A stretch of DNA of 64,000 bases from an uncultured Chloroflexia bacterium. Its GTDB lineage: Bacteria > Chloroflexota > Dehalococcoidia > DSTF01 > JALHUB01. The stretch is from the NCBI GenBank assembly GCA_963703345.1, contig OY969814.1, positions 1,888,001 to 1,952,000 on the forward strand, in the 5' to 3' direction. Shown here one piece after another: positions 1 through 64,000 of this stretch (the stretch's first letter is position 1; each line of letters begins with the position of its first letter). A program made the translations under genes and the position numbers. The notes under the pieces are model-generated. The model was given only the letters and a program-made list of their open reading frames with translations. It searched no databases and had not been told where the DNA came from.

Positions 1-2
1 TA

Positions 3-227
3 TCGCCGGAGACGGCGCTGGCGCGGTTCATCGAGCAGCGCGGCGAGGGCTTGCACCACGTCGCGCTGGAGACCGACAATGCCGCCGCCGAGATGGCGCT
101 GGTGCGCGAGCGCGGCGTCGAGCTGCGGGTGGACCGTCCGACGCGCGGGCTGAGTGGCATGATCTTCTTCCTGCCGCCGCGTCAGATGCACGGCGCGCTC
201 GTCGAGATAGAGGAGCCGCTGGAATGA
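3..227 (+). CDS. mce: Methylmalonyl-CoA epimerase / VOC family protein, 3' part (truncated by window start)
   Basis: Manual translation SPETALARFIEQRGEGLHHVALETD...HGALVEIEEPLE*. GEGLHH motif, next to mutase and meaB genes. Confidence 0.8.
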   Translation, partial: SPETALARFIEQRGEGLHHVALETDNAAAEMALVRERGVELRVDRPTRGLSGMIFFLPPRQMHGALVEIEEPLE

Positions 228-568
228 CAGGCGACGCGCATTTGGAGCGCATCGTCCTCGCCGCCGCGGAGCCGGTGGAGGCCGTCGCGACCTGGCGGCG
301 GACGCTCGGACTGCCGGCCGCGGAAGGCGACGGGCTGCGGGCCGGAAGCACGCTCCTGGAGATGCGACCCGCCGTTGCGGGAGAGCGCGAGGGCCTTTCG
401 GCCATCGTGATCCAAGTCGATAACCTGGAAGCGACGCTGACGCGTTTGCGCTCGAAGGGGATTGACGCAGCGCCGGCGACGGGCGAAGCGTCACGCTCGG
501 CCAGGCTCGACCCGGCCTGGACCTGCGGCGTCGAAATCGCGCTGGTCGAGCGGCGCGGCGAGAGGTAG
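224..568 (+). CDS. VOC/glyoxalase-like protein
   Basis: ORF with EGLSAIVIQVDNLE and GVEIALVE, VOC-like; ATGA overlap with the upstream gene. Confidence 0.65.
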   Translation: MTGDAHLERIVLAAAEPVEAVATWRRTLGLPAAEGDGLRAGSTLLEMRPAVAGEREGLSAIVIQVDNLEATLTRLRSKGIDAAPATGEASRSARLDPAWTCGVEIALVERRGER

Positions 569-571
569 GCC

Positions 572-982
572 ATGAGAGAAGAGAAGATACGCGTGCTCAT
601 CGCCAAGCCGGGGCTGGACGGCCACGACCGCGGCGCCAAGGTGGTCGCGCGGGCCCTACGGGACGCCGGCATGGAGGTCATCTACACCGGCATCAGGCAG
701 ACGCCGGAGATGATCGCCGAGGCAGCGCTGCAGGAAGACGTCCACGTCGTCGGGCTGTCGGCCTTGTCGGGCGCGCACATCGACCTGTTTCCGCGCGTCG
801 TCGCGGAGCTGCGGGCGCGCGGCGTCGACGACGTGCTCTTGCTGGCAGGCGGGATCATCCCCGCTGAGGACGTGCCGGCGCTCAAGGAGATGGGCTTCGG
901 CGCAATCTTCCCGCCCGGCGCTGACACGCGCGACATCATCCGCTTCGTCCAGGAGAACGCCTTTGGCCGCCGCCGAGCCTAG
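572..982 (+). CDS. Methylmalonyl-CoA mutase C-terminal cobalamin-binding domain protein
   Basis: [12 protein letters not shown] (DxHxxG) B12-binding motif and GGIIP. Confidence 0.95.
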
Positions 983-1922
983 CGCAGAGGGCGGCGCAGA
1001 GGAGATGGTGCGGCGCCTGCTGGCCGGCGACAGGCGGGCCCTGGCGCGAGTGCTCTCCTGGATTGAGGACAGCACCGACGAGGGCGCGCAGGCGTCCTGT
1101 TTGCTCTACGGGCACGGCGGCCGCGCGCACAGCGTCGGCGTGACGGGCGCGCCGGGGTCCGGCAAGAGCACCCTCGTTTGCGCAATGACGCAGGAGCTCC
1201 GGCGGCGCGGCAAGACCGTCGGCATCGTGGCCATCGACCCCTCGAGCGCTTTCACGCACGGCGCCCTTCTCGGCGACCGCATTCGGATGCAGGAGCTGAC
1301 TGCGGACGAGGGCGTTTTCCTGCGCAGCATGGCCTCGCGCGGACAACTCGGCGGGCTGGCGCCGAAGACGGCGGAGGTGATGGCGGCGCTGGACGCGGCG
1401 GGGAAGGACGTCGTGATCGTCGAAACGCTGGGGGCCGGCCAGGACGAGGTCGATATCGCCGGCACGGCGCAGACGACCGTCGTCCTGAACGTGCCGGGCA
1501 GCGGCGACGACGTCCAGGCGATGAAGGCCGGCCTCCTTGAGGCGGCGGATATCCTCGTCGTCAACAAGGCGGACACCGCGAACGCGAGCCGGGTCGCTGA
1601 GCAGTTGCACGCGGCGCTGTGCCTGTCTCCCGTCCAGTGCGACGTGCCGGTGCTGCTGACGGTGGCGACGACGGGCGAGGGGGTGCGCGAACTCGTGGAC
1701 GCGGTCGAAGGGCACCAACGGCAGCTCGCGGAGTCGGGAGCGCTGGAACGATACCGTGTCGAACACGCGCGGCGGCAGGTGACGGCGGCGCTGCGGGAAC
1801 TTCTCGTCGAGTCGGCTCTCGAGGACCAGGCCGGGCGGGCGCGATTGGAGGAGGCGGTGCGGGCGGTCGCCGCGCGGGAGCTGGACCCGTGGAGCGCGGC
1901 GCGGCGGCTCGTTGAAGAGTGA
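963..1922 (+). CDS. meaB: Methylmalonyl-CoA mutase-associated GTPase MeaB/ArgK
   Basis: [10 protein letters not shown]-loop, DPSS, LGDRIRM, ETLGAGQ, NKAD. Start may be ATG 1005. Confidence 0.93.
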
Positions 1923-2099
1923 AGGTTGCTCCCGTTCTTCAGATTCCCCCGGCCGGAATCCAAAGGCTGAGGGATTAATCCCTCTCCCGGCGAGCCCACT
2001 GACTTGACGCTGAGGGCGCTTTATCCTCCGCCGGCCCGCCGCGGATCGCGGGCGACGTAGAATCGCTGCCCAGCCGCCTGCCGACTCCCTGCCGCTGCC

Positions 2100-2348
2100 T
2101 CACCGGGTAGACGCCTGGCAACGGCCCCCAACCTGGCTCCTGATGATCGTCAGATCTGTGGAGTTCACCTTTCCATCGTGGTTCAAGAGGCCAGGGTGCC
2201 GTCCGTCCTCACCGCGCAGGTGTGCTGGTTGCCCGTGCTGACCTGGCTGAAGGTGTCGGCGCCGGCTCGGACCCCCTGAGGGGAAGCCGCCAAGCCAAGC
2301 CGCCATGGCGGCTAGAGCGATTATCGGGAGCAGAACCCTGTGCCTCAT
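2100..2348 (-). pseudogene. Collapsed RCC1-repeat + dockerin secreted protein remnant
   Basis: Signal peptide MRHRVLLPIIALAAMAAWL. In a shifted frame DTFSQVSTGNQHTCAVRTDGTLA (RCC1 repeat like 34064..35230), then dockerin-like LNHDGKVNSTDLTIIRSQVG. Confidence 0.7.
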
Positions 2349-2854
2349 GGCCCACCTCCCATGAGAAGAATGCAGCAGCCGTGCCGAGTCCAAGGGTGCC
2401 AAATTATTGTACACCGTACGTCAATGGGATGAGTGTTTAGGTATCACATAAAGATGACAGAGGGCGCGACGGAGGAGCGAGAAGACCACCGTCGCCGCGA
2501 GAACGCGACGGAAGCGCCGGACGCCAACGGTAATGCGGCTCAAGCCAGCGACCGCACACGATCCGAGAATGGTGTGTGAACGGGGTCACCACTTCCCTCG
2601 CGGCAAAGGCCTGGGACATTTATTACTGGCCCGAACAGTGCGACACCGAAAACGCTTGACAAGAACACATGTGGTATGCTAACCTGCCAGTGGTCTTGTC
2701 TAGGGCAGTTTCTCTTCCTCACCAGAAAGCCCTCTATCCCCTTAGGCAATCGCAGCAAGCAAGGCCCTCTGAGTTTAGTCCTCCCTAGTACGTGTGTAGC
2801 CTACCCGCAACAAGGCGCAGGTGAACTTATCTTGAAGAGAGAAGAGAGAAAGAA

Positions 2855-3976
2855 ATGAGAATTCTGCAAGTTGCACCGCTCGCGGAACGAGTCCCGCCCC
2901 CAGCCTACGGTGGCACCGAGGCTATCGTCGGATTGCTGGCGGATGGCCTGGCCCGGCGGGGACATGACGTGGTACTCCGCGCCTCCGGCGACTCCATCAC
3001 GCTGGCGCGGCTACGCTCGGTCTACCCGCGCAGCTTAAGGACCGCGACAGGAATCGAGGATCCTCTTCCTTACGAGCTGGTGCACGCCGCTGAGGCGTTG
3101 CGCGATGCCCAGGACTTCGACATCGTCCACAACCACACGGGCGAGATCCTGATGGCCTTCACCGGCCTCATAGATGTACCCATGCTAACGACGACCCATG
3201 GCAACCTGACGCCGGACAGCCGCTTCGTTTGGGAGCACTACCACGGCTTCTACAACACGATCAGTTGGTCGCAGGCGAAGCGCTTCGTCGGTTTCCCAAG
3301 CGCGCAATTTGCCGGGGTAGTCCACAACGCCATCGACGTCCAGACGTTCCCGTTCCGCGTGGACAAAGAGGACTTCCTACTCTGCTTAGCCCGTGTCTCG
3401 CCCGAAAAGGGAACGCATCTCGCGATCGACGCGGCCCGCCGGCTCTCTATGCCGCTCGTTATCGCGGGCAAGGTTGACAGGGTTGACCGGGAGTACTTCG
3501 AGACGGCCATAGAACCTCGGATCGACGGGACAAACGTGCGGTTCTTCGGCGAAGCCAACGCCGAGGAGAAGCGAGTGTTGTATGCCAGGGCCCGCTGCCT
3601 TCTGGCGCCGATCAGTTGGGAAGAGCCGTTCGGCCTGGTAATGCCAGAGGCAATGGCCTGTGGCACGCCCGTCATCGCCTTCGCTCGGGGGGCTGCGCCG
3701 GAGATTGTGGTGGACGGCGAGACCGGCTTCCTGGTCGACGACGTTGACGGAATGGTGGAGGCAGTGCGGCACCTCGGCGACATTGACCCGCGGCGCTGCC
3801 GAAGCCTTGTCGAGAAGCGATTCGACGTCCCGGTCATGGTCGACGGCTATCTCGACGCCTACGAGCGGATCCTGGAGACAGTCCGGCCAGAGCGTCTCAT
3901 CACTGCGCCGTTTCTCCAGTCGGGGAGGTGGACGGGGTCAGAGCGCGATACCCGGGTTGGATCGCGAGTCTCCTGA
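2855..3976 (+). CDS. Glycosyltransferase family 4 protein
   Basis: MRILQVAP...PPPAYGGTE, SPEKG and EEPFGLVMPEAMACGTPV motifs. Confidence 0.95.
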   Translation: MRILQVAPLAERVPPPAYGGTEAIVGLLADGLARRGHDVVLRASGDSITLARLRSVYPRSLRTATGIEDPLPYELVHAAEALRDAQDFDIVHNHTGEILMAFTGLIDVPMLTTTHGNLTPDSRFVWEHYHGFYNTISWSQAKRFVGFPSAQFAGVVHNAIDVQTFPFRVDKEDFLLCLARVSPEKGTHLAIDAARRLSMPLVIAGKVDRVDREYFETAIEPRIDGTNVRFFGEANAEEKRVLYARARCLLAPISWEEPFGLVMPEAMACGTPVIAFARGAAPEIVVDGETGFLVDDVDGMVEAVRHLGDIDPRRCRSLVEKRFDVPVMVDGYLDAYERILETVRPERLITAPFLQSGRWTGSERDTRVGSRVS

Positions 3977-4102
3977 TCTTCGTCGCGGCGTAACCCAGCG
4001 CCAAGTGTAGATCATGCGCGCGGAGGCTGTTGCTCAGTAGGGCCCTTCGCCCGCGGCTCCGGCTCGTGTTACTATGCTGACGAAAGCAGAAGGAGGGACA
4101 CA

Positions 4103-4183
4103 ATGGCACGCAAGGATAAGGGCGGCAAGAAGGTCAAGAAGCCTAAGCAGGACAAGGTCAAGAAGGCGCCGAACGCGAAGTAA
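4103..4183 (+). CDS. Small lysine-rich protein (26 aa, MARKDKGGKKVKKPKQDKVKKAPNAK)
   Basis: Strong RBS AGGAGG upstream and AAG-biased codons; below the ORF-track size cut-off. Confidence 0.6.
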   Translation: MARKDKGGKKVKKPKQDKVKKAPNAK

Positions 4184-4211
4184 GGCGACATCGCTGTCCT
4201 AGACGACGCGG

Positions 4212-4280
4212 TTACAGGAACCCGCCGATGAATCCGCCCGCGCCGGTGACAAGGGCTCTTTTGCTGCGCTCTTTCGTTAT
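4212..4280 (-). pseudogene. N-terminal remnant of NAD-dependent epimerase/dehydratase
   Basis: (I)TKERSKRALVTGAGGFIGGFL* Rossmann motif, truncated immediately; overlaps the upstream stop as ATAA instead of ATGA. Confidence 0.65.
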
Positions 4281-5146
4281 GACCGTTCTCCCATCGGCTC
4301 CCGTTGTCTCCTGTAGAATTCGGCTTCCTCTTCGTACTGGTAAGGAGGCTCCGGGGATTTCCACTCCGCCACCGGCTTTCCGGCGTTCAGCTTGGTCCGC
4401 AGATAGTCGGAAGTCATCACGGCGAAGGGCTTGGCTTTGTCCAGCCCCAACGCGCGAAGGTTTTCCGCCATGCGGTGCTTGGCGGGCGTCACCTTCACCT
4501 CGATCTGCTTGCAACGGCGGTGTTTGACCTTGCCGTCCACCTCCACCACCGTCCTGACGATAGTGTCGTTGAAGTTGCCGAACGTCACCATGTCGAACGG
4601 TCTGCCCGTTATCCCCCGACCAAGCTCCCCTTGCACGTCCACGATTGGCTCCCCGCCATCCGGGTCCAGCACCGCGAACTTGAAGTGGTCTTCGGACAAC
4701 TGGCTTGGAATCTGGGTCAGGAACTTCGGGTAGCCCCAGATTTCGCGTCCTCCGGCTCTAGCTTCGGGGATAGTCACCACCATCTCGACAACGTAGACCC
4801 CCATGTTCTTCCAGGAGTTCTCTCTCTTCCCAAGCAGGAGCTTGAGCGTCGGGAACGACGGCCGCCCCAGTGCCTCCGGGTACACACTGACGGACAGCAC
4901 AACCTCGTCATAGGCTGTCAGGCTCACCTCCTGGTAATTGAAAAACGTCAGCGTGGTGAGGACCTTCCCGTTGAAGTAGCGGACCGGCAGCAACCCGGTA
5001 TCCTTCAGAAGCGGAAGCACACGGTCTTGCTCCACGAAGTAGTTGATGGCCCTCATCGCGAGCCTCTGGTAGAACACCGGCACCTGGATCACGCCGGACG
5101 AGGTCGTGTAGTCGGTCTGTGGAACGTCGAAGAAATCGCTCTTCAT
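4277..5146 (-). CDS. Acetoacetate decarboxylase family protein
   Basis: GGREIWGYPK motif and YDEV; RBS GGAGG. Confidence 0.85.
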   Translation of the reverse strand: MKSDFFDVPQTDYTTSSGVIQVPVFYQRLAMRAINYFVEQDRVLPLLKDTGLLPVRYFNGKVLTTLTFFNYQEVSLTAYDEVVLSVSVYPEALGRPSFPTLKLLLGKRENSWKNMGVYVVEMVVTIPEARAGGREIWGYPKFLTQIPSQLSEDHFKFAVLDPDGGEPIVDVQGELGRGITGRPFDMVTFGNFNDTIVRTVVEVDGKVKHRRCKQIEVKVTPAKHRMAENLRALGLDKAKPFAVMTSDYLRTKLNAGKPVAEWKSPEPPYQYEEEAEFYRRQREPMGERS

Positions 5147-5314
5147 GGCGAACCTCCCTGCGGTTGTCTAGCCTGAGGTGCATGTCGTCTGACTGACGAT
5201 CACCCGCCAAGAATCGCATCGGTGACCGCCACGGTCAAGTGGCCGCCTGGCATGCAGGTTCGGCGTGCTGAAGCTCGCGGATGGGAGGATAGAGGAAGCG
5301 TTCTCGACGAGTCC

Positions 5315-6925
5315 TCAGGCGACGCGCGCGGCGCCGGGCTGAGCACAGACGATATTGCCGCCGCCTGACTTCGCGCGATAAAGAGCCGCGTCGGCGGTTG
5401 CGATGAGTCCGGGCGCAGCCTGCGCTCGTGCAGAATCCGCTTCGGCGATGCCGAGACTGACTCTCAACGCAAGCGTACCGCCCTGGGGAAGATGGAAGGG
5501 CTGGCTTTCCACTCTGCCGCGGAACCGTTCACCAAACTGCACTGCGGCTTCCAGGTCGGCTTCCGGCAGTACAAACAGGAATTCGTCGCCGCCGAAGCGA
5601 CCCACTATGTCGCCCTTGCGACAGCTCCGGCGTGCAAGTCGCGCGAGCTGGATCAACACCTCATCGCCAGCGTCATGGCCGTGTTTGTCGTTCACTGCCT
5701 TCAACTTATCGACGTCGAGCAAGCCGACGCTGAAGCGGCCGCGGTACCGGAGAGCGCGGGCGTGTTCCGCCTCAATCACTTCTTCGACGTATCGTCGGTT
5801 GGGTATGCCGGTAAGGGCATCCGTGCGCGCCAGGCGGTGCTGGATCTCCGTGCCCGCCTGCAGTTGCTGCGAATATCGCTCCAACCGTTCCTTCGATTCA
5901 GCGAGCGCCCTGTACATGCGCGTTGCTTTCAGGCCCACCGCCAGCCTGGCGGCCATCTCGTCCAGCAGCTTTATCTCCTCCGGCGGGAACGTGTGGGGCT
6001 GGTAGCTCGCGAACGATATCGCGCCCAGCACTTCGTCTCCGAAGATGACCGGGACCGACGCTCCCGATACAACCATGATCAACTTGAAGAACTCCATCAT
6101 TTCCGGTGGGGCCCGCTCGTTGTTCTGAAGGTCCGGTGAGTGATCGGCCCGCCGCGAGCGGATCACATCCAGGAAGATCTCGTCAAAGCGCGAGTCAAGT
6201 GGCTCAGTCCAAACGCGTGTCAGGGAAGCGTCTTCCCAGCGCAACAGCTTGCGGACGGCACGGAGGCCGAGCGTCTGGGAAGCCTCGTCCCAGAGCACTA
6301 TTGTTACGAGTTCAAAGCCCGTGACGCTCGCCATGGCGGTCGCGATATTCACGAGTACCTCTTTTGCGTCTTCCGCCTGCGTCAGTACGTCCGCCGGGTT
6401 GGCGAGCGCCTCCATCTGCTCGCGCTCTCGCTCCACCCGCGCGGCGTACAGCATTCGCTCCAGAAAGACCACAAGAGGAGCGCGGGCCGCTTTGAGGAAA
6501 CGCACCAGCGCACGGTCAATGCCGGCCTTCCAGGGGCCATGGAGGATAACCATCTCCGCTGGGCTCTCGCTCACCGGGATCCGCATCGCCAGGTATTCCC
6601 TGTCCCGCGCACCGGCAGCCTTCACAAAGTCCCCGACGCGCCTGGACTGGATATTGAAGGCGACGGACCCTTCTTGGGCCTGAGCTTGTTGCTGGATGAT
6701 CCAGAGGCCCGTCTTCCCCGTCCCAACGTCATCGCCGCCGCTATGGTCGCCGCATGTGGCCCAGTCCAGCTCCTCGGCATACACAAAGCACACCTGCTCA
6801 GCGCCCAATTCATCCCTGAGAGCGTCGGCAACTGAAGCCAGTCCCTCTCTGCTCGGGGGACAGGTCGAAGCCAATGTGGCTAGTCGATGCAGATCTTCGA
6901 ACCCCGGTCGGGCAACTGATTTCAC
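5315..6925 (-). CDS. GAF-sensor diguanylate cyclase
   Basis: GAF domain, TDALTGIPNRR, DVDKLKAVND, RFGGDEF. Confidence 0.92.
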   Translation of the reverse strand: MKSVARPGFEDLHRLATLASTCPPSREGLASVADALRDELGAEQVCFVYAEELDWATCGDHSGGDDVGTGKTGLWIIQQQAQAQEGSVAFNIQSRRVGDFVKAAGARDREYLAMRIPVSESPAEMVILHGPWKAGIDRALVRFLKAARAPLVVFLERMLYAARVEREREQMEALANPADVLTQAEDAKEVLVNIATAMASVTGFELVTIVLWDEASQTLGLRAVRKLLRWEDASLTRVWTEPLDSRFDEIFLDVIRSRRADHSPDLQNNERAPPEMMEFFKLIMVVSGASVPVIFGDEVLGAISFASYQPHTFPPEEIKLLDEMAARLAVGLKATRMYRALAESKERLERYSQQLQAGTEIQHRLARTDALTGIPNRRYVEEVIEAEHARALRYRGRFSVGLLDVDKLKAVNDKHGHDAGDEVLIQLARLARRSCRKGDIVGRFGGDEFLFVLPEADLEAAVQFGERFRGRVESQPFHLPQGGTLALRVSLGIAEADSARAQAAPGLIATADAALYRAKSGGGNIVCAQPGAARVA

Positions 6926-7162
6926 CAGACGCAGTTACTCCTTTGATCGCTCTATCTAAGGTTCGGCAAACAAAGCTGCCCGCTAAACGGGTCAGCGGTC
7001 GCCTTTGGCAGACAACCCGCGCGTTCGCCGTGTGGAGAAGGAGCCGTCAGCCGACGCTGCCCATTCCCTCTATTGCGTCGCTGCCACGACGACGCTGGAA
7101 AAGTGTCTTTCGTGGAACCACGAGAGGCGCGGAGGAAGAGCCCTTCGCATTCGGCGGAACGT

Positions 7163-7215
7163 GTGTAGAGGGCCTGTCTGTGTAGGTATGGTACCCCCGG
7201 CGGGGGTCGAACCCA
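7163..7215. repeat. Left att site: displaced tRNA-Arg 3' fragment plus flank, direct repeat of 54398-54450
   Basis: gtgtagagggYctgtctgtgtaggtatggtacccccggcggg(gg/ac)tcgaaccca occurs at both positions with 3 mismatches in 53 bp. Confidence 0.92.
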
Positions 7216-7390
7216 TACTACCTACACGGCAAGCAGGGTGGTTTGCGCCCTCGGAGTTGATTCGAGTGGCGTGATCAGTATCAGGATGCCAGCCATATTG
7301 ACCGACTAGCAGCATAATCTAAGAGCATTCGCCTGGAGCGGCGCAGAGGCTCCCGACAGGCCTGGGAAGGGCCTGTGGAGGACCTTTGTC

Positions 7391-9244
7391 ATGCTCCCAC
7401 AGGTGCAAAACTCCCATGCCAACCCGGTAGTCATCCAAGCGCCTCGGCCCGCAACCCCAGGCCCCGGCGGCGCCACCAAGCCCCCTAACCCGTGTCGCGA
7501 AGACCTTGAGCGCACCCTCCGGCTGTTCGAAGGTGCGGGAATCCCGGTCTTCCCAGCCAGGCGGAGAACCAAGGGCACGTACGTTCCCGGTTGGCCCGAC
7601 ATGACCGTCACGGACGCGCTCTCCTTAACGCGGGCCGAGCTACGCCGCGGCCGCATCAACCTCGCCGGACGGACCGGCAACGGCTGGGCCGTTATCGATC
7701 TCGACGACAAGGACGGGGCCGATCCGGAGGAGATGCTCGCGCTGCTGCTACGGCGACTCGGCTCGGCCGTCTTCGCGGTGGTGCGGACGCGACGGGGCTT
7801 TCACATCTGGGTCCGAGTGCGGGAAGCCGTGCGCAACGGCTACTGCAGCTTCGTCGGTGGCGAGATCTTCTCAGAGCCTCACCTGGCGATGCTCCCACCG
7901 TCTGATCATCCCGAAGGGGGCGAGTACGAGTGGGTTATCGAGCCGCATCACATCGATGCGGTTGCCGACCTTCGAGCCCTCGGGCTGATCCCTGACGTCC
8001 GAGAGCTATGCCAAGGTGCTGCCGGTCGGGAGCAAAACCGAAGGGCCCAGCCTGCAGCACCCGCTGACCAAGAGGAGTTCGAGCAGCTCATGGCACAGGC
8101 CGGCGTCTCCCGCCGGGGCAACCAGATCCAAACGCTGGCGCTCTGTCCCTGGCACCATGATGGCCTTCCTTCCCTCTCGATCAACTGGGAGGCCGCCCTC
8201 TTCTACTGCTTCTCCGTGCACTGCAGCGCTCGTGGTGGGATCGGCAGCCTCCGCCGGCTCGTTCGCTGCGACACCCCAACTTACCGCCAGGGGCGGAACA
8301 ATGCCGGGGGCAATCATCAGCGCCGTGCTGACAACGGGAGGAATCATTTCTCTGGCGATAACCTGGGGTGTGCTGACGTCGATGCTGCCAGCGAGCGGCT
8401 GGCGTCGGGCCTGGAGCAACTGGGCCTGCACCAACGGTCCGGCTCGGTCCGCGACTGCCGACACCATTTCCGCGTAGGCAAGTGCACACAGTGCGCCCGG
8501 ACGCCCGCCTACCCCATCTCCTGCGGCGACCCGCTGTGCCTGCGCTGCATGCCGGGCCGGTTGGCCGCGGACTGGGAGCGCCACAACGCCTCCCTCCCGG
8601 AGAAACTAACCCTGTTGCGTCTGCGGCCCCGTGACCTCTGGGGTATCCCGTCCGATGTTCTCAAGAAGGTGCGTTCCCGGTTCCGGGAGTGGCGGGCCCG
8701 AAGCGGCATCGGCGCCGGCATATACGGAGTTCGCCTCGACAGGACTGCCGGCGCCGTCATCTTGCTGGCAATTCCCGCCCACTTGCCCGTTCCCGAATCG
8801 TCCCTCGCCTTCGAGGTGGAGATAGTGGCGTTGAACCAGGGCCCCCGGGACTTCCTTCGCTGGCTCCAGAGCGAATACGTCCAGGAGGCTCAGGACTGGC
8901 AAACGCCGGATGAGTTGGCGGTCCTGATCGCGGAGACGAAGGGCCGGCGGCGCTTTCAGGGGTTCGGCGCCGTCTACGGTGAAGCTAACGAAAGTTTGGA
9001 CAAGGAGAAGGCGGACATGGTTATGTCAACTGAGGCAGCGGCAACACATAACCGAAAGCCCTTGAGTCGAATCAGCGGTGGAGCCCTCAAGGGCAAGCGT
9101 GAGAAGGCGGAGCACAGCTGCCCCTTCTGTGGCGGCGTCGTCGAATTGTACCCTTTCTCGGTCCCGGCCGACCAGGTGGAACAGGTCGGGGGTCACTGGC
9201 TCTGGCGAGGCCAACGGGCAGCAGCAAGCCATCACCATGAGTGA
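7391..9244 (+). CDS. Replication protein: bifunctional primase-polymerase domain + CHC2-like Zn finger + Cys-rich Rep-like C-terminus
   Basis: VIDLDDK and TRRGFHIW prim-pol motifs; CPWHHD...FYCFSVHC; C-terminal CTQC...SCGDPLCLRC. Confidence 0.8.
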   Translation: MLPQVQNSHANPVVIQAPRPATPGPGGATKPPNPCREDLERTLRLFEGAGIPVFPARRRTKGTYVPGWPDMTVTDALSLTRAELRRGRINLAGRTGNGWAVIDLDDKDGADPEEMLALLLRRLGSAVFAVVRTRRGFHIWVRVREAVRNGYCSFVGGEIFSEPHLAMLPPSDHPEGGEYEWVIEPHHIDAVADLRALGLIPDVRELCQGAAGREQNRRAQPAAPADQEEFEQLMAQAGVSRRGNQIQTLALCPWHHDGLPSLSINWEAALFYCFSVHCSARGGIGSLRRLVRCDTPTYRQGRNNAGGNHQRRADNGRNHFSGDNLGCADVDAASERLASGLEQLGLHQRSGSVRDCRHHFRVGKCTQCARTPAYPISCGDPLCLRCMPGRLAADWERHNASLPEKLTLLRLRPRDLWGIPSDVLKKVRSRFREWRARSGIGAGIYGVRLDRTAGAVILLAIPAHLPVPESSLAFEVEIVALNQGPRDFLRWLQSEYVQEAQDWQTPDELAVLIAETKGRRRFQGFGAVYGEANESLDKEKADMVMSTEAAATHNRKPLSRISGGALKGKREKAEHSCPFCGGVVELYPFSVPADQVEQVGGHWLWRGQRAAASHHHE

Positions 9245-9264
9245 ATGGTGCCCGACGCCAGCGA

Positions 9265-9356
9265 GGGGGAGGGCCGGTCAAATCTCTACAGGTCTGAGGC
9301 ATGTCGAACGGGCGGCAGCAAGGCTTGTGCGTCCGCGAAATGAGGCAGGGGGGTAT
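9265..9356 (+). other. Putative cos-like packaging tract upstream of terS 1
   Basis: GGGGGAGGGCCGGTCAAATCTCTACAGG...CCGCGAAATGAGGCAGGGGGG resembles, from recall, tracts preceding P27-type terS in cos phages; no alignment run. Confidence 0.45.
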
Positions 9357-9379
9357 AGGCGGGAGTAAGGGGCTCCGAG

Positions 9380-9862
9380 ATGGCTGGATATAAGGGCAGG
9401 CAGGGGCGAAAGCCCAGGCCCACAAAGCTGAAGCTCTTGGAGGGCAACCCGGGTAAGCGCCGGCTCAATGACAAAGAGCCCGACCCGCCTCCGGCCATTC
9501 CTTCCTGCCCAGAGCATCTGTCCCCCGCAGCGAAGAAGGAATGGGAGCGGGTCACGCCGCTCCTGGAGAAGCTGGGGCTCCTGAGCCAGATAGACGGCGC
9601 GGCGTTGTCACTCTATTGCCAGGCCTGGGGACGTTGGGTGGAGGCGGAGGAAGCACTCAGGACCTACGGCGTCATGGTGAAGAGCCCGAACGGCTTCCCC
9701 ATGCAGTCGCCCTATCTCGCCGTGGCCAACCGGGCGATGGACCAGATCCGGGCGATGCTCACGGAGTTCGGCATGTCACCCTCCAGCCGAAGCCGCGTTT
9801 CCGCTTCCCCCTTGGAGGATGACGACGACTGGCTGGACAAACTCCTGTCGGGAAAGGACTGA
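9380..9862 (+). CDS. terS: Phage terminase small subunit, P27 family (copy 1)
   Basis: GRKPRPTKLKLLEGNPGKR, AKKEWER, YCQAWGRW, EFGMSPSSRSR. Confidence 0.92.
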   Translation: MAGYKGRQGRKPRPTKLKLLEGNPGKRRLNDKEPDPPPAIPSCPEHLSPAAKKEWERVTPLLEKLGLLSQIDGAALSLYCQAWGRWVEAEEALRTYGVMVKSPNGFPMQSPYLAVANRAMDQIRAMLTEFGMSPSSRSRVSASPLEDDDDWLDKLLSGKD

Positions 9863-9877
9863 GGAAGGAGCAAGAGA

Positions 9878-10057
9878 ATGACCAACACAGCAACAGCCAC
9901 ACCCACCATCGAATACGTAGGCGTCGAGTCGCTTCGAGACGATGACCGGTGCCGGTCGGATTTTTTGGGGGATACCTGGGACGGGACCGCTGGCATGCCA
10001 GCCTCCGACCCTGTACGGGTTTTCCTGAAAAAGATCACAGGGACAGGAAGGCTTTGA
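9878..10057 (+). pseudogene. Truncated N-terminus of a ParB-methyltransferase gene fused to a second cos-like tract
   Basis: MTNTATATPTIEYVGVESLR closely parallels MTTATATVEIENVDIDSLH of 10534..11763, then diverges; RBS AAGGAG. Confidence 0.6.
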
Positions 10058-10537
10058 ATGGGTGAGAGAGGACCGCTGCCCAAGCCCTATACCCGCCGTC
10101 GCAATCGGCGCCAGACGAGCGGCAAGTCAGTCATCGTCTGCCGGCCGGCCATGCCGCGCGACCTCCCGCCAGAGGCGAAGGCCGAGTGGCGGCGGATCAT
10201 CGGGGAATTGGAGACAGCCGGGCTGGTCGCCACCATCGATAGAGCCGTCCTCATTCGCTACTGCACCGCCTGGTCCGACTGGGTAGAGCTGCAGGGACTG
10301 CTGGAGCGTTCGGGCAAGCTGCTTAAAGGGGCACGCGGGCACCTGGTACGCAACCCACTCTGGTTCATGAAGCAGGACGCCGAGCAGACTCTGGCGGAGT
10401 TGGGCCGACAACTGTGCCTGACACCTGTGGCGCGTCTGCGGGCCGGAATCGCGCACGAACGAGAGCCTGAGCATGAGACTCCGGGCTTAACGGCGATTGA
10501 AGAGTACCGGAAGGCGGTGCAAGGAGACAGACGATGA
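10058..10537 (+). CDS. terS: Phage terminase small subunit, P27 family (copy 2, divergent)
   Basis: MGERGPLPKP, AKAEWRR, YCTAWSDW, RNP, LCLTPVARLR. Confidence 0.88.
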   Translation: MGERGPLPKPYTRRRNRRQTSGKSVIVCRPAMPRDLPPEAKAEWRRIIGELETAGLVATIDRAVLIRYCTAWSDWVELQGLLERSGKLLKGARGHLVRNPLWFMKQDAEQTLAELGRQLCLTPVARLRAGIAHEREPEHETPGLTAIEEYRKAVQGDRR

Positions 10538-11763
10538 CCACCGCGACAGCCACAGTCGAAATCGAGAACGTAGACATTGATTCCCTGCACCCCGACCCGG
10601 CAAACCCGAGGCGCATTGGCAAAGAGGAGTTGGAGGCGCTGACGCGAAGCCTGCGTGAGTTCGGCTTCGTCCAGCCGGTGGTGGCGAGGAAAAGCGACAG
10701 CGTCGTCATCGGCGGCCACCAACGGCTCCTCGCCGCCCGCAAACTCGGCCTGACGACGGTACCGGTGATCTTCCTCGACCTCTCCGTCGAGCAGTCCCGC
10801 CTCCTCAACCTCGCCCTCAATCGCATCTCGGGCGAGTGGGACCAGGAGCTCCTGGCGAGGATGCTTGCCGAACTCAAGCCGGTCGAGGACATCGACCTCA
10901 GCCTCTCCGGTTTCACGGAGGAGGAGTTGGGAAAGCTATTGAAGTCGCTCGACGTGCGGGAGAAGCGCGAGCGGGTGGAGGCGTTCGACCTCGACGCGGC
11001 GTTGGAGGCCGCACAGGCCGCACACGTTGCCCAACGTGGCGATCTGTGGCGGCTGGGGGATCACCGCTTGCTCTGCGGTGACGCGACCGACGTGGGGGAC
11101 GTGTCGCGGTTACTCGGCGAGACAAGGGCGTCTATGGCCTTCACCGATCCGCCCTACAACGTCGGCCTGGGTGACCACGGCGGCCGGCAGCGGGGAAGCC
11201 GCCGGCGGCGCATCACCAACGATGCCCTGTCTCCCGAAGCGTGGGAGGCTTTCGTCCGGGCCTGGGCACAAAACCTCCTTCAGCACGTCGACGGCGCCCT
11301 CTACGTCTGCATGAGCACCAAGGAGTGGCCTCTCGTCTCCCGCGTCCTGGAGGAGGCCGGCGGCCACTGGTCGGACACCATCATCTGGGCGAAGGACCGC
11401 TTCGTCCTCGGCCGCGCCGACTACCAGAGGCAGTACGAGCCGATCTGGTACGGCTGGAGAGAGGGCGCCTCCCACCACTGGTGCGGCGACCGCGACCAGG
11501 GTGACGTCTGGAATATCTCCCGGCCGGCCGACTCCGAGCTCCACCCGACGATGAAGCCGCTGGAGTTGGTCGAGACGGCCCTTTCCAACAGCAGCCGGCC
11601 CGGGGACGCCGTCCTCGACCTCTTCCTCGGCTCCGGCACGACGCTCATCGCCGTGGAACGAACGGGGCGGATCTGCTTCGGCTTGGAGCTGGAGCCGGCG
11701 TACATCGACGTCGCAGTCCGGCGTTGGGAGGCGTTCAGCGGAGAAAGAGCGCAGAAAGAATGA
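10534..11763 (+). CDS. ParB-like domain + N6A/N4C DNA methyltransferase (phage type)
   Basis: N-terminal NPRR...IGGHQRL; FTDPPYN, HPTMKP, DLFLGSG. Confidence 0.92.
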   Translation: MTTATATVEIENVDIDSLHPDPANPRRIGKEELEALTRSLREFGFVQPVVARKSDSVVIGGHQRLLAARKLGLTTVPVIFLDLSVEQSRLLNLALNRISGEWDQELLARMLAELKPVEDIDLSLSGFTEEELGKLLKSLDVREKRERVEAFDLDAALEAAQAAHVAQRGDLWRLGDHRLLCGDATDVGDVSRLLGETRASMAFTDPPYNVGLGDHGGRQRGSRRRRITNDALSPEAWEAFVRAWAQNLLQHVDGALYVCMSTKEWPLVSRVLEEAGGHWSDTIIWAKDRFVLGRADYQRQYEPIWYGWREGASHHWCGDRDQGDVWNISRPADSELHPTMKPLELVETALSNSSRPGDAVLDLFLGSGTTLIAVERTGRICFGLELEPAYIDVAVRRWEAFSGERAQKE

Positions 11764-11844
11764 CGATTCGCTTGACTTCGTCGCGACTCAGAGTGATGTA
11801 TGTCCGCACCGGCAAGGGAGACCAACTCAGGAAAGGAGAAACGG

Positions 11845-12120
11845 ATGCCAACATTCAAGGTTCCTCAGGAGATGAAGAGCTTCTGGGGCGAGTTCTGGTG
11901 CGGGCCGGAGCAGATCCCGCAAGACGAGCCGACGCCGATCGCGCTTTACAAGCGGCACGGTCGGGACGAGATGGCGGCTCAGGTCGCGATCCTGGTGGTG
12001 GGCGACGAAGTCACCTACACCGTCTGCTCCCAGGGCAAGTGCGTCCGGACGCCGAGCAAGCTCCACGCTGCCGACCTGTGCCGCTGGCTCCGGTTCGGCG
12101 AGATCGAGTTCGTGGCCTGA
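11845..12120 (+). CDS. Hypothetical protein
   Basis: RBS AAGGAG before ATG 11845; coding-like codon bias. Confidence 0.65.
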   Translation: MPTFKVPQEMKSFWGEFWCGPEQIPQDEPTPIALYKRHGRDEMAAQVAILVVGDEVTYTVCSQGKCVRTPSKLHAADLCRWLRFGEIEFVA

Positions 12121-12153
12121 AAAGGGCCGTAGTAGAGAATCAGGAGGTTGAGA

Positions 12154-12642
12154 ATGCCCATCGACAACAGGAACCTGGAGGCCGGGACGCGCCTGGCCGC
12201 ACGCTACAAGGGGGCGACCCACACCTGCGAGGTGGTCCAGACCGAGGAGGGACTGCGCTACCGGCTGGCGGACGGCAGAGAGTTCAAGAGCCCCTCCTCG
12301 GCAGCAAGCGCTGTCATGGGCGGGATGGCGGCGAACGGCTGGCGCTTCTGGAGCCTTGCCGAGGAACTCGCGGAGAAGGCGGCAGCTCCCAAGAAGGAGC
12401 GCCAGAGCAAGAAGAACGGCCACGTGGAGCGCTTCCGCTGCCTGCACTGCCAGCGCATCCACAAGACGGAGAAGGCGGCCGCTTCCTGCCGCTGCGCCGG
12501 CGCCAAGGCTGCCCGCGAGAGCGCCGGCAAGAGCGACTACGAGGCGATCATGATCGACCCGATGAACGCGGTCGGCGAGCCGCCCGCACAGCCACAGGCT
12601 GCCGAGGTCGCGGCCCAGCCGGAGGGAGAGCAGGCCGAATAG
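12154..12642 (+). CDS. RAMA/DUF4357-like domain protein with C-terminal Zn finger
   Basis: DGREFKSPSSAASAV...NGWRFW signature; CLHC..H..C; RBS AGGAGG. Confidence 0.7.
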   Translation: MPIDNRNLEAGTRLAARYKGATHTCEVVQTEEGLRYRLADGREFKSPSSAASAVMGGMAANGWRFWSLAEELAEKAAAPKKERQSKKNGHVERFRCLHCQRIHKTEKAAASCRCAGAKAARESAGKSDYEAIMIDPMNAVGEPPAQPQAAEVAAQPEGEQAE

Positions 12643-12769
12643 ACGATAGCGGCCCTAGCAGAAGCAGCGGACCCGGTGAGGTCTGCTGCTCTCTCTTGTG
12701 TCTACGGGGAACGAACACTATGGCCCGATGGTGCCCGATAAGCTAGCCCCCGATAAGCAGAGCTTATGA

Positions 12770-13189
12770 ATGCTTATGTCTGAACGCACTTGCATGGCGA
12801 TCACTGAGAAGGGCAAGCCCTGCCGCCAGGCTCCCCTGCGGGGGCAGAGCTTCTGCTTCTGGCACTCGCCGGAGCACTCGCAAGAGGCGGCCGAAGCACG
12901 GAGGCTGGGAGGGCTGCGCCGGCGCAAGGAGAAGATAACCGGCGGCGTCTATGACTTCGAGGGTCTCGAGGACGTGCCCAAGATCCGTCGCCTACTAGAG
13001 ATAGCGGCGGTGGATACGCTAACCCTCGAGTCTTCCATCGCCCGCTCCCGGACGCTGGCCTACCTCGTCCAGATGGCGTTGAAGTGCCTTGAGGTGGGTG
13101 AGGTGGAGAGCAGGCTGAGCGTCCTGGAGGGCTACTTCGAGGAGTGGAAGGGGAAGACGCATGATACCCATGCGGGTCAGACGGCTTGA
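12770..13189 (+). CDS. Hypothetical mobile-element protein with N-terminal C-C-C-H motif
   Basis: CMAITEKGKPCRQAP...FCFWH followed by GGLRRR. Confidence 0.65.
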   Translation: MLMSERTCMAITEKGKPCRQAPLRGQSFCFWHSPEHSQEAAEARRLGGLRRRKEKITGGVYDFEGLEDVPKIRRLLEIAAVDTLTLESSIARSRTLAYLVQMALKCLEVGEVESRLSVLEGYFEEWKGKTHDTHAGQTA

Positions 13190-13397
13190 GCGGGCGACGG
13201 CGGAGACACTGCAGGAGGCACGCCGAGATATCACGGTAGAACTACTCAACAGTGTCATCCCGCCCGTCTGCACACTGTTTCTGGAAGTCAATGATGAGCC
13301 AGATCCGCAGGAGCGAATAGACCGCTTCGCGCAGGGCTTCGACAAGATTGTCAACGCGTACCTCGGACCGCAATCGGACGGGCACGGGGGAAGATGA
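13161..13397 (+). CDS. Hypothetical protein
   Basis: Overlapping operon-like arrangement with neighbours. Confidence 0.5.
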   Translation: MIPMRVRRLERATAETLQEARRDITVELLNSVIPPVCTLFLEVNDEPDPQERIDRFAQGFDKIVNAYLGPQSDGHGGR

Positions 13398-13732
13398 CCA
13401 ACAGCAGGAGTCGTCTCGGTAGGCTTGAGCGGACTCTTGACCTGGAGCTGGAGGCGAGGGCACGCCGCGTGCTCGGGCTGCGACACTCCGTCGCGTGGAC
13501 GGATTTTGCGCGGGAGTACTGGCAAGTAGCCGGGCGAATGGCTGCCATCCAGAGAAAGCCCGCGCATTCTGAGACGCGCCGAGAAGGGCCAGCTGGTCTA
13601 CAGGCGGAGGTCCGAATGCTGGCAGAGGAGATGGGATTGGACTTCGAGGAACTGATAGGCGAAGCCGAACGAATCACTGCCCAGAGCGAACTCGACCCGC
13701 AAGCCACCAGATGGCTTCTGTCCCGCCTGTGA
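13394..13732 (+). CDS. Hypothetical protein
   Basis: ATGA overlap with the previous ORF; helical RLGRLE N-terminus. Confidence 0.55.
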   Translation: MTNSRSRLGRLERTLDLELEARARRVLGLRHSVAWTDFAREYWQVAGRMAAIQRKPAHSETRREGPAGLQAEVRMLAEEMGLDFEELIGEAERITAQSELDPQATRWLLSRL

Positions 13733-13777
13733 CCTCCGGCGCTGCCCCGCGGAGGACGATGCCGATCGCCGCCCTCA

Positions 13778-13786
13778 TGCTATAAT
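13778..13786 (+). promoter_or_regulatory. Extended -10 promoter (TGcTATAAT)
   Basis: Perfect TGnTATAAT about 50 bp before ATG 13837. Confidence 0.55.
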
Positions 13787-13836
13787 CCCCCCGGTTCGTC
13801 GGCCGAACGGACCAACAGTCGGCAGGGAGACAACGG

Positions 13837-14628
13837 ATGTCGACGCGCCTTTAGGTCACGGCTTGCCTGGCTGCGCTCACGGTCGTTATGTCGAGTGGCT
13901 GTGGCGGCACCACGACGTTTGGCCCGACGCGCTCGCCTACTGCTGCGCGTACGACAGTCCCAGCGTCACCCACGGTGTTCCCGCCCCTCACTTCGACACC
14001 GCTGCCAGCCACCACCACTCCGGCGGCAGCGACTCCACCCTCGTCCACATCCACCTGCGTCTCAAAAGACGGCCTCCCCGACCGCAGCTGCACTCCCGGC
14101 GCCGTCAACCCTCGCGTCACTCAGGACAACATCCACCAGACGATCTGCGTCTCCGGCTACACCACGACGGTCCGACCACCGACCTCGTATACGACTCCGC
14201 TGAAAGTCAAACAGATGGCGGCGTACGGCTGGACCGGGACGACCGCAGACTACGAAGAGGACCACCTCATCCCGCTGGAGGTTGGCGGGAACCCGACAGA
14301 CCCGAACAACCTGTGGCCGGAGCCGTATGCCGAGCCGAACGGGGCCAGGGACAAGGACAAGGTCGAGAACTCTCTGCACGACAGGGTGTGCAGCGGGCAG
14401 ATGACGCTGGCGGACGCGCAGGGCCTGATAGCGACGAACTGGGAGGCGGTGAGCGCCGGCGGAACAACAGGGGAGAGCATCCCGGCGCCGCCTCCCCCTG
14501 CCGCGGTGGATACGCCCACCCAGGGCTGCTGCAAGTACTGCACCACGGGCAAGGCCTGCGGCGACGGTTGCATCTCCAAGAACTACACCTGCCACCAGCC
14601 GCCCGGCTGCGCCTGCAACGCCTACTAA
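13837..14628 (+). pseudogene. Lipoprotein with HNH-like domain and Cys-rich tail; in-frame TAG in the signal peptide
   Basis: MSTRL*VTACLAALTVVMSSGC; EEDHLIPLEVGG..D..NLW; CCKYCTTGKACGDGCI. TAG at 13852-13854. Confidence 0.7.
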
Positions 14629-14705
14629 CCCACTTCAGGCTAGACGGATTTGGCCAGAGGAGGTAACCGGTTGCGCGTCCGCTGCCGCCGGCTCAGACTC
14701 AGATC

Positions 14706-15041
14706 ATGAGAATGACGCGGATTCAGCGGGAGAAACGGACGGTGAGCGCTATGATAGCGCTGTACTGTCAGGCTCATCATCCAGCAGCCGACACGCCCTG
14801 CGCCGAGTGTCGGACGCTTCAGGACTACGCGCTCGCCCGCCTCGACCGCTGCCCGTTCGCTGACAATAAGCCTACCTGCGCCAGGTGCCCGGTCCACTGC
14901 TATAAACCCGACATGAGAGCGCGGATCAGGGACGTGATGCGCTATGCCGGCCCTCGCATGCTAGCTCGCCATCCTCTGCTCGCGGCGATGCACCAAATCG
15001 ACTCGCTGGGACGAAGCGGCGTGTCGAGGACCAGACACTAA
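14706..15041 (+). CDS. Nitrous oxide-stimulated promoter (YgbA) family protein
   Basis: REKRTV..MI.LYC, RLDRCP, KPTCARCPVHCY, MRYAGPRM. Confidence 0.9.
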   Translation: MRMTRIQREKRTVSAMIALYCQAHHPAADTPCAECRTLQDYALARLDRCPFADNKPTCARCPVHCYKPDMRARIRDVMRYAGPRMLARHPLLAAMHQIDSLGRSGVSRTRH

Positions 15042-15457
15042 GTCCCCGTCGTGACCGCTATGGAACAATCCGGAGGTCGCTTCGAACCTCTCACAGCCCT
15101 CCAGACGGCTCTTCTGAATCTGAATTTGGTCTCTCCTGCTTCTACACCTGTGTTCAAAGGCCATGTTTGAGATCTCCAACCCCGCAGGACAGCTCATGGA
15201 ATTGGAGCGATGCCGGGACTACGATATTGACCCCTTAATACTGCACCAGACCACGCCAGGAAAGGCGCCTGAACCACCAGCCGCAATCGCCGCCTACCTC
15301 CGAGACTAGACTGACCTATCCTGTACCTCTTGCGGTCGTATAATATGTCTTACACATGCACGATTCTTCCGATATAACAGCGCTCGGCCGGTAATATATA
15401 TTCCGCAGGATAACCTCTTCTGAGAAAGATAACGATAGTACATACAAAGGAGCTTCA

Positions 15458-16567
15458 ATGATCAAATCGAGACTGTGTGACCTGATCGGAATCAAGTATC
15501 CCATCATCCAGGCAGGGATGGGACCTTTCAGCAACAACAATCTGGCAGTTGCTGCGGCCAACGCGGGCGTCCTGGGGCTGCTTTCCACCAGCGGTGTCTT
15601 TAACAAGGATACCCAGCCCTGGGTTTACAAAGACTTCGTAAACACTGCCGGCGCAGACTACGACGATGACATGCCGACTGTCATCGAAAAGGTGCTGAAA
15701 CGGACCTACAACCTGGTCAAGGACAAGGGCGGCATTTTCGGCATCAACGTGATGGTCTCGGCGGAGGTCCTCGATCGCTCACGCGTCATAGTCAACACAG
15801 CCATAAAGGTGTGTCAGGAGAACCCGGACATCAAGAAGCATTTTAAGGTCATCTTCACGTCAGCCGGTGACCCCATGGGCTGGAAGGACAAGATCAAGGG
15901 AGCGGGGTTCACCTGGATACACGTTGTCCCGTCGGTCAAGGCAGCTTTGCGCTGCAAGAAGGCAGGAGTAGACGTTATCGTAGCTTCCGGCCATGAAGGA
16001 GGTTTCCACATTTCCTGGGAGCCGGTACACTCCATGATCCTGCTTCCCGCGGTGGTGGAAACGGTGTCCGACGAGAATACGCTGGTTGTCGGCGCCGGCG
16101 GGTACTCCGACGGCAAGACCCTCGCGGCTGCGCTCGTCATGGGCGCAGACGGCGCGCAGATGGGCACGCGCTTCCTGGCCACGCAGGAGAGCGACTTCCA
16201 CCAGATCTGGAAGGAAGAAGTTGTGGCCGCCGGTGACAGAGCAACGCTCGTGGCGCGCGGTGTTGTCGGCCCTGCCCGCTGGCTGAAGACGCCCCGCAGT
16301 GTCGAACATGCCGCCAGCACCCTTAAGAAATCGCCGGGCGTCTTCCTCGGCACTCCTGATGACTACAGCACAATGGACATGTCCCTGCTCGATTACGAAA
16401 TTGAATCAATCAAAGCTGTCTTCGAGGGCAACAAGGAAAAGGCGATGATGGCTGCCGGGGAAGTGGCGCAGCGCATCAAGGACATGCCTAAAGTCAACGA
16501 TATGGTGCAGGAGATCGTCACGGAGGCCGAGACCATCCTGAGAAACGTTCCCAAGCTGCTGGCCTAG
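15458..16567 (+). CDS. Nitronate monooxygenase / FabK-like flavoprotein
   Basis: IKYPIIQAGMG, GHEGGFH, GADGAQMGTRF, AGEVAQRI. Confidence 0.9.
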   Translation: MIKSRLCDLIGIKYPIIQAGMGPFSNNNLAVAAANAGVLGLLSTSGVFNKDTQPWVYKDFVNTAGADYDDDMPTVIEKVLKRTYNLVKDKGGIFGINVMVSAEVLDRSRVIVNTAIKVCQENPDIKKHFKVIFTSAGDPMGWKDKIKGAGFTWIHVVPSVKAALRCKKAGVDVIVASGHEGGFHISWEPVHSMILLPAVVETVSDENTLVVGAGGYSDGKTLAAALVMGADGAQMGTRFLATQESDFHQIWKEEVVAAGDRATLVARGVVGPARWLKTPRSVEHAASTLKKSPGVFLGTPDDYSTMDMSLLDYEIESIKAVFEGNKEKAMMAAGEVAQRIKDMPKVNDMVQEIVTEAETILRNVPKLLA

Positions 16568-16596
16568 CCTGTCAAGCCAGGTTGTCCTGGTAGAAA

Positions 16597-16624
16597 AAAG
16601 CCGGCGGCCTGTGCCGCCGGCTTT
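16597..16624. terminator. Intrinsic terminator hairpin
   Basis: aaagccggcggc-ctgt-gccgccggcttt with A/T tracts on both sides. Confidence 0.75.
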
Positions 16625-16684
16625 ATTGAAAGACAAGACCGCCATCGTGGCCGGGGGTGGCTTGCCTGGGCATCCCGGACCACT

Positions 16685-16851
16685 TAGAATCCTCTCGTCA
16701 GATGCCACGCGGGCAAGGCCGCGGGATTCGGCCTCGTTGAGCACCATCTGACCCTTCCCCAAGATTCGGCGGGCAGCGCTGAGTGCGGGCCGAACGGCTC
16801 GCGGACTTTTAATCCGGGAGTCGAGGGTTCGAATCCCTCACGGCCCTCCCA
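16685..16851 (+). repeat. Lys-type repeat 1: ~115-bp arm + tRNA-Lys(TTT) 3' half
   Basis: cggaCTTTTAAtccgggagtcgagggTTCGAATccctcacggccctcc; arm shared with 20762 and 22627. Confidence 0.85.
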
Positions 16852-17044
16852 GCCGTCGCAGCCGTCGCATTCGTCGTCATCGTCAAGCGCGCGTGCGCCG
16901 ACCGGGGAATGCCTCTCAAGTTCGGCCAGCCCGTTCACGCGAGCATCCCCACACGATAGCCAGAACCGACCCTGAGACCCAGCCTCCGCACTCATGCGCG
17001 GTCGATTGGCCTCAAATCTGCGCGGTTCGCGGCCTACCCGGGCG

Positions 17045-20000
17045 CTACGCGGCCCGCCGTCTTCTAACGTACCAGAGACCAGCACCGACAGTGATCGCGC
17101 CTACTGCTCCCGCAGCCATTTCCGCCCAAGGGACGTAATCGGTTGCCGAAGAAGGTTCTGTTGCTTCAGGCGACCCCGGCGCTATATCCGGTGGCTCCGC
17201 AATCCCCCCGACAGCGCCGGAAACGCGCACGGGTGTGGGGGTAGGCGTCGGGGTGGGTGTTGGCACTGAGCCTGCACAAGTCCGCTGGTACCGTCCGGAA
17301 ACGAACTGCAGATCCTTGATGTCGATGTCATAGTCACCGGTCGCCGGCTCAAGGTCAAACCAGATGTTGTACGGCCACTGGCCAAGGCTCGAGCCGTAGC
17401 GCCCGGACCCCGCTTGCTCGTCTATCACGTTGACCTGGCAATCCTTGTTTACGTCGCCTTCCAGCGCCCGCACAAGAATGGTCGACCCGCTGACCTGATC
17501 GATGAGAATGGGATTCCGCAGCACGTCGCTCAGTTCCGCGCCACTCTGGGTGACGTTGGTCAGCATCCCGTTGCCCAACGTCGGCCGAATCGTCACAGTG
17601 GGTGTAAGCGTCAGATAGGCGAGCACGCCCGGCCCTGTGGGCCCCGGCTGACTACCCGTGGATGTGCAAGCTATACTAAGCGAGCTCTCCGTCTGGTCCT
17701 GCCGGCATTGCGTCTGGCGCCCGGTGCTGGCCAGGAACGGGCCTTCGCTCGCGCTAGCGCTGACGACATTCCTATCGTAATAGACTGTGAATTCAAAGCC
17801 ACCGACCTGAGTGCCCGCCGGCACGTTGGCGACCTCATCGGCCAACACGAGCTTCCCTTCACCGTCATGCGTGCAATCTGTCGGGCCCCCGCTGCACTGC
17901 CACAAGTTTGCGCTGCTCGGACTTATCGACAGAACGATTGGGTCCGCCGCCGTCGCAGCGGAAGGAGTCTGGACACGGGCGGCCAAGACAAGCCATAAGC
18001 CGAACACGCCCGTGACAGTGAGAGCGAATGCCGCCGGTATGCGAACCCGCCCCCTTCGCCTGACGACGGCGCCGCTGAGCGCGGCGCGACAACCGCGGAG
18101 CAGTTGTCTGAATCCCCGTTCCGCGCGCATCATCGCGTCCTTCGCAAGAACGATTTCATTCGAACCAGCGCCTCTTGGCTGTTTCGGAGCGCGCCCCTTA
18201 ATCCGTTTCTTGCTTCTCTTACGCCCGGTCGGACGCACCAGAAGTCCGGCCATTCCCGTTAGCAACACGGCAACGGCTGCGTATCGGGGCGCCACCTTCG
18301 ACGCGGGGGGAACCGACCCTGTGGCGGATACGGAAACTGATCCCCCTGCAGCCTTAGCGCTGATAGTGTTGCCGAAAGGATCGGCGAGCGCGTACGCGGG
18401 GAGGTCGAGCGAGCTTGTCCCCAGCGCCAGCGCTCGGAAAGTGATCTCCGCCAGAAGGCCGGTTCCGCTGGCGCCCGGCGCGCTACCGCTGCTTACGCAA
18501 CCGAAGCGGACCTGCCTATCGCTCACCGTCGGGGTTGGGCAGAACACGCCACGTCTGGTGCTGCCGAGAAAAGTCCCATTGCTTATGCCCGAGAGTATCA
18601 GGATATTCGGGTCGAATTGGACCGTAAAGTCGTATGCGGCGACGTTCGAGACGTCACGCGCCATCACGTCCACCACGAAGTAGTCGCCCACCCTCACGGA
18701 CTGTGAGGGCGGATCGATCAGGACAGCCGGAACATTAGGAGCGAGTGTTGGCGTCGGAGTAGGCGGCTCGTTGCCGGCCGTCGCCGTGCTCGTCGGCGTT
18801 TGACTGGGCCCGGGCGTGTACGTCTCCGTCGGAAGAGGCGTGTCCGTCGGCGTCGGCGCCGGTCCAATCGTTACGGACGCCTGTCCACCGATGCTGACCG
18901 CAATGGTTCCTGCCATTGGATTGGTCAGAATGGCCTTCTCTACGGTGACCTGCGTGTCTCCAGTCTGGAGCGGGACGAAAGTGAGAATGGACAGGACGCC
19001 GCTGCCGCTTGCCCCTGCCGGTTCGGGCCCGAGCGTGAGGCAGACCGTACGTACTTTGGTGCCAAAGATATCCGGGGGCAGACAGCTTGGACCCCGGCCG
19101 CTGCTACCCAGGAAAGGACCGTTCTTCACGCTTGCGACCTGGAGAAACGCTGGATCGAAGTCGAGCGTCAACTCATATGCTCCAAGGTCTGTTACGCCGT
19201 CCACCGTGGCATTGACGCTAAACGGAACGCTTACATTTGCTTGCTGCCAAGCCGGCGCCACGCTGATCGTGACCGCGCCGCCCACCGGTGTGTTAGTCGG
19301 CGTTGGCGCGGCCGGCCCCGGCGTCCAGGTTGCCCTTGGCGTGAGTGTCGCCGTCGGCGTTGGGCTCGGCCCGACCGTGAAAGTCGCCGTGGGCGGGACC
19401 GTCTCCGTCGCCGTTGGTGTATCGGTCGGTGTAGGCGACGGCCCGTAAGTCGGCGTCGGCGCCGGCTGGACAACGACCGATGCGCCGAGGAGCGCATCCG
19501 TCGGAATGACAGTGGCCTGAATGTCTGTCAGGACGAAGTCGCTCAGATTCATCAGGCCGATGCCTTCGCGGATGGCGGAAAAAGTGATTGTCGCAAGCAC
19601 GCCGTTGCCGTCGGGACCGGGAGGATGCGTGCCCAACGTGCGACAGACAAGCCGCACCGAGTTGCCCGTCGGACTCGGAGTCGCAGCGTCACAGCTCACA
19701 CTGCGCCCCGTGCTCCCGAGGAAAGGGCCGTACTTAGCGCCGACGAACGAAGCGATAACCGGATCGAACTGAATGCTTGCCTGGAAGGCGCCAAGATCGG
19801 CCACGTTGTTGACCATAAGGTCGATGCTAAAATCGCTGCCGTTAAACGCCGTCTGCCCCGCCGGACGAAGGCAAGCGACCACGCCCGCAGGTGCGCCTTC
19901 GCACGTCGGGCCCGGCGTTGGCGACGGCGTGGGCACGACAGGGGTTGACGTCGGCCGCGGCGTCGGAAAGCCGATAGTGACTTGCCCATTTTCCGCCACC

Positions 20001-20509
20001 ACCGGTATGTCATTGGCCAAGGGATCGCTCAGAAAGGTGGGATCGATGAAATCCAGAGGGCTCACTCCTTCGACGAGAGCGTTGAAAGTCATCGTCGCGA
20101 CCTCACCAGAGCCGTCAACGCCAACTAGCCCATCGAACGAATAACAACCGAATGTCACTTTCCCCAGGGTCGTGTTCACGATAGCGTTGGGACATTCCAC
20201 GGTTCGTCCGCTGCTTCCCAGGAACGGTCCCTCCGTTGCCGTCTGGAAGGCAACCAGGCTCGGGTCAAACTGGAGGGTGAACTCGAAAGAGCCCAGGTTG
20301 GAGACATCGTCCAGCATCACATTGACGCTGAACGAATCCCCTGCGCTCACGTTTTGAGTAGACGGGTCGAGGCGGACGACGGCCTGTTGGGCGGAAACGA
20401 AGCTGAAGTGGTAAGCCAGGAACAGGGCGCCTGCCATCAGCGCCACGCCGAGAAGAATGCCGCGCCATGCCTTCATAACTAATATTACGGGTGCCACCGC
20501 CGGGGCCAC
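17045..20509 (-). CDS. Multi-cohesin surface protein with PT linkers, dockerin-like domain and C-terminal anchor
   Basis: Five repeats of the type LGxF(E/Q)..L.FDP...GPFLGS(S/T)GR; GDVNKDCQVNVID; VGGIAEPP-TM-RRRR tail. Start may be ATG 20476. Confidence 0.85.
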   Translation of the reverse strand: MAPAVAPVILVMKAWRGILLGVALMAGALFLAYHFSFVSAQQAVVRLDPSTQNVSAGDSFSVNVMLDDVSNLGSFEFTLQFDPSLVAFQTATEGPFLGSSGRTVECPNAIVNTTLGKVTFGCYSFDGLVGVDGSGEVATMTFNALVEGVSPLDFIDPTFLSDPLANDIPVVAENGQVTIGFPTPRPTSTPVVPTPSPTPGPTCEGAPAGVVACLRPAGQTAFNGSDFSIDLMVNNVADLGAFQASIQFDPVIASFVGAKYGPFLGSTGRSVSCDAATPSPTGNSVRLVCRTLGTHPPGPDGNGVLATITFSAIREGIGLMNLSDFVLTDIQATVIPTDALLGASVVVQPAPTPTYGPSPTPTDTPTATETVPPTATFTVGPSPTPTATLTPRATWTPGPAAPTPTNTPVGGAVTISVAPAWQQANVSVPFSVNATVDGVTDLGAYELTLDFDPAFLQVASVKNGPFLGSSGRGPSCLPPDIFGTKVRTVCLTLGPEPAGASGSGVLSILTFVPLQTGDTQVTVEKAILTNPMAGTIAVSIGGQASVTIGPAPTPTDTPLPTETYTPGPSQTPTSTATAGNEPPTPTPTLAPNVPAVLIDPPSQSVRVGDYFVVDVMARDVSNVAAYDFTVQFDPNILILSGISNGTFLGSTRRGVFCPTPTVSDRQVRFGCVSSGSAPGASGTGLLAEITFRALALGTSSLDLPAYALADPFGNTISAKAAGGSVSVSATGSVPPASKVAPRYAAVAVLLTGMAGLLVRPTGRKRSKKRIKGRAPKQPRGAGSNEIVLAKDAMMRAERGFRQLLRGCRAALSGAVVRRRGRVRIPAAFALTVTGVFGLWLVLAARVQTPSAATAADPIVLSISPSSANLWQCSGGPTDCTHDGEGKLVLADEVANVPAGTQVGGFEFTVYYDRNVVSASASEGPFLASTGRQTQCRQDQTESSLSIACTSTGSQPGPTGPGVLAYLTLTPTVTIRPTLGNGMLTNVTQSGAELSDVLRNPILIDQVSGSTILVRALEGDVNKDCQVNVIDEQAGSGRYGSSLGQWPYNIWFDLEPATGDYDIDIKDLQFVSGRYQRTCAGSVPTPTPTPTPTPVRVSGAVGGIAEPPDIAPGSPEATEPSSATDYVPWAEMAAGAVGAITVGAGLWYVRRRRAA

Positions 20510-20551
20510 CTTCTTCCGTATAGAGTCCTGCCGCCGCTCCTCGCTAGAGAG

Positions 20552-20690
20552 AAAAGCAAAGAAGCCAACCAGCGATGCGCTGGTCGGCTTCCCTTCCGGC
20601 TTGTCTGGAGACGCTTCTCCGGGCCCGTGCCGACAGCCCAGCCACCATGGCTGTCGCAGCCCCTTCTCGCGACTATTCGTCCATGCCCAT
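20552..20690 (-). promoter_or_regulatory. Structured 5' leader with intrinsic terminator upstream of the cohesin gene
   Basis: Hairpin gaagccgaccagcg-cat-cgctggttggcttc + TTTGCTTTT on the minus strand, preceded by further hairpins. Confidence 0.55.
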
Positions 20691-20761
20691 AGGGGAGAGG
20701 AGCAGTCGCGCAGTTCTATACTGTCAGCAGCAGGATTGTCTTGTCAAGACCCCTCTAGGCC

Positions 20762-20871
20762 CACCATCTGACCCTCCCCCAAGATTCGGTGAGCAGCGCC
20801 CGAGTGCGGGCCGAACGGCTCGCGGACTTTTAATCCGGGAGTCGAGGGTTCGAATCCCTCACGGCCCTCCA
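20762..20871 (+). repeat. Lys-type repeat 2: arm + tRNA-Lys 3' half ending in CCA
   Basis: Near-identical to 16742-16851. Confidence 0.87.
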
Positions 20872-21074
20872 GACGGCTTTTTTCAGATTCGATTTCCGCT
20901 CTCAAGGGCTGCTTGTTCTTCGCCTAACCCATGATTTGTCGCCTCGGCCAACCCAACCTGACCACCGGACTTGAAGTTTATGAGCCTAAAGACTGAGAGC
21001 CCTTGGCATTCGAGAGCTCTCCCGCAGATACGATTGCCGCGTCTGCAGGCCCCCTCCTCTTCGCCCGCCTCTCC

Positions 21075-21134
21075 CGGTTGAGCACCGGATTCCAAGTCCG
21101 GGAGTCGAGGGTTCGAACCCCTCACGGCCCTCCA
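21075..21134 (+). repeat. Lys-type repeat 3: degenerate tRNA fragment (loop mutated, no arm)
   Basis: cggttgagcaccggattccaagtccgggagtcgagggttcgaacccctcacggccctcca. Confidence 0.75.
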
Positions 21135-21263
21135 GAGCCCTCTTTCAGATTCGAAATCCGCCTTTCGCCCTGAAAGGCTTTCCGTGCACACAGCGGAGTT
21201 TTGGTGTAGCATCTCGGCATCGTCCGTCTGTGGGTCGTACCACTAGTTCGACAGGGGGTCAAC

Positions 21264-22595
21264 ATGCCATCGAGAAGAAAGCTCTGCCGGATGGCGCTGA
21301 GCGTGACATTCATCGCCATCGTCTTTTCGCTCACGGCCTGTGGCGGGAACGGGTCGTCCAAGCCGAGCGCGGAAGGGACGCCTGACACGACGGGTGTTAC
21401 CGACACCGAGATAACCCTAGGTACCCACTACCCCCTCAGCGGCAACCCGGCCGCCGCCTACGCAGTCATCGCCTACGGAATGAAGGCATTCTTCAACTAT
21501 ATCAATGCTCAGGGCGGCGTCTATGGCCGAAAGATCAACTTTATCATCGCCGATGACCACTACAACCCCCCTGACACGGTCGAGGTCGTCCACCAGCTCG
21601 TGGAGCAGGACCACGTCTTTGGCATCATCAGCGGTCTGGGCGAAGAGACGCACCTGGCTGTCTACAAGTACCTGGAGGAACGGGGCATTCCGGACATGTA
21701 TCTCTCCACCGGCCTCGTAGCGTGGTCTGACCCCGTTGCGCACAGCCGGTTCGCCGGAAACCCGAACTACATCATTGATGGCACTTTCCTCGGCAATTAC
21801 ATTGCAAAGACCTACCCCAATGGTAAGCTGGGCATCCTTGAGCAAAACGACGCGTTGGGCCAGGAAGGGGAAAAGGGGCTGCGGCAGGGGCTGGAAGGCA
21901 GCAACGTTGAGATTGCGGATGTGGAGAAGTATGAAGCGAGCGCTAACGACGTCTCTGCCCAGACCCAGCGGCTGAAAGCCAGCGGTGTGGATGTGCTGGC
22001 TGCGTTTGCGATGCCGGGCCAGGGCGCCAGCCTCGTGAAGACGGCGCACGAAACGCTGAACTGGAAGGTTCCTATCGCAGTAAGCGCAATCGATGTGAGC
22101 GATATTTTCATTCTGCTGGCCGGTGCTCAGAATGCGGAGGGCGTAGTAAGCGACACCTTCGGCATGCAGGTATACGACACTGAAGATCCGGGCATCCAGA
22201 AATACATGAAGATATGGGACAAGTTCCACAACGGCGTCACCGGGCCCCTGACGGACCTAGAGGAGTATGGCATGTCCAGGGCGGAGGACGTGGTATGGGA
22301 CCTCGAGATGGCCGGGAAGGACCTCTCGCGCCAGTCCTTCCTTGACGCCGCCGAAAAGATGTGCCGCGTGGACTGCTCCGTGTGCGCTCCTTGGAGCCTT
22401 GAATCCACCAGCCCGACGGACCACAAGGTATCCGAGACGCTGATCCTCAACACAGTGGTGAACGGCAAGTGGCAGACATCGGGCGACCCAGTTAGCTATG
22501 AGTCGACGAAAGAGTGCACACCGGCGACACCTCCTGACGGCTTTGATCAACAGCCGAAGCTGGGGAAGGACGCGGCCTACGTGGAGACTCCTTAG
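21264..22595 (+). CDS. ABC transporter substrate-binding lipoprotein (branched-chain amino acid type), orphan
   Basis: Lipobox LTAC; GVTDTEITLG, INAQGGVYGRKI, DDHYNP. Confidence 0.9.
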   Translation: MPSRRKLCRMALSVTFIAIVFSLTACGGNGSSKPSAEGTPDTTGVTDTEITLGTHYPLSGNPAAAYAVIAYGMKAFFNYINAQGGVYGRKINFIIADDHYNPPDTVEVVHQLVEQDHVFGIISGLGEETHLAVYKYLEERGIPDMYLSTGLVAWSDPVAHSRFAGNPNYIIDGTFLGNYIAKTYPNGKLGILEQNDALGQEGEKGLRQGLEGSNVEIADVEKYEASANDVSAQTQRLKASGVDVLAAFAMPGQGASLVKTAHETLNWKVPIAVSAIDVSDIFILLAGAQNAEGVVSDTFGMQVYDTEDPGIQKYMKIWDKFHNGVTGPLTDLEEYGMSRAEDVVWDLEMAGKDLSRQSFLDAAEKMCRVDCSVCAPWSLESTSPTDHKVSETLILNTVVNGKWQTSGDPVSYESTKECTPATPPDGFDQQPKLGKDAAYVETP

Positions 22596-22626
22596 AGGCT
22601 CTAGGCTCGACAATGAGGGGGCGAGC

Positions 22627-22759
22627 TAGAATCCGGTCGTCAGGTGCCACGCGGGCAAGACGGCGGGATTCGACCTCGCAGAGCGCCATCTGACCCTTCC
22701 CACAGATTCGGCGAGCGGTGCCGGATACGGGCCGAACGGTGAACGGACTTTTAATCCGG
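22627..22759 (+). repeat. Lys-type repeat 4: arm + anticodon stem-loop only
   Basis: Aligns with 16685-16817 and ends at cggacttttaatccgg. Confidence 0.8.
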
Positions 22760-23026
22760 CCGTCAGAGAGCGAATAAGTGATCATGCCCTTTCAACGCAC
22801 ACCATGCGTGCATCGTGTGCGGCGTTCGTGGGAACTGGTTGCCTTACCAAGCAGAGGGCCGCGGCCTCGAGTCCCCGTTTCCCGCTCGAAGTTCTCCTTT
22901 CCGGTCACACCCCTTCGGCGGCCGCGTACGGCTGGGCCAGAGGCGCACTTGGGCAGCCTGAGCGGTGGAGTCGGCTGGGGGTCTCGCCGGCCTGCGGTCG
23001 TCGGGAGCTAATAGGAACCTGTCCTC

Positions 23027-23054
23027 TTGACATCGTTAGCAAACGCAGTAATAT
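23027..23054 (+). promoter_or_regulatory. Sigma70-type promoter TTGACA-16-TAATAT
   Basis: Directly upstream of ATG 23084; the -10 lies inside the small inverted repeat acgca..tgcgt. Confidence 0.5.
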
Positions 23055-23083
23055 TGCGTCATCCGGAGCTACGGGTGGCTACG

Positions 23084-26000
23084 ATGGCACACGAGATCCC
23101 TGAAGGCACCGTCACCGTCCTCTTCACCGACGTGGAAGGCTCCACCGATCTGACGACCCGCCGCGGTGACGAGGCCGCACAGGCGATACTGCGCACCCAG
23201 CGGGAGTTGGTGCGTCAGCAGGTCGAGGAGCACTGCGGCCACGAGGTCAAGTCCCTGGGCGATGGCTTCATGGTAGCTTTCGCCTCGGCGCGAAAGGCTG
23301 TGGCCTGCGCCGTCGGCATCCAGCGGGCCCTGGAGGAGCACAACCGACAGCATCCTGACCAGCAGGTACAGGTGCGGATCGGCCTGAACACGGGGGAGGC
23401 GATCCGAGAGGAGGCGGACCTGTTCGGCGAGGCGGTAAACGCCGCTGCCCGCATCGCTGCCAAGGCTAAGGGCGGCCAGATCCTGCTCTCTGAAGCCGTG
23501 CGGGCCGTCCTGGGCCGGGCCAGAGACGTTGAGCTCGTCGATTGCGGCCGCTTTCGCCTCAAGGGTTTCCCCGAACGCTGGCATCTCTACGAAGCCATCT
23601 GGCAGAAGGCGGAGGGGCCCATTGCGGTCCTGCCGGCTGTTGCGGAGCGAACGCCCTTCGTGGGCCGGGAGAGCGAGCGGGCCGAGCTGCGGCGCCTCCT
23701 CGACCAGACCGTCCGCGGCCAGGGCGCCCTGGTCATGATCGGCGGCGAGCCCGGCGTCGGCAAGACGCGACTAGCTGAAGAGTTCCTGCTGGAGACCGGC
23801 CAGCGTGGCGTGCTGGCCCTGACCGGCCACTGCTACGAGATGGCAGGGGCATCGCCCTATATTCCCTTCGTGGAGATACTGGAGACCGCGGCCCGCGTGA
23901 TCCCGGCGGTTGCTTTGCGTGACGCCCTGGGCGACTCCGCGCCGGAGGTGGCCAAGCTCGCGCCGGAGCTCCGCCGTTTCTTCCCCGACATCCCGCCGCC
24001 TCTGGAGCTGCCACCGGAGCAGGAGCGCCGCTACCTGTTCAACCGCGTGCTCGAGTTCCTGCAGCGGACGGCCCAGAGACAGCCCCTTCTCCTGATGCTA
24101 GATGACCTGCACTGGGGTGACGACTCGACCCTGCTGCTCCTCCAGCACATCACCCAGCGTCTCCATGAGATGCCTGTCCTCATCGTGGGGACTTATCGAG
24201 ACGTGGAGCTGGACGTGAGTAAGCCGCTAGGTGCGGCCCTGCGGGAACTGACGCGCCAGCGCTTAGCTCATCATCTGGCCCTCAAGCGGCTGCCTGAGGC
24301 AGACGTGGAGGCGATGCTGCGGGGCCTTAGCGGCCAGGAGCCGCCGAGCTTCCTTGCGCAGGAGGTCTACCGCGAGACGGAGGGCAACCCTTTCTTCGTC
24401 GAGGAGGTGTTCCAGCATCTGACGGAGGAGGGGAAGCTGTTCGACCAACAGGGCCGCTGGCGCTCCGACCTCCGCATCGGCGAGCTGGAGGTGCCGCGCA
24501 GCGTCCGCCTGGTCGTCGGCCAGCGACTGGAGCGCGTCTGCGAGGACTGCCGCCGCGTCCTGACCGTCGCCGCAGTCGTCGGCCGCGGCTTCAGCTTCGA
24601 ACTGCTGGAGGCGCTGGGCGACGTAGATGCCGACGCCCTCCTGGACGCCATCGACGAAGCGGAGCGGGCGCATCTCATCACCTCCACCGCCGACGGCCCT
24701 GAGGCCCGCTTCACCTTTGCCCACGAGCTCATCCGCCAGACGCTGGTCAGCAGCCTCTCCCTGCCCCGCCGGCAGCGGTGGCACCTGCGGGTGGCCGAGG
24801 CCATGGAGCGGCTCTACGCCCGCGCCCTGGAGGAGCACGGTGCCGAGCTGGCCCACCACCTCTACCAGGCGGGGGCCGCCGCCGACCCCGAGAAGACTGT
24901 GCGCTACCTGGCGGTGGCCGGCGACCAGGCCATGAAGGCAGCGGCGTTCGAGGACGCCCTGCGCCACTACGAGAACGCCCTCTCCCTGCACCCGGCCGAT
25001 GACCGGCAGGGGCGGGCTGACCTGCTGCACAAGCGGGGGCAGGCTCTCCGCAGCCTGGGTCGCTGGGAGGAGGCGCTGGCCGACTGGCGGCAGGCGCTGG
25101 CCGCCTACGAGGAGCTGGGCGACGCCCAGGCGGCGGGCCGCATCTGCCAGGGGTTATCCGCGCTGCTGGCCTATGCAGCCCGCTGGGACGAAGCGGTGGA
25201 GCTCGCCCGCCGCGGCCTTGGCGCGCGGGGCCAACAGGTGAGCGTCGACCGCTGCCGCCTCCTCGCCCAGACCGGGACCCACCTCAGCCTCTCCGGAGAC
25301 CACGACACCGGCGCACCCTTGCTCACCGAGGCGCTCGCCATGGCCGAGGAGTTGGGTGACCGGCGCCTGCTGGGATTGGTCCTCTTCGGCAAGGGGATGG
25401 TTCACTACTGGTACCTGCAGCCGCGGGAGGCGGTCGAGTCCGGCCTGCGGGCGGCCGAGCTCTTGCGCTCGGCCGGCAGCCTCTGGAGTCTGGCCGAAGT
25501 GCTGTGGGTCACGCAGCACGCCCTGCTGTTGCTCGGCCGCTATGACGAAGCCGCAAAGATGGGCGAGGAGGCGGAGCCCCTGGCGGAGCGCCTGGGCCAC
25601 CTGTTCGCCCTTGTGTTGACCAGGCGCGCTAGCGGCGGCGTAGATCTCCAGCTGACGGGCGACATCAACAGGTTCGAGGAGTTTGTGAAGGCGGACCTGG
25701 AGCTCTGCCGCAGAACCGGCTACCCCGGGATATCCAACTCCTACACCTGGCTTGGCATGGCGCATTTCTGGAGGGGAGAGTGGGGGCAGGCGCTGGAGAG
25801 CTTGGAGGAGGGCGTTAGGCTGGAGCCCCCGGGCCCGTTGGCTGGCTTGGCCTGGGCCGACCTGTTCCTCGGTAAGGCGTACGTTGGGGACGGGGATTCA
25901 GCTCTCGCCATGCTGGACGACAGGATGTCCTGCCTCCCCCACCCCAGCCGGGCCAATACGCTCGGCACCTGGGTGATGCTGTTCGCGGCGGTCGAAGGGC

Positions 26001-26377
26001 TGGCTGCCCTCGGCGAACGAGAGAAGGCCGCGAAGCTCTACCCGTTGGTCCTGGAGGCCGTCGATACCGGCTGCGTCGCACGATCGTCGATGCTCGGACT
26101 GCTTCAGACCGTAGCCGGCATGGCGGCGGCGGCCGGGAGGCAGTGGAAGAAGGCGGGGGAGCACTACAAGGAGGCCCTTCGTCTAGCCCACGAGCTGCCG
26201 GTCGTCGGCGAGCAGCCGGAGGTGCGGCGCTGGTACGCCCGCATGCTCATCGACCGCGACGCCCCCGGCGACCGCAAGAAGGCTCGCGAACTGCTCTCCG
26301 AAGCCGTCGCGATGTACCGCCGCATCGGCATGCCCAAGCACGTAGAGATGGCGGAAGCGCTGCTGGCCGGGATCTAG
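23084..26377 (+). CDS. Class III adenylate/guanylate cyclase - AAA (STAND) ATPase - TPR protein
   Basis: LFTDVEGST, KSLGDGFM, RIGLNTGE; GEPGVGKT, LDDLHW, TEGNPFF. Confidence 0.92.
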   Translation: MAHEIPEGTVTVLFTDVEGSTDLTTRRGDEAAQAILRTQRELVRQQVEEHCGHEVKSLGDGFMVAFASARKAVACAVGIQRALEEHNRQHPDQQVQVRIGLNTGEAIREEADLFGEAVNAAARIAAKAKGGQILLSEAVRAVLGRARDVELVDCGRFRLKGFPERWHLYEAIWQKAEGPIAVLPAVAERTPFVGRESERAELRRLLDQTVRGQGALVMIGGEPGVGKTRLAEEFLLETGQRGVLALTGHCYEMAGASPYIPFVEILETAARVIPAVALRDALGDSAPEVAKLAPELRRFFPDIPPPLELPPEQERRYLFNRVLEFLQRTAQRQPLLLMLDDLHWGDDSTLLLLQHITQRLHEMPVLIVGTYRDVELDVSKPLGAALRELTRQRLAHHLALKRLPEADVEAMLRGLSGQEPPSFLAQEVYRETEGNPFFVEEVFQHLTEEGKLFDQQGRWRSDLRIGELEVPRSVRLVVGQRLERVCEDCRRVLTVAAVVGRGFSFELLEALGDVDADALLDAIDEAERAHLITSTADGPEARFTFAHELIRQTLVSSLSLPRRQRWHLRVAEAMERLYARALEEHGAELAHHLYQAGAAADPEKTVRYLAVAGDQAMKAAAFEDALRHYENALSLHPADDRQGRADLLHKRGQALRSLGRWEEALADWRQALAAYEELGDAQAAGRICQGLSALLAYAARWDEAVELARRGLGARGQQVSVDRCRLLAQTGTHLSLSGDHDTGAPLLTEALAMAEELGDRRLLGLVLFGKGMVHYWYLQPREAVESGLRAAELLRSAGSLWSLAEVLWVTQHALLLLGRYDEAAKMGEEAEPLAERLGHLFALVLTRRASGGVDLQLTGDINRFEEFVKADLELCRRTGYPGISNSYTWLGMAHFWRGEWGQALESLEEGVRLEPPGPLAGLAWADLFLGKAYVGDGDSALAMLDDRMSCLPHPSRANTLGTWVMLFAAVEGLAALGEREKAAKLYPLVLEAVDTGCVARSSMLGLLQTVAGMAAAAGRQWKKAGEHYKEALRLAHELPVVGEQPEVRRWYARMLIDRDAPGDRKKARELLSEAVAMYRRIGMPKHVEMAEALLAGI

Positions 26378-26416
26378 TTCGTGGGGGCGCTCTCGATAGT
26401 GTAGGATGGGGTCGCC

Positions 26417-27760
26417 ATGGAGCCGCGCATCCAGTACGCCAGGACCGCCGATGGGGTGAGCATCGCCTTCTGGACGCTGGGGGAAGGCGTGCCCTTCGTG
26501 CAAATGCCAGGTCTTCCCTGGAGCCATATCCAATTGGAGTGGCAGATGCCCGGGATGCGCCGCAGTTACGAGCGGCTGGCTGAGAAGAGGAAGCTGGTCC
26601 GCTACGACGGGAGGGGGATGGGCCTTTCGGACCGCAACGTCGCCGACTACTCTTTCGACGCCCATGTTCTGGACCTGCAGGCGGTGGTGGAACGCCTGGG
26701 CCTGCAGAGATTTGTTCTGAGTGGCCATGTCACCTCATGCCCGATCGCCATCGCCTACGCGACCCGCCACCCGGAGGCCGTATCCCATCTTGTGCTTTGG
26801 TGCCCATGGTGGTGGTCACGGGAACCCCGCTCCCAAGCACTTTGGGCGCTGAGCAAGGTGGACTGGGAGCTATACACGGAGGCAATAGCGCATGCCATGT
26901 TGGGCTGGTCGACGGGTGAGGAAGCGCACCGCTTCGCTGCCTTCTGCAGGGAATGCACCACACTAGAGGCGTCACGCGCCACCTTTCGCGCGCTTGCGGA
27001 GTTTGATGTCACCCTTGTGCTTTCGCAAGTGAGGTCGCCTACCTTGATACTTCAGCGTCGCCAGGTCGCGGCGCTTCCCGGCCTGGACATCGCCAAAGGT
27101 CTTGCCTCCGGAATCCGGGATGCCCGCCTCGCTCTCCTGGAGGGAGAGGCGCTCCTCTGGTGGGCAGGCGACATGGAGGCGGTACTTGCGGCCATCGACC
27201 AGTTCCTGGGGGATAGCGAGCCCACCCCAGCCGGAGCCGAGCCGACCGCGGCAGGCGGCCTCTGCACCATCCTCTTCACGGACGTCGAGGGCTCGACGGC
27301 GCTGACCGAGCGGCTGGGGGACGCCAAGGCCCAGGAGCTCCTTCGCACCCACAACGGCATCGTCCGCGATGCGCTCAGGACCCACGGTGGCGCGGAGGTG
27401 AAGGCGATGGGGGACGGGTTCATGGCATCGTTCTCATCGGCGACGCGGGCGCTGGAGTGCGCCGTTGCCATGCAGAGGGCCTTCGCCGCCCACGATGATG
27501 AGCACCCAGAGACGCCGATACGCGTCCGCATCGGGCTGAACGCGGGTGAGCCGGTGGCGGAGGACCAGGACCTGTTCGGGACGGCGGTTCAGGTGGCAGC
27601 CCGCGTGTGTGCACACGCCCAGCCCTGCCAGATACTAGCCTCTAACGTTGTGCAGGAGCTTGCCGCTGGAAAAGGCTTCGCATTCTCCGATCAAGGGGAA
27701 GCTGCCCTGAAGGGACTTGACAAGCCGGTCCGGCTGTACGAGCTGCACTGGCAGACCTAG
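26417..27760 (+). CDS. Alpha/beta-hydrolase fold + class III adenylate/guanylate cyclase
   Basis: YDGRGMGLSD; C-terminal LFTDVEGST, GDGFM, RIGLNAGE, LKG. Confidence 0.9.
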   Translation: MEPRIQYARTADGVSIAFWTLGEGVPFVQMPGLPWSHIQLEWQMPGMRRSYERLAEKRKLVRYDGRGMGLSDRNVADYSFDAHVLDLQAVVERLGLQRFVLSGHVTSCPIAIAYATRHPEAVSHLVLWCPWWWSREPRSQALWALSKVDWELYTEAIAHAMLGWSTGEEAHRFAAFCRECTTLEASRATFRALAEFDVTLVLSQVRSPTLILQRRQVAALPGLDIAKGLASGIRDARLALLEGEALLWWAGDMEAVLAAIDQFLGDSEPTPAGAEPTAAGGLCTILFTDVEGSTALTERLGDAKAQELLRTHNGIVRDALRTHGGAEVKAMGDGFMASFSSATRALECAVAMQRAFAAHDDEHPETPIRVRIGLNAGEPVAEDQDLFGTAVQVAARVCAHAQPCQILASNVVQELAAGKGFAFSDQGEAALKGLDKPVRLYELHWQT

Positions 27761-28084
27761 CGCTCACCGCTGCGCCCTTCAACACACACGATCCGGACAT
27801 GGTGTCGGCCCGAGACGGCACGTCCTCTGCGCGCTGCCCCGGCTCGCTTTCGGCAATCAAACGATCACGTGTCTAGGAGAGTCGTGGGGAGAGGAACGGG
27901 AATGAGGCCCTGGACCGCCCGGGGGGCCAGTCCACCTGCTTGTCACCCGATGACTCTCCGCCGTCATCCCCATTGGACTCGTTGCGGGGCTGGTGTTTGC
28001 CCTGACAGCGCGATATCATGCTGGCGGCGCTAAGAGCGCTTGCTGTCGCCGACCCCTTTGCTCGTGTCCAAAGGAGGCCCCATT

Positions 28085-28246
28085 GTGGAAGTGCTGCCAA
28101 CCCAATTGCTGCCTGCCGTACCCCACATCCAGTTCTCCATCTTCAACCTTGCAATTCCGAACATTGCCGCATGGGTAGCGCTTATCTTTGCCTTCGGCGC
28201 CGCGGCTTGGCTGCGCCTCCCGCGAATCTTCGAGCCCCGAGAGTGA
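28085..28246 (+). CDS. Small membrane protein
   Basis: RBS AAGGAGG, GTG start, one hydrophobic helix; first gene of the cytochrome b unit. Confidence 0.6.
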   Translation: MEVLPTQLLPAVPHIQFSIFNLAIPNIAAWVALIFAFGAAAWLRLPRIFEPRE

Positions 28247-28253
28247 GACAGGG

Positions 28254-28886
28254 ATGAGTATGAACTTGACTCGGTCCGCGCAACGCTTCCTGACCGGCAA
28301 CCTCACCCTTGAGGACGCTTTGCCCACGAGGATGCCGGTGTACGTCAGTTCAGTCGCCTACCTCTTCGGCGTGACGGCGCTTTCCGCCATAGCAGTGCTG
28401 GTCGTTACGGGCCTGGCAATGAGCCTGTTCGGGCCAGAATGGTACCACGGTGGACAGGCGCCGGGATCAGGGGTGGGCCGCTTCGTCAACTCGATTCACT
28501 TCTGGAGCGCGCAACTCCTTTTCTTTGCGCTCATCGCCCACGTGGCGACCAAGTATGCGATGGCCGCCTGGCGGGACGGTCGCTGGAAGACATGGACCGT
28601 GGGCGCGCTGGCCCTAGGGGCTGCGATCTTCACCGCCCTCACAGGGTTTCTTGCCCAGACAAACTGGGACTCGCAGTGGATCGCCGTTCAAGCCAAGGAT
28701 GCTTTGAACGCAGTGGGCATTGGCGCGTTTTTCAACACGTTGAACCTAGGCCAGGTCTTAACCCTACACGTTGTCGCCTTGCCGCTCTTGCTCGCATTGT
28801 TGGTCGGAATCCACCTCTTCTTTATCCGTCGAGACGGCCCGGTAAAGCCGATCGACGCGAGGCCGCAAGATGAGCAATCGAACTGA
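28254..28886 (+). CDS. Cytochrome b/b6 N-terminal domain protein
   Basis: Four heme-ligand His (SIHFWS...AHV; TLHV...IHL) in transmembrane helices. Confidence 0.88.
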   Translation: MSMNLTRSAQRFLTGNLTLEDALPTRMPVYVSSVAYLFGVTALSAIAVLVVTGLAMSLFGPEWYHGGQAPGSGVGRFVNSIHFWSAQLLFFALIAHVATKYAMAAWRDGRWKTWTVGALALGAAIFTALTGFLAQTNWDSQWIAVQAKDALNAVGIGAFFNTLNLGQVLTLHVVALPLLLALLVGIHLFFIRRDGPVKPIDARPQDEQSN

Positions 28887-29853
28887 AGAGTACCTCAAAG
28901 ACATCCCGATGAAGCCCTACGACTTGCTGCGGGAAGGGTTCATCGTCCTTGTCCTGGCCACGGTAATAGTTGTGATTCTGGCTGCCGTATTTCGATCGCC
29001 CGACTATCCGACGGTGCGCGGCGAGGACGTGGCGAATCTCGAACCGATCGCCTTCTTGCAGACCAGCGCCGATATTCTCGCTGGAAACCACGGTATTCAG
29101 GATTACGGGCCGCCATACACCTCCGACAGCGAGAACGCGCAAAGCCTATTCGGCGTGGCGCCAGCAAACTGGTTTGGGGCCACGATTCCCGTTGATCCGA
29201 CGAAAGACCTCGTGCTCGGCCCCTTGCAGCGGGTGGCGATCCTTAACAGTGACGTTGCCAGCGCGCTGCAAGAGTACCAGGCGGTCAGCCCTGACCAGCA
29301 GCAAACGTGGGTCACGACGTATCTTGACGGTCTGGATCAGGCGACGGAGACGAACGGCGAAGTGAACATCCCTGCCGGCGACTATGGGCCCGTCCCCACA
29401 ATGATGAACGGGATGCTTGCCCTGGGGCGGGCCGGCCTGCTGGAGGGGGCCATAGAGAGCGGCAACCAGTTGCCCTACTCCCTCAACAACACGAAGTCCC
29501 TGCTGTTTTTCCAAGATGACGTCGATGCCAGCGTCGCCGAAACACTGGACATGAAAGGCGATCAGTGGGGCGTCAGCAATGAAACGGGCCGGTTCCCCGG
29601 AGCCTGGTGGCTTTGGCCCTATTCTTTCCTCTACCAGATTCGTCCCATGTCCTCTTCGCCCAATGCCGACCTCGAGGCGATGGGGATTGCGGCCGCTGCT
29701 TTCCTGCTGCTCGTTCTGCTTCCGTTCATCCCGATCATCCGCTGGCTGCCTCGGTACCTGGGCATCCACAGGCTGATCTGGCGCGATTGGTACCGCCGGC
29801 GCGACAACCGGAGACCGAAGGCCAACGGGCCTCGAGGCACCATCAACGCCTAG
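28870..29853 (+). CDS. Membrane protein partnered with cytochrome b (subunit IV-like)
   Basis: Overlaps cytochrome b; YDLLRE N-terminus, PGAWWLWPY, LLPFIP. Confidence 0.65.
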   Translation: MSNRTEEYLKDIPMKPYDLLREGFIVLVLATVIVVILAAVFRSPDYPTVRGEDVANLEPIAFLQTSADILAGNHGIQDYGPPYTSDSENAQSLFGVAPANWFGATIPVDPTKDLVLGPLQRVAILNSDVASALQEYQAVSPDQQQTWVTTYLDGLDQATETNGEVNIPAGDYGPVPTMMNGMLALGRAGLLEGAIESGNQLPYSLNNTKSLLFFQDDVDASVAETLDMKGDQWGVSNETGRFPGAWWLWPYSFLYQIRPMSSSPNADLEAMGIAAAAFLLLVLLPFIPIIRWLPRYLGIHRLIWRDWYRRRDNRRPKANGPRGTINA

Positions 29854-30054
29854 GCGGCGCGGTGGCCGCCCGGCCTGAGCAACGGGGTATCGGTCAGCAA
29901 GGCCTTGCCGGGACCGCACACTATTCGTCCATCGTGATGGTGACGGGCGCCCGTCGTGCACCAGCAACCGAACAAGCGATCCTCACGCCTCATTCGTCGG
30001 TTGGTGCGGTAGGCGGGGCGACGTCAACTAAGCTCAGCGCGGAAGGAGGCCGCC

Positions 30055-31275
30055 ATGCAGACCACTGATGTCTTCCTAACAGACCAGGACCGGCTCGTCC
30101 GTTCGGTAATGCGAGACTTTGTCGAACGGGAGGTCATGCCGGTCCGCCAGCAGATCGACGACGACAAGGACCACGTGGTTGTGCGCCGCCTACTCCAGGG
30201 ACTCTTCGGACTCGGCCTGATGCGCGCGGGCCTGCCCCAGGAATACGGAGGGATGGCGGCTGGCGGCGGCGGCGCGAGCAATGTCACCACCTGCCTTGTG
30301 CTGGAGGAGATATCGAGGGGTGATTGCGGCATCGCCGTTGCGGCCAGCGTAACCACCTGGGCCCTGATACCGGCGATAAGGGCGGGCAACGAGACCGTCC
30401 TGAAGCTGATGGGCGAGATGTTCGGCGGAAGTGAGCTCCGGCTGGGCTGCTTCGCCATGACCGAGCCCGCCAGTGGCTGCGACATCGAGAACCTGGCGGC
30501 ACTGCACGGCCGCCCGATTCAGACCAGGGCGGTCTTGGACGGGGATGAATGGGTCATCAACGGGGGGAAGCGCTTCCCCAGCAACGCCGGCGTCGCCGAC
30601 ATCTATTGCACTGTCTGCCAGACAGATCCCGACCTCGGCGAAGAGGGCATCGCTCTTATCTACGTACCCTCGCCGTGGGAGGGGCTGTCCTTCGGCAAGT
30701 TCGAGAGCAAGGCAGGGATGCAGGCAGACCGCAATTGCGACATCTACTTCGACAACGTGCGAGTTCCAAGGCGGTACCGCGCCGCCGGCCCGGGTGAAGA
30801 TGCCCGCCTCATGAAGCGAAACCTGACACTCGGGCGCGGCGCCAGCGCGGCGATGGCTGTGGGCAACGCCCGCGGCGCCTTCGACCGCGTCCTCGACTAC
30901 ACTGGGTCGCGAGTGGTCGAGGGACGTCCGATCCGTCAGCATTCAATGTGCGCCGGCATGCTTGCCGATATGGCGATCGGGATCGAGACGGCGCGGGCGT
31001 ACTATTTGCAGACCGCCTACATGCTCGACCGTCCGGAAGAATACGGGCAGCCGGACTCCGACGAGATGCTGTCAAGGGCCAGCCTGGCTAAGGTCCACGC
31101 CTGCGATGTCGCCGTAATGGTGGCGAACCGCGCTATGGAGTTGATGGGCTCGTATGGCTACATGCGCGAGTTCGACCTAGAGAAATACTGGCGCGACGGC
31201 AAGGAGATCCAGTTGTGGCTGGGCGGCGCGCAACTCGCCAGGCTGGATGTCGCGCGGGGCTATTACGAGCCCTAG
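30055..31275 (+). CDS. Acyl-CoA dehydrogenase
   Basis: FAMTEPASGCD, WVINGGKRF, MGSYGY..E..LEKYWRD. Confidence 0.93.
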   Translation: MQTTDVFLTDQDRLVRSVMRDFVEREVMPVRQQIDDDKDHVVVRRLLQGLFGLGLMRAGLPQEYGGMAAGGGGASNVTTCLVLEEISRGDCGIAVAASVTTWALIPAIRAGNETVLKLMGEMFGGSELRLGCFAMTEPASGCDIENLAALHGRPIQTRAVLDGDEWVINGGKRFPSNAGVADIYCTVCQTDPDLGEEGIALIYVPSPWEGLSFGKFESKAGMQADRNCDIYFDNVRVPRRYRAAGPGEDARLMKRNLTLGRGASAAMAVGNARGAFDRVLDYTGSRVVEGRPIRQHSMCAGMLADMAIGIETARAYYLQTAYMLDRPEEYGQPDSDEMLSRASLAKVHACDVAVMVANRAMELMGSYGYMREFDLEKYWRDGKEIQLWLGGAQLARLDVARGYYEP

Positions 31276-31361
31276 CTGGCCCGCCTCGCTTAGCAGACAC
31301 TAAGGGAAGATTGTGTTGGGCCGGCGCTCCCTTTGGGTTCTCTATATTCCTCCAACAAGCT

Positions 31362-31411
31362 TCTGATTTACACCCAGAAGGGCGCAGGTTCGAGCCCTGC
31401 ATCGCCCACCA
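31362..31411 (+). repeat. Val-type repeat 1: tRNA-Val(TAC) 3' half
   Basis: TTTACACccagaagggcgcaggTTCGAGccctgcatcgcccACCA. Confidence 0.85.
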
Positions 31412-31492
31412 GAACCCCTTCGGAATAGCCAGAAGGTTCGCGGGGCCTCATCATGAGGCCCCGCTGTCGTTTCGCCTGAGCGCCTCTTGCGG

Positions 31493-32215
31493 CTAAGGCG
31501 TTGGGGTGACGGTCGGCGTAGCTGTCTTCGTGGGCGTTGGCGTGCTCTCGATGTTGAAGTCGTTTGGACCAATGACGACGGGCGCGGTCACGTCCGAGCT
31601 ATGAATCGCATCGAACCAGAGCTCATACTGGTCAATGTCGCCAACATCGATGGCGCTCGTGTCAACGGAGACGTCGAACGTCCCTGTATCGTTATCATCG
31701 ATGTCTTCCGGCGTCGTGCTGAAGTCGTGGCCAACTGCTATTACGTTGCCGTCGTTGTCAAACAGCGCGGCGCAGACGTGGACGTTCTCCAGGTCTTGGT
31801 TGGCGTCGATGGAACCCGTGATATGCGTCTCGTCTTCATTGGCAGTCGTAGTGATGACGATGTTGTCTTCGTCGACGTCAAGATCTGCGACGCTCTTGTG
31901 ACCGAAGGTGAGCGCCCTGACAGTCTCTTTCGTCGTCCTCGCGTTTATCGAAGACGGCGCAGTTGCCTCAACTGGCGAATCCATCCCCTTCTGCAGAGTG
32001 CGGGTGCAGGGACTCACATTCTTGGAGTGGACGATGGTGCCGGAGCTGTTCAGGAAGTCCACCTGAACGGATGCTGCGACCACATCCACGTTCGAGAGGT
32101 TGGTCGCTAGACCAACAAAGTGGTTCGTGTCCCTGTCGAACGTCCCGAAGCGGACGAAGCAACCGGCGGCGAGGATTCCTGTTACCGCGAGGGCGAGGAC
32201 CAATAGACGCTTCAT
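31493..32215 (-). CDS. Lipoprotein with FxLYD-like domains
   Basis: MKRLL...LAAGC lipobox with RBS AGGAGG; AALFDNDGNVI. Confidence 0.75.
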   Translation of the reverse strand: MKRLLVLALAVTGILAAGCFVRFGTFDRDTNHFVGLATNLSNVDVVAASVQVDFLNSSGTIVHSKNVSPCTRTLQKGMDSPVEATAPSSINARTTKETVRALTFGHKSVADLDVDEDNIVITTTANEDETHITGSIDANQDLENVHVCAALFDNDGNVIAVGHDFSTTPEDIDDNDTGTFDVSVDTSAIDVGDIDQYELWFDAIHSSDVTAPVVIGPNDFNIESTPTPTKTATPTVTPTP

Positions 32216-32415
32216 TCTTGCCTCCTTTCGACACTTCAACGGATCGCCAAAGCTCGGCGGTCTACATTGATGATAACGCGCGCCGGAGAGGAAAGTTAAC
32301 CGGATTTCGACATTTCTTAAGCCGCAATAGCAACCTGCAACGGGCCGCCCCAAAAAGTAAGGCAGGCCGCTAGAGGCGCACTCGGCAGAGCTCGCTACCC
32401 AACCACGGTTGAACG

Positions 32416-32605
32416 CCAGCTTCCCACTTATGAAGCCATTACACAGAGCTTCCCCTAGGACTAGTCGCAGTTGCGGCTAATGGCCCATTTTCCAGATGAT
32501 AACTTCCGCGTTTTCGCTCGGGGGTGCTGAATCTGTTGCACAGCGCTCAGGCTCAGATGCTTTACACCCAGAAGGTCGCAGGTTCGAGCCCTGCATCGCC
32601 CACCA
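32416..32605 (+). repeat. Val-type repeat 2: ~145-bp arm + tRNA-Val 3' half
   Basis: Aligns over its length with 33721-33910. Confidence 0.88.
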
Positions 32606-32909
32606 AAACCGCTGCCGAGCGGCGCTTCTCGCCCTGGCTAATCACAAGAATGTTTGGCGCCACCCTTGACAGGCTGTTGACGTAGGAGTAGTTTGTCAGC
32701 GCACAGACGAAGGGACCGCCGGTGATTGCTCCACCGACGGCCCCAGTTGCCGAGCCCTGACGCCGCCAGGGTCGACCTGCTCACTCTAGCATGGTGGGCC
32801 CCGACCGCGGAAGGGTTGGGGCCTTCTGTTTGGAGGCGGAGCACAGAGAATGGAGCCCAGCGGAAGTGCTTCGATAGCCAGGGCAAAGTAGGAAACAAGG
32901 AGGTTCCCC

Positions 32910-33233
32910 ATGCCACATTACATGGTTCAGGCGGCCTACTCCCAGGCGGCAACGGCCGCGATGGTGAAGAACCCACAGGACCGGGCCGAGGGGCTGCGCC
33001 CGGTAATCGAGCGGCTTGGAGGCAAACTCCTCTCTCTGTACTTCGCTTTCGGTGAATACGATGTCGTGGGAGTGGCGGAGATGCCAGACAACGTTTCCTC
33101 CGCCGCCTTCTCGATAGCCATCTCCGCAGGCGGGGCAGTTAGGGCAGTAAAGACGACGCCTCTAATGACCGTGCAGGAAAGCATCGAGGCTATGCGGAAA
33201 GCGGGTCAAGCTGCTTATCGCCCGCCAGCCTAG
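32910..33233 (+). CDS. GYD domain protein
   Basis: LGGKL...YFAFGEYD motif; RBS AAGGAGG. Confidence 0.88.
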   Translation: MPHYMVQAAYSQAATAAMVKNPQDRAEGLRPVIERLGGKLLSLYFAFGEYDVVGVAEMPDNVSSAAFSIAISAGGAVRAVKTTPLMTVQESIEAMRKAGQAAYRPPA

Positions 33234-33298
33234 GCGAGTCCTTTCGCCGAAGCCAGCTTCGGCGGTGGTCCCCAGAGCACACAAGGAGGGAACAGCAC

Positions 33299-33598
33299 AT
33301 GTTATGCGTGGCTATCGGGACGCCAGTACGCGGCCTGACTAGGCAGCAGGCACAGGAGTACACAACACTGTTCCGGCAGTGGGCACCCCCTCCCGGATAT
33401 GACATGAAGACGCTGTACTGGGGCTCAGATGGCAGTGTCGTTGTCATAGCCGAAATCACGACATCAGCCGCCAACTACGAGGCGGGGCTGCCTTGGACGA
33501 ACATGGAGTGGAAGCTCATACCGGTTGTCGAGGGAGCCCAAGCGGTGCAAATGCAAGACAAGGTTACTGCCTGGGCGCAGAAGATTCTGGGGAGCTAG
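33299..33598 (+). CDS. Hypothetical protein (DUF3303-like)
   Basis: RBS AGGAGG; W.PPPG...PW..IPVVE pattern. Confidence 0.65.
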   Translation: MLCVAIGTPVRGLTRQQAQEYTTLFRQWAPPPGYDMKTLYWGSDGSVVVIAEITTSAANYEAGLPWTNMEWKLIPVVEGAQAVQMQDKVTAWAQKILGS

Positions 33599-33720
33599 GG
33601 ACAAGTTCCTGTATTGCGGGGGCCGCCGCCGCGCTCTGGGGGCCGGTTCCTTCGGGCCGGCCCCCGACAGCGGGTGATAGGCGTCGCCTATAGCCTACGG
33701 TCTCAGGCGGTTTCCTAAGA

Positions 33721-33910
33721 CCAGCTTCCTGATTATGAAGCTATTGCGCAGAGCTTTCACTGGGATCAGTCGCACTCGCCCCTGATGGCCCATTTTTCAG
33801 ATGATAGCTTCCGCGTTTTCGCTCAGGGATGCTGATTTTGTTGCACAGCGCTCAGGCCTGGCTGCTTTACACCCAGAAGGCTGCAGGTTCGAGCCCTGCA
33901 TCGCCCACCA
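33721..33910 (+). repeat. Val-type repeat 3: arm + tRNA-Val 3' half
   Basis: Aligns with 32416-32605 and ends in CCA. Confidence 0.88.
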
Positions 33911-34063
33911 TAGCCCTCAAGCACATTCGCTTTCCGCGTTTTCTGTCACTGACGTCGCAACGTCGTTAACCAATCGCCCCGCCATGCGTTATCAATAACG
34001 TCGCACATCCTCCTCACGCTCGCATCGGAACCAGCGCCATGATTCGATAAGAGGCGAAACACG

Positions 34064-35230
34064 ATGTATAGGCTTCTGCTCCTAGGCGTTGTTCTTGGAT
34101 GCCTGCCATTGTCTTCCACAGCTACTCAGGCCAGCGCCAATACGTTCATTCAGGTCAGCGCCGGCGCCTATCACACCTGCGCAGTAAGGACGGACAGTAC
34201 ACTGGCCTGCTGGGGAAGCAACTACGACTATCACGGGCTTTGGATCGGGCAGGCGACGCCACCCACCGGCACCTTCAGCCAAGTCAGCGCTGGCGGTTAT
34301 CACACTTGCGGCGTAAGGACGGACGGTACCCTTGCCTGCTGGGGCGACAACAACTATCAAGAGGCGACGCCACCCAGCGGCACCTTCAGCCAGGTCAGCG
34401 CGGGCTTCCAATATACGTGCGGCGTCAGGACGGACGGCAGGCTAGCGTGCTGGGGAGCCCCTTCCGAGGACTACGGGCAAGTGACACCACCAAGCGGCAC
34501 TTTCGGCCAGGTCAGTGCGGGCGGCTTTAGCACGTGCGGGCTGAGGACCGACGGCACCGTCGCCTGCTGGGGGAGGAGTGGGGAGGTTGGGACTCCGCCC
34601 TCCGGCACCTTCAGCCAGATCAGTCAGACCAGCACGCGCACTTGCGGCGTGAAGACGGACGGCACGCTGGCCTGCTGGGGCGAGTACGGCCAGCTTGAGA
34701 CGCTACCCGCCGGCACTTTCACGCAGGTCAGCGTGGGAGGCTTTCACACGTGTGGACTGAAGGCCGACGGCACGATCGTTTGCTGGGGAGGAAACTCCCA
34801 GGGCCAGGCGACACCACCCGCCGGAACCTTCAGCCAGGTGAGCGCAGGCGGTTATCACACCTGCGCCGTAAAGACAGACGGTACCATGGCCTGCTGGGGC
34901 AGCAACTACGATGTCAAGGGGATCCGCACGGGGACCCAGTACTTCGGGCAGGCGACACCGCCTACGTCCGAAGCCACCCCAACCACCACGCCGGTGTCAA
35001 CATACGCGCCGACCCCAACCGAGGCCTACTCACCTTCACCGACAGAGACACCCACCCTCACGGGTTCGCCCGAGGCTCCTGGCACAGTGAGCCCCCCGTT
35101 CACAGGAATCGCCCACCGTTCTCGGGCACCGTCGGCGGCCTGGGCGATAGCGATCTGCACAGCAGCCGTTGGTGGCACGATGCTGCTGGCTGGCGGGCTG
35201 TACGCCAGGAGGCGTTGGGGAACCCGGTAA
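34064..35230 (+). CDS. RCC1-repeat surface protein with C-terminal anchor
   Basis: Seven F.QVSAG..HTC...TDGTLACWG repeats; PPFTG + TM + RRR tail. Confidence 0.9.
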   Translation: MYRLLLLGVVLGCLPLSSTATQASANTFIQVSAGAYHTCAVRTDSTLACWGSNYDYHGLWIGQATPPTGTFSQVSAGGYHTCGVRTDGTLACWGDNNYQEATPPSGTFSQVSAGFQYTCGVRTDGRLACWGAPSEDYGQVTPPSGTFGQVSAGGFSTCGLRTDGTVACWGRSGEVGTPPSGTFSQISQTSTRTCGVKTDGTLACWGEYGQLETLPAGTFTQVSVGGFHTCGLKADGTIVCWGGNSQGQATPPAGTFSQVSAGGYHTCAVKTDGTMACWGSNYDVKGIRTGTQYFGQATPPTSEATPTTTPVSTYAPTPTEAYSPSPTETPTLTGSPEAPGTVSPPFTGIAHRSRAPSAAWAIAICTAAVGGTMLLAGGLYARRRWGTR

Positions 35231-35271
35231 GGTTCGCGACAGAAGCCCCAATCAATACCATCAGCCGAGCC

Positions 35272-35381
35272 GCGCAGAATAGGGCACTGGGCACTAATCG
35301 CAATCGCGCATATTGGCCCAATTTCCAGATGATAACTTCCGCGTTTTCGCTCGGGGGTCCTGAATCTGATGCACAGCGCTC
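35272..35381 (+). repeat. Val-type repeat 4: arm only, cut just before the tRNA part
   Basis: tggccca.tttccagatgataacttccgcgttttcgctcgggggt.ctgaatctg.tgcacagcgctc matches 32481-32548. Confidence 0.82.
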
Positions 35382-35491
35382 GTTCGAATACCGAGGCGCG
35401 GGCCATTGCCTCAGCGGAGCGGAGCCTGCGGTTTTGGCAACGGGGGACAGACACTAAGTGTGGATGGTGACGGTTCGCCCCCTCTGCTCGC

Positions 35492-35519
35492 TTGACATTC
35501 GCCGCTCCCTGCGTATCAT
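35492..35519 (+). promoter_or_regulatory. Sigma70-type promoter TTGACA-16-TATCAT
   Basis: About 70 bp upstream of the res start. Confidence 0.5.
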
Positions 35520-35587
35520 GGCGAACGAAAGCCAATTTCCCCGCACAATCGTATTCGACGTGCCCACGCAGGTTCGAGGGAGCGAGC

Positions 35588-38500
35588 ATGGCGCAGGTTG
35601 TCATTGAGAACCCCGTCCTCAACTCACCTTACCGGGAGCCACAGCGCCACTTCCAGTTCGCCGACGAGGGTATAACCGACGAGATCGTCGAGGCGCGGCG
35701 GCCCAGCTCGTACTTCGTCCCCATACCTGCGCCCAAGAAGAAGGGCAAGCAACTCGCCTTCGACACGGAATGGACGAAGGACCGTGTCGAAGAAAACGAG
35801 TTCATCAACCAGGTACGGGAGCGCGTGGCCCGCTGGCGACAGGGCGGCTACGTCGGCATCACCAAGACAACACGCCAGCTTCTCGACTACTGGCAGCGGG
35901 GAGACCGCGAGAAGAAGCTATTCTTCTGCCAAGTCGAGGCGCTGGAAACCGCCATCTTTCTGACGGAGGTCGCCTCTAAGTACGGCGACGCCTGGATCGA
36001 CAACAAGCTGCGTGACGAGAACAAGCGCGCCAACTCCATACTGAACCGCATCGCCTTCAAGATGGCGACCGCCGCCGGCAAGACCGTCGTCATGGCGATG
36101 CTCATCTCTTGGCAGGCCCTCAACAAGCTCCGCGACCCCCAGGACGCCCGATTCTCCGACGCGTTCCTCATCGTCACGCCGGGCATCACCATTCGCGACC
36201 GCCTCCGCGTCCTGCTGCCCAACGACCCGAACAACTACTACCGGGAGCGCGACGTCCTGCCGGCGGAGTGGCTGGAAGAGCTTGGCCGCGCCAAGATCGT
36301 TATCACCAACTTCCACGCCTTCCTCTTGCATGAGCGCGGCGAGGCCGGAAAGGTCACCAAGAGCATTCTCAAGGGCAACCAGGAGGAGAGCGCCTTCACC
36401 GAGACCCCCGCCCAAATGGTTCGCCGTGCCTGCCGTGACCTCGGAAGCAAAAAGAACATCGTCGTCATCAACGACGAAGCGCATCATTGCTATCGCCGCA
36501 AGGCCGACGGCGACGACGTGAAGTTAACCGGCGACGAGCGCAAGGAAGCGGAGAGACGCGAAGAGGAGGCCCGCGTCTGGATTTCCGGTCTGGAGGCGGT
36601 CAAGGACAAGATCGGGGTCAAGGTGGTGTACGACCTCTCGGCCACGCCCTTCTTCCTCCGCGGCTCCGGCTACCCCGAGGGCACGCTCTTCCCCTGGGTC
36701 GTCTCCGACTTCTCGCTCATCGACGCCATCGAGTCCGGCATCGTGAAGGTGCCACGGGTGCCTGTGGCCGACGACTCGATGTCCGGCGACCAGCCGACCT
36801 ACCGCGACCTCTGGATACGCATTCGCGAGGAACTGCCCAAGAAAGGACGCAAGACGGACGCCGTCAGCGGCGAGCCCAAGCTCCCGGTCGAGTTAGAGGG
36901 CGCCCTCCATAGCCTGTACGGAAACTACGAGAAGTCCTACCGGCTCTGGGAGCAGAACGCGGAGGCCCGCGCCCGCGACCAGACGCCGCCGGTCTTCATC
37001 GTCGTCTGCAACAACACCAACGTCTCCAAGCTGGTGTTCGACTACGTCGCCGGCTGGGAGAAGACGCTCCCCGACGGCTCGAACGCCATCGTCCCCGGCG
37101 CGCTGCCAGTCTTCAGCAACGAGCAGAACGGAGGCTGGAGCGCCCGGCCCAACACCATCCTCGTCGACAGCTCCCAACTCGAATCCGGCGAGGCGATGAG
37201 CGCCGACTTCAAGAAGATCGCTGCCGCTGAGATTGAAAAGTTCAAATGGGAATACCGGCAGCGCACGGGCCGGGACGCTGAAGGGCTCACCGACGAGGAT
37301 CTACTGCGCGAGGTGATGAACACTGTTGGCAAGCAGGGCAAGCTGGGCGAGAACGTCAAGTGCGTCGTCTCCGTCTCCATGCTCACCGAGGGCTGGGACG
37401 CCAACACCGTCACTCACATCCTGGGCGTGCGCGCCTTCGGGACGCAGCTACTGTGCGAGCAGGTGGTGGGTCGTGGCCTGCGGCGGACGAGCTACGCCAC
37501 GGAGCGCCGCACGGTCGCTGTGAATGGCAGTACGGTGGAGATCGAGGCGTTCGCCCCGGAATACGCCGAGGTCTACGGCGTGCCCTTCTCGTTCATCCCC
37601 TGCTCCGGTTCCCGTGCCGACCCCAAGCCCGGCCCGATGCCCACTCGCGTGCGCGCCCTCGAAGACCGCATCGCCTGCGAGATCACCTTCCCCCGCCTCG
37701 TCGGCTACCGCTACGACCTGCCGGGCGAGCGGCTGACGGCGACATTCAGCGACGCGTCGAAACTCGCCCTCTCGACCGCCGACATCCCAACGAAGACACA
37801 CCTGGAACCGATCTTCGGAGAAGGCAGCACCCACACGCTCGACGAGCTCAAGCGGCGTCGCGAGCAAGAGGTTGCGTTCCTGCTGGCCAAGCTAACGCTG
37901 GAGCAGTACTTCCGTGATGACGACGGCAACGTCAAGCAGTACCTCTTCCCCCAGGTGCTGGGGATCGCCAACCGCTGGCTGCGCGAGTGCGTCGTCCTCA
38001 AAGACAACACCTTCCCCCAGCTCCTGCTCCTCGCCGAGTTCGCGCACGACGCCGCCGACCGTATCTATCGCTCCATCGTCGCCTCCGCCGGTGGCGAGAA
38101 GGCGCTGAAGCCGATCATGCGTCCCTACGACCCGGTGGGCTCCACGCGCTACGTCGACTTCGACACCACGAAGGCGGTGTATCCAACACGTCCGGACAAA
38201 TGTCACGTCAGCCATGTTGTGGCGGACACTGAATCCTGGGAGCAGAAGATGGCCCAGGCCCTCGAAGAGATGGATGAGGTACTGCGCTACGTGAAGAACC
38301 AGAGTCTCGGCTTCACCATCCCCTACACGCTGAACGGCGAGGAGAGAGGCTACATTCCGGACTACATTGTGGTCATCGACGACGGCCACGACGACTCGCT
38401 GAACCTGATCGTTGAGGTTACCGGCGAGGCGAAGAAAGACAAGGCGGCGAAGGCAGAGACCGCCCGCACCCTCTGGGTGCCCGCCGTCAACAACCACGGC

Positions 38501-38593
38501 GGCTTCGGGCGATGGGCCTTCATTGAGGTTACCGACCCCTGGGACGCCCAGAACACCATTCGCGCAATGCTGCGGAAGCTATCGCAGGAGTAG
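35588..38593 (+). CDS. res: Type III restriction enzyme Res subunit
   Basis: MATAAGKT, NDEAHH, LSATP, EGWD helicase motifs; C-terminal YIPD...IVEVTG nuclease. Confidence 0.92.
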   Translation: MAQVVIENPVLNSPYREPQRHFQFADEGITDEIVEARRPSSYFVPIPAPKKKGKQLAFDTEWTKDRVEENEFINQVRERVARWRQGGYVGITKTTRQLLDYWQRGDREKKLFFCQVEALETAIFLTEVASKYGDAWIDNKLRDENKRANSILNRIAFKMATAAGKTVVMAMLISWQALNKLRDPQDARFSDAFLIVTPGITIRDRLRVLLPNDPNNYYRERDVLPAEWLEELGRAKIVITNFHAFLLHERGEAGKVTKSILKGNQEESAFTETPAQMVRRACRDLGSKKNIVVINDEAHHCYRRKADGDDVKLTGDERKEAERREEEARVWISGLEAVKDKIGVKVVYDLSATPFFLRGSGYPEGTLFPWVVSDFSLIDAIESGIVKVPRVPVADDSMSGDQPTYRDLWIRIREELPKKGRKTDAVSGEPKLPVELEGALHSLYGNYEKSYRLWEQNAEARARDQTPPVFIVVCNNTNVSKLVFDYVAGWEKTLPDGSNAIVPGALPVFSNEQNGGWSARPNTILVDSSQLESGEAMSADFKKIAAAEIEKFKWEYRQRTGRDAEGLTDEDLLREVMNTVGKQGKLGENVKCVVSVSMLTEGWDANTVTHILGVRAFGTQLLCEQVVGRGLRRTSYATERRTVAVNGSTVEIEAFAPEYAEVYGVPFSFIPCSGSRADPKPGPMPTRVRALEDRIACEITFPRLVGYRYDLPGERLTATFSDASKLALSTADIPTKTHLEPIFGEGSTHTLDELKRRREQEVAFLLAKLTLEQYFRDDDGNVKQYLFPQVLGIANRWLRECVVLKDNTFPQLLLLAEFAHDAADRIYRSIVASAGGEKALKPIMRPYDPVGSTRYVDFDTTKAVYPTRPDKCHVSHVVADTESWEQKMAQALEEMDEVLRYVKNQSLGFTIPYTLNGEERGYIPDYIVVIDDGHDDSLNLIVEVTGEAKKDKAAKAETARTLWVPAVNNHGGFGRWAFIEVTDPWDAQNTIRAMLRKLSQE

Positions 38594-38597
38594 ATCA

Positions 38598-41450
38598 ATG
38601 GCACAGAAGAAGGCGAGCGGCAAGTCCGTCCCCGTCGACGCGACGCGACACAGGGACAAACGCAAGAACATCCCCACCGAGGAGCTGCGAGACTTCGTCG
38701 CTGAGGACGAGGCGCAGCCCCAGAAGATGCTTTACCCCCGCGACCCGTCGCTCGACCCGCAGCTCGTCTGGAAAGGCAAGGACGAGCAGGACCAGCAGGA
38801 CCTGGAAGTGCCCGTCGTGCCCGTCTACATCCAGGAGAAGATCAGCCCCCAGGCCATCGTGGAGGAGGTGCGGGCGCAGGCGCGCAAGGAGCGGCCGGAA
38901 GCGCAGCTCAACCTCTTCGCCGACTTCAACGGCATCGCCTTTGAGGAGATGGTCGACTTCTACCACCACGAGCAGAACTGGTCGAACCGCATGATCCTGG
39001 GCGACTCCCTCCTCGTCATGACCTCGCTGGCGGAGAAGGAAGGACTGAAGGGCAAGGTCCAGACGGTCTACGTCGACCCGCCCTACGGCATCAAGTTCGG
39101 CTCCAACTGGCAGGTGAGCACCCGCAAGCGCGACGTTAAGGATGGCAAGGTGGATGATGCCACCCGCCAGCCGGAGCAGATAAAGGCCTTCCGCGACACC
39201 TGGGAGCTGGGCATCCATTCCTACCTGGCCTACCTGCGCGACCGGCTGGTGGCGGCGCGAGAGCTGCTGACGGAGACGGGCAGCGTGTTTGTCCAGATAG
39301 GCGACGAGAACGTGCACCTGGTGCGCTGCCTAATGGATGAGGTCTTCGGCAGCGAGAACTTCTGCCTGCTCGTTTCGTTCGCAAAGACCGGAGGCCAAAG
39401 CAATGACCTCTTGTCGGTCGTCGGTGACTACTTGATCTGGTATGCGAAGGATCGGGCTACAGTGAAATTCCGCCAGCCGTACCTGAACAAGAGCGGCGCG
39501 ATCGGAGGAACCCAGGGGTACGATTGGATCGAATTGAAGACCGGCGAACGCCGGCGCATGTCGAGGGAGGAGAAAGAGAACCCTTCGTTGGTTGAGGAGT
39601 TGGGGGCACGGGTCTTCATGGCTGCTGACCTAACTTCTGCCGAAGATCGCCCATCCACTACGGTTAAATTCTGTTTTGAGGGGCGAGATTACTATCCGGG
39701 GGCCAACAGACACTGGCGAGTCCTTCCCTCATTCCTTCAGACTCTCGCGTCCCAGGAACGGTTGTTGGCTCTGGGGAACACGCTCAGGTTTGTGCAGTAC
39801 CTCGACGATTTCCCTGTTTCCGCGCTGTCGAACAATTGGGGGGATACCGGCATTGCTGGCTTCACGTCTGACAAAATCTACACCGTACAGACAAATACGA
39901 AGGTCATCGAGCGTTGCGTCGTTATGACCACCGACCCAGGCGATCTAATCCTCGATCCCACCTGCGGCAGCGGCACCACCGCCTACGTCGCGGAGCAGTG
40001 GGGCCGCCGCTGGATCACCATCGATACCTCCCGCGTCGCCCTAGCCCTCGCCCGCACCCGGCTCATGTCCGCCCGCTTCCCCTACTTCGTCCTGGCGGAC
40101 TCGCCGGGAGGGGTCGCGAAAGAGGCGGAAGTCGCCGGAGCGTCGCCGGCGGCCTTCGGCGGCGCGCAGACGGCGGGGGACATCAAGAAGGGGTTCGTCT
40201 ACGAGCGCGTCCCCCACGTAACCCTCAAGTCCATCGCCAACAACGAGGAGATCGACGCCATCCACGCCCGCCGGCAGGAGCAGATCGAGCCGGTGCGGCA
40301 GCGCCTCAACGCCGCCCTCAAGCAGACCTGGGAGGACTGGCAGGTGCCGCGGGAGGAGTCGCCGCAGTGGCCGGCGGAGGCGAAGCGACTGCACGAGGAG
40401 TTCTGGCGGCTGCGTCGCGAGCGCCAGCAGGAGATCGACGCCTCGATAGCCCGCAATGCCGACGTCGAGTTGCTCTACGACCAGCCCTATGAGGACAACA
40501 AGCGGGTGCGCGTCACCGGCCCGTTCACGGTCGAGAGCCTGTCGCCGCATCGCGTCCTGTCGGCCGAGGCGGAGCGGCCGCAGAGCGAGCAGGAGGCGCA
40601 GCGGGAGGCAACGAACGGCCAGTTCGAGACGATGATCATCGAGAACCTGCGCAAGGCGGGCGTCCAGAACATGCGCCGCAACGAGCGGCTCAAGTTCGAC
40701 CGGCTGGAGCCCTACGCCGGCCTCTGGCTCCAGGGCGCCGGCGAGTATACCGACAAGGGTGGCATGAGCCGTCGCGTCGCCGTGTCCCTCGGGCCGGAGC
40801 ACGGGACGGTCGGGCCGGAGCAGGTGAAGGAGGCGGCGAAGGAGGCCCTGCGCGGCGCCGGCTTCGACCTGCTGGTGGTCTGCGGCCTGGCGTTCGACGC
40901 CCACGCCGGGGAGACGGCGAAGGAGTTCTCGCCCCAGTCGAAGCGGGCGGAGGGCTTCGCCATCGCCGAGGAGACAAAACAGTACGGCAAGCTACCCGTC
41001 ATGCTGGCGCGCATCAACGCCGACCTGACGATGGGCGACGAGGTGCTGAAGAAGACGGGCGCCGGTAACCTGTTCATGGTCTTCGGCGAGCCGGACATCG
41101 CGATCAGCGAGGTCGAGGGTGGCAAGCTGGTCGCCGAGGTGCGCGGCGTTGACGTGTACGACCCGACGACGGGGGAGATACGCTCCAGCTCGACGGACGA
41201 CATCGCCTGCTGGTTCATCGACACCAACTACAACGGCGAGAGCTTCTTCGTCCGCCACGCCTATTTCACGGGCGCCGAGGAGCCGTACGACAAGCTGAAG
41301 CGCGCCCTTCGCGCCGAGATCGACGAGTCGGCGTGGTCGGCGCTCTACCAGACGCGCAGCTACCCCTTCGAGCGGCCGGAGACGGGGAAGATCGCGGTCA
41401 AGGTCATCAACCACTACGGCGACGAGGTGCTAAAGGTCTACGAGGTGTAG
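38598..41450 (+). CDS. mod: Type III DNA methyltransferase Mod subunit
   Basis: DPPYGI, DPTCGSGTT, AVKVINHYGDE. Confidence 0.92.
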   Translation: MAQKKASGKSVPVDATRHRDKRKNIPTEELRDFVAEDEAQPQKMLYPRDPSLDPQLVWKGKDEQDQQDLEVPVVPVYIQEKISPQAIVEEVRAQARKERPEAQLNLFADFNGIAFEEMVDFYHHEQNWSNRMILGDSLLVMTSLAEKEGLKGKVQTVYVDPPYGIKFGSNWQVSTRKRDVKDGKVDDATRQPEQIKAFRDTWELGIHSYLAYLRDRLVAARELLTETGSVFVQIGDENVHLVRCLMDEVFGSENFCLLVSFAKTGGQSNDLLSVVGDYLIWYAKDRATVKFRQPYLNKSGAIGGTQGYDWIELKTGERRRMSREEKENPSLVEELGARVFMAADLTSAEDRPSTTVKFCFEGRDYYPGANRHWRVLPSFLQTLASQERLLALGNTLRFVQYLDDFPVSALSNNWGDTGIAGFTSDKIYTVQTNTKVIERCVVMTTDPGDLILDPTCGSGTTAYVAEQWGRRWITIDTSRVALALARTRLMSARFPYFVLADSPGGVAKEAEVAGASPAAFGGAQTAGDIKKGFVYERVPHVTLKSIANNEEIDAIHARRQEQIEPVRQRLNAALKQTWEDWQVPREESPQWPAEAKRLHEEFWRLRRERQQEIDASIARNADVELLYDQPYEDNKRVRVTGPFTVESLSPHRVLSAEAERPQSEQEAQREATNGQFETMIIENLRKAGVQNMRRNERLKFDRLEPYAGLWLQGAGEYTDKGGMSRRVAVSLGPEHGTVGPEQVKEAAKEALRGAGFDLLVVCGLAFDAHAGETAKEFSPQSKRAEGFAIAEETKQYGKLPVMLARINADLTMGDEVLKKTGAGNLFMVFGEPDIAISEVEGGKLVAEVRGVDVYDPTTGEIRSSSTDDIACWFIDTNYNGESFFVRHAYFTGAEEPYDKLKRALRAEIDESAWSALYQTRSYPFERPETGKIAVKVINHYGDEVLKVYEV

Positions 41451-41482
41451 GCTTGCATCGGAGAGAAGACGCACCACGCACA

Positions 41483-42022
41483 GTGCACGTTGAATATCTC
41501 CTATCGCACGCGCAGTACCATGATTCCCTTCTGCAGCAATACCGCGGATTTGCGATTAGTTCGGCGTCTATCCTTGTGGCGCTCGGGACTGGTCTGACGG
41601 TCACGATTCTGCTCATCGACAATTCTATTGCGGCTTTGGCCTTAGCTGTCGTGACAGTGCTACTCGCGGTCTTCGCTTTCGTCTTTTCCAAGAGAGTTTC
41701 ACGGATAATCAGCTCACGTGGCGACGCCGTTTCCTATTGGCTATGCCAGTTGATCGCAGCCGAGCAACTGCTTCCTAGTAGCGAGCGATACTACACGAAA
41801 TTCCAACTCGAACGGAGGGGGCACGACTTGGACTTGCCCAGCAATGATGCCGACTTCGAGCTAGACTCGCTCACTTGTGAGCAGCGGCAACTGCTCGTAG
41901 GACGGGATGGAGGCAATGCTCGCCAGGCACTCGACTTCTGGCTTGACTTCGGGATCCGCGGGCTCTGGCTTGTGTTGATTCTCGTGGTGCTGATATCGCT
42001 TGTCATTAGGCTATTCGCCTAG
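41483..42022 (+). CDS. Hypothetical membrane protein (about 3 TM), start uncertain
   Basis: Hydrophobic helices; lower GC than neighbours; directly after mod. Confidence 0.55.
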   Translation: MHVEYLLSHAQYHDSLLQQYRGFAISSASILVALGTGLTVTILLIDNSIAALALAVVTVLLAVFAFVFSKRVSRIISSRGDAVSYWLCQLIAAEQLLPSSERYYTKFQLERRGHDLDLPSNDADFELDSLTCEQRQLLVGRDGGNARQALDFWLDFGIRGLWLVLILVVLISLVIRLFA

Positions 42023-42135
42023 CGGATAGAACAGCCGATTTTTCAAAGCCTTCTGTGGACAAACACGATCAGGTCATCGTGCCTGGTCTTCGACTTCTCC
42101 GCCCACCGGCGGCCCTTCGTTGAGGACGCTCGGGA

Positions 42136-42846
42136 CTAGGTGCCACCCAGCCGCCAGAAGGGCCCGGTCTTCCCCAGCTTTAACAGGGTATTCAGCGTCT
42201 CGTCTTCCAGCTGCATCATACGAGGCAGGTAGTCAGGGGCAAGGCGCTCTCGAAACATGCCCCCTCCGAACAACTGAGCGTAGTCTCTGAGCGGCATCGT
42301 GCCATCGGCGCTGCCGGCATCGTACTGGGTCCAGTTGCGAACGTGCTCTTCCGACCGGAAGAGATTCATGCCGCTTCAGGAGAAGGCTATATTCTCCTCC
42401 CAGCGTGACAAGGGCACGTTGACGTGCCCGACGACGGAGGGCGGTGAGGCTTCCAGAATTTCGCCGTCTCGCATGCGGACTCGTATCGGTTCATTGCAGT
42501 CAAGGCAGGGGCAGTCGATTTGGACTTCTTTGCCAGGGTAGAGCCAGCTGACCGCTAGCGACTCAAACCCTCACTGCCCGTACCATTTCTGCTGGCCGTC
42601 CACAGATATCAGGTACTGCGTCGGGATGTTGGAGAACGGCGCGAAAGACGCGATGTAGTCAGTGCCCGGCTGGAGCCAGAAGCCCGTTATTCCTGCGCCT
42701 TCGAGATCATGAAGGGCATCCCGTGCCGCATCAGGCGAGAGAGCCAGTTGAGTGGCGAGTTCCGTGTAGTGTGGGGCGCGACCGTCGGCAACCAGACGGC
42801 TGATGATGGCGTGATACATCCTTGCCAGGAGTTCGGGTTCTGCCGT
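42136..42846 (-). CDS. MerB (organomercurial lyase)-like selenoprotein with two in-frame UGA codons
   Basis: Continuous frame ...APFSNIPT...WYGQ-U-GFESLAV...CPCLDCNEPIRV...AFS-U-SGMNLFRSEEH; TGA at 42571-42573 and 42376-42378, each followed by a hairpin. Confidence 0.8.
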
Positions 42847-42988
42847 GGTGCACCTCCTTCGCTTTCAAGCCCCGCAGATTAGCGTGGTGCAGACCATAGC
42901 ACAACCGCTCGCGGCTGCATAGATGGCCCTGGGGTCTGAACACCGGTGGCCCTCGCGGCGCTGGCCCCGTCCCTCATGACACACTTCC

Positions 42989-43025
42989 ACCGTGCGAGCA
43001 ACCCGCTGCCTATCACGCAGAGGGT
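42989..43025 (+). repeat. Asp-type repeat 1 (tRNA-Asp-like anticodon arm)
   Basis: accgtgcgagcaacccgctgcctatcacgcagRgggt, repeated at 48438-48474 with one mismatch. Confidence 0.8.
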
Positions 43026-43184
43026 CATCAACCATCGTTCCGGGATCGGCGCTCTGTGCTACTCACTGCGCAGGGGCGACTGAGCGCGAGACTTCCACAG
43101 ATATGGATGGAGTTTTGACACCCCACAGCCAAAATGTAATCCATATCCGGACGAATGAAGAGAGCGAATAATCGGAGATGAGTT

Positions 43185-46100
43185 CTAGGCAGCTTCGGAC
43201 ATCTCGGGCAGGCAGGCCGAGTCGCCCGAACTGATTCTCCCAATCTCTCCCTTGCGCAGGGCGCGGTTGAACGCCTCCACTACGGTGGGAGAGTACTGCC
43301 GGCCCTTCTGCGCTCGGACCTCCACGATGGCCTGCCTCTGCGGCCATGCCTTCTTATAGGGTCGGTCGCTGGTCATGGCGTCGAAGCCGTCAGCGACGGC
43401 GACGATGGCGGCGCACAACGGTATCTTCTCGCCACGGAGACCGTCTGGATAGCCGCCTCCGTCCCATCTCTCATGGTGCCAGCGGGCGATCTGTCGGGCT
43501 GTCCCCAGCCAGGGATGGGTTGACAGCAGCTCCTCTCCCCATGCGGGGTGTTGCTTCACAATCTTCCATTCTGCCTGTGAGAGCGGCCCCGGTTTGATGA
43601 GGATGGAATCGGGGACGCGCATCTTGCCGAGGTCGTGGAGGAGGGAGGACAACCCGATCTCTCTGATCTCGCCGGGCGGCAGACCCAACTCGGCGGCCAT
43701 CGCTTCCGCAAAGCCCCTTATCCTAGGCAGGTGGTCTTCTGTGTAGGGGTCGCGGGCTTCGGCGCCGGTGGCTAGGAGCATGACTATGCTCTCGTAGGCC
43801 TTGCGTTTGTCCTCGCCTGCGCGCTGACGCTCGATGAAAGAGGCGATGCTCTCCGAGGCGAGGCGCAGCAGTCTGACGTCCTCCTCCCGCTCGTTGGTGA
43901 CACTTTCCATGTTGGCGAATCTGACATAGCCGATGGGTTTGCCGTCGGAGAGCAACGGGACCGCCAGGAGCGAGCGGATGTTCAGCGCCTTCCAGGACTT
44001 CTTCGCTGCTACCGCATCCGGCGGCGCCGCGGATGTGTCGGTCATGATGATAGGGTCGTTCTGCGCCAGCTTCCCCATCCACCAGGGGATCGTCGCGCAG
44101 TCCAGGTCTTGGAGGTTGTCGATCTGCGGCTCCACGCCGGGGGCGCACCACTCGCTCGTGTTGTCCATCCTCGTATCGTTGTCCCGGAACAGGAAGATGT
44201 GGGCGCGGTCGGCGCCGACCGCTTCACTCAAGATGCGGAGGGCAAGATCAAGGCCGGCGCCAGCATCCTCTGACCCGGCCAGGAGGGTAGAGGCTTGGGC
44301 GATGGCGGATTCCATCTTGAGCCTGTTCGCTATCTCCTCCTCTGCCTGCTTCTTGTCCGTGATGTTTGTGACAGCGGCCAGTGCGCCAATGTAGTTCCCG
44401 TCGCGATCGGTGACCGGGTTCGTCGCGAGACTCGCATACACTCTCGTCCCGTCTTTGCGCAGGAACTCCAATTCGTACTGTTCAGCTATTCCCTGCCGGC
44501 GACGTTCGAGCTTGCGGCTGGCGAGTTTCTGTCCTTGCTTATCCATGAATGAGAAGACCTGTCTCCCCAGCATTTCACTGACTGTATAGCCGAGAATCTC
44601 CGCCATACGAGGGTTGGCGAAGGTGGTGTTTGCGTCTTTGTCGATGGCCCAGACGCCCTCCTGGAGCTTCTCAACCAGTTGCCGGTACTTCTCCTCGCTC
44701 TCCCGCAGTGCCTCCTCCGCCTTCTTGCGCTCGGTGACGTCGGTGAAAAAGCCCACATTGCACCTACGGCCGTCTAAGACCACCATGGTGGTGTTGACGT
44801 CAGCGTAGAACAGGCTGTCGTCTTTGCGCTGGCACGGAAGGTCAGATGACAACAGCTTCTCACCCCGCGCTTGGGCCTCGAACTCGGCCAGCACGTAGCT
44901 CAAGGACTCCTTTGGGTGAATGTCCGCCACGCCTATCCGCAAGAACTCTTCTTCAGTGTATCCGAACATCCTGCACATCGCTGGGTTGGCATGGCGGAAT
45001 TGTCTCGTTTGCAGGTCGGCCACGAGCATTCCCTCTGGGGCGCCTGCGAACAGCGCCTTGTACCGCGCTTCTGATTCCCGCAGCGCCTCCTCCGCCTGCT
45101 TGTCCTCCGTGACGTCGCGGACGGTGCCGACTAAGGTCAGCGCCCTCCCGCCCTCATCGAGAACAAAGGCGCGATTGTCGCTAAGCCAACGGTACTCTCC
45201 GTCCCTGCATTGCCAGCGGTACTCAACTGTTGGAGCCTCGTGGCCTTCAACAGTGTCGTCGGGCAGGCGGCTTGGGTGTGTTTGAAACCTCTCTCTGTCC
45301 TCAGAATGGAACCTCTCTCTAACCCCTTCGAGGCCCATGGCGACGATCTCCTGGGGTGCGAACCCGACTAGCCGGAGCGACGATGGGCTCACGTAGTCGT
45401 AGGTGCTGGTTTGCAGGTTCAGCCTGTAGATCAGGTCGCGGGACACCTCCAGGACGTTGCGCAACCGCTCCTCGCTCTTCTGCAGCGCCTCCTCCGCCTG
45501 CTTGCGCTCGATGACCCGTCCCAATCGCTCGGCGATGGCATTGATCAGGTCCCCTTTTTCCGGCAAGAAGGAGCCCTCATCACTCTCTCGCCTCTCCTTC
45601 AGGTAGCACACGTCCACAGCCCCGGTCCGCTCGCCGTTCACGATAACGTCGCTGGTCTGCCTCCAGGCCGTTTCTCTGAAGTTCTCCGTCCGAAACTCTC
45701 GACCGTTGAAGGTGATTCGTGCGCACGTCACCTCCGGATACTGCCAGCCGGGAGGAATGAGGCCGACCGTCTCCTGGAGTATCTCTTCCAGGGAAATGTC
45801 CGGCCTGTGAACTAGATTCGAGATTCCATACAGGCAATTCAGTTCCTTGACCCGCTCGCCAAGGTCGTGCGTCTGATTCCACAGCGCCTGCAGCGCCTGC
45901 CTGCGCTCGGTTATATCTACAAACGAACCCATCATGCAGACAGGTTCGCCGGCCTCATTCGTGACCGTGCTTGCCGAAAGCTGGACATAGAACAGTGAGC
46001 CATCCTTTTTCCTGGCGACCAGTTCACCTATCCAGCTCCCCTCCCAGCGCAGTTCTTGCACTACCTCCGAAGCCCTCTCTTCCATCGTCCAGAACCGGGT

Positions 46101-46667
46101 AGCAGGTTCTCCCAGAACCTCCTGCTCCACATATCCCCAGAGGCTGAGGAAAGAGGCGTTTACGTATGTCAGATTCCCTTCGAGGTCAGCGATGGCAATA
46201 GCATTGGTGGAGGACGCTATGGCCCTATCCTTTATCCTGAGCGCCTCCTCCGCCTGCTTGAGCTGGGTGATGGCGCGAAAAATGCCCCGGGTAGCAACGG
46301 GCTTGCCATCCTTGAATCTACAATCGATGTTCCCTTCAACCGTGATTGTCCTGCCGTCCTTGGCTACGAACATGGCCTCAACCCGTTCAATGCCCTCTCC
46401 AGCCATCACACGTTGGAATGTCTCCGCGCAGTGTGCTTTGCTATCGGGGTGGATGATGTCCATCAAGGACAGGCCGGGGATCTCTTCCTCGCTGTATCCG
46501 AGAGTTTCTCGCCAGGCACGGTTGACGTAGATGAGAGAGCCTTCGGGGGTGACGCTCTGGATCAGGTCATTGGCGTTCTCAACCAGATCCCGATATCCTT
46601 CTTCGCTCTCCCGCAGCGCCTCCTCGCTCCGCTTGCGCTTCGCCGTCTTGTCCCGCGGTTCAGTCAT
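43185..46667 (-). CDS. Multi-PAS, GAF, HD-GYP phosphodiesterase
   Basis: Five PAS/PAC repeats; LHDLGK, HHERWDGGGYPDGL, RPYK. Confidence 0.92.
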   Translation of the reverse strand: MTEPRDKTAKRKRSEEALRESEEGYRDLVENANDLIQSVTPEGSLIYVNRAWRETLGYSEEEIPGLSLMDIIHPDSKAHCAETFQRVMAGEGIERVEAMFVAKDGRTITVEGNIDCRFKDGKPVATRGIFRAITQLKQAEEALRIKDRAIASSTNAIAIADLEGNLTYVNASFLSLWGYVEQEVLGEPATRFWTMEERASEVVQELRWEGSWIGELVARKKDGSLFYVQLSASTVTNEAGEPVCMMGSFVDITERRQALQALWNQTHDLGERVKELNCLYGISNLVHRPDISLEEILQETVGLIPPGWQYPEVTCARITFNGREFRTENFRETAWRQTSDVIVNGERTGAVDVCYLKERRESDEGSFLPEKGDLINAIAERLGRVIERKQAEEALQKSEERLRNVLEVSRDLIYRLNLQTSTYDYVSPSSLRLVGFAPQEIVAMGLEGVRERFHSEDRERFQTHPSRLPDDTVEGHEAPTVEYRWQCRDGEYRWLSDNRAFVLDEGGRALTLVGTVRDVTEDKQAEEALRESEARYKALFAGAPEGMLVADLQTRQFRHANPAMCRMFGYTEEEFLRIGVADIHPKESLSYVLAEFEAQARGEKLLSSDLPCQRKDDSLFYADVNTTMVVLDGRRCNVGFFTDVTERKKAEEALRESEEKYRQLVEKLQEGVWAIDKDANTTFANPRMAEILGYTVSEMLGRQVFSFMDKQGQKLASRKLERRRQGIAEQYELEFLRKDGTRVYASLATNPVTDRDGNYIGALAAVTNITDKKQAEEEIANRLKMESAIAQASTLLAGSEDAGAGLDLALRILSEAVGADRAHIFLFRDNDTRMDNTSEWCAPGVEPQIDNLQDLDCATIPWWMGKLAQNDPIIMTDTSAAPPDAVAAKKSWKALNIRSLLAVPLLSDGKPIGYVRFANMESVTNEREEDVRLLRLASESIASFIERQRAGEDKRKAYESIVMLLATGAEARDPYTEDHLPRIRGFAEAMAAELGLPPGEIREIGLSSLLHDLGKMRVPDSILIKPGPLSQAEWKIVKQHPAWGEELLSTHPWLGTARQIARWHHERWDGGGYPDGLRGEKIPLCAAIVAVADGFDAMTSDRPYKKAWPQRQAIVEVRAQKGRQYSPTVVEAFNRALRKGEIGRISSGDSACLPEMSEAA

Positions 46668-47397
46668 CGATGGTTCGTCCCTATGCAGTCTGCTGCAAAC
46701 TGATGCCTACCACCCATGTCGCTGGCGCTCACAGTCGCCGGCAGGGTGCAGGCGATGTGCGCAAGAGGATCAGGGGCCTGCCCGCACCTTCGCGCCCATC
46801 CACTGAATTATTCGGTGTTTCGCTGCACATTGGCCAGGGGGTGTGGGGCAACAGTATTGGATCCGTATCTGCGCAGGTCAAGCGCCGGCCCACTCGTACT
46901 CGTGGCGGAGGCCGATGTTCCCTCAGGCCTTGACCCTCTGCCGGGAAAGCAGATGGTTGGCCGTCAGCGATGTAAAAGGCTGGGCGTATTGCCCAGCCTT
47001 CCCTAATGTATATGTGTTCTGGAGCGGGAAACCAGAGCAGTGCGTTTCCCAAGACTTGACACCCCAAAGGAATGCACACGATGAGGTCATAGTGTGCGGT
47101 CTAGCCCTCAGTGATAGCGCTGCCACGAGTGGTGCTTTGGCACCCCAGAACTGCCTAGGCGACGCTATCTCCGGATATGGCGCTCTCCGAGAGCTCCCGC
47201 GAGAAATGCTGGAGGCCATCAGCCAGCTTTTCCACACCGTAGGGACCCTGCCGGCGGTGGCGCACCAGGGCGCCTGCGTTCAACGCTCCGTTCGCGTTCG
47301 ACTCCTCGGGCACGGTGCCGCCCTGGCCCTAAAGCAGCGTCTCACAAGAATCGTAGCCGCAGGGTCGCAGTCGGAGGAGGTCAGCCTCTCTGGAAGG

Positions 47398-48024
47398 CTA
47401 CTTTGACTTCGCCGAACTCGCTGCGGGCTTGACGACGCCGAGCGGCAGCACTTCGCGACCCCACGTCTCCTGGAGGAGGATCGCGAAAGAGGTGTAGAGT
47501 GCGGCTCCCGCCGTGAGCATTCCCTCCCAACCGATCGCATGCATGAAGTTGCCATTCGGCTCGTGCACACCGATTGCGAGGCCGAAGAAGAGCACGGTGA
47601 GCAGGACAAAGGTCACCTGCAGGGCACGCGAAATGCCAAAGGTCGCGACCGTCATGTAGGCGGCGAAGATTCCCCAGCAGACGAGGAATAGCGACTTGCC
47701 CTCGGCTGCCACCGGCGCGATTGCCCCCGTCTTCGTGAGGATGTTGACGAGTGCCAGAAACGCCCAGAAGGCACCGAAGGCGCTGAAAGCGGTGAAGCCG
47801 AAGGTATTATTCTTCTTTGCCTCCCACATGCCCGCCGCGAACTGGGCAATCCCGCCGAAGGCGATGCCAAGCGACCACACTACCCCCTCGGACCCTTTGT
47901 TGACGAGGCCGGCGTTGAACGCGTTCAGGGCAAGCGTCGTGAGCCCAAAGGCCGCAAGGCCGAGGGGCGCGGGGTTGGCGAGCCTCTCACTTACCTCGAT
48001 CACGGTTGGATTGCCGTCTGCCAT
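47398..48024 (-). CDS. GPR1/FUN34/YaaH acetate uptake transporter (SatP-like)
   Basis: LANPAPLGLAAF and NTFGFTAFSAFGAFW. Confidence 0.9.
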   Translation of the reverse strand: MADGNPTVIEVSERLANPAPLGLAAFGLTTLALNAFNAGLVNKGSEGVVWSLGIAFGGIAQFAAGMWEAKKNNTFGFTAFSAFGAFWAFLALVNILTKTGAIAPVAAEGKSLFLVCWGIFAAYMTVATFGISRALQVTFVLLTVLFFGLAIGVHEPNGNFMHAIGWEGMLTAGAALYTSFAILLQETWGREVLPLGVVKPAASSAKSK

Positions 48025-48437
48025 TCTAGAGGGTCTCCTTTCGTTCCGCCCCTTAGCCGAAGCGGGGGTGCCAGTGGTTTCAACCACTGTGCAGGCAGGA
48101 GCGCGAAGAGGTCAAGCCCCCCGGCGGTTCAGGCATTCCGCTTCGATTGATGTCAGGTGGGGTCGCAATCGCCGGGTGGTTTCTCGTGAAGGATTTCAGG
48201 CCAAACCCGGGTCGATGTTCGTTCCGGAAGAATAGTTCAGGAATTCGCTGTTGAGTCGTCTGTGAGCCGTCACGCCTGGTTGACCATTTGCGACCTACCC
48301 GGTCGCCATACTAAAGCGGCAAGACTGCGGACACAGACGACGGAACCGGATAGCGGCAGGCCGACGCAGCTCTGACTAGCCCTACAGTGGCGCAACGCAA
48401 GCGTCCGCAGCCTAAGTAGCCGGAGAATAGGAAAGAG

Positions 48438-48474
48438 ACCGTGCGAGCAACCCGCTGCCTATCACGCAGGGGGT
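48438..48474 (+). repeat. Asp-type repeat 2
   Basis: Direct repeat of 42989-43025. Confidence 0.8.
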
Positions 48475-48684
48475 GACCGCGAGCCTTCATCGGTGACCAA
48501 CCGAAGGCTCTGCTTTTTGCTGCGTCTCGAGACCGCGGCCCCAGCAAACTCGACTGCGGCACCGATCCGGGGCAGCTCACTTTCCAGACCGTGATGGAGT
48601 GCGATGCCCCAACAGGCCAGACACCGGGGTATAATCGGCCCGGACGAGTCAACACGACAGAGCGCCTACCAGGGGAACGAACCG

Positions 48685-49638
48685 ATGAATGAGCAAGCTA
48701 ACCGAGAAATGAAGTTCGTGGAGAACTTCATTGAGTTTGGGGCGCTGCATCGCGCACGCGTCGCGTGGGGTCTGCGCGAACAGTTCAGGCGGACTCCGAA
48801 GGAACAGGCGAACTTGCGCGCATCGCTGGCACTGGATCTAGTCCAGACGTACTTGAACACTTACGAAGACATCGCCATCTGGCTGCATGTCCTGCAGAAG
48901 TGGGCCCGACGTGAAGGCAACGTCATACAGCTCCTCGACAGAGAGCGGGCCGTCGGTCAACGACATCGCATCGGCCATCTGCAACGACTCAGCGTTGCAG
49001 ATGGTGGTCACACCGGCGAGAGCCTCGCACGCCGGCTTGGTCTTCCATACAAGGATCGGGACAACTGGGAGGCGGTGCACCCATCTAGCCGAGACCGACT
49101 GCGGCGGGACATCGATGAGTTGGCCAGGCTGTCTAACGCTCTCTTCTCAGGGGCGCAGAGTTGGACAAGGTCGGGCGACTTGGGTCTGTGGAGGGCATGG
49201 AACAAGACTAAGCACGGCATATTCGTCACTCTCAGGCGAAGCAGGACAGGGGCGGGGAACATCCTCACGATCCACGTCAACCCCGACGATCTCGGGGAAC
49301 GCTATGAGCTGCCCGTGCAGGACCGACACTTGGTGAGGCTGCTGGTGAGGACCTTCATGGGCTGCGTCTTTCTGGGGCGTGCACTGGACGTTGTATATCA
49401 GCTTCGGTTTCAGCGCGTGCCTGAAGTCAGTTGGATGGCCCACGCTGCTGCCATGAATATGACAGAGGTCAGCCGAGAAGATATCGAGGAGGTACTCAGC
49501 GCCTCACATGTTCAGCGACAGTCCTGGCTGCTCGGCCCTGGCCCTCACGATCGGCCGTATCAGCTTGAATCCACGTTCGCCCTCAAGTTGGCCTCCGGGT
49601 GGCGGATAAGTGAAACTGACACCGACAAGGCGGACTAG
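48685..49638 (+). CDS. Hypothetical protein
   Basis: Long ORF with no recognised family; contains RAWNKTKHG. Confidence 0.6.
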   Translation: MNEQANREMKFVENFIEFGALHRARVAWGLREQFRRTPKEQANLRASLALDLVQTYLNTYEDIAIWLHVLQKWARREGNVIQLLDRERAVGQRHRIGHLQRLSVADGGHTGESLARRLGLPYKDRDNWEAVHPSSRDRLRRDIDELARLSNALFSGAQSWTRSGDLGLWRAWNKTKHGIFVTLRRSRTGAGNILTIHVNPDDLGERYELPVQDRHLVRLLVRTFMGCVFLGRALDVVYQLRFQRVPEVSWMAHAAAMNMTEVSREDIEEVLSASHVQRQSWLLGPGPHDRPYQLESTFALKLASGWRISETDTDKAD

Positions 49639-49676
49639 ACTGGTCGCCGGTGTCGCCTCCCCCTGGTACTTGATCG

Positions 49677-49714
49677 CTTGACTTCCCCGCACACTAATGC
49701 ATCATGGTGTGCGG
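49677..49714 (+). repeat. Xer-like site, imperfect copy of 50598-50629
   Basis: cttgacttccccgcaca-ntaa-N6-atggt shared; here ccgcacac/gtgtgcgg form an inverted repeat. Confidence 0.65.
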
Positions 49715-49826
49715 CCCAGCCCTTTTGGCTGTCATCCGGGGGTCAATGCTCTGATGACCCGTCGCGCTAACGTTGGCACCAGGCGGCTCCGAAGGTGTCA
49801 GAGCTTAGATTCGAGGTGAGCGGGGA

Positions 49827-50519
49827 TTAACGCAGCCCTTTGGCGAAGCGCCGCAAGCGGGTAGACCCCTCCTTCATCAGGACCGGACCGTGTCCGAAGC
49901 AGACAATGTCACACTCCAGAGCGGCCAGCTTGCGGATGGATTCCCTGGCCTGGGCCTTGTCCTGGGTGAAGATGCCGGGCGGAGGGCGCAGGCCCAAGAC
50001 GTTCACGACGGCGTCCCCCACGAAGAGCACACCCCTGGAAGGCATGTGCAGGACGATCTGCCCAGGGGTGTGACCAGGGGCATGCACGACTCGAAGGCCA
50101 CCGACCCCAAGCTCGTCACCATCCTGAAGTTCCCGGCCCACTCGTGACGGTTTCGGCGGTCGGGCCAAGCGGCCGAGGAGAGGACCGAGAAGGCCACTCA
50201 AGAGTCGTGGTGCCCTCGGCGAGGGCATCGGCTGCTCGCCCCGCACCACCGGGGCATCCAATGCGTGCGCACATACTTGAGCGCCCGTAGCCTCGGCCAG
50301 TTCAGCCAGACTGCCGGTGTGATCCCCATGATAGTGAGTCACGACGATTTCTTTGAGGTCCTCGGGCTTGTGACCGATGGCGGCGATGGTCCGGAGTACC
50401 TTCTTTGTGGTACCAGCCATACCCGTGTCGACGAGAGTCAGCTGGTCTTCTCCCTCGACGAGGTAGACCCCACACCCCCTTACTCCCTCTACCCTGTAAA
50501 CGCCCTCGACAATCTTCAT
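49827..50519 (-). CDS. MBL-fold metallo-hydrolase
   Basis: VDTG, THYHGDHTG, PGHTPG, FGHG. Confidence 0.92.
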   Translation of the reverse strand: MKIVEGVYRVEGVRGCGVYLVEGEDQLTLVDTGMAGTTKKVLRTIAAIGHKPEDLKEIVVTHYHGDHTGSLAELAEATGAQVCAHALDAPVVRGEQPMPSPRAPRLLSGLLGPLLGRLARPPKPSRVGRELQDGDELGVGGLRVVHAPGHTPGQIVLHMPSRGVLFVGDAVVNVLGLRPPPGIFTQDKAQARESIRKLAALECDIVCFGHGPVLMKEGSTRLRRFAKGLR

Positions 50520-50661
50520 GAGTACCCCCTCCTCGATGTTGTCATCGCCGCTGGCGGCTGGATTATACGACAACGTTCTTCGCCTTCGCAGCGTCCCCTT
50601 GACTTCCCCGCACAATAAGCGAATATGGTCGTGATTCTACGTTTGCGAAGGAGAAACGGCC

Positions 50662-51594
50662 ATGACAGCAACGATCATCCCTGTTGGCGAGGAGGCGGCA
50701 GGCTGGGAACGTGCCCTGTACGCATTTCTTGCCGAAAAGGAGAGACGGAGCGGCTCAAGACGCACAGTCGAGGGCTACTCCCGAACCCTCCAGCACTTCT
50801 TCGGCGTCGTGGGCAAATCGCCCGACAGAATCACGAGCCAGGAGGTGTTCACCTGGGCTTACGGCACGGGATTGTCAGGTAAGGAGCCGTCCGCGATAAC
50901 GATCGGATCACGGCTCGCCTGCCTCAGTTCGTTCTACCGCTTCCTCATCCGTATGGAGATCGTCTCCGCCAACCCCTGCGACCAGATCGAGCGGCCGAAG
51001 TCCTCGCCCAGCCCGCCGCGGGGGATCAGCGCCGAGGGAATCAGGAGGCTGATGTCGGTCATCCCCAACACGCCGGCCGGGCTGCGGGACAAAGCAATCG
51101 TCCTCACGCTTGTCTTGACGGGTCGGCGCCGGGCCGAGGTCTTCAACCTGAAGGTCGGGAGCATTATCCGGACGGATGGCCTCTTCTATACCTACCGAGG
51201 CAAGGGTGGCAAGCAAGGAAAGCGGGAGCTGCCGATGCCGGCGTTCGACGCCATCCGCGTGGCGCTGGCTGCTTTCGGCAAGGACCTCGATTGCATGCAG
51301 CCGGAGGAGTCGCTCTGGCCATCGCCTGGTCGCAATGGTAGTGGCATCACCAGTGGAACCTTCTACGGCAACCTGCAGCATTACCTGCGCAAGGCGGGGC
51401 TGCCGCCCGCCGGCGTCCACATCTTCCGCCACTCAGCTACCAAGCTGCGGCGAGACGTCGGGGAGTCGGTGGAGGACGTGAGCTCCTTCCTCGACCACAG
51501 CAGTTTGGCGGTGACGACCGTCTATTTGAGACGCTTGGAGGGACAGGAGGATCGGAGTTGGGGGAAGGTGGCGGAGGCGATTGGCATTTGTTGA
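50662..51594 (+). CDS. Tyrosine recombinase (XerC/D-like)
   Basis: TGRRRAE, GKGGK, HIFRH, LDHSSLAVTTVY catalytic residues. Confidence 0.93.
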   Translation: MTATIIPVGEEAAGWERALYAFLAEKERRSGSRRTVEGYSRTLQHFFGVVGKSPDRITSQEVFTWAYGTGLSGKEPSAITIGSRLACLSSFYRFLIRMEIVSANPCDQIERPKSSPSPPRGISAEGIRRLMSVIPNTPAGLRDKAIVLTLVLTGRRRAEVFNLKVGSIIRTDGLFYTYRGKGGKQGKRELPMPAFDAIRVALAAFGKDLDCMQPEESLWPSPGRNGSGITSGTFYGNLQHYLRKAGLPPAGVHIFRHSATKLRRDVGESVEDVSSFLDHSSLAVTTVYLRRLEGQEDRSWGKVAEAIGIC

Positions 51595-51615
51595 ATGCCC
51601 CGCATGAGACTGCGG

Positions 51616-52515
51616 CTATTCGTCCTTTGACGCCATCGCTGTGTGTGCCTTCCGGCTATCTCGCCGTCTCCGCCGGGCACGTTCTCGATTGCAGTCCGGC
51701 GAGCCACAGTAGGTGCGACCCTGAATGGCTCGGCCGCCACAAGAACACTCCCTGATATCACCCGCGAGTTCAAGCAGATAAGCAGGCCAGCCCAGGTACA
51801 TTGCGATCGGGCGGGGTTCCTTCCACATTCCGCTGTAGCGGTTTGGGTCATCACAGTCGCGCAATCCCCTCAATTCCCACCACCACCGTCCGTATTTGCA
51901 GATGACTCTCCTGACTCGCCGCCTAACCCAAGCTCTTGGGGGCGGCTTTGTGACCAACAATCCGTCAACATGTTCCCAGGGCGTTAGATGGGCATCCCAA
52001 GGCGCTTCAAACTCAGGCGCGAGCGGAAGGGTACGTTCGTCGTCTGGTCGAGCCGAATCTCGCAATGGGTCGATCAGGGGAGTATTCACATCAAGGCGCC
52101 CGCCAACGACTCCTTCGTCAGACACGTGCTCGATTCCCGCGTGTGCTCCCCAGCCAGGGGGTCGCAGGTAAAGCAGACAATCTGCCCGCACGAATGCCGC
52201 AACAACGTCTCGGGTTACCCGGCCTTCCCACTCCGGCGGCAGCAATTGCCCAGGAGCCTCTCCACTCGAGAGTATTGGCGTGAAGTAGAAACCAAAGCCC
52301 TTCTCTGACGCCTGCAAGACCATCTTGACGCCCTCCAACCCGACGAACAAGGAACCCTTCTCGAGACCGGCGGCAACACGCTCGAAGTCGTCGAACACGT
52401 CAGGCAGGTCGCTAGGCTGTTCTGGGATATCGGCAGGAGAAAGGACAAGCGCGTCTTCGGATGTCACAGATTTCGTCACAGTCACACCGGCGGCCATCGC
52501 TTCCCTATTGTTCAA
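51616..52515 (-). CDS. Hypothetical protein with C-terminal Zn-ribbon/basic tail
   Basis: CSCGG...YCGSPDCNRERARRRRR. Confidence 0.55.
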   Translation of the reverse strand: MNNREAMAAGVTVTKSVTSEDALVLSPADIPEQPSDLPDVFDDFERVAAGLEKGSLFVGLEGVKMVLQASEKGFGFYFTPILSSGEAPGQLLPPEWEGRVTRDVVAAFVRADCLLYLRPPGWGAHAGIEHVSDEGVVGGRLDVNTPLIDPLRDSARPDDERTLPLAPEFEAPWDAHLTPWEHVDGLLVTKPPPRAWVRRRVRRVICKYGRWWWELRGLRDCDDPNRYSGMWKEPRPIAMYLGWPAYLLELAGDIRECSCGGRAIQGRTYCGSPDCNRERARRRRRDSRKAHTAMASKDE

Positions 52516-52629
52516 CGTGGCGGCCTACTTCCGCAACAGTACGTTTTCGTGGAAGAGGCACCTGCGCTGGCAGCGGGTCTACATTCAGCCCGCCCTGGCG
52601 GAGCTCGTGGAGGCGAGTTAGAGAGAGAA

Positions 52630-52791
52630 GTGGACAACAAGTGCCAGCTGGTCGATGAGCTGATTCAGGCGGTTACCAGGAAGCTGGAGGCAAACCGGCC
52701 GCTGCTGGAGCGCTCCCTGCATTTTGGGCGGCTGACCTGGCGCGTGACGAAGAAAGGCGATATCACAGTGAACCTGGAGCTGAAGTTCTAG
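52630..52791 (+). CDS. Small hypothetical protein
   Basis: GTG start after a purine-rich tract; coding-like bias. Confidence 0.5.
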   Translation: MDNKCQLVDELIQAVTRKLEANRPLLERSLHFGRLTWRVTKKGDITVNLELKF

Positions 52792-52988
52792 GGCAAGAGC
52801 AGAGAACCAGAATAGGTCGCTCGGGGGCGGTCTTTTTCGTATGAATCGAACTGTTGACTCTCCGGCGAAGGTTACGCATATATACGACCGCCGGCGTCGG
52901 AAGGTCGGCGACAACGCACGACGCGATCGGCTGACGGAACTGCTGGTGCGGTCCTGGCGCAGGCAGTTGACCGAAGGAATAGCAGAGC

Positions 52989-54499
<1,511 letters not shown>

Positions 54500-54571
54500 C
54501 CGCAGCCATCTTACCGCCTGCCTTGCCGGCCTGACAAGGCCTTCCAGCCAGCGGCGCCGGACAGAGTCGCC

Positions 54572-55282
54572 CTAATGGCACTGCCGGTTGAAGGCACGGC
54601 GCGGCGGGTCCGCCAGCTCCCTGCTGATCGCCTGTTCATAGATCTGCGCGATCACGGCGTGGCCGGCGTTGTTGGGATGGATGTTGTCGCCGAAGCCGGT
54701 GCCGAGGAAGGTCTTGTCCTGAGGCGTCGAAATAAGACTTAGCTGCAGCTTCGTGGCGGTCCAGAGGTCGGCAACGGCGACGTCTCGCTTAGCCGCCTCT
54801 TCCGCGATTATCTGGCTAAACACGCCGGCGCGCTGGTAGTCAATCGAATCGGCCGGCCAACCGATCCACGGCACGGAGCCCGCCACAACGATGGTGTCGC
54901 CGCCGGTCACGCAGTCGAGCAGCGAGCCGTACATCTGGCGGAACTGGTCCGCCGTGATCTGCTGGTCGATCGTCGCATGCACGCCGATTTCGATTATGAC
55001 GAAGCGCCGGTCGTGCTTCATCGCCTGTCTCGCGGCAATGATGTCGGTCGTCGGGTCGAACGACAGGAACAGGCGTCCCTGCTCTTCCACGCCCTGCCGG
55101 TCAAGCTCCTCCGCGACGAGCGAGGGGAACGCTTCCGCCGGCGTCGTGGCGGCGGCGCCCAGCGTGAGGCTGTCGCCGATGAAGGCGATGCCGGCGCCGT
55201 CGAAAGGGATGTCCTTCGGCGTGAGGACGAGCGCCATCGCGAGGACGGCGGGCAGCAGGTAGAGAGGGCGGAGTCGACGCAC
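54572..55282 (-). CDS. SGNH/GDSL hydrolase
   Basis: FIGDSLT and DNIHPNNAGH. Confidence 0.88.
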   Translation of the reverse strand: MRRLRPLYLLPAVLAMALVLTPKDIPFDGAGIAFIGDSLTLGAAATTPAEAFPSLVAEELDRQGVEEQGRLFLSFDPTTDIIAARQAMKHDRRFVIIEIGVHATIDQQITADQFRQMYGSLLDCVTGGDTIVVAGSVPWIGWPADSIDYQRAGVFSQIIAEEAAKRDVAVADLWTATKLQLSLISTPQDKTFLGTGFGDNIHPNNAGHAVIAQIYEQAISRELADPPRRAFNRQCH

Positions 55283-55421
55283 GGTGAGTCCTTCGGCGTC
55301 CGGTCGAGCCTGTTCCTATCTGAAGCTTATCACAACGACCGCTGGCCCCAATCGGCGAAGGTCCACATTGTGGCACAGGCGACCCTCGGAGTGTAGAATC
55401 AGCGGCGAAGGAGAGCTCAGG

Positions 55422-56039
55422 ATGGACTCGACTGCAATCGTGCGCCTCGAATCGGGACAGGTCGAAAAGGCCGGGAAGATGCTCGGCCGCGCCTTCTTCG
55501 ACAACCCGATGTCGCTCTTCCTCCTGCCCGACGCAGAGACACGCAGCCGTCCGCTGACCTGGATGTTCGATCGGACGACTCGCTACGGCCTGCTCTTCGG
55601 CGAGGCCTACACCACCATCGACAGCGTGGACGGCGCCGCAATCTGGCTGTCCCCGGAGAGCCCCGCGATGACCCGCGAGACCCTCACCGCCGCCGGAATG
55701 ATGGACATGCCGCAGCAGATGGGCTCCGAGCCGTTCCAGCGGCTGATGCTGATGAAGCGCCACTTCGACGAGCTGCGTCAGCGCGACGCTCCGGAGCGGC
55801 ACTGGTACCTGTGGACGCTCGGCGTGGACCCGCCGCGACAGGGCCAGGGCGTCGGCAGCGCGCTGCTGCGTCCCGTGCTGGCGCGGGCCGACGATGAGCA
55901 CCTAGCGTGCTACCTGGAGGCGGACAAAGCGAAGAACGTTCCGTTCTACCAGCGTCACGGCTTCGAAGTGGTGGAGGAGGACGATCTGCCGGGCGGCGGC
56001 CTCCACTACTGGACGATGAAGCGGCGTCCTCAACCCTAG
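55422..56039 (+). CDS. GNAT family N-acetyltransferase
   Basis: HWYLWTLGVDP.RQGQGVGSALL and NVPFYQRHGF. Confidence 0.9.
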   Translation: MDSTAIVRLESGQVEKAGKMLGRAFFDNPMSLFLLPDAETRSRPLTWMFDRTTRYGLLFGEAYTTIDSVDGAAIWLSPESPAMTRETLTAAGMMDMPQQMGSEPFQRLMLMKRHFDELRQRDAPERHWYLWTLGVDPPRQGQGVGSALLRPVLARADDEHLACYLEADKAKNVPFYQRHGFEVVEEDDLPGGGLHYWTMKRRPQP

Positions 56040-56066
56040 CCACCGCGGGGCGAGTCTCACCCGCAC

Positions 56067-56168
56067 CATCGCCGCCAACTTCTCGTACTCCACGCGCGGC
56101 ACCTCGACGAATATGTCGATGCGGTCCAGCAGCGGCCCCGATATGCGCTTCTGGTAGCGGCTGACGGT
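56067..56168 (-). repeat. 102-bp duplicated internal fragment of comM (58897-58998)
   Basis: Encodes TVSRYQKRISGPLLDRIDIFVEVPRVEYEKLAAM; 2 mismatches to comM. Confidence 0.9.
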
Positions 56169-56335
56169 TCCCACGTGGACAGTTTTGCGCGTTCCCGTTC
56201 TAGTCTAGCAGCTAGGCGTGTGCCCAATTGAGATGCCCCCCTTCTTTGGCCCAGTGTTCTCAGCGAGAGAATAGAGAATACTGGACCTGGACTCGTTTTC
56301 GGCGGCAGGCCAATCATGCCGCCACCACGCCGAAG

Positions 56336-58522
56336 TTACACCACATGCGAGGACTCTCTTCCTCGGCGGTGCAAACGTGAGGCGAACCGCGATAGCAGCA
56401 GTAGCGCCCCGCCTAGTATCGTGCCGATTGTAACGGCAGCTCCGTAGCGAAAGCTGCGAGGATCGAATACGAATCTGTAGGTGTGTTCACCGGTCAACGC
56501 CTGCGTGGACAGGAAGCCCCCATAGTTCTCCGGCGCTCCTGCGCGTTTCCCGTCAATCTCGAGACGCCACCCAGGGTGGAAGCTCTCCAGAACAAGCAGG
56601 CGGTCATCGCTTGCAGGTGGATTCGCCTTCACTTCGATCACGTTCGCGGAGACCACGCGCGCCCCAGCCTCATGAGTCTTCTCATGCCAGAGATACGACG
56701 CATCCGTGGGCGGGTCTGCAGAACGCACTGTGGAGGCATAGTACGGGCTTTGAGGCAGTTCATAGATAGACCGTCCTTCTACAGTCCCGATGAGTTCAGC
56801 ACTGGGGAAGTTGCCTTTCAAATCTCCGATTACGTACTTGGGCGTTACGGTTATCGATCGAGGAACCGAAGGCGAGGTGGGATTCGGCGCATAGTATGCA
56901 TATTCCCAGTTGGCGTCCAAGCGTTTAATGCCCAGCTCATAGAACTCGGTCGGCACGGCCTGACCCAAGTCGGTGACGAAGACGTAGAAGACGGAAGGAT
57001 CGCGTTCACGAAGCCACTGGGCGGCGGAAGTGCGATCGCAGAAGCGGGTGCCCCCGTGCAAGATCGAACGGTTTGCGTCGAACACGTCGCGCAGACCGTA
57101 GAACGAGACAGCAATGAGCGCCGCCGCCAGGATGGGACCGAGCGCGATGTGCAGAGCTGTCCCCGCCGGCTGAAGAGCGAACGAGAGGCGCCAGCGATGC
57201 TGAGCGGCGAGCCAGTCTCTCAGGTACTGCAGTCCGAATGCGGCGAGGAGGATTAGAAACGGCGTTGCGAAGGCCAGGGTCCGCGTTGGAACACGGATGC
57301 GGTAGAGGAAGGAAGCATCGTCGTAGATCCATTGGAAGAAGGTGTGGGGAGCCGCTGCCCAGGCGAGGTAGAGGCCGAAGAGCGCAGCAGCCCAAGCAAT
57401 TGCGAAGCGCTGGGAAGGCCGTTGCAGCGCGGCCACCACCAGCGCCAACCCAACGAGCGGCACAACGCCGACATAGTAGTAGTACTCCCACCAGCCCCAC
57501 GTTCGTCCCAGGAGCTGCGCACCCAGATAGTTGGTATTGGGAATAAAGAAGTTCTCGGCAGAGGCCAAGACCGTTTGCGCACCGCTCAGGTCGAAGCGGG
57601 GCCCCCTGAAATAGCCTCGGCTCTCCAGTTGCGGCAGCAACCGGATGGCCGAGAAGCCAACGGTCCAGCCGAACACGGCTAGTCCGCGACTGAGGACAGC
57701 CGCGCCGCGTTCCGGACTCCAGCGTCCGTTGGTCCACCCTTCGGCAGCAAGAAGCACAAGAAAGGTGAGGAATAGGCCCGGGACGGCATAGATGGTGTAG
57801 TAGTATTGGCCGGATAGGAAGAGCAGGGCGCCCGCCAGCCCCGCAAGCATTGGATAGACTACGCCGGGCCTGCGCAGCGCCTGGAAGCCGAGTGCGAACA
57901 CCAACGGCACGTACGGGAGCCCGGTGACGAGGTTGAAATGCCCTGCGTACACCCTCCCGGCAAGCGCGCCGCTCATCGCCATCAGCAGCCCGCACCACAC
58001 CCGCCAGGGCCGCGAGAGACCTACTACGGCGGCAAGGTAGTACATTGCCAGGCCGGCAGCCACCATGCTCAGCACGGCCGCCACCTTCGACCCGTTGAGC
58101 ACGCCCCAGATGAGAGACGGTACGGAGGAAATAGGATTCAGCAGGTGCGTCTTCGGTTCCGCAACATATGGGACGCCCGTGCGAAAGTAGGGATCCCACA
58201 ATGGGTACTCTACATGGTCCAAGATGGACTGCCTGTCCAGCTGCATTGAAGACGTGGAGGCCTCCCAATCGGGGTGGCCCGACGGTATGTGGGACTCATC
58301 GAAGTTGAGGACGGGGCGGGCGAAGAGGATGGCCACCCCGACGATAACGGCAAGGTCCAGCAACACGCCAAAGCGAACCGCAGTCTTAAGAGCGGCTTGC
58401 CAAGGCTGGCGGCCGACGATGCCACCGGGCTCAGCCGTGAAACGCCGCCGCCGCACCGGTTTAGGAGCGCCAGCACGCTGCGGTTCGGCCGGGTCTTCTT
58501 CGCAAAGGGAGTCCATTGTCAC
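56336..58522 (-). CDS. YfhO-like multi-TM membrane protein (GT-C-like)
   Basis: YPLWDPY..TGVP, many TM helices, C-terminal ESFHPGWRLEIDG...F.P.SFRYG. Confidence 0.75.
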   Translation of the reverse strand: MTMDSLCEEDPAEPQRAGAPKPVRRRRFTAEPGGIVGRQPWQAALKTAVRFGVLLDLAVIVGVAILFARPVLNFDESHIPSGHPDWEASTSSMQLDRQSILDHVEYPLWDPYFRTGVPYVAEPKTHLLNPISSVPSLIWGVLNGSKVAAVLSMVAAGLAMYYLAAVVGLSRPWRVWCGLLMAMSGALAGRVYAGHFNLVTGLPYVPLVFALGFQALRRPGVVYPMLAGLAGALLFLSGQYYYTIYAVPGLFLTFLVLLAAEGWTNGRWSPERGAAVLSRGLAVFGWTVGFSAIRLLPQLESRGYFRGPRFDLSGAQTVLASAENFFIPNTNYLGAQLLGRTWGWWEYYYYVGVVPLVGLALVVAALQRPSQRFAIAWAAALFGLYLAWAAAPHTFFQWIYDDASFLYRIRVPTRTLAFATPFLILLAAFGLQYLRDWLAAQHRWRLSFALQPAGTALHIALGPILAAALIAVSFYGLRDVFDANRSILHGGTRFCDRTSAAQWLRERDPSVFYVFVTDLGQAVPTEFYELGIKRLDANWEYAYYAPNPTSPSVPRSITVTPKYVIGDLKGNFPSAELIGTVEGRSIYELPQSPYYASTVRSADPPTDASYLWHEKTHEAGARVVSANVIEVKANPPASDDRLLVLESFHPGWRLEIDGKRAGAPENYGGFLSTQALTGEHTYRFVFDPRSFRYGAAVTIGTILGGALLLLSRFASRLHRRGRESSHVV

Positions 58523-58578
58523 GCCGTTCCCTCGTAGGCCTTCCTAGGCGACATCATATTCCGTGGGCCCACGTGGCT

Positions 58579-60105
58579 TCACGCGCCGCGGTGACGGTAC
58601 TGCACCGCCTCCGCCAGGTGCGACGGCCCGATCTCGTCGCTTCCCGCCAGGTCCGCTATCGTCCGCGCCAGCTTCAGCACCCGGTGGAACGCCCGCGCCG
58701 ATAAGCCTAGCTGGTTCATCGCCAGTCGCAGGAGGCCCTTCGCCGGCTCCAAAAGCTGCGCCTGGCAGTACTCCCGCACCTCCGTCGGCGTCATCTCCGC
58801 GTTACACGTGAGGCGCGTCCCGTTGAAGCGCGCCGTCTGACGCCGTCGCACTGCCTCGACGCGGCCGCGCACCTTCGCTGATAGCTCGCCCGGCGACATC
58901 GCCGCCAGCTTCTCGTACTCCACGCGCGGCACCTCGACGAAAATGTCGATGCGGTCCAGCAGCGGCCCCGATATGCGCTTCTGGTAGCGGCTGACGGTCG
59001 ACTCCGAGCAGGTGCACTCCTTCGTCGGGTCGCCGTAGAAGCCGCAGGGACACGGATTCATAGCGGCGACGAGCATGAAGTTGCTGGGGAAGGTCGTCGT
59101 GCCGTGGGCGCGGCTGATGGTCACCATGCGGTCCTCCATCGGCTGACGCAGCACTTCGAGGACCGCCTGTCCGAACTCCGGCAGCTCGTCGAGAAAGAGC
59201 ACGCCGCGATGGCTCAGCGTTATCTCGCCCGGGCGCACCTGCCGTCCGCCGCCGACGAGCCCCGCGTGCGACACGGTGTGGTGCGGCGAGCGGAAGGGCC
59301 GTCGCCTGATCAGCGGCGTGTCCGCCGGCAGTAGCCCGCCGACGCTGTAGATCTTCGTCACCTCCAGCGCCTCTACCGGGCTCATCGGCGGCAGAATCGA
59401 CGGCATGGCGCGGGCGAGGAGCGTCTTGCCGCTTCCCGGCGGGCCCGTCATCAGCAGGTTGTGGCCGCCGGCCGCAGCGACCTCCAGAGCGCGCTTGACG
59501 TGCTCCTGTCCCTTGATGTCGGCGAAGTCCGCGCCGTCCCAGACCGGCTCCTCGGGCGCGAGCTCGGTTGGCCCGGCGACGAACGGCTCGATAGGCTCGA
59601 TGCCGGCCAGATGCGCCGCAAGCTGCGCCAGCGACTTCACCGGCAGCACGGTCACGCCTTCGATGAGCGCCGCTTCGGCGGCGTCGGCCTCCGGCACGTA
59701 GACGGTCTCGATGCCGCGTTCCTTCGCCAGCGCGACCATCGAAAGGATGCCGTGGGCGTGGCGCACCTGCCCGTCCAGCGCCAGCTCGCCGAGGAAGAGC
59801 GCGCTCGAAAGGTCGGCGACGACCTGCTGCGACGCCAGGAGGATGCCGACGGCTATCGGCAGGTCGTAGGCAGGGCCTTCCTTGCGAACGTCGGCGGGCG
59901 CCAGGTTGACGGTGATGCGTCTCGACGGGAACTGGTGGCCGGAGTTGCGCACCGCCGAGCGCACGCGCTCCTTCGCCTCCTGGACGGCGGTGTCGGGCAG
60001 CCCGACGATGTAGAACGCGGACAGTCCGGAGGCAATGTCGACCTCGACCTCGACGACGGTGCCTTCGAGGCCGACGACTGCGCAAGAAAGTACTTTGGCG
60101 AGCAT
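58579..60105 (-). CDS. comM: YifB/ComM Mg-chelatase-like ATPase
   Basis: VGLPD.AV.E, NLAPAD.RKEG, GPPGSGKT, LFLDELPEF, AMNPCPCG. Confidence 0.95.
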   Translation of the reverse strand: MLAKVLSCAVVGLEGTVVEVEVDIASGLSAFYIVGLPDTAVQEAKERVRSAVRNSGHQFPSRRITVNLAPADVRKEGPAYDLPIAVGILLASQQVVADLSSALFLGELALDGQVRHAHGILSMVALAKERGIETVYVPEADAAEAALIEGVTVLPVKSLAQLAAHLAGIEPIEPFVAGPTELAPEEPVWDGADFADIKGQEHVKRALEVAAAGGHNLLMTGPPGSGKTLLARAMPSILPPMSPVEALEVTKIYSVGGLLPADTPLIRRRPFRSPHHTVSHAGLVGGGRQVRPGEITLSHRGVLFLDELPEFGQAVLEVLRQPMEDRMVTISRAHGTTTFPSNFMLVAAMNPCPCGFYGDPTKECTCSESTVSRYQKRISGPLLDRIDIFVEVPRVEYEKLAAMSPGELSAKVRGRVEAVRRRQTARFNGTRLTCNAEMTPTEVREYCQAQLLEPAKGLLRLAMNQLGLSARAFHRVLKLARTIADLAGSDEIGPSHLAEAVQYRHRGA

Positions 60106-60342
60106 TCGCCCCTTTATCGCACATTCATGCTGCGTGAGACAAGAGGCACGGCAAGGATTCTACGGGCCAGGCCATGTCTTCCGGGCTTGACCGACTCGCC
60201 TGCGCAGCGTTTAATGCGGCTGAGCAAGGGTGAGCGACGAGTGACGAAGACCGTGTGCCCGTTGCCGCGCTCCTTTGACAACGCCCCGCCGGGCCAACCA
60301 CCCTTCGAGCATCGTCGATAGAGCAAGAACCAGAGGGAACCC

Positions 60343-60558
60343 ATGGCTTTCGAGAAAGACATACTCAAGAGGTTCGCTTTTGTCTGGTTCGCATTGGCGC
60401 TCTTGCTCTTACCAGCTCTCACCATCTACTTCGTTGTCATAGGAGGAGGCAGCTTCGGGCCTGTCCTTGCGGCTTGGGCGGTATTCACGGCCTGTGGGCC
60501 GATCGGTAGTGTGAGTGTACTCCTCTTGCGCCGATGGGCCGAACGCCATCAGCCTTAG
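60343..60558 (+). CDS. Small membrane protein
   Basis: Two hydrophobic helices; RBS-like GAGGG. Confidence 0.5.
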   Translation: MAFEKDILKRFAFVWFALALLLLPALTIYFVVIGGGSFGPVLAAWAVFTACGPIGSVSVLLLRRWAERHQP

Positions 60559-60878
60559 CGAACGCCAAAGCCTCGAAGACGCGCGTGGCCGCAGAACGGC
60601 ATGCCGCCGAAGCAACGGGATCGGCCTGTTGGTCCGAAGACGTGTGGCAGAGCATCGGGTACTGATGGCTCAATCAACAACTGGTCGCACTGCCGCGTTC
60701 TTCACGTGCCTTTTGGTTTGACAAGAGGCACCACGTCGCTGATTCTGAGCTCGGAGGCGGGGGCCTGAGGCGAACCTTCCGGTCCCATTGACAAACGCTT
60801 CGGCAGCGCTATACTTGCTGCACCGGCCGTTCCCGCGATTCTCGAGCACAAGTATCCTCGCCGTCTAGAGAATGTACG

Positions 60879-62057
60879 ATGCGTCTCCGATCTATGTCCC
60901 GCTTCCTTCTCCTCGGAACACTGGCGATAGTCGCTCTGACTGCGAGCGCGGTGCGAACCCAACCGGCCCAGGCCAAGCCAATGAACGTCTTGGGCATCAA
61001 CCCTAGGCTTTGTTTCCTGATGACCCAGGGCAGAGACTGGAACGACAACGGGGTACTCGACAGCGGCGACAGCACGACGGCTCTTGTACAATGTCAGCAC
61101 CTTGACCAGCCTGGCGCAATCCAGAGCCTGGTACGCGTGCTCGGCGGAAATCCGGACAATCCCCAACCGTCCGACTTTGCACCAATTGACCTGGATGCAA
61201 ATCAGTTGCACGAGCAGGACGGCGTGCTGACGATCGTGGCCTTCGTGTCCAATGATGACCTGGTAACGTTTTCGACCGACAAGGGCATCTTCGACGCCAG
61301 TGGAACGGCCAGCGCCGTCTGCGGACCCGTTCCTTTCCAGGACGAGGACTGCGACGGCAATGGCGTCAGGGGCGACGGCGTCATCGCTGTCAATTTGATT
61401 GCCAACAACGCACCCCGCGGCCCGGGGACGGTAACCGTCAACCAAAGCGGCGTCGACACACTGCTGAATTTCACCATCACCGGGGAGCCCTCTCAGATCC
61501 ATCTCAGTATTGGTAAGGCAGTAGAAACTGGGGCAGCGAGTTGCCAATACCCACAAAGCGAGGCCGAATGGGGACAAGCTTCTACGGCGCGCCAAAAAAC
61601 GGTGATGCAGGCCCAGATTCTCGACTCTGACGGCAAGCCTTTGACGGCATCGCTCGTAAGATGGCAGACCGACGATCAGACAAAGGCAGTCACTGCCGCA
61701 CCGTTCGGCTGGACCACCGATCTGGGATCCGCGGGCTTTGCGGCGAGGAACGTTCTGTGCGGCGTGCATAACGCGGGACCAGTCACAGCCACGGCATCGA
61801 TCACCAACGGCGACAATGTACTGCCAAACGGCTTGGCCATCGATCCAATGGCTGGCGTAGCCTCCGCAAGCCTTTCGGAGACGGTGTTAGCGGCTGCAGC
61901 CGTCGGTGGCGTTGCGGAGCCTCCCGATTCCATTCAAAGCAGCGGCAATTCCGGCAAGACTGGCCTTACGCTGGCGGCGGCAACGGGATCGGTGGCGCTT
62001 CTTCTCGGCCTCGCTGCTGGCACTCGCTATGCTGGCAGGCGCCGGCGGGCAGAATAG
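60879..62057 (+). CDS. Secreted Ig-like protein with VGGVAEPP C-terminal anchor
   Basis: Signal peptide; AVGGVAEPP-linker-TM-RRRR tail. Confidence 0.75.
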   Translation: MRLRSMSRFLLLGTLAIVALTASAVRTQPAQAKPMNVLGINPRLCFLMTQGRDWNDNGVLDSGDSTTALVQCQHLDQPGAIQSLVRVLGGNPDNPQPSDFAPIDLDANQLHEQDGVLTIVAFVSNDDLVTFSTDKGIFDASGTASAVCGPVPFQDEDCDGNGVRGDGVIAVNLIANNAPRGPGTVTVNQSGVDTLLNFTITGEPSQIHLSIGKAVETGAASCQYPQSEAEWGQASTARQKTVMQAQILDSDGKPLTASLVRWQTDDQTKAVTAAPFGWTTDLGSAGFAARNVLCGVHNAGPVTATASITNGDNVLPNGLAIDPMAGVASASLSETVLAAAAVGGVAEPPDSIQSSGNSGKTGLTLAAATGSVALLLGLAAGTRYAGRRRRAE

Positions 62058-62241
62058 CTGGCCAGGAGAGGCTATGAGTCGAAACAGCGTGGCTGGCGGT
62101 GCCTGCGCGGACGGGCGTGAATCCCCTCGTTCGCCGAGCCACAATCCTTCGCAATTGCCACGCGCCCTCTGTCCGATTCGCGGAATCGTGCTATAATCCG
62201 CAAGTCATCCATCATCGCAGAATCCAACGAAAGGAGAGCCT

Positions 62242-62337
62242 ATGCCGTCTGTCGTTAAGAAGCGGCGGAAAAAGATCCGCAAGCACAAGTACCGCAAGAT
62301 GCTCAAGAAGACGCGCTGGCAACGCAAGCACAAGTAG
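62242..62337 (+). CDS. AURKAIP1/COX24-domain small protein (ribosomal protein bS22-like)
   Basis: MPSVVKKRRKKIRKHKYRKMLKKTRWQRKHK*; RBS AAGGAG; TGcTATAAT upstream. Confidence 0.88.
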   Translation: MPSVVKKRRKKIRKHKYRKMLKKTRWQRKHK

Positions 62338-62501
62338 GGGCGACGACCCCCCGAGCCCTGCTGCCTCTGCGTTCCTCTTCAGCGGCGTCGTTCTCGACAC
62401 CGATCCCCGTATCAACGCACACCGTCCAATCGACACTGCAGGCTGGCGCCCGCGGCTCGTGGTAGTGCGCCCTCCGCCCGTAGTACACTGATGGCGACAG
62501 C

Positions 62502-63038
62502 ATGGACGCGCCACAACTGCAGCCGCTCATCTCCAGACACGCCGTCCGCCGCCGCGTGCGCGCGCTGGCCGCGCAGCTCAGCCGCGACTACGAAGGACTT
62601 TCGCCGCTGTTCCTCGGCGTCCTCAAGGGATCCTACGTCTTCCTCGCCGACCTCGCGCGCTGCATGGTCGAGCCGCCGGAGGTCGACTTCATCCAGCTTT
62701 CCAGCTACGGTCTCAAGGGCACCGCCACCGACGGGAAGATCGAGATCTGCCTCAACCCCCGTAGCCAGATCCGCGGCAGGCATATCGTCATCGTCGAGGA
62801 CATCGTCGACTCCGGCGAGACGTTGCGCTTCCTGCGCGGCCACGTCGCCTCCATGCAGCCGGCCAGCGTTCGCGTTTGCGCCCTCCTGCTGCGAGAGCGC
62901 TCCAGACACCTGCTGAACGACCTCGTCGACTACGCCGGCTTCACCGTCCGCGACGGCTGGCTCGTCGGCTACGGCCTCGACCTTTCCGAGAAGTACCGCC
63001 ACTTGCCCGATCTCCACGTCGTCGAGGGCACGTCGTGA
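62502..63038 (+). CDS. hpt: Hypoxanthine phosphoribosyltransferase
   Basis: VLKGS, IVEDIVDSGETL, VGYGLD...YRHLP. Confidence 0.93.
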   Translation: MDAPQLQPLISRHAVRRRVRALAAQLSRDYEGLSPLFLGVLKGSYVFLADLARCMVEPPEVDFIQLSSYGLKGTATDGKIEICLNPRSQIRGRHIVIVEDIVDSGETLRFLRGHVASMQPASVRVCALLLRERSRHLLNDLVDYAGFTVRDGWLVGYGLDLSEKYRHLPDLHVVEGTS

Positions 63039-64000
63039 GCCTGCCCACTGCCAAACCAAGCGTTGCCGAGCTCATCGCTGTCGCTCGCGGCGACGCTCCC
63101 GGCGACCTTCTCTTCACCAACGGACGCGTCGTCAACACCCTCACCGGCGAGATCGAGGAGGTCGACGTCGTCGTTTTTGAAGGCCGCATCGCCGGCCTCG
63201 GCGGCGGTTACGGCGCCCGCGAGACCGTCGACCTCCGCGGCGCCTACCTCCTGCCCGGCTTCATCAACGGCCACACACACGTCGAGAGCTCCCACCTCTG
63301 GATCACCGAATACGCCCGCGCCGTCCTTCCGCACGGCACCATCGCCGTCGTCACCGACCTGCACGAGATCGCCAACGTCGTCGGCCTCCCGGGCGTGCGC
63401 GCGGTCGTCCAGGCCGCGGCCGCCCTGCCGCTGGACCTGCACCTCATGGCTCCTTCCTGTGTTCCCGCTACGTCGCTCGAAACCGCCGGCGCGACCATCG
63501 GGCCGGACGAAATCCGTCAGCTCATCGAAAGCGAAGGCGCGATCGGCCTCGGCGAGCTGATGGACTTCCCGGGCGCAATCGCCGCCGACCCGCGCCTCCT
63601 CGACAAGCTCGCAGCCGCCTTGAGGTATCCCATCGACGGTCATGCGCCCGGCCTCTCCGGCAGCGCGCTCAACGCCTACCTCTGCGCCGGCCCGCGCACC
63701 GACCACGAGTCAACGACGCCGGCCGAGGGCCGCGAAAAGCTCCGACGCGGCATGTGGCTGATGGTCCGCGAGGGCACGACCGAGAAGAACCTGGCCGACC
63801 TCCTTCCTCTCATCACCGACGCCACCGCTTCCCGCTGCCTCTTCGTCACCGACGACCGCTCCGCCGCCGACCTGCTCTCCGACGGCGACGTCAACGCCAT
63901 CGTCCGCAAGGCCGTCGCCCTCGGCCTCGATCCCGTGCGCGCCATCCAACTCGCCACGCTGAACCCCGCGATCTGCTTCGGGCTGCGCGACGTCGGTGCC
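63035..64000 (+). CDS. ade: Adenine deaminase (truncated by window end)
   Basis: Manual translation LIAVARGD...PGFINGHTHVESS...DLHEIANV...DGHAPG...TDHE...VTDD. Confidence 0.92.
   Translation, partial: MSLPTAKPSVAELIAVARGDAPGDLLFTNGRVVNTLTGEIEEVDVVVFEGRIAGLGGGYGARETVDLRGAYLLPGFINGHTHVESSHLWITEYARAVLPHGTIAVVTDLHEIANVVGLPGVRAVVQAAAALPLDLHLMAPSCVPATSLETAGATIGPDEIRQLIESEGAIGLGELMDFPGAIAADPRLLDKLAAALRYPIDGHAPGLSGSALNAYLCAGPRTDHESTTPAEGREKLRRGMWLMVREGTTEKNLADLLPLITDATASRCLFVTDDRSAADLLSDGDVNAIVRKAVALGLDPVRAIQLATLNPAICFGLRDVGA

Follow-up and report, generated by a model that had tools for sequence, protein, structure and literature searches.

The 64,000-nt stretch of Dehalococcoidia DNA analysed here (the window) contains two rows of repeats in which a conserved arm is in several copies joined to the 3′ half of tRNA-Lys or tRNA-Val, with unrelated genes between the copies, and the question is what such rows are and how they came about. 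A preliminary description read them as minimal non-autonomous cassettes stacked by a trans-acting integrase. Our comparisons uphold the integrase-less units and their variable order, but not a resident trans-acting integrase. Judged from sequence comparison, with a probability of about two in three, the units are miniature cis-mobilisable elements, deletion remnants that lost the integrase and kept a usable attachment arm, which accreted in tandem and which a visiting cognate integrase would move.

Repeats as attachment-site junctions

The repeats are present at all eight positions noted previously and in a single orientation (85–100% identity over 60–195 nt, far above chance; E down to 1e-85 in a BLAST search of the genome), but the count of four per family overlooked a fifth, decayed Lys copy (Lys0, Table 1). 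The copy taken as typical, a 110–145 bp arm plus a tRNA fragment, describes Lys1, Val2 and Val3, the three of eight in which the shared arm and tRNA half are at full length, whereas the remaining five deviate. Val1 is the attL-like start of the Val array; Lys3 has an arm of ∼65 nt and of another type than LysA; Lys4 retains arm and core without a tRNA half and is the attR-like end of the Lys array.

The window repeats are attachment-site junctions with crossover in the anticodon loop. The tRNA identity of the halves starts at tRNA positions 27–33, corresponding to this loop, and an inverted core flanks the 7-nt spacer, in agreement with the crossover and displaced 3′ fragments that the preliminary description noted for many tyrosine integrases. 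Both attachment ends are kept in the Val1–2, Val2–3, Lys1–2 and Lys3–4 units and in the native Val units; the Val3–4 unit has lost the core at one end, and the ends of the Lys0–1 unit are doubtful. ARAGORN calls Lys1 a tRNA, but the D-arm is missing and the score of 26.9 bits is below Rfam's 29; the window indeed holds no intact tRNA-Lys or tRNA-Val, the true genes being elsewhere in the same genome (G000). The interval 20872–21074, correctly described as without a recognised gene, belongs to a gene-less module also seen behind native Lys copies (73% identity to the stretch behind the one at 586678). The degenerate tRNA-Gly(CCC) half downstream of Lys4 had been overlooked.

Table 1. Features of the window discussed in the text
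Feature	Position	Strand	Remarks
Carrier element, 47 kb, inserted in tRNA-Arg(CCG)	7149..54499	.	67-bp direct repeat; Pfam
attR-like end of Arg element	7149..7215	-	tRNA 3′ end and remnant of recombinase C-terminus
Lys0	15067..15135	+	decayed tRNA-Lys 3′ half and P′ stump
Nitronate monooxygenase/FabK-like gene	15458..16567	+	cargo
Lys1	16685..16850	+	LysA arm 16685–16805, 7-nt spacer 16806–16812, tRNA-Lys 3′ half
Cohesin-domain protein gene	17045..20476	-	cargo; Pfam
Lys2	20762..20871	+	inner ∼65 nt of LysA arm, spacer, tRNA-Lys 3′ half
Gene-less module	20872..21089	+	P′ side and second arm type (C)
Lys3	21090..21134	+	non-tRNA spacer 21090–21096, tRNA-Lys 3′ half
ABC substrate-binding protein gene (Peripla_BP_6)	21264..22595	+	cargo; Pfam
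Lys4	22627..22759	+	LysA arm, tRNA-type spacer, 5-nt stem; non-tRNA DNA beyond
tRNA-Gly(CCC) 3′ half, degenerate	22843..22889	+	
Val1	31358..31411	+	attB-like left half-site, spacer 31367–31373, tRNA-Val 3′ half; no arm
FxLYD-domain protein gene	31493..32215	-	cargo; NCBIfam
Val2	32416..32605	+	Val arm to 32560, spacer, tRNA-Val 3′ half
GYD and DUF3303 genes	32910..33598	+	cargo; Pfam
Val3	33721..33910	+	Val arm to 33865, spacer, tRNA-Val 3′ half
RCC1-repeat protein gene	34064..35230	+	cargo; Pfam
Val4	35285..35381	+	Val arm alone, ends 12 nt before core; damaged right end of array
Palindromic core-only site (9 + 7 + 9 nt)	43001..43025	+	unoccupied
Palindromic core-only site	46933..46957	-	behind remnant of tRNA-Gly(CCC) 3′ end
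Palindromic core-only site	48450..48474	+	empty in window
Xer-sized tyrosine recombinase of carrier	50662..51594	+	
Large serine recombinase	52989..54488	+	gene 3′ end overlaps tRNA-Arg on opposite strand
tRNA-Arg(CCG), intact	54424..54499	-	carrier's target; ARAGORN

Cargo and native arrays

No window unit contains an integrase, as stated previously and as found here by Pfam annotation and homologue comparison of the window. The cargo names also stand: Pfam agrees on cohesin, Peripla_BP_6, GYD, DUF3303 and RCC1, and the 'lipoprotein' is the NCBIfam FxLYD protein. Because Lys0 precedes it, the nitronate monooxygenase-like gene forms a further unit; it is the sole copy in G000 and is found at the native tRNA-Lys locus in seven relatives. 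The cohesin gene has a chromosomal paralogue (G000:670836-672964) with 91% identity across 2.1 kb, and in G006, too, the GYD and DUF3303 pair follows a Val half, at 83% identity across 1.1 kb. The FxLYD gene is 88% identical to the gene adjacent to ileS in G004 and 53% identical to the ileS-adjacent gene of G000 itself; it derives from a core locus of another lineage. A weak Val match beside the G004 gene looks like chance.

The true tRNA-Lys(TTT) and tRNA-Val(TAC) genes lie outside the window (G000:C1 c594828-594902 and c1259609-1259685), each heading its own array, with five Val and four Lys copies behind the intact tRNAs and no integrase at either array. The Val arm pattern occurs in 10 of 17 genomes of the same family and in 1 of 75 others, and in none with the reversed control. 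The 43 Val units that end in an arm have a median of 1.3 kb and one gene; none contains a whole integrase, and three hold integrase fragments. In 37 of 54 arms, 71 nt or more are preserved, a length that spans the motifs.

Varying order and site of units, and secondary sites in the carrier

As the preliminary description suggested, cassette order and content were compared between relatives; both vary, and whole units change order or site. A DUF3303 unit (96% identity over its whole length) stands ahead of a USP unit in G003 and behind it in G007; this swap could be a duplication since the G007 contig ends before the tRNA. A hemerythrin unit is native in G000 and ectopic in G007, whole at 1.22 kb, and in G007 its end falls precisely on the spacer of a site whose counterpart at window 48450 is empty, with the Val arm fused to the spacer and right flank of that site. 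No circle junctions were seen in the contigs, the sequence covered. Apparent 'goes back' joints between the Lys4 and Lys2 arms are accounted for by other repeat copies. Of two ectopic LysA sites, that at tetR has empty alleles without a tRNA-like target, its left ends tracking short promoter homology and not an attachment site, and that in an ABC operon varies among the relatives compared with no clean empty allele.

The window arrays lie at secondary sites inside the carrier element, which is bounded by a 67-bp direct repeat (7149–7215 and 54384–54450) and has a prim-pol, two small terminase subunits and a ParB-methylase at one end and the large serine recombinase at the other; related backbones are found in G014, G002 and G008. 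The claim that this Arg element carries tRNA-fragment landing pads holds as regards secondary sites, but the clearest pads are three palindromic core-only sites and not tRNA halves; one of them is filled by a Val unit in a relative, and the spacers are mismatched. The pads copy the anticodon arm of tRNA-Gly(CCC) rather than dif. G000 has 15 such sites, compared with 0–2 in shuffled sequences and 8 with a reversed-pattern control, and counts exceed this control in just 3 of 17 relatives.

Hybrid junctions carry target-type or donor-type spacers, and one left flank in G002 is found with either; a matching attP variant is an alternative to mismatch tolerance of the IntDOT/Tn916 type. Return from pads into arrays was not seen, the pad-type spacer occurring in none of 43 arm-plus-half junctions. 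A 344-aa gene at 48604, beside a pad, belongs to no Pfam, NCBIfam or PHROG family, and its Atlas matches are hypothetical proteins with low recognition. The carrier's Xer-like recombinase was considered as the Val/LysA enzyme and ruled out, being just 25–26% identical to the Val and Lys integrases; in relatives, recombinases of its type lie before Lys halves bearing yet another arm.

Candidate integrases

Integrases beside genuine tRNA-Lys and tRNA-Val genes, which the preliminary description had proposed to look for, are found in relatives. At locus L107 an intact tRNA-Val is followed by a 302-aa tyrosine integrase and a Rep-like gene; at L134/L135 a tRNA-Lys is followed by a 349-aa tyrosine integrase, and a LysA junction closes the locus 25 kb on. 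These elements are likely parents of the Val and Lys units. Since the L107 contig stops before the far arm, the pairing of arm and enzyme for Val rests on shared motifs: the Val arm is homologous, in its motifs and their spacing, to the arms of Gly-targeting enzymes in this integrase family. Among 98 distinct post-CCA stretches, 27 match the region upstream of the L107 integrase (E ≤ 0.001), and its motif is present in 22 of 98, against at most 1 in 200 shuffles. Genes of the family adjoin an intact tRNA in 15 of 17 cases, and of 14 metagenome loci just one is a whole Val integrase locus.

Tyrosine recombinases share the catalytic residue set R-K-H-R-H/W-Y. These residues were read by eye in the candidates, which match the Phage_integrase domain (PF00589, phrog_1); their best solved relatives are XerD and XerA, and from length and alignment they lack an N-terminal arm-binding domain. 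The IntI model TIGR02249 gave 36.6–65.6 bits on six tyrosine recombinases, against a cut-off of 265. Neither the arm patterns nor the Val integrase were found in viral contigs; a Gly-type member of the family occurs in two.

Origin of the units and alternative explanations

In the mechanism that we favor, an autonomous element with a short tyrosine integrase (once with a rolling-circle Rep) would integrate at a tRNA, and deletion or replacement of its interior would leave a unit of 0.7–2.6 kb with one or two genes, which later arrivals would push down the row. Circles, composite or single, may then be excised and reland at the tRNA or at secondary sites that resemble it, for example those of the Arg element, and spacer mismatches would probably be tolerated. 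That integrase-less islands accrete is already known, and the units here are likely an unusually compact form of this.

Alternatively, a dedicated integron-like system could be at work, in which one-gene cassettes arise, a resident integrase acting in trans cuts them out one by one and stacks them, and the pads are kept on purpose. The uniformly small size of the Val units (37 of 43 at most 2.6 kb), arm lengths clustered at 71–74 and 101–104 nt, single ectopic units such as a 0.6-kb DUF1330 unit at G000:1026500, the whole-unit order changes and the filled and empty pad pair are all in keeping with this, as is an intact member of the Val integrase family in G000. The nearest homologue in G000, however, is 55.6% identical to the Val integrase and sits at tRNA-Gly; the five array-bearing relatives searched (G003, G006, G007, G008 and G016) have no close homologue (best 35%), and both native arrays of G000 are without an integrase. 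Integrase scars within units (L051, L104 and L099) point to decay, and no cassette promoter is common to the units, which carry promoter-like sequences of their own and have genes in mixed orientation (of 27 single-gene units, 16 run with the array and 11 in the opposite sense, by our own gene caller). A composite landing followed by loss of the autonomous part would also yield single ectopic units, and we regard a dedicated system as unlikely.

It is quite unlikely that the rows are dead scars, with the integrase inactive after the first insertion and later reshuffling by RecA-type recombination between repeats. The repeats would be long enough for this (120–190 bp, 85–97% identical), many junctions are damaged (Val4, Lys0, Lys2, and insertions of 15–40 nt in many halves of relatives) and distal units, for example the native Val array's SBP gene, stay in place from genus to genus, but the breaks at pad joins fall precisely on the 7-nt spacer, with ∼16 nt of similarity, and as far as the last motif the arm is more conserved than the sequence around it (identity 0.76–0.98 in the first 70 nt, ∼0.3 past 110 nt). 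The three refuting conditions set in the preliminary description fail: the arms are not integrase coding sequence, they lie at the ends of units, and the content between them differs among relatives. An origin of the arms from integrase coding remnants, a MITE or an RNA, or a misassembly of the region at tRNA repeats, is very improbable: some scattered copies of arms or halves occur in G000, but the arms give no coherent match when compared with 11 recombinase proteins (lowest E 0.019, across 11 aa), no 3-nt periodicity, no stable fold (eight folds, z +0.96 to −1.34) and no Rfam family at gathering score, while repeat copies differ, one identical contig, possibly from the source sample, spans Val3, and the layout recurs in independent genomes and metagenome contigs.

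A wider reading is possible but doubtful: a Dehalococcoidia network in which mismatch-tolerant Xer-sized integrases would capture single host genes (72-nt arm plus tRNA half), excise them singly and land them at tRNAs or at anticodon-arm mimics in carriers, which would ferry rows between lineages. If true, the integron's job would be done with unrelated parts.

tRNA-fragment arrays are usually taken for dead scars; for these, candidate enzymes can now be named and a minimal arm and a filled and empty target pair specified, and movement of integrase-less islets thereby becomes addressable by a simple plasmid assay. A route by which one lineage's core chromosomal gene becomes portable cargo in another is traced, and a 300-aa integrase that is undemanding as to its spacer would also make a useful tool. 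The surprise is limited, as the general accretion of integrase-less islands was already known.

Comparison with known systems

Like integrons and CALIN arrays in the accessible text of PMC4889954, the arrays are rows of small single-gene units between related sites, variable in order and with no integrase nearby. As a description of mechanism, the label 'integron-like' is not supported: the eight folds are not attC-like, the sites are tRNA-derived, the integrases fall below the IntI cut-off and cargo orientation is mixed. The pdif modules of Acinetobacter, as partly described, are likewise small modules between simple palindromic sites, but the pads here copy a tRNA anticodon arm. IntDOT of CTnDOT is reported to tolerate mismatched overlap regions (PMC2817482, in part); tolerance here is suggested solely by the hybrid junctions, and the candidates differ in lacking the arm-binding domain.

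The view that no such system was described in Chloroflexota needs correction, since the accessible text of PMC3146451 reports tandem ssrA islands in Dehalococcoides, of the same class as the window's relatives, marked by target-gene fragments and 15 of them without an integration module. Like DsiB there, the serine recombinase of the carrier overlaps its attachment site, with ParB and methylase genes near. However, those islands use a serine recombinase, the ssrA 3′ end and a 20-bp repeat, whereas the units here have tyrosine-type anticodon-loop cores and arms of 70–145 bp, and target tRNA-Val and tRNA-Lys, the carrier tRNA-Arg. In the open-access literature we found no Chloroflexota tRNA cassette arrays with a tyrosine recombinase; the supplements of PMC3146451 and of the tycheposon preprint may hold similar units. 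In the tycheposon islands of Prochlorococcus (bioRxiv 10.1101/2020.12.28.424599) and additive flexible islands (PMC10872708, PMC5217437), as far as the accessible text describes them, serial tRNA integration displaces older material outward and leaves partial tRNAs, integrase fragments and cargo behind, the smallest Methylopumilus island at tRNA-Lys being 330 bp with one gene. Such leftovers are described as without clear boundaries or marked by tRNA repeats alone, whereas the units here keep a conserved arm.

CIMEs of the ICESt1/ICESt3 type have, according to the accessible part of PMC5704250, lost integration and transfer genes but kept attL and attR, lie in tandem at the target and are mobile with an incoming element. 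The units here resemble them in lacking integrase and transfer genes, in deriving from autonomous elements of the same specificity (L107 and L134; stumps and scars) and, in the native arrays, in standing in tandem at the target gene, the window arrays being at secondary sites instead. They differ in being mostly one gene and ∼1.3 kb, recurring whole at different positions, in stemming from at least two Xer-sized integrase families with at least three arm types, and in also filling secondary palindromic sites within another element.

Results

We assign a probability of roughly two in three to the reading that the Lys and Val rows of the window are miniature cis-mobilisable elements (CIMEs). An element would integrate at a tRNA and lose its interior, units (the gene blocks between consecutive tRNA 3' halves) would accrete, and a visiting cognate integrase would re-mobilise them, arriving either with an autonomous element or on its own, two routes that are indistinguishable by sequence. 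The finding as a whole is real, mechanistically coherent and testable.

Repeat finding and BLAST recovered all eight repeat copies of the preliminary description, though its typical copy, an arm joined to a tRNA half, describes only Lys1, Val2 and Val3, the other five being varied in anatomy; it also lacked a fifth, decayed Lys copy and a Gly(CCC) half. Both rows lie inside the 47-kb Arg element, delimited at tRNA-Arg(CCG) by a 67-bp repeat and carrying a serine recombinase gene that overlaps the tRNA together with prim-pol, small terminase and ParB-methylase genes. A Val half is present in the related Arg element of G002 (G-numbers denote genomes, G000 being the host), and the stretches fetched of that of G014 contain no Val or Lys repeats. 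The host genome (2.28 Mb, single contig, completeness 95.9%), in which the window occupies G000:C1:1888001-1952000, has further rows at the true tRNA-Val(TAC) (five arm-plus-half copies, 7 kb) and tRNA-Lys(TTT) (four copies, 26 kb), neither with an integrase, as well as Pro, Gly, SeC and tmRNA fragments. Of 17 genomes of the same family, 10 have the Val-arm pattern, as does 1 of 75 others, with no match for the reversed control; loci with the arm are mostly labelled Dehalococcoidia or Chloroflexia, which puts the group in Chloroflexota.

Features of the window, the host genome and fetched loci (L-numbers)
Feature	Location	Description
Arg element	window 7149-54499	carrier of both rows
Lys0	window 15067	fifth Lys copy, decayed
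Lys1, Val2, Val3		arm + 7-nt spacer + tRNA 3' half
Lys2		arm shortened
Lys3		different arm, non-tRNA spacer
Lys4		arm + core
Val1		half preceded by attB-like half-site
Val4		arm ending 12 nt short of core
LysA arm, inner end	window 16787-16847	can pair with acceptor strand, yielding a tRNA-like form that lacks the D-arm; 26.9 bits against Rfam tRNA
Gly(CCC) half	window 22843	
Type III restriction-modification pair	window 35588-41450	after damaged Val4 arm, within Arg element
PAS-domain sensor gene	window 42999-46959	between two palindromic sites of different spacers
Same two-spacer pairing	G000:1447459-1448593; 1304341-1308545	flanks genes
344-aa protein	window 48604-49638	no known family
Repeated sigma70-like promoter	window 49677-49708; 50598-50629	ahead of Xer-like recombinase
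Gly integrase	G000:1469173-1470120	315-aa tyrosine integrase of tRNA-Gly-entering elements
Arm + pad right half	G000:978908; 2124980	hybrids
Intergenic hotspots	L028 (G000:656195-658416); L027 (G000:82341-84131)	inserts differ among relatives, several closed by LysA arms
T-stem insertions	L041 11832-11898; L044 4722-4789; L126 1399-1471; also L045, L046, L140	examples
tRNA 5'-end copies	L042 13767-13793; L043 16579-16605; G000:1810855-1811088	27-28 nt
One-gene insert, viral contigs	L078 7037-8075; L079 2015-3053	tRNA-Gly 5' half + 299-aa Gly-family integrase, amid head genes

Among 54 distinct Val arms, located by their inner 23 nt and measured without gaps, 37 keep at least 71 nt beside the core, with lengths clustering at 71-74 nt (n = 13) and 101-104 nt (n = 10). 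Within this span of at least 71 nt are three motifs, which reappear at unchanged spacing in the arms of elements entering tRNA-Gly from the opposite side. The arms fold no better than shuffled sequences and reach no Rfam family at gathering score. An origin as integrase coding remnants was rejected, there being no coherent match to 11 recombinase proteins and no codon periodicity. The LysA arm end may be derived from a tRNA 5' half.

In 33 loci selected for the presence of Val junctions, with orthologous units tallied separately (one is common to L051 and L104), 51 units lie between consecutive halves and 43 are arm-ended. Median length and gene count of the latter are 1,302 bp and one; 37 of the 43 do not exceed 2.6 kb, none holds a whole integrase and three hold fragments. 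In relatives, many tRNA halves are interrupted at a constant T-stem point by a GC-rich palindromic insertion of 15-40 nt, REP-like in type, that may inactivate the half or mark it. Several intact tRNA genes (Val, Ile and Asn) have copies of tRNA 5' ends immediately 5' of them, with three consecutive copies at Asn.

Judged from sequence comparison, units appear to move whole. The 0.84-kb DUF3303 unit shows 96% identity over its full length between G003 and G007. In G003 it is the first unit after the tRNA, ahead of the USP unit; in G007 it is behind the USP unit, on a contig that ends short of the tRNA. Second in the native row of G000, the 1.22-kb hemerythrin unit is ectopic in G007, there spanning two contigs with an identical 122-bp overlap, and the DUF1330 unit has two G000 copies, one solitary at 1026.5 kb. 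An NMO-like gene follows tRNA-Lys in seven relatives (G003, G006, G007, G008, G010, G016 and G017), in G002 and G005 lies within Lys rows whose visible stretch has no intact tRNA, and in G014 is separate from both; the sole G000 copy, inside the Arg element, is 90-92% identical to copies of two other genera versus 81-83% to some of its own genus. The FxLYD cargo gene shares 88% identity with the gene beside ileS in G004 and 53% with its counterpart beside ileS in G000 itself, so here another lineage's core gene has turned into cargo.

Discussion

The preliminary description had read the repeats as integron-like arrays of integrase-less cassettes moved by a trans-acting integrase. A resident enzyme serving a dedicated integron-like system would suit the one-gene, arm-ended units; integron features as set out in PMC4889954 were looked for and not found, and we consider such a system improbable. 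Candidate parents are tyrosine integrases. Close family genes of the Gly integrase number 17, spread over 13 of 93 genomes; 15 are beside an intact tRNA, and the three arm motifs also occur upstream of these genes. Of 14 metagenome loci, L107 alone has an intact tRNA-Val directly followed by a 302-aa member of this family (55.6% to the Gly enzyme), with a replication-initiator-like gene farther along; the region upstream of this integrase is matched by 27 of the 98 distinct sequences lying behind Val halves. Val integrase fragments persist within some units (N-terminal in L051 and L104, C-terminal in L099). The Val arm probably belongs with an L107-type integrase, a pairing that we infer because the L107 contig stops before the far end of the element. 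The best match to the Val integrase in five array-bearing relatives is 35%, none being a close homologue, so arrays persist without their own enzyme. For Lys, a 349-aa integrase lies behind tRNA-Lys in G003 with a LysA junction 25 kb on, and a C-terminal fragment of the Lys integrase family in G002 sits in an insert closed by a LysA arm. Genes of the window's Xer-like recombinase family end about 150 bp ahead of Lys halves in G002 and G013 (L146, L147 and L139), so that this tRNA has yet another type of arm. Homologues (92-93%) of the 344-aa protein in G002, G006, G007 and G008 adjoin pads, Gly or Val fragments and the Xer-like gene; the sigma70-like promoter recurs at four further G000 places, once immediately ahead of a pad, and ahead of Val halves in G002.

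Putative secondary landing sites (pads) were sought as 9+7+9 palindromes: G000 has 15, every one intergenic and counting two real tRNAs plus one tRNA half, against 0-2 in codon-block shuffles; three lie in the window (6 strand matches versus 0.01 expected). A reversed-pattern control gave 8 against the 15 and was exceeded in only 3 of 17 relatives, and in relatives the case for such pads would rest on recurring spacers. Pads mirror the tRNA-Gly(CCC) anticodon arm, and tRNA-Val has the same arms in some order-level relatives. One such site, at window 48450, is unoccupied here; in G007 its spacer and right flank are fused to a Val arm, with the break at the spacer edge. Pad-like left halves joined to Val halves occur in G006, G007, G000 and twice in G002, the two G002 hybrids having an identical left flank and differing spacers. 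Lys3 and Lys4 also differ in spacer. Behind four native Lys copies lie second sites with varied spacers; as two of them run on into decayed halves, a gene-less unit is an equally possible reading of Lys2-Lys3. By analogy with IntDOT, for which exchange without full overlap identity is reported as demonstrated (PMC2817482), the mixed spacers suggest such exchange here; the absence of the pad spacer from all 43 arm-plus-half junctions counts against it, and a mismatch-tolerant tRNA-based cassette network is a doubtful proposition. The two-spacer pairings around genes resemble dif modules.

Decay is common, as the damaged Val4 and Lys0 ends and the homology-guided left ends at the tetR site show. 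We regard dead scars reshuffled by RecA as improbable, slightly more so than a resident integron-like enzyme. Although Val3 is spanned by one identical contig of run X1, X1 is possibly the source sample, so the mutual differences among copies and the same layout in independent genomes are the better argument against misassembly, and an artefact or non-att origin is very improbable.

Among known systems, PMC5704250 sets out what CIMEs and accretion are, Dehalococcoides has tandem islands without an integration module (PMC3146451), and serial integration leaving partial tRNAs is described for Prochlorococcus, Methylopumilus and Alteromonas; PMC5861418 and PMC9897764 contributed nothing specific. 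In the open-access literature searched, we found no account of tRNA arrays in this Chloroflexota group that are made of one-gene, arm-bounded units and accompanied by anticodon-mimic pads.

Follow-up and report, generated by a model that had tools for sequence, protein, structure and literature searches.

The minus strand of the window, by which we mean the whole 64,000-nucleotide stretch of DNA that was analysed, carries a single frame at 42846..42136 that consists of 236 codons followed by TAG and contains exactly two TGAs, and the read-through product is predicted to be a MerB-fold protein with two selenocysteine (Sec) residues. The TGAs lie in the contexts WYGQ-U-GFE (U92) and AFS-U-SGMNLF (U157), and the short ORFs 42571..42819 and 42136..42369, which a preliminary description made from the sequence alone had joined across a gap, are indeed the portions of this one frame before TGA 1 and after TGA 2. 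We conclude with high confidence that the double-selenoprotein MerB-fold family represented by this gene is real, and it was not found in the selenoprotein catalogues that we checked. The features of the locus are collected in Table 1. Three of the points developed below had not appeared in the preliminary description, namely a Glu in place of the MerB Asp99, an ACG start, and the distinctness of the family from SaoL.

Table 1. Features of the two-TGA gene and its upstream region, in window coordinates.
Feature	Position	Strand	Details
Read-through coding frame, MerB-fold protein with two predicted Sec	42136..42846	-	Pfam MerB 71.5 bits, cut-off 27; model
Domain make-up of the read-through protein: N-terminal winged-helix domain, MerB catalytic domain, extra C-terminal helix	42136..42846	-	
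TGA 1, predicted Sec92, aligned to MerB Cys96	42571..42573	-	
TGA 2, predicted Sec157, aligned to MerB Cys159	42376..42378	-	
Glu95, aligned to catalytic Asp99 of MerB	42562..42564	-	
C114-L-D-C117 motif, C114 aligned to MerB Cys117	42496..42507	-	
SECIS-type hairpin 1	42536..42570	-	Upper stem 42559-42554 / 42548-42543; 5-nt loop GGUCA; UGA 17 nt away
SECIS-type hairpin 2	42337..42375	-	Upper stem 42363-42357 / 42352-42346; 4-nt loop GGUC; UGA 19 nt away
ACG at the start position (ATG in relatives)	42844..42846	-	
Shine-Dalgarno-like AAGGAGG, 6 nt upstream of ACG	42853..42859	-	
Extended -10-like element TGTG-N-TATGGT	42893..42903	-	Found by eye in 5 of 10 upstream regions of sufficient length; putative promoter
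Alternative in-frame ATG without a well-spaced Shine-Dalgarno	42817-42819	-	

The Pfam MerB model (PF03243) covers residues 71-188 of the read-through protein with 71.5 bits against a gathering threshold of 27. In the alignment with the solved structures of E. coli MerB, U92, E95, and U157 fall on Cys96, Asp99, and Cys159, respectively, as they do on the equivalent positions of MerB2, and C114 falls on Cys117. A structural model, for which Cys was put at both Sec sites and an alignment of 76 sequences served as input, was predicted with a mean pLDDT of 95.2. When this model was searched with Foldseek, every one of the 11 matches at E <= 0.001 was a MerB chain. In a wide search with VIA-align, MerB2 scored a Z of 17.2 (rmsd 3.4, 191 aligned) and MerB a Z of 15.3, and the best unrelated matches were winged-helix proteins that fit the N-terminal domain with Z <= 9.7. 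Sec92 and Sec157 are separated by 65 residues in the sequence and, by homology with MerB, would meet at one metal site. C114 and C117 are each present in 75 of the 76 aligned members.

Each TGA is followed by a hairpin that agrees with the published consensus of bacterial SECIS elements (a loop of 3-9 nt, a stem of 4-16 bp, a G in the first two loop positions, 16-37 nt from the UGA, and MFE <= -7.5; PMC13188914) in loop, stem, G position, spacing, and energy, with stems of 6 and 7 bp and energies of -16.7 and -15.6 kcal/mol for hairpins 1 and 2, respectively. Both hairpins had been pointed out in the preliminary description; the predicted fold of hairpin 1, GCTAGC-GGTCA-GCTGGC, is slightly shifted in register from the one given there. 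Compared with dinucleotide shuffles, neither hairpin is exceptional by itself (z of -1.17 and -1.79); compared with 300 synonymous recodings, each outfolds all but one. About 100 homologues share both hairpins, and changes among them preserve pairing. The inner six pairs of hairpin 2 are intact in 101-102 of the 102 distinct site-2 sequences, six of which carry a compensatory change from C-G to U-A, and 98 have the loop GGUC. Within this hairpin, the codons for Leu, Arg, and Ser are fixed in 100, 98, and 101 of these sequences, respectively, whereas conserved codons upstream are not. For hairpin 1, a full six-pair stem and a GU-containing loop occur together in 94 of 96 genes with TGA versus 5 of 18 genes with Cys, a count in which kin are not independent and the 5' arm is partly set by the search pattern. 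The 3'-arm codon in the TGA genes encodes Cys, Ser, Arg, or Gly, yet its last two bases are the same in all 96. The mean MFE at site 1 does not separate the TGA from the Cys genes (z of -0.9 and -1.2), and it is the pair-by-pair count alone that does so. Among distant relatives bearing Asp, hairpin 2 is present in all nine with TGA at site 2 and lost in all five with Cys. A search of Rfam returned no RNA family near the gene.

Members with both TGAs occur in 12 of the 401 genomes of the host's class and in two more genomes of a phylum sample, one of them with three copies. In a metagenome collection, an estimated 1,600 stretches match a pattern that accepts any TGN at site 1 (non-TGN codons being excluded) and leaves site 2 unconstrained. 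The 120 loci listed are 41-85% identical to the query. Site 1 is TGA in 102 of them and TGC or TGT in 18, with no instance of TGG; all 111 loci that reach site 2 have TGA there, and no stop lies between the sites. Alignment with homologues, which the preliminary description had proposed as the check on its reading, thus gave TGA or Cys and never TGG. The surrounding W, Q, G, E, L, and A are fixed by the pattern, and their invariance in the metagenome set is by construction. The support for Glu is independent of the pattern, because all homologues listed in the protein search (119 scored in addition to the query) have Glu at the Asp99 position; one close genome member (L209) has Asp instead. 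In a quick tree of 98 rows, the Glu-bearing Sec family forms one branch (SH-aLRT 99), and the tree requires some 10 changes at the first site and 3 at the second, with no direction of change implied. The TAG found within one relative (G539) does not coincide with a Sec site. A scan of genome contigs with a single protein gave only one match, of 26 residues, which was discarded as spurious. A more distant MerB-like group (L041, L043, L049, L050, L198, L202, and L205-L207) carries the canonical C-x-x-D at site 1; its only TGA is the one at site 2, which has a hairpin as in the family, and the group would represent a further single-Sec form without the CU motif of SaoL.

Of the 120 database proteins listed, 23 extend over the full length and have W at both sites, another full-length one has Ser/Cys, and almost all of the remainder stop at site 2; at site 1, Ser was seen in one database protein and Phe in one. 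In a profile search, 39 of 165 aligned stretches end at site 1, 16 end at site 2, and 5 begin past site 2. The preliminary description had taken Trp at these positions in homologues as an observation against its reading. On paper the W records are such an observation, but given that the DNA loci show no TGG, we infer that they are gene calls made with code 4.

The Sec machinery, on which the reading had been made to depend, is present in the host, whose genome is one contig of 2.28 Mb. SelA, selB, and selD were all found above curated cut-offs together with a tRNA-Sec(UCA) (selC), and the host SelD has its own in-frame TGA followed by a hairpin tipped by GGUC. SelA was found in 19 of 20 further class genomes that carry a member with TGA, and the twentieth has selB and tRNA-Sec. 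Because selA matches were also found in 10 of 12 other genomes tested, we regard the machinery as a necessary condition rather than a correlation. RF2 is present and TGA ends 430 of the 1,026 host frames of at least 400 codons, indicating that TGA is an ordinary stop in this organism. Decoding of the two TGAs as Trp (code 4), for which the W records would speak, or their origin as nonsense mutations in a pseudogene is thus very improbable and was rejected, as TGG is absent from site 1 in 120 DNA loci, where the pattern permits it, and from site 2 in 111, RF2 is in place, MerB itself has Cys in both columns, and both TGAs are common to proteins of 41-85% identity. Instead, with TGAs at both catalytic-cysteine columns of MerB, a SECIS-type hairpin after each, and the host machinery, the substitution of Sec for both catalytic cysteines that had been claimed is well supported, and each UGA is very likely recoded by its own SECIS through SelB and tRNA-Sec.

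The family can be told apart from the described MerB-like proteins. It shares with MerB (NF033555, PF03243; PDB 3f0o and related) and MerB2 (5c17) the fold over residues 3-206 and the positions of the catalytic triad and of Cys117, but has Sec/Glu/Sec in place of Cys/Asp/Cys, an added CxxC, an unmatched extra C-terminal helix (206-223), and 15-22% identity. The gene has no mer operon, as had been stated, and the host has no MerA. Canonical MerB was rejected as an assignment with 25.3 bits against the NF033555 cut-off of 200; of the canonical signature, only Cys117 is found (C114), Cys96 and Cys159 both being TGA (predicted Sec) and Asp99 being Glu95. SaoL (NF040728) was likewise rejected, with 37.1 bits against a cut-off of 140 and a best E of 6.5e-13 among 76 members. 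None of the 76 comes near the SaoL or MerB cut-offs, and, at E <= 0.001, the three MerB-type models are the only NCBIfam models with a match. SaoL is described as having one Sec in a CU dipeptide, Cys99, Asp102, and a nine-gene SAO locus mostly of Firmicutes (NF040728; Haft and Gwadz, accessible part of bioRxiv 10.1101/2022.07.06.499078). The family resembles SaoL in its MerB fold, in Sec at the MerB Cys159 position, in the lack of a mer operon, in database entries truncated at the UGA, and in a function that is unproven. It differs in having Sec at both ligand positions, Glu for Asp, S-U at site 2, where Cys is not among the four commonest preceding residues, and U-x-x-E at site 1. SAO genes were absent among the neighbours of both host copies and of the relatives. 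The SaoB model had no match in the host, nor in any of the control genomes.

With the bacterial multi-Sec proteins (MbdU NF045648, FrhD/VhuD, UxxU rhodanese, and Prx-like forms; PMC13188914 Table 1), the family shares two Sec per chain, each needing its own recoding signal, but none of the multi-Sec proteins in that table is MerB-like with two Sec. In the 119-family table of the same 2026 catalogue (PMC13188914), SaoL, with one Sec, is the sole MerB-like entry. The accessible part of PMC9312934 contains SaoL-type sequences only, the four MerB entries in the available portion of the deep-Sep reference list (PMC12013277, supplement 3) are all of the SaoL type, and MerB is not mentioned in the BSepDB text and one supplement, as far as these were available. 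A search of the literature, short of most subscription journals, the bioRxiv supplements, and the BSepDB database itself, returned no description of a two-Sec MerB.

The start codon distinguishes the window copy from its relatives, in which ATG lies six or seven bases past a strong Shine-Dalgarno. The start window holds ATG in 117 of 131 loci, the other 14 including GTG starts and truncated contigs, and in 10 of the 11 public contigs that cover the start base. The one public contig with ACG is identical at 110 of 113 bases, has a different upstream flank, and was independently assembled; as ACG recurs there, the allele is probably genuine. Initiation at codons of this class reaches 0.1-1% of that at AUG in E. 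coli (bioRxiv 10.1101/063800, accessible text), and the window copy is likely to be weakly translated. A sigma-70 scan called no promoter upstream of the gene. No RNA data set is listed as containing the stretch, an absence that has no bearing on expression. In the same genome, a paralog at C1:177126-177824 is 78% identical, has the same two TGAs and starts with ATG, and would be the likelier working copy of the host. It is therefore a serious possibility, if somewhat short of an even chance, that the family is real yet the window copy, as a duplicate, is in decay or almost silent because the change of ATG to ACG has removed efficient initiation. The rarity of ACG, its weakness as an initiator, and the intact paralog all favour this. 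However, the frame, both TGAs, both hairpins, the Shine-Dalgarno, and the -10-like element are all intact, ACG is also present in the independently assembled contig with its 3 differences in 113 bases, and an in-frame ATG (Met10) nine codons downstream could serve, although it is poorly signalled. Such decay would affect this copy alone, leaving the family as it is, and is compatible with each of the mechanisms considered below.

On one side, the window copy is flanked by a type III restriction-modification-like pair (35492-41450), which consists of a ResIII helicase and an N6/N4 methylase and has no syntenic match in three same-genus genomes, and on the other by a PAS/HD-domain gene. A tyrosine recombinase, a serine recombinase, and a tRNA-Arg are found 8-12 kb away. 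Because the 35-43 kb stretch lacks a syntenic match in the three same-genus genomes while the tRNA-proximal genes are shared, we consider this region a variable island. The earlier statement that the gene rides on a mobile element holds to the extent that the copy lies in this island, near a tRNA-Arg and with two recombinases, and is absent at this place from those genomes. Beyond that it finds no support: the paralog lies elsewhere on the chromosome, and the plasmid and phage collections contain no close relative. Among 72,556 plasmids, 98 records matched, with identity below 30% among the matches listed and none covering 80%, and among 50,697 phages no match to the family was found. On this evidence, the family is not tied to mobile DNA.

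Several repeats were observed in the window. A 67-nt direct repeat (88%) at 7149-7215 and 54384-54450, 47 kb apart, includes the 3' end of tRNA-Arg(CCG) and adjoins the serine recombinase (52989-54488), and its two copies are possible attachment sites bounding the island. The regions 16685-22764 and 31364-35381 contain repeated pieces resembling tRNA 3' ends and repeats of 90-200 nt (D3, D5, D7-D9, D12, and D13), which suggests tandem integrations at tRNA-like sites. At 42948-43131 there are two short intergenic elements that are repeated in the genome, one of 37-79 nt (also at 48438-48474) and the other of 30-60 nt at four further places; they have high depth in public contigs and no Rfam match.

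The gene neighbourhood of the family is heterogeneous. Of the 120 metagenome loci, 80 entered the neighbour scan, the other 40 having short flanks, and their 100 nearest ORFs, 70 of which have a Pfam match, are of diverse kinds and include no mer gene. Among 21 carrier genomes, MerA scored above the cut-off in 5, the host not being one of them, and HgcA in none. Clustering of 1,294 neighbour ORFs revealed no family-wide neighbourhood, and the gene is mostly solitary, which fits a self-sufficient enzyme. The only block that emerged was one of OYE and ETF genes. In the closest clade (72-78% identity), each of the seven genomes has an OYE/FadH-type flavoenzyme no more than about 2.5 kb from a copy and six also have ETF alpha/beta nearby, with the gene order and orientation shuffled. 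The OYE subfamily of this module occurs in 11 of the 401 class genomes, 4 of which lack the gene. The host's sole member of the module's acyl-CoA dehydrogenase subfamily lies 11 kb from the window copy, at 30055-31275, with 63% identity to the subfamily, whereas the next host protein has 30%. The association with OYE and ETF may reflect either functional coupling or a co-transferred block. In one genome (G190), the gene and the whole flavoprotein module occur twice in nearly identical form, at C1:43000-57000 and C1:1536500-1550500 (L176 and L177), representing either a recent duplication or an assembly artefact.

Mercury has affinity for selenium. Judging from the MerB site, the two selenolates of the family probably bind one soft metal. 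In MerB, the substrate is bound by Cys96 and then Cys159, the leaving carbon is protonated by Asp99, and selenoamino-acid demethylation chemistry has also been described (PMC10114901, accessible text). By analogy, an organomercurial, most likely methylmercury, would be clamped between the two selenolates, and the neighbouring Glu95 would act as proton donor for cleavage of the metal-carbon bond. As the host has no MerA, the Hg(II) formed in this way would remain bound as Se-Hg-Se until stripped off by sulfide or thiols, and at trace concentrations the protein would act as a high-affinity trap or a slow lyase. With the geometry and the acid retained, and given the affinity of mercury for selenium, a Sec/Sec/Glu trap or slow lyase with R-Hg as the physiological target is the single likeliest role, although we put it slightly below an even chance. 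Several points argue against it. Binding of Hg by Se may be too tight for turnover, which counts against an organomercurial lyase. The metagenome loci have no mer gene nearby, and MerA is missing from the host and from most carriers. The presence of OYE and ETF beside the closest-clade gene points to metabolism rather than resistance, and up to three copies per genome would be odd for an enzyme against a trace toxin. Glu also replaces Asp99, which is essential in MerB, where the Ser variant is much weaker (accessible text of PMC10114901).

A redox enzyme built on the MerB fold is a less likely alternative to the organomercurial role. Here the two Sec would cycle between selenolates and a diselenide and act on peroxides, disulfides, or an oxidised metabolite, possibly with a relay via the conserved C114xxC117 and re-reduction via the neighbouring OYE/ETF flavoproteins. 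The constant adjacency of the rare OYE subfamily in the closest clade and the near-invariant CxxC fit this proposal, as do a catalase near two and an AhpD-like protein near one of the closest-clade loci, two peroxiredoxins near a module without the gene, and the view that the majority of selenoproteins are redox proteins (PMC13188914). However, four of the 11 OYE-module genomes lack the gene, the window copy adjoins neither OYE nor ETF, OYE is only 1 of the 100 scanned metagenome neighbours, and the module could be no more than a block of genes transferred together. Also, an acid is retained at the position of Asp99, as protonolysis would need.

We give similarly low credence to the handling of another metal or metalloid, in which a soft metal such as Cu, Ni, As, Pb, or Sn would be the cargo or cofactor, or in which an organometal or organometalloid other than an organomercurial would be cleaved, as has been proposed for SaoL. 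The MerB site binds further metals and a single change of Asp99 leads to Cu binding (PMC10114901; bioRxiv 10.1101/2022.07.06.499078, both in their accessible parts), so that the exchange of Asp for Glu together with two Cys for Sec could retune the site; the lack of mer context, with 16 of 21 carriers having no MerA, is consistent with this. On the other hand, the scanned neighbours include no recurring metal transporter, ars, or cop gene and one ArsR-type regulator in 100, and no result points to a substrate.

Surveys of MerB demand Cys96/Asp99/Cys117/Cys159 (PMC8261052, accessible text). Because it fails the Cys/Asp filter and gene callers fragment the gene or write Trp into the active site, the family, with its estimated 1,600 stretches in one metagenome collection, is invisible to such surveys. 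The enzymes of anoxic methylmercury loss are an open question (PMC10114901, accessible text), for which the family offers a concrete candidate whose natural Cys/Cys, Cys/Sec, and Sec/Sec forms can be compared. Its more specific identification as a widespread, mer-independent methylmercury demethylase of sediment and soil bacteria with an all-selenium ligand pair (Sec/Sec plus Glu) is speculative and, on the sequence evidence, rather unlikely; if true, it would give the first genetic marker of anoxic demethylation, hidden from merB surveys. Whatever the substrate, both thiolate ligands of one site appear to have become selenolates, each with a SECIS that decays once Cys returns, making the family a clean system for what selenium buys and for SECIS gain and loss.

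Two crude genome scans for additional selenoproteins were noisy. Outside the window, the large subunit of a host [NiFe]-hydrogenase (PF00374; L222:3083-4357 (+), C1 near 933,600-934,900) carries an in-frame TGA in its N-terminal metal motif, in the place of the first Cys (R-I-U-G-I-C); an 8-bp hairpin whose loop begins with G comes next, and the C-terminal motif retains Cys. From its sequence and neighbours, we take this enzyme to be group-3-like. In hydrogenases, Sec is reported to be N-terminal in group 4 and C-terminal in groups 1 and 3 (PMC13582414, accessible text), and the host enzyme may thus be a further Sec variant.
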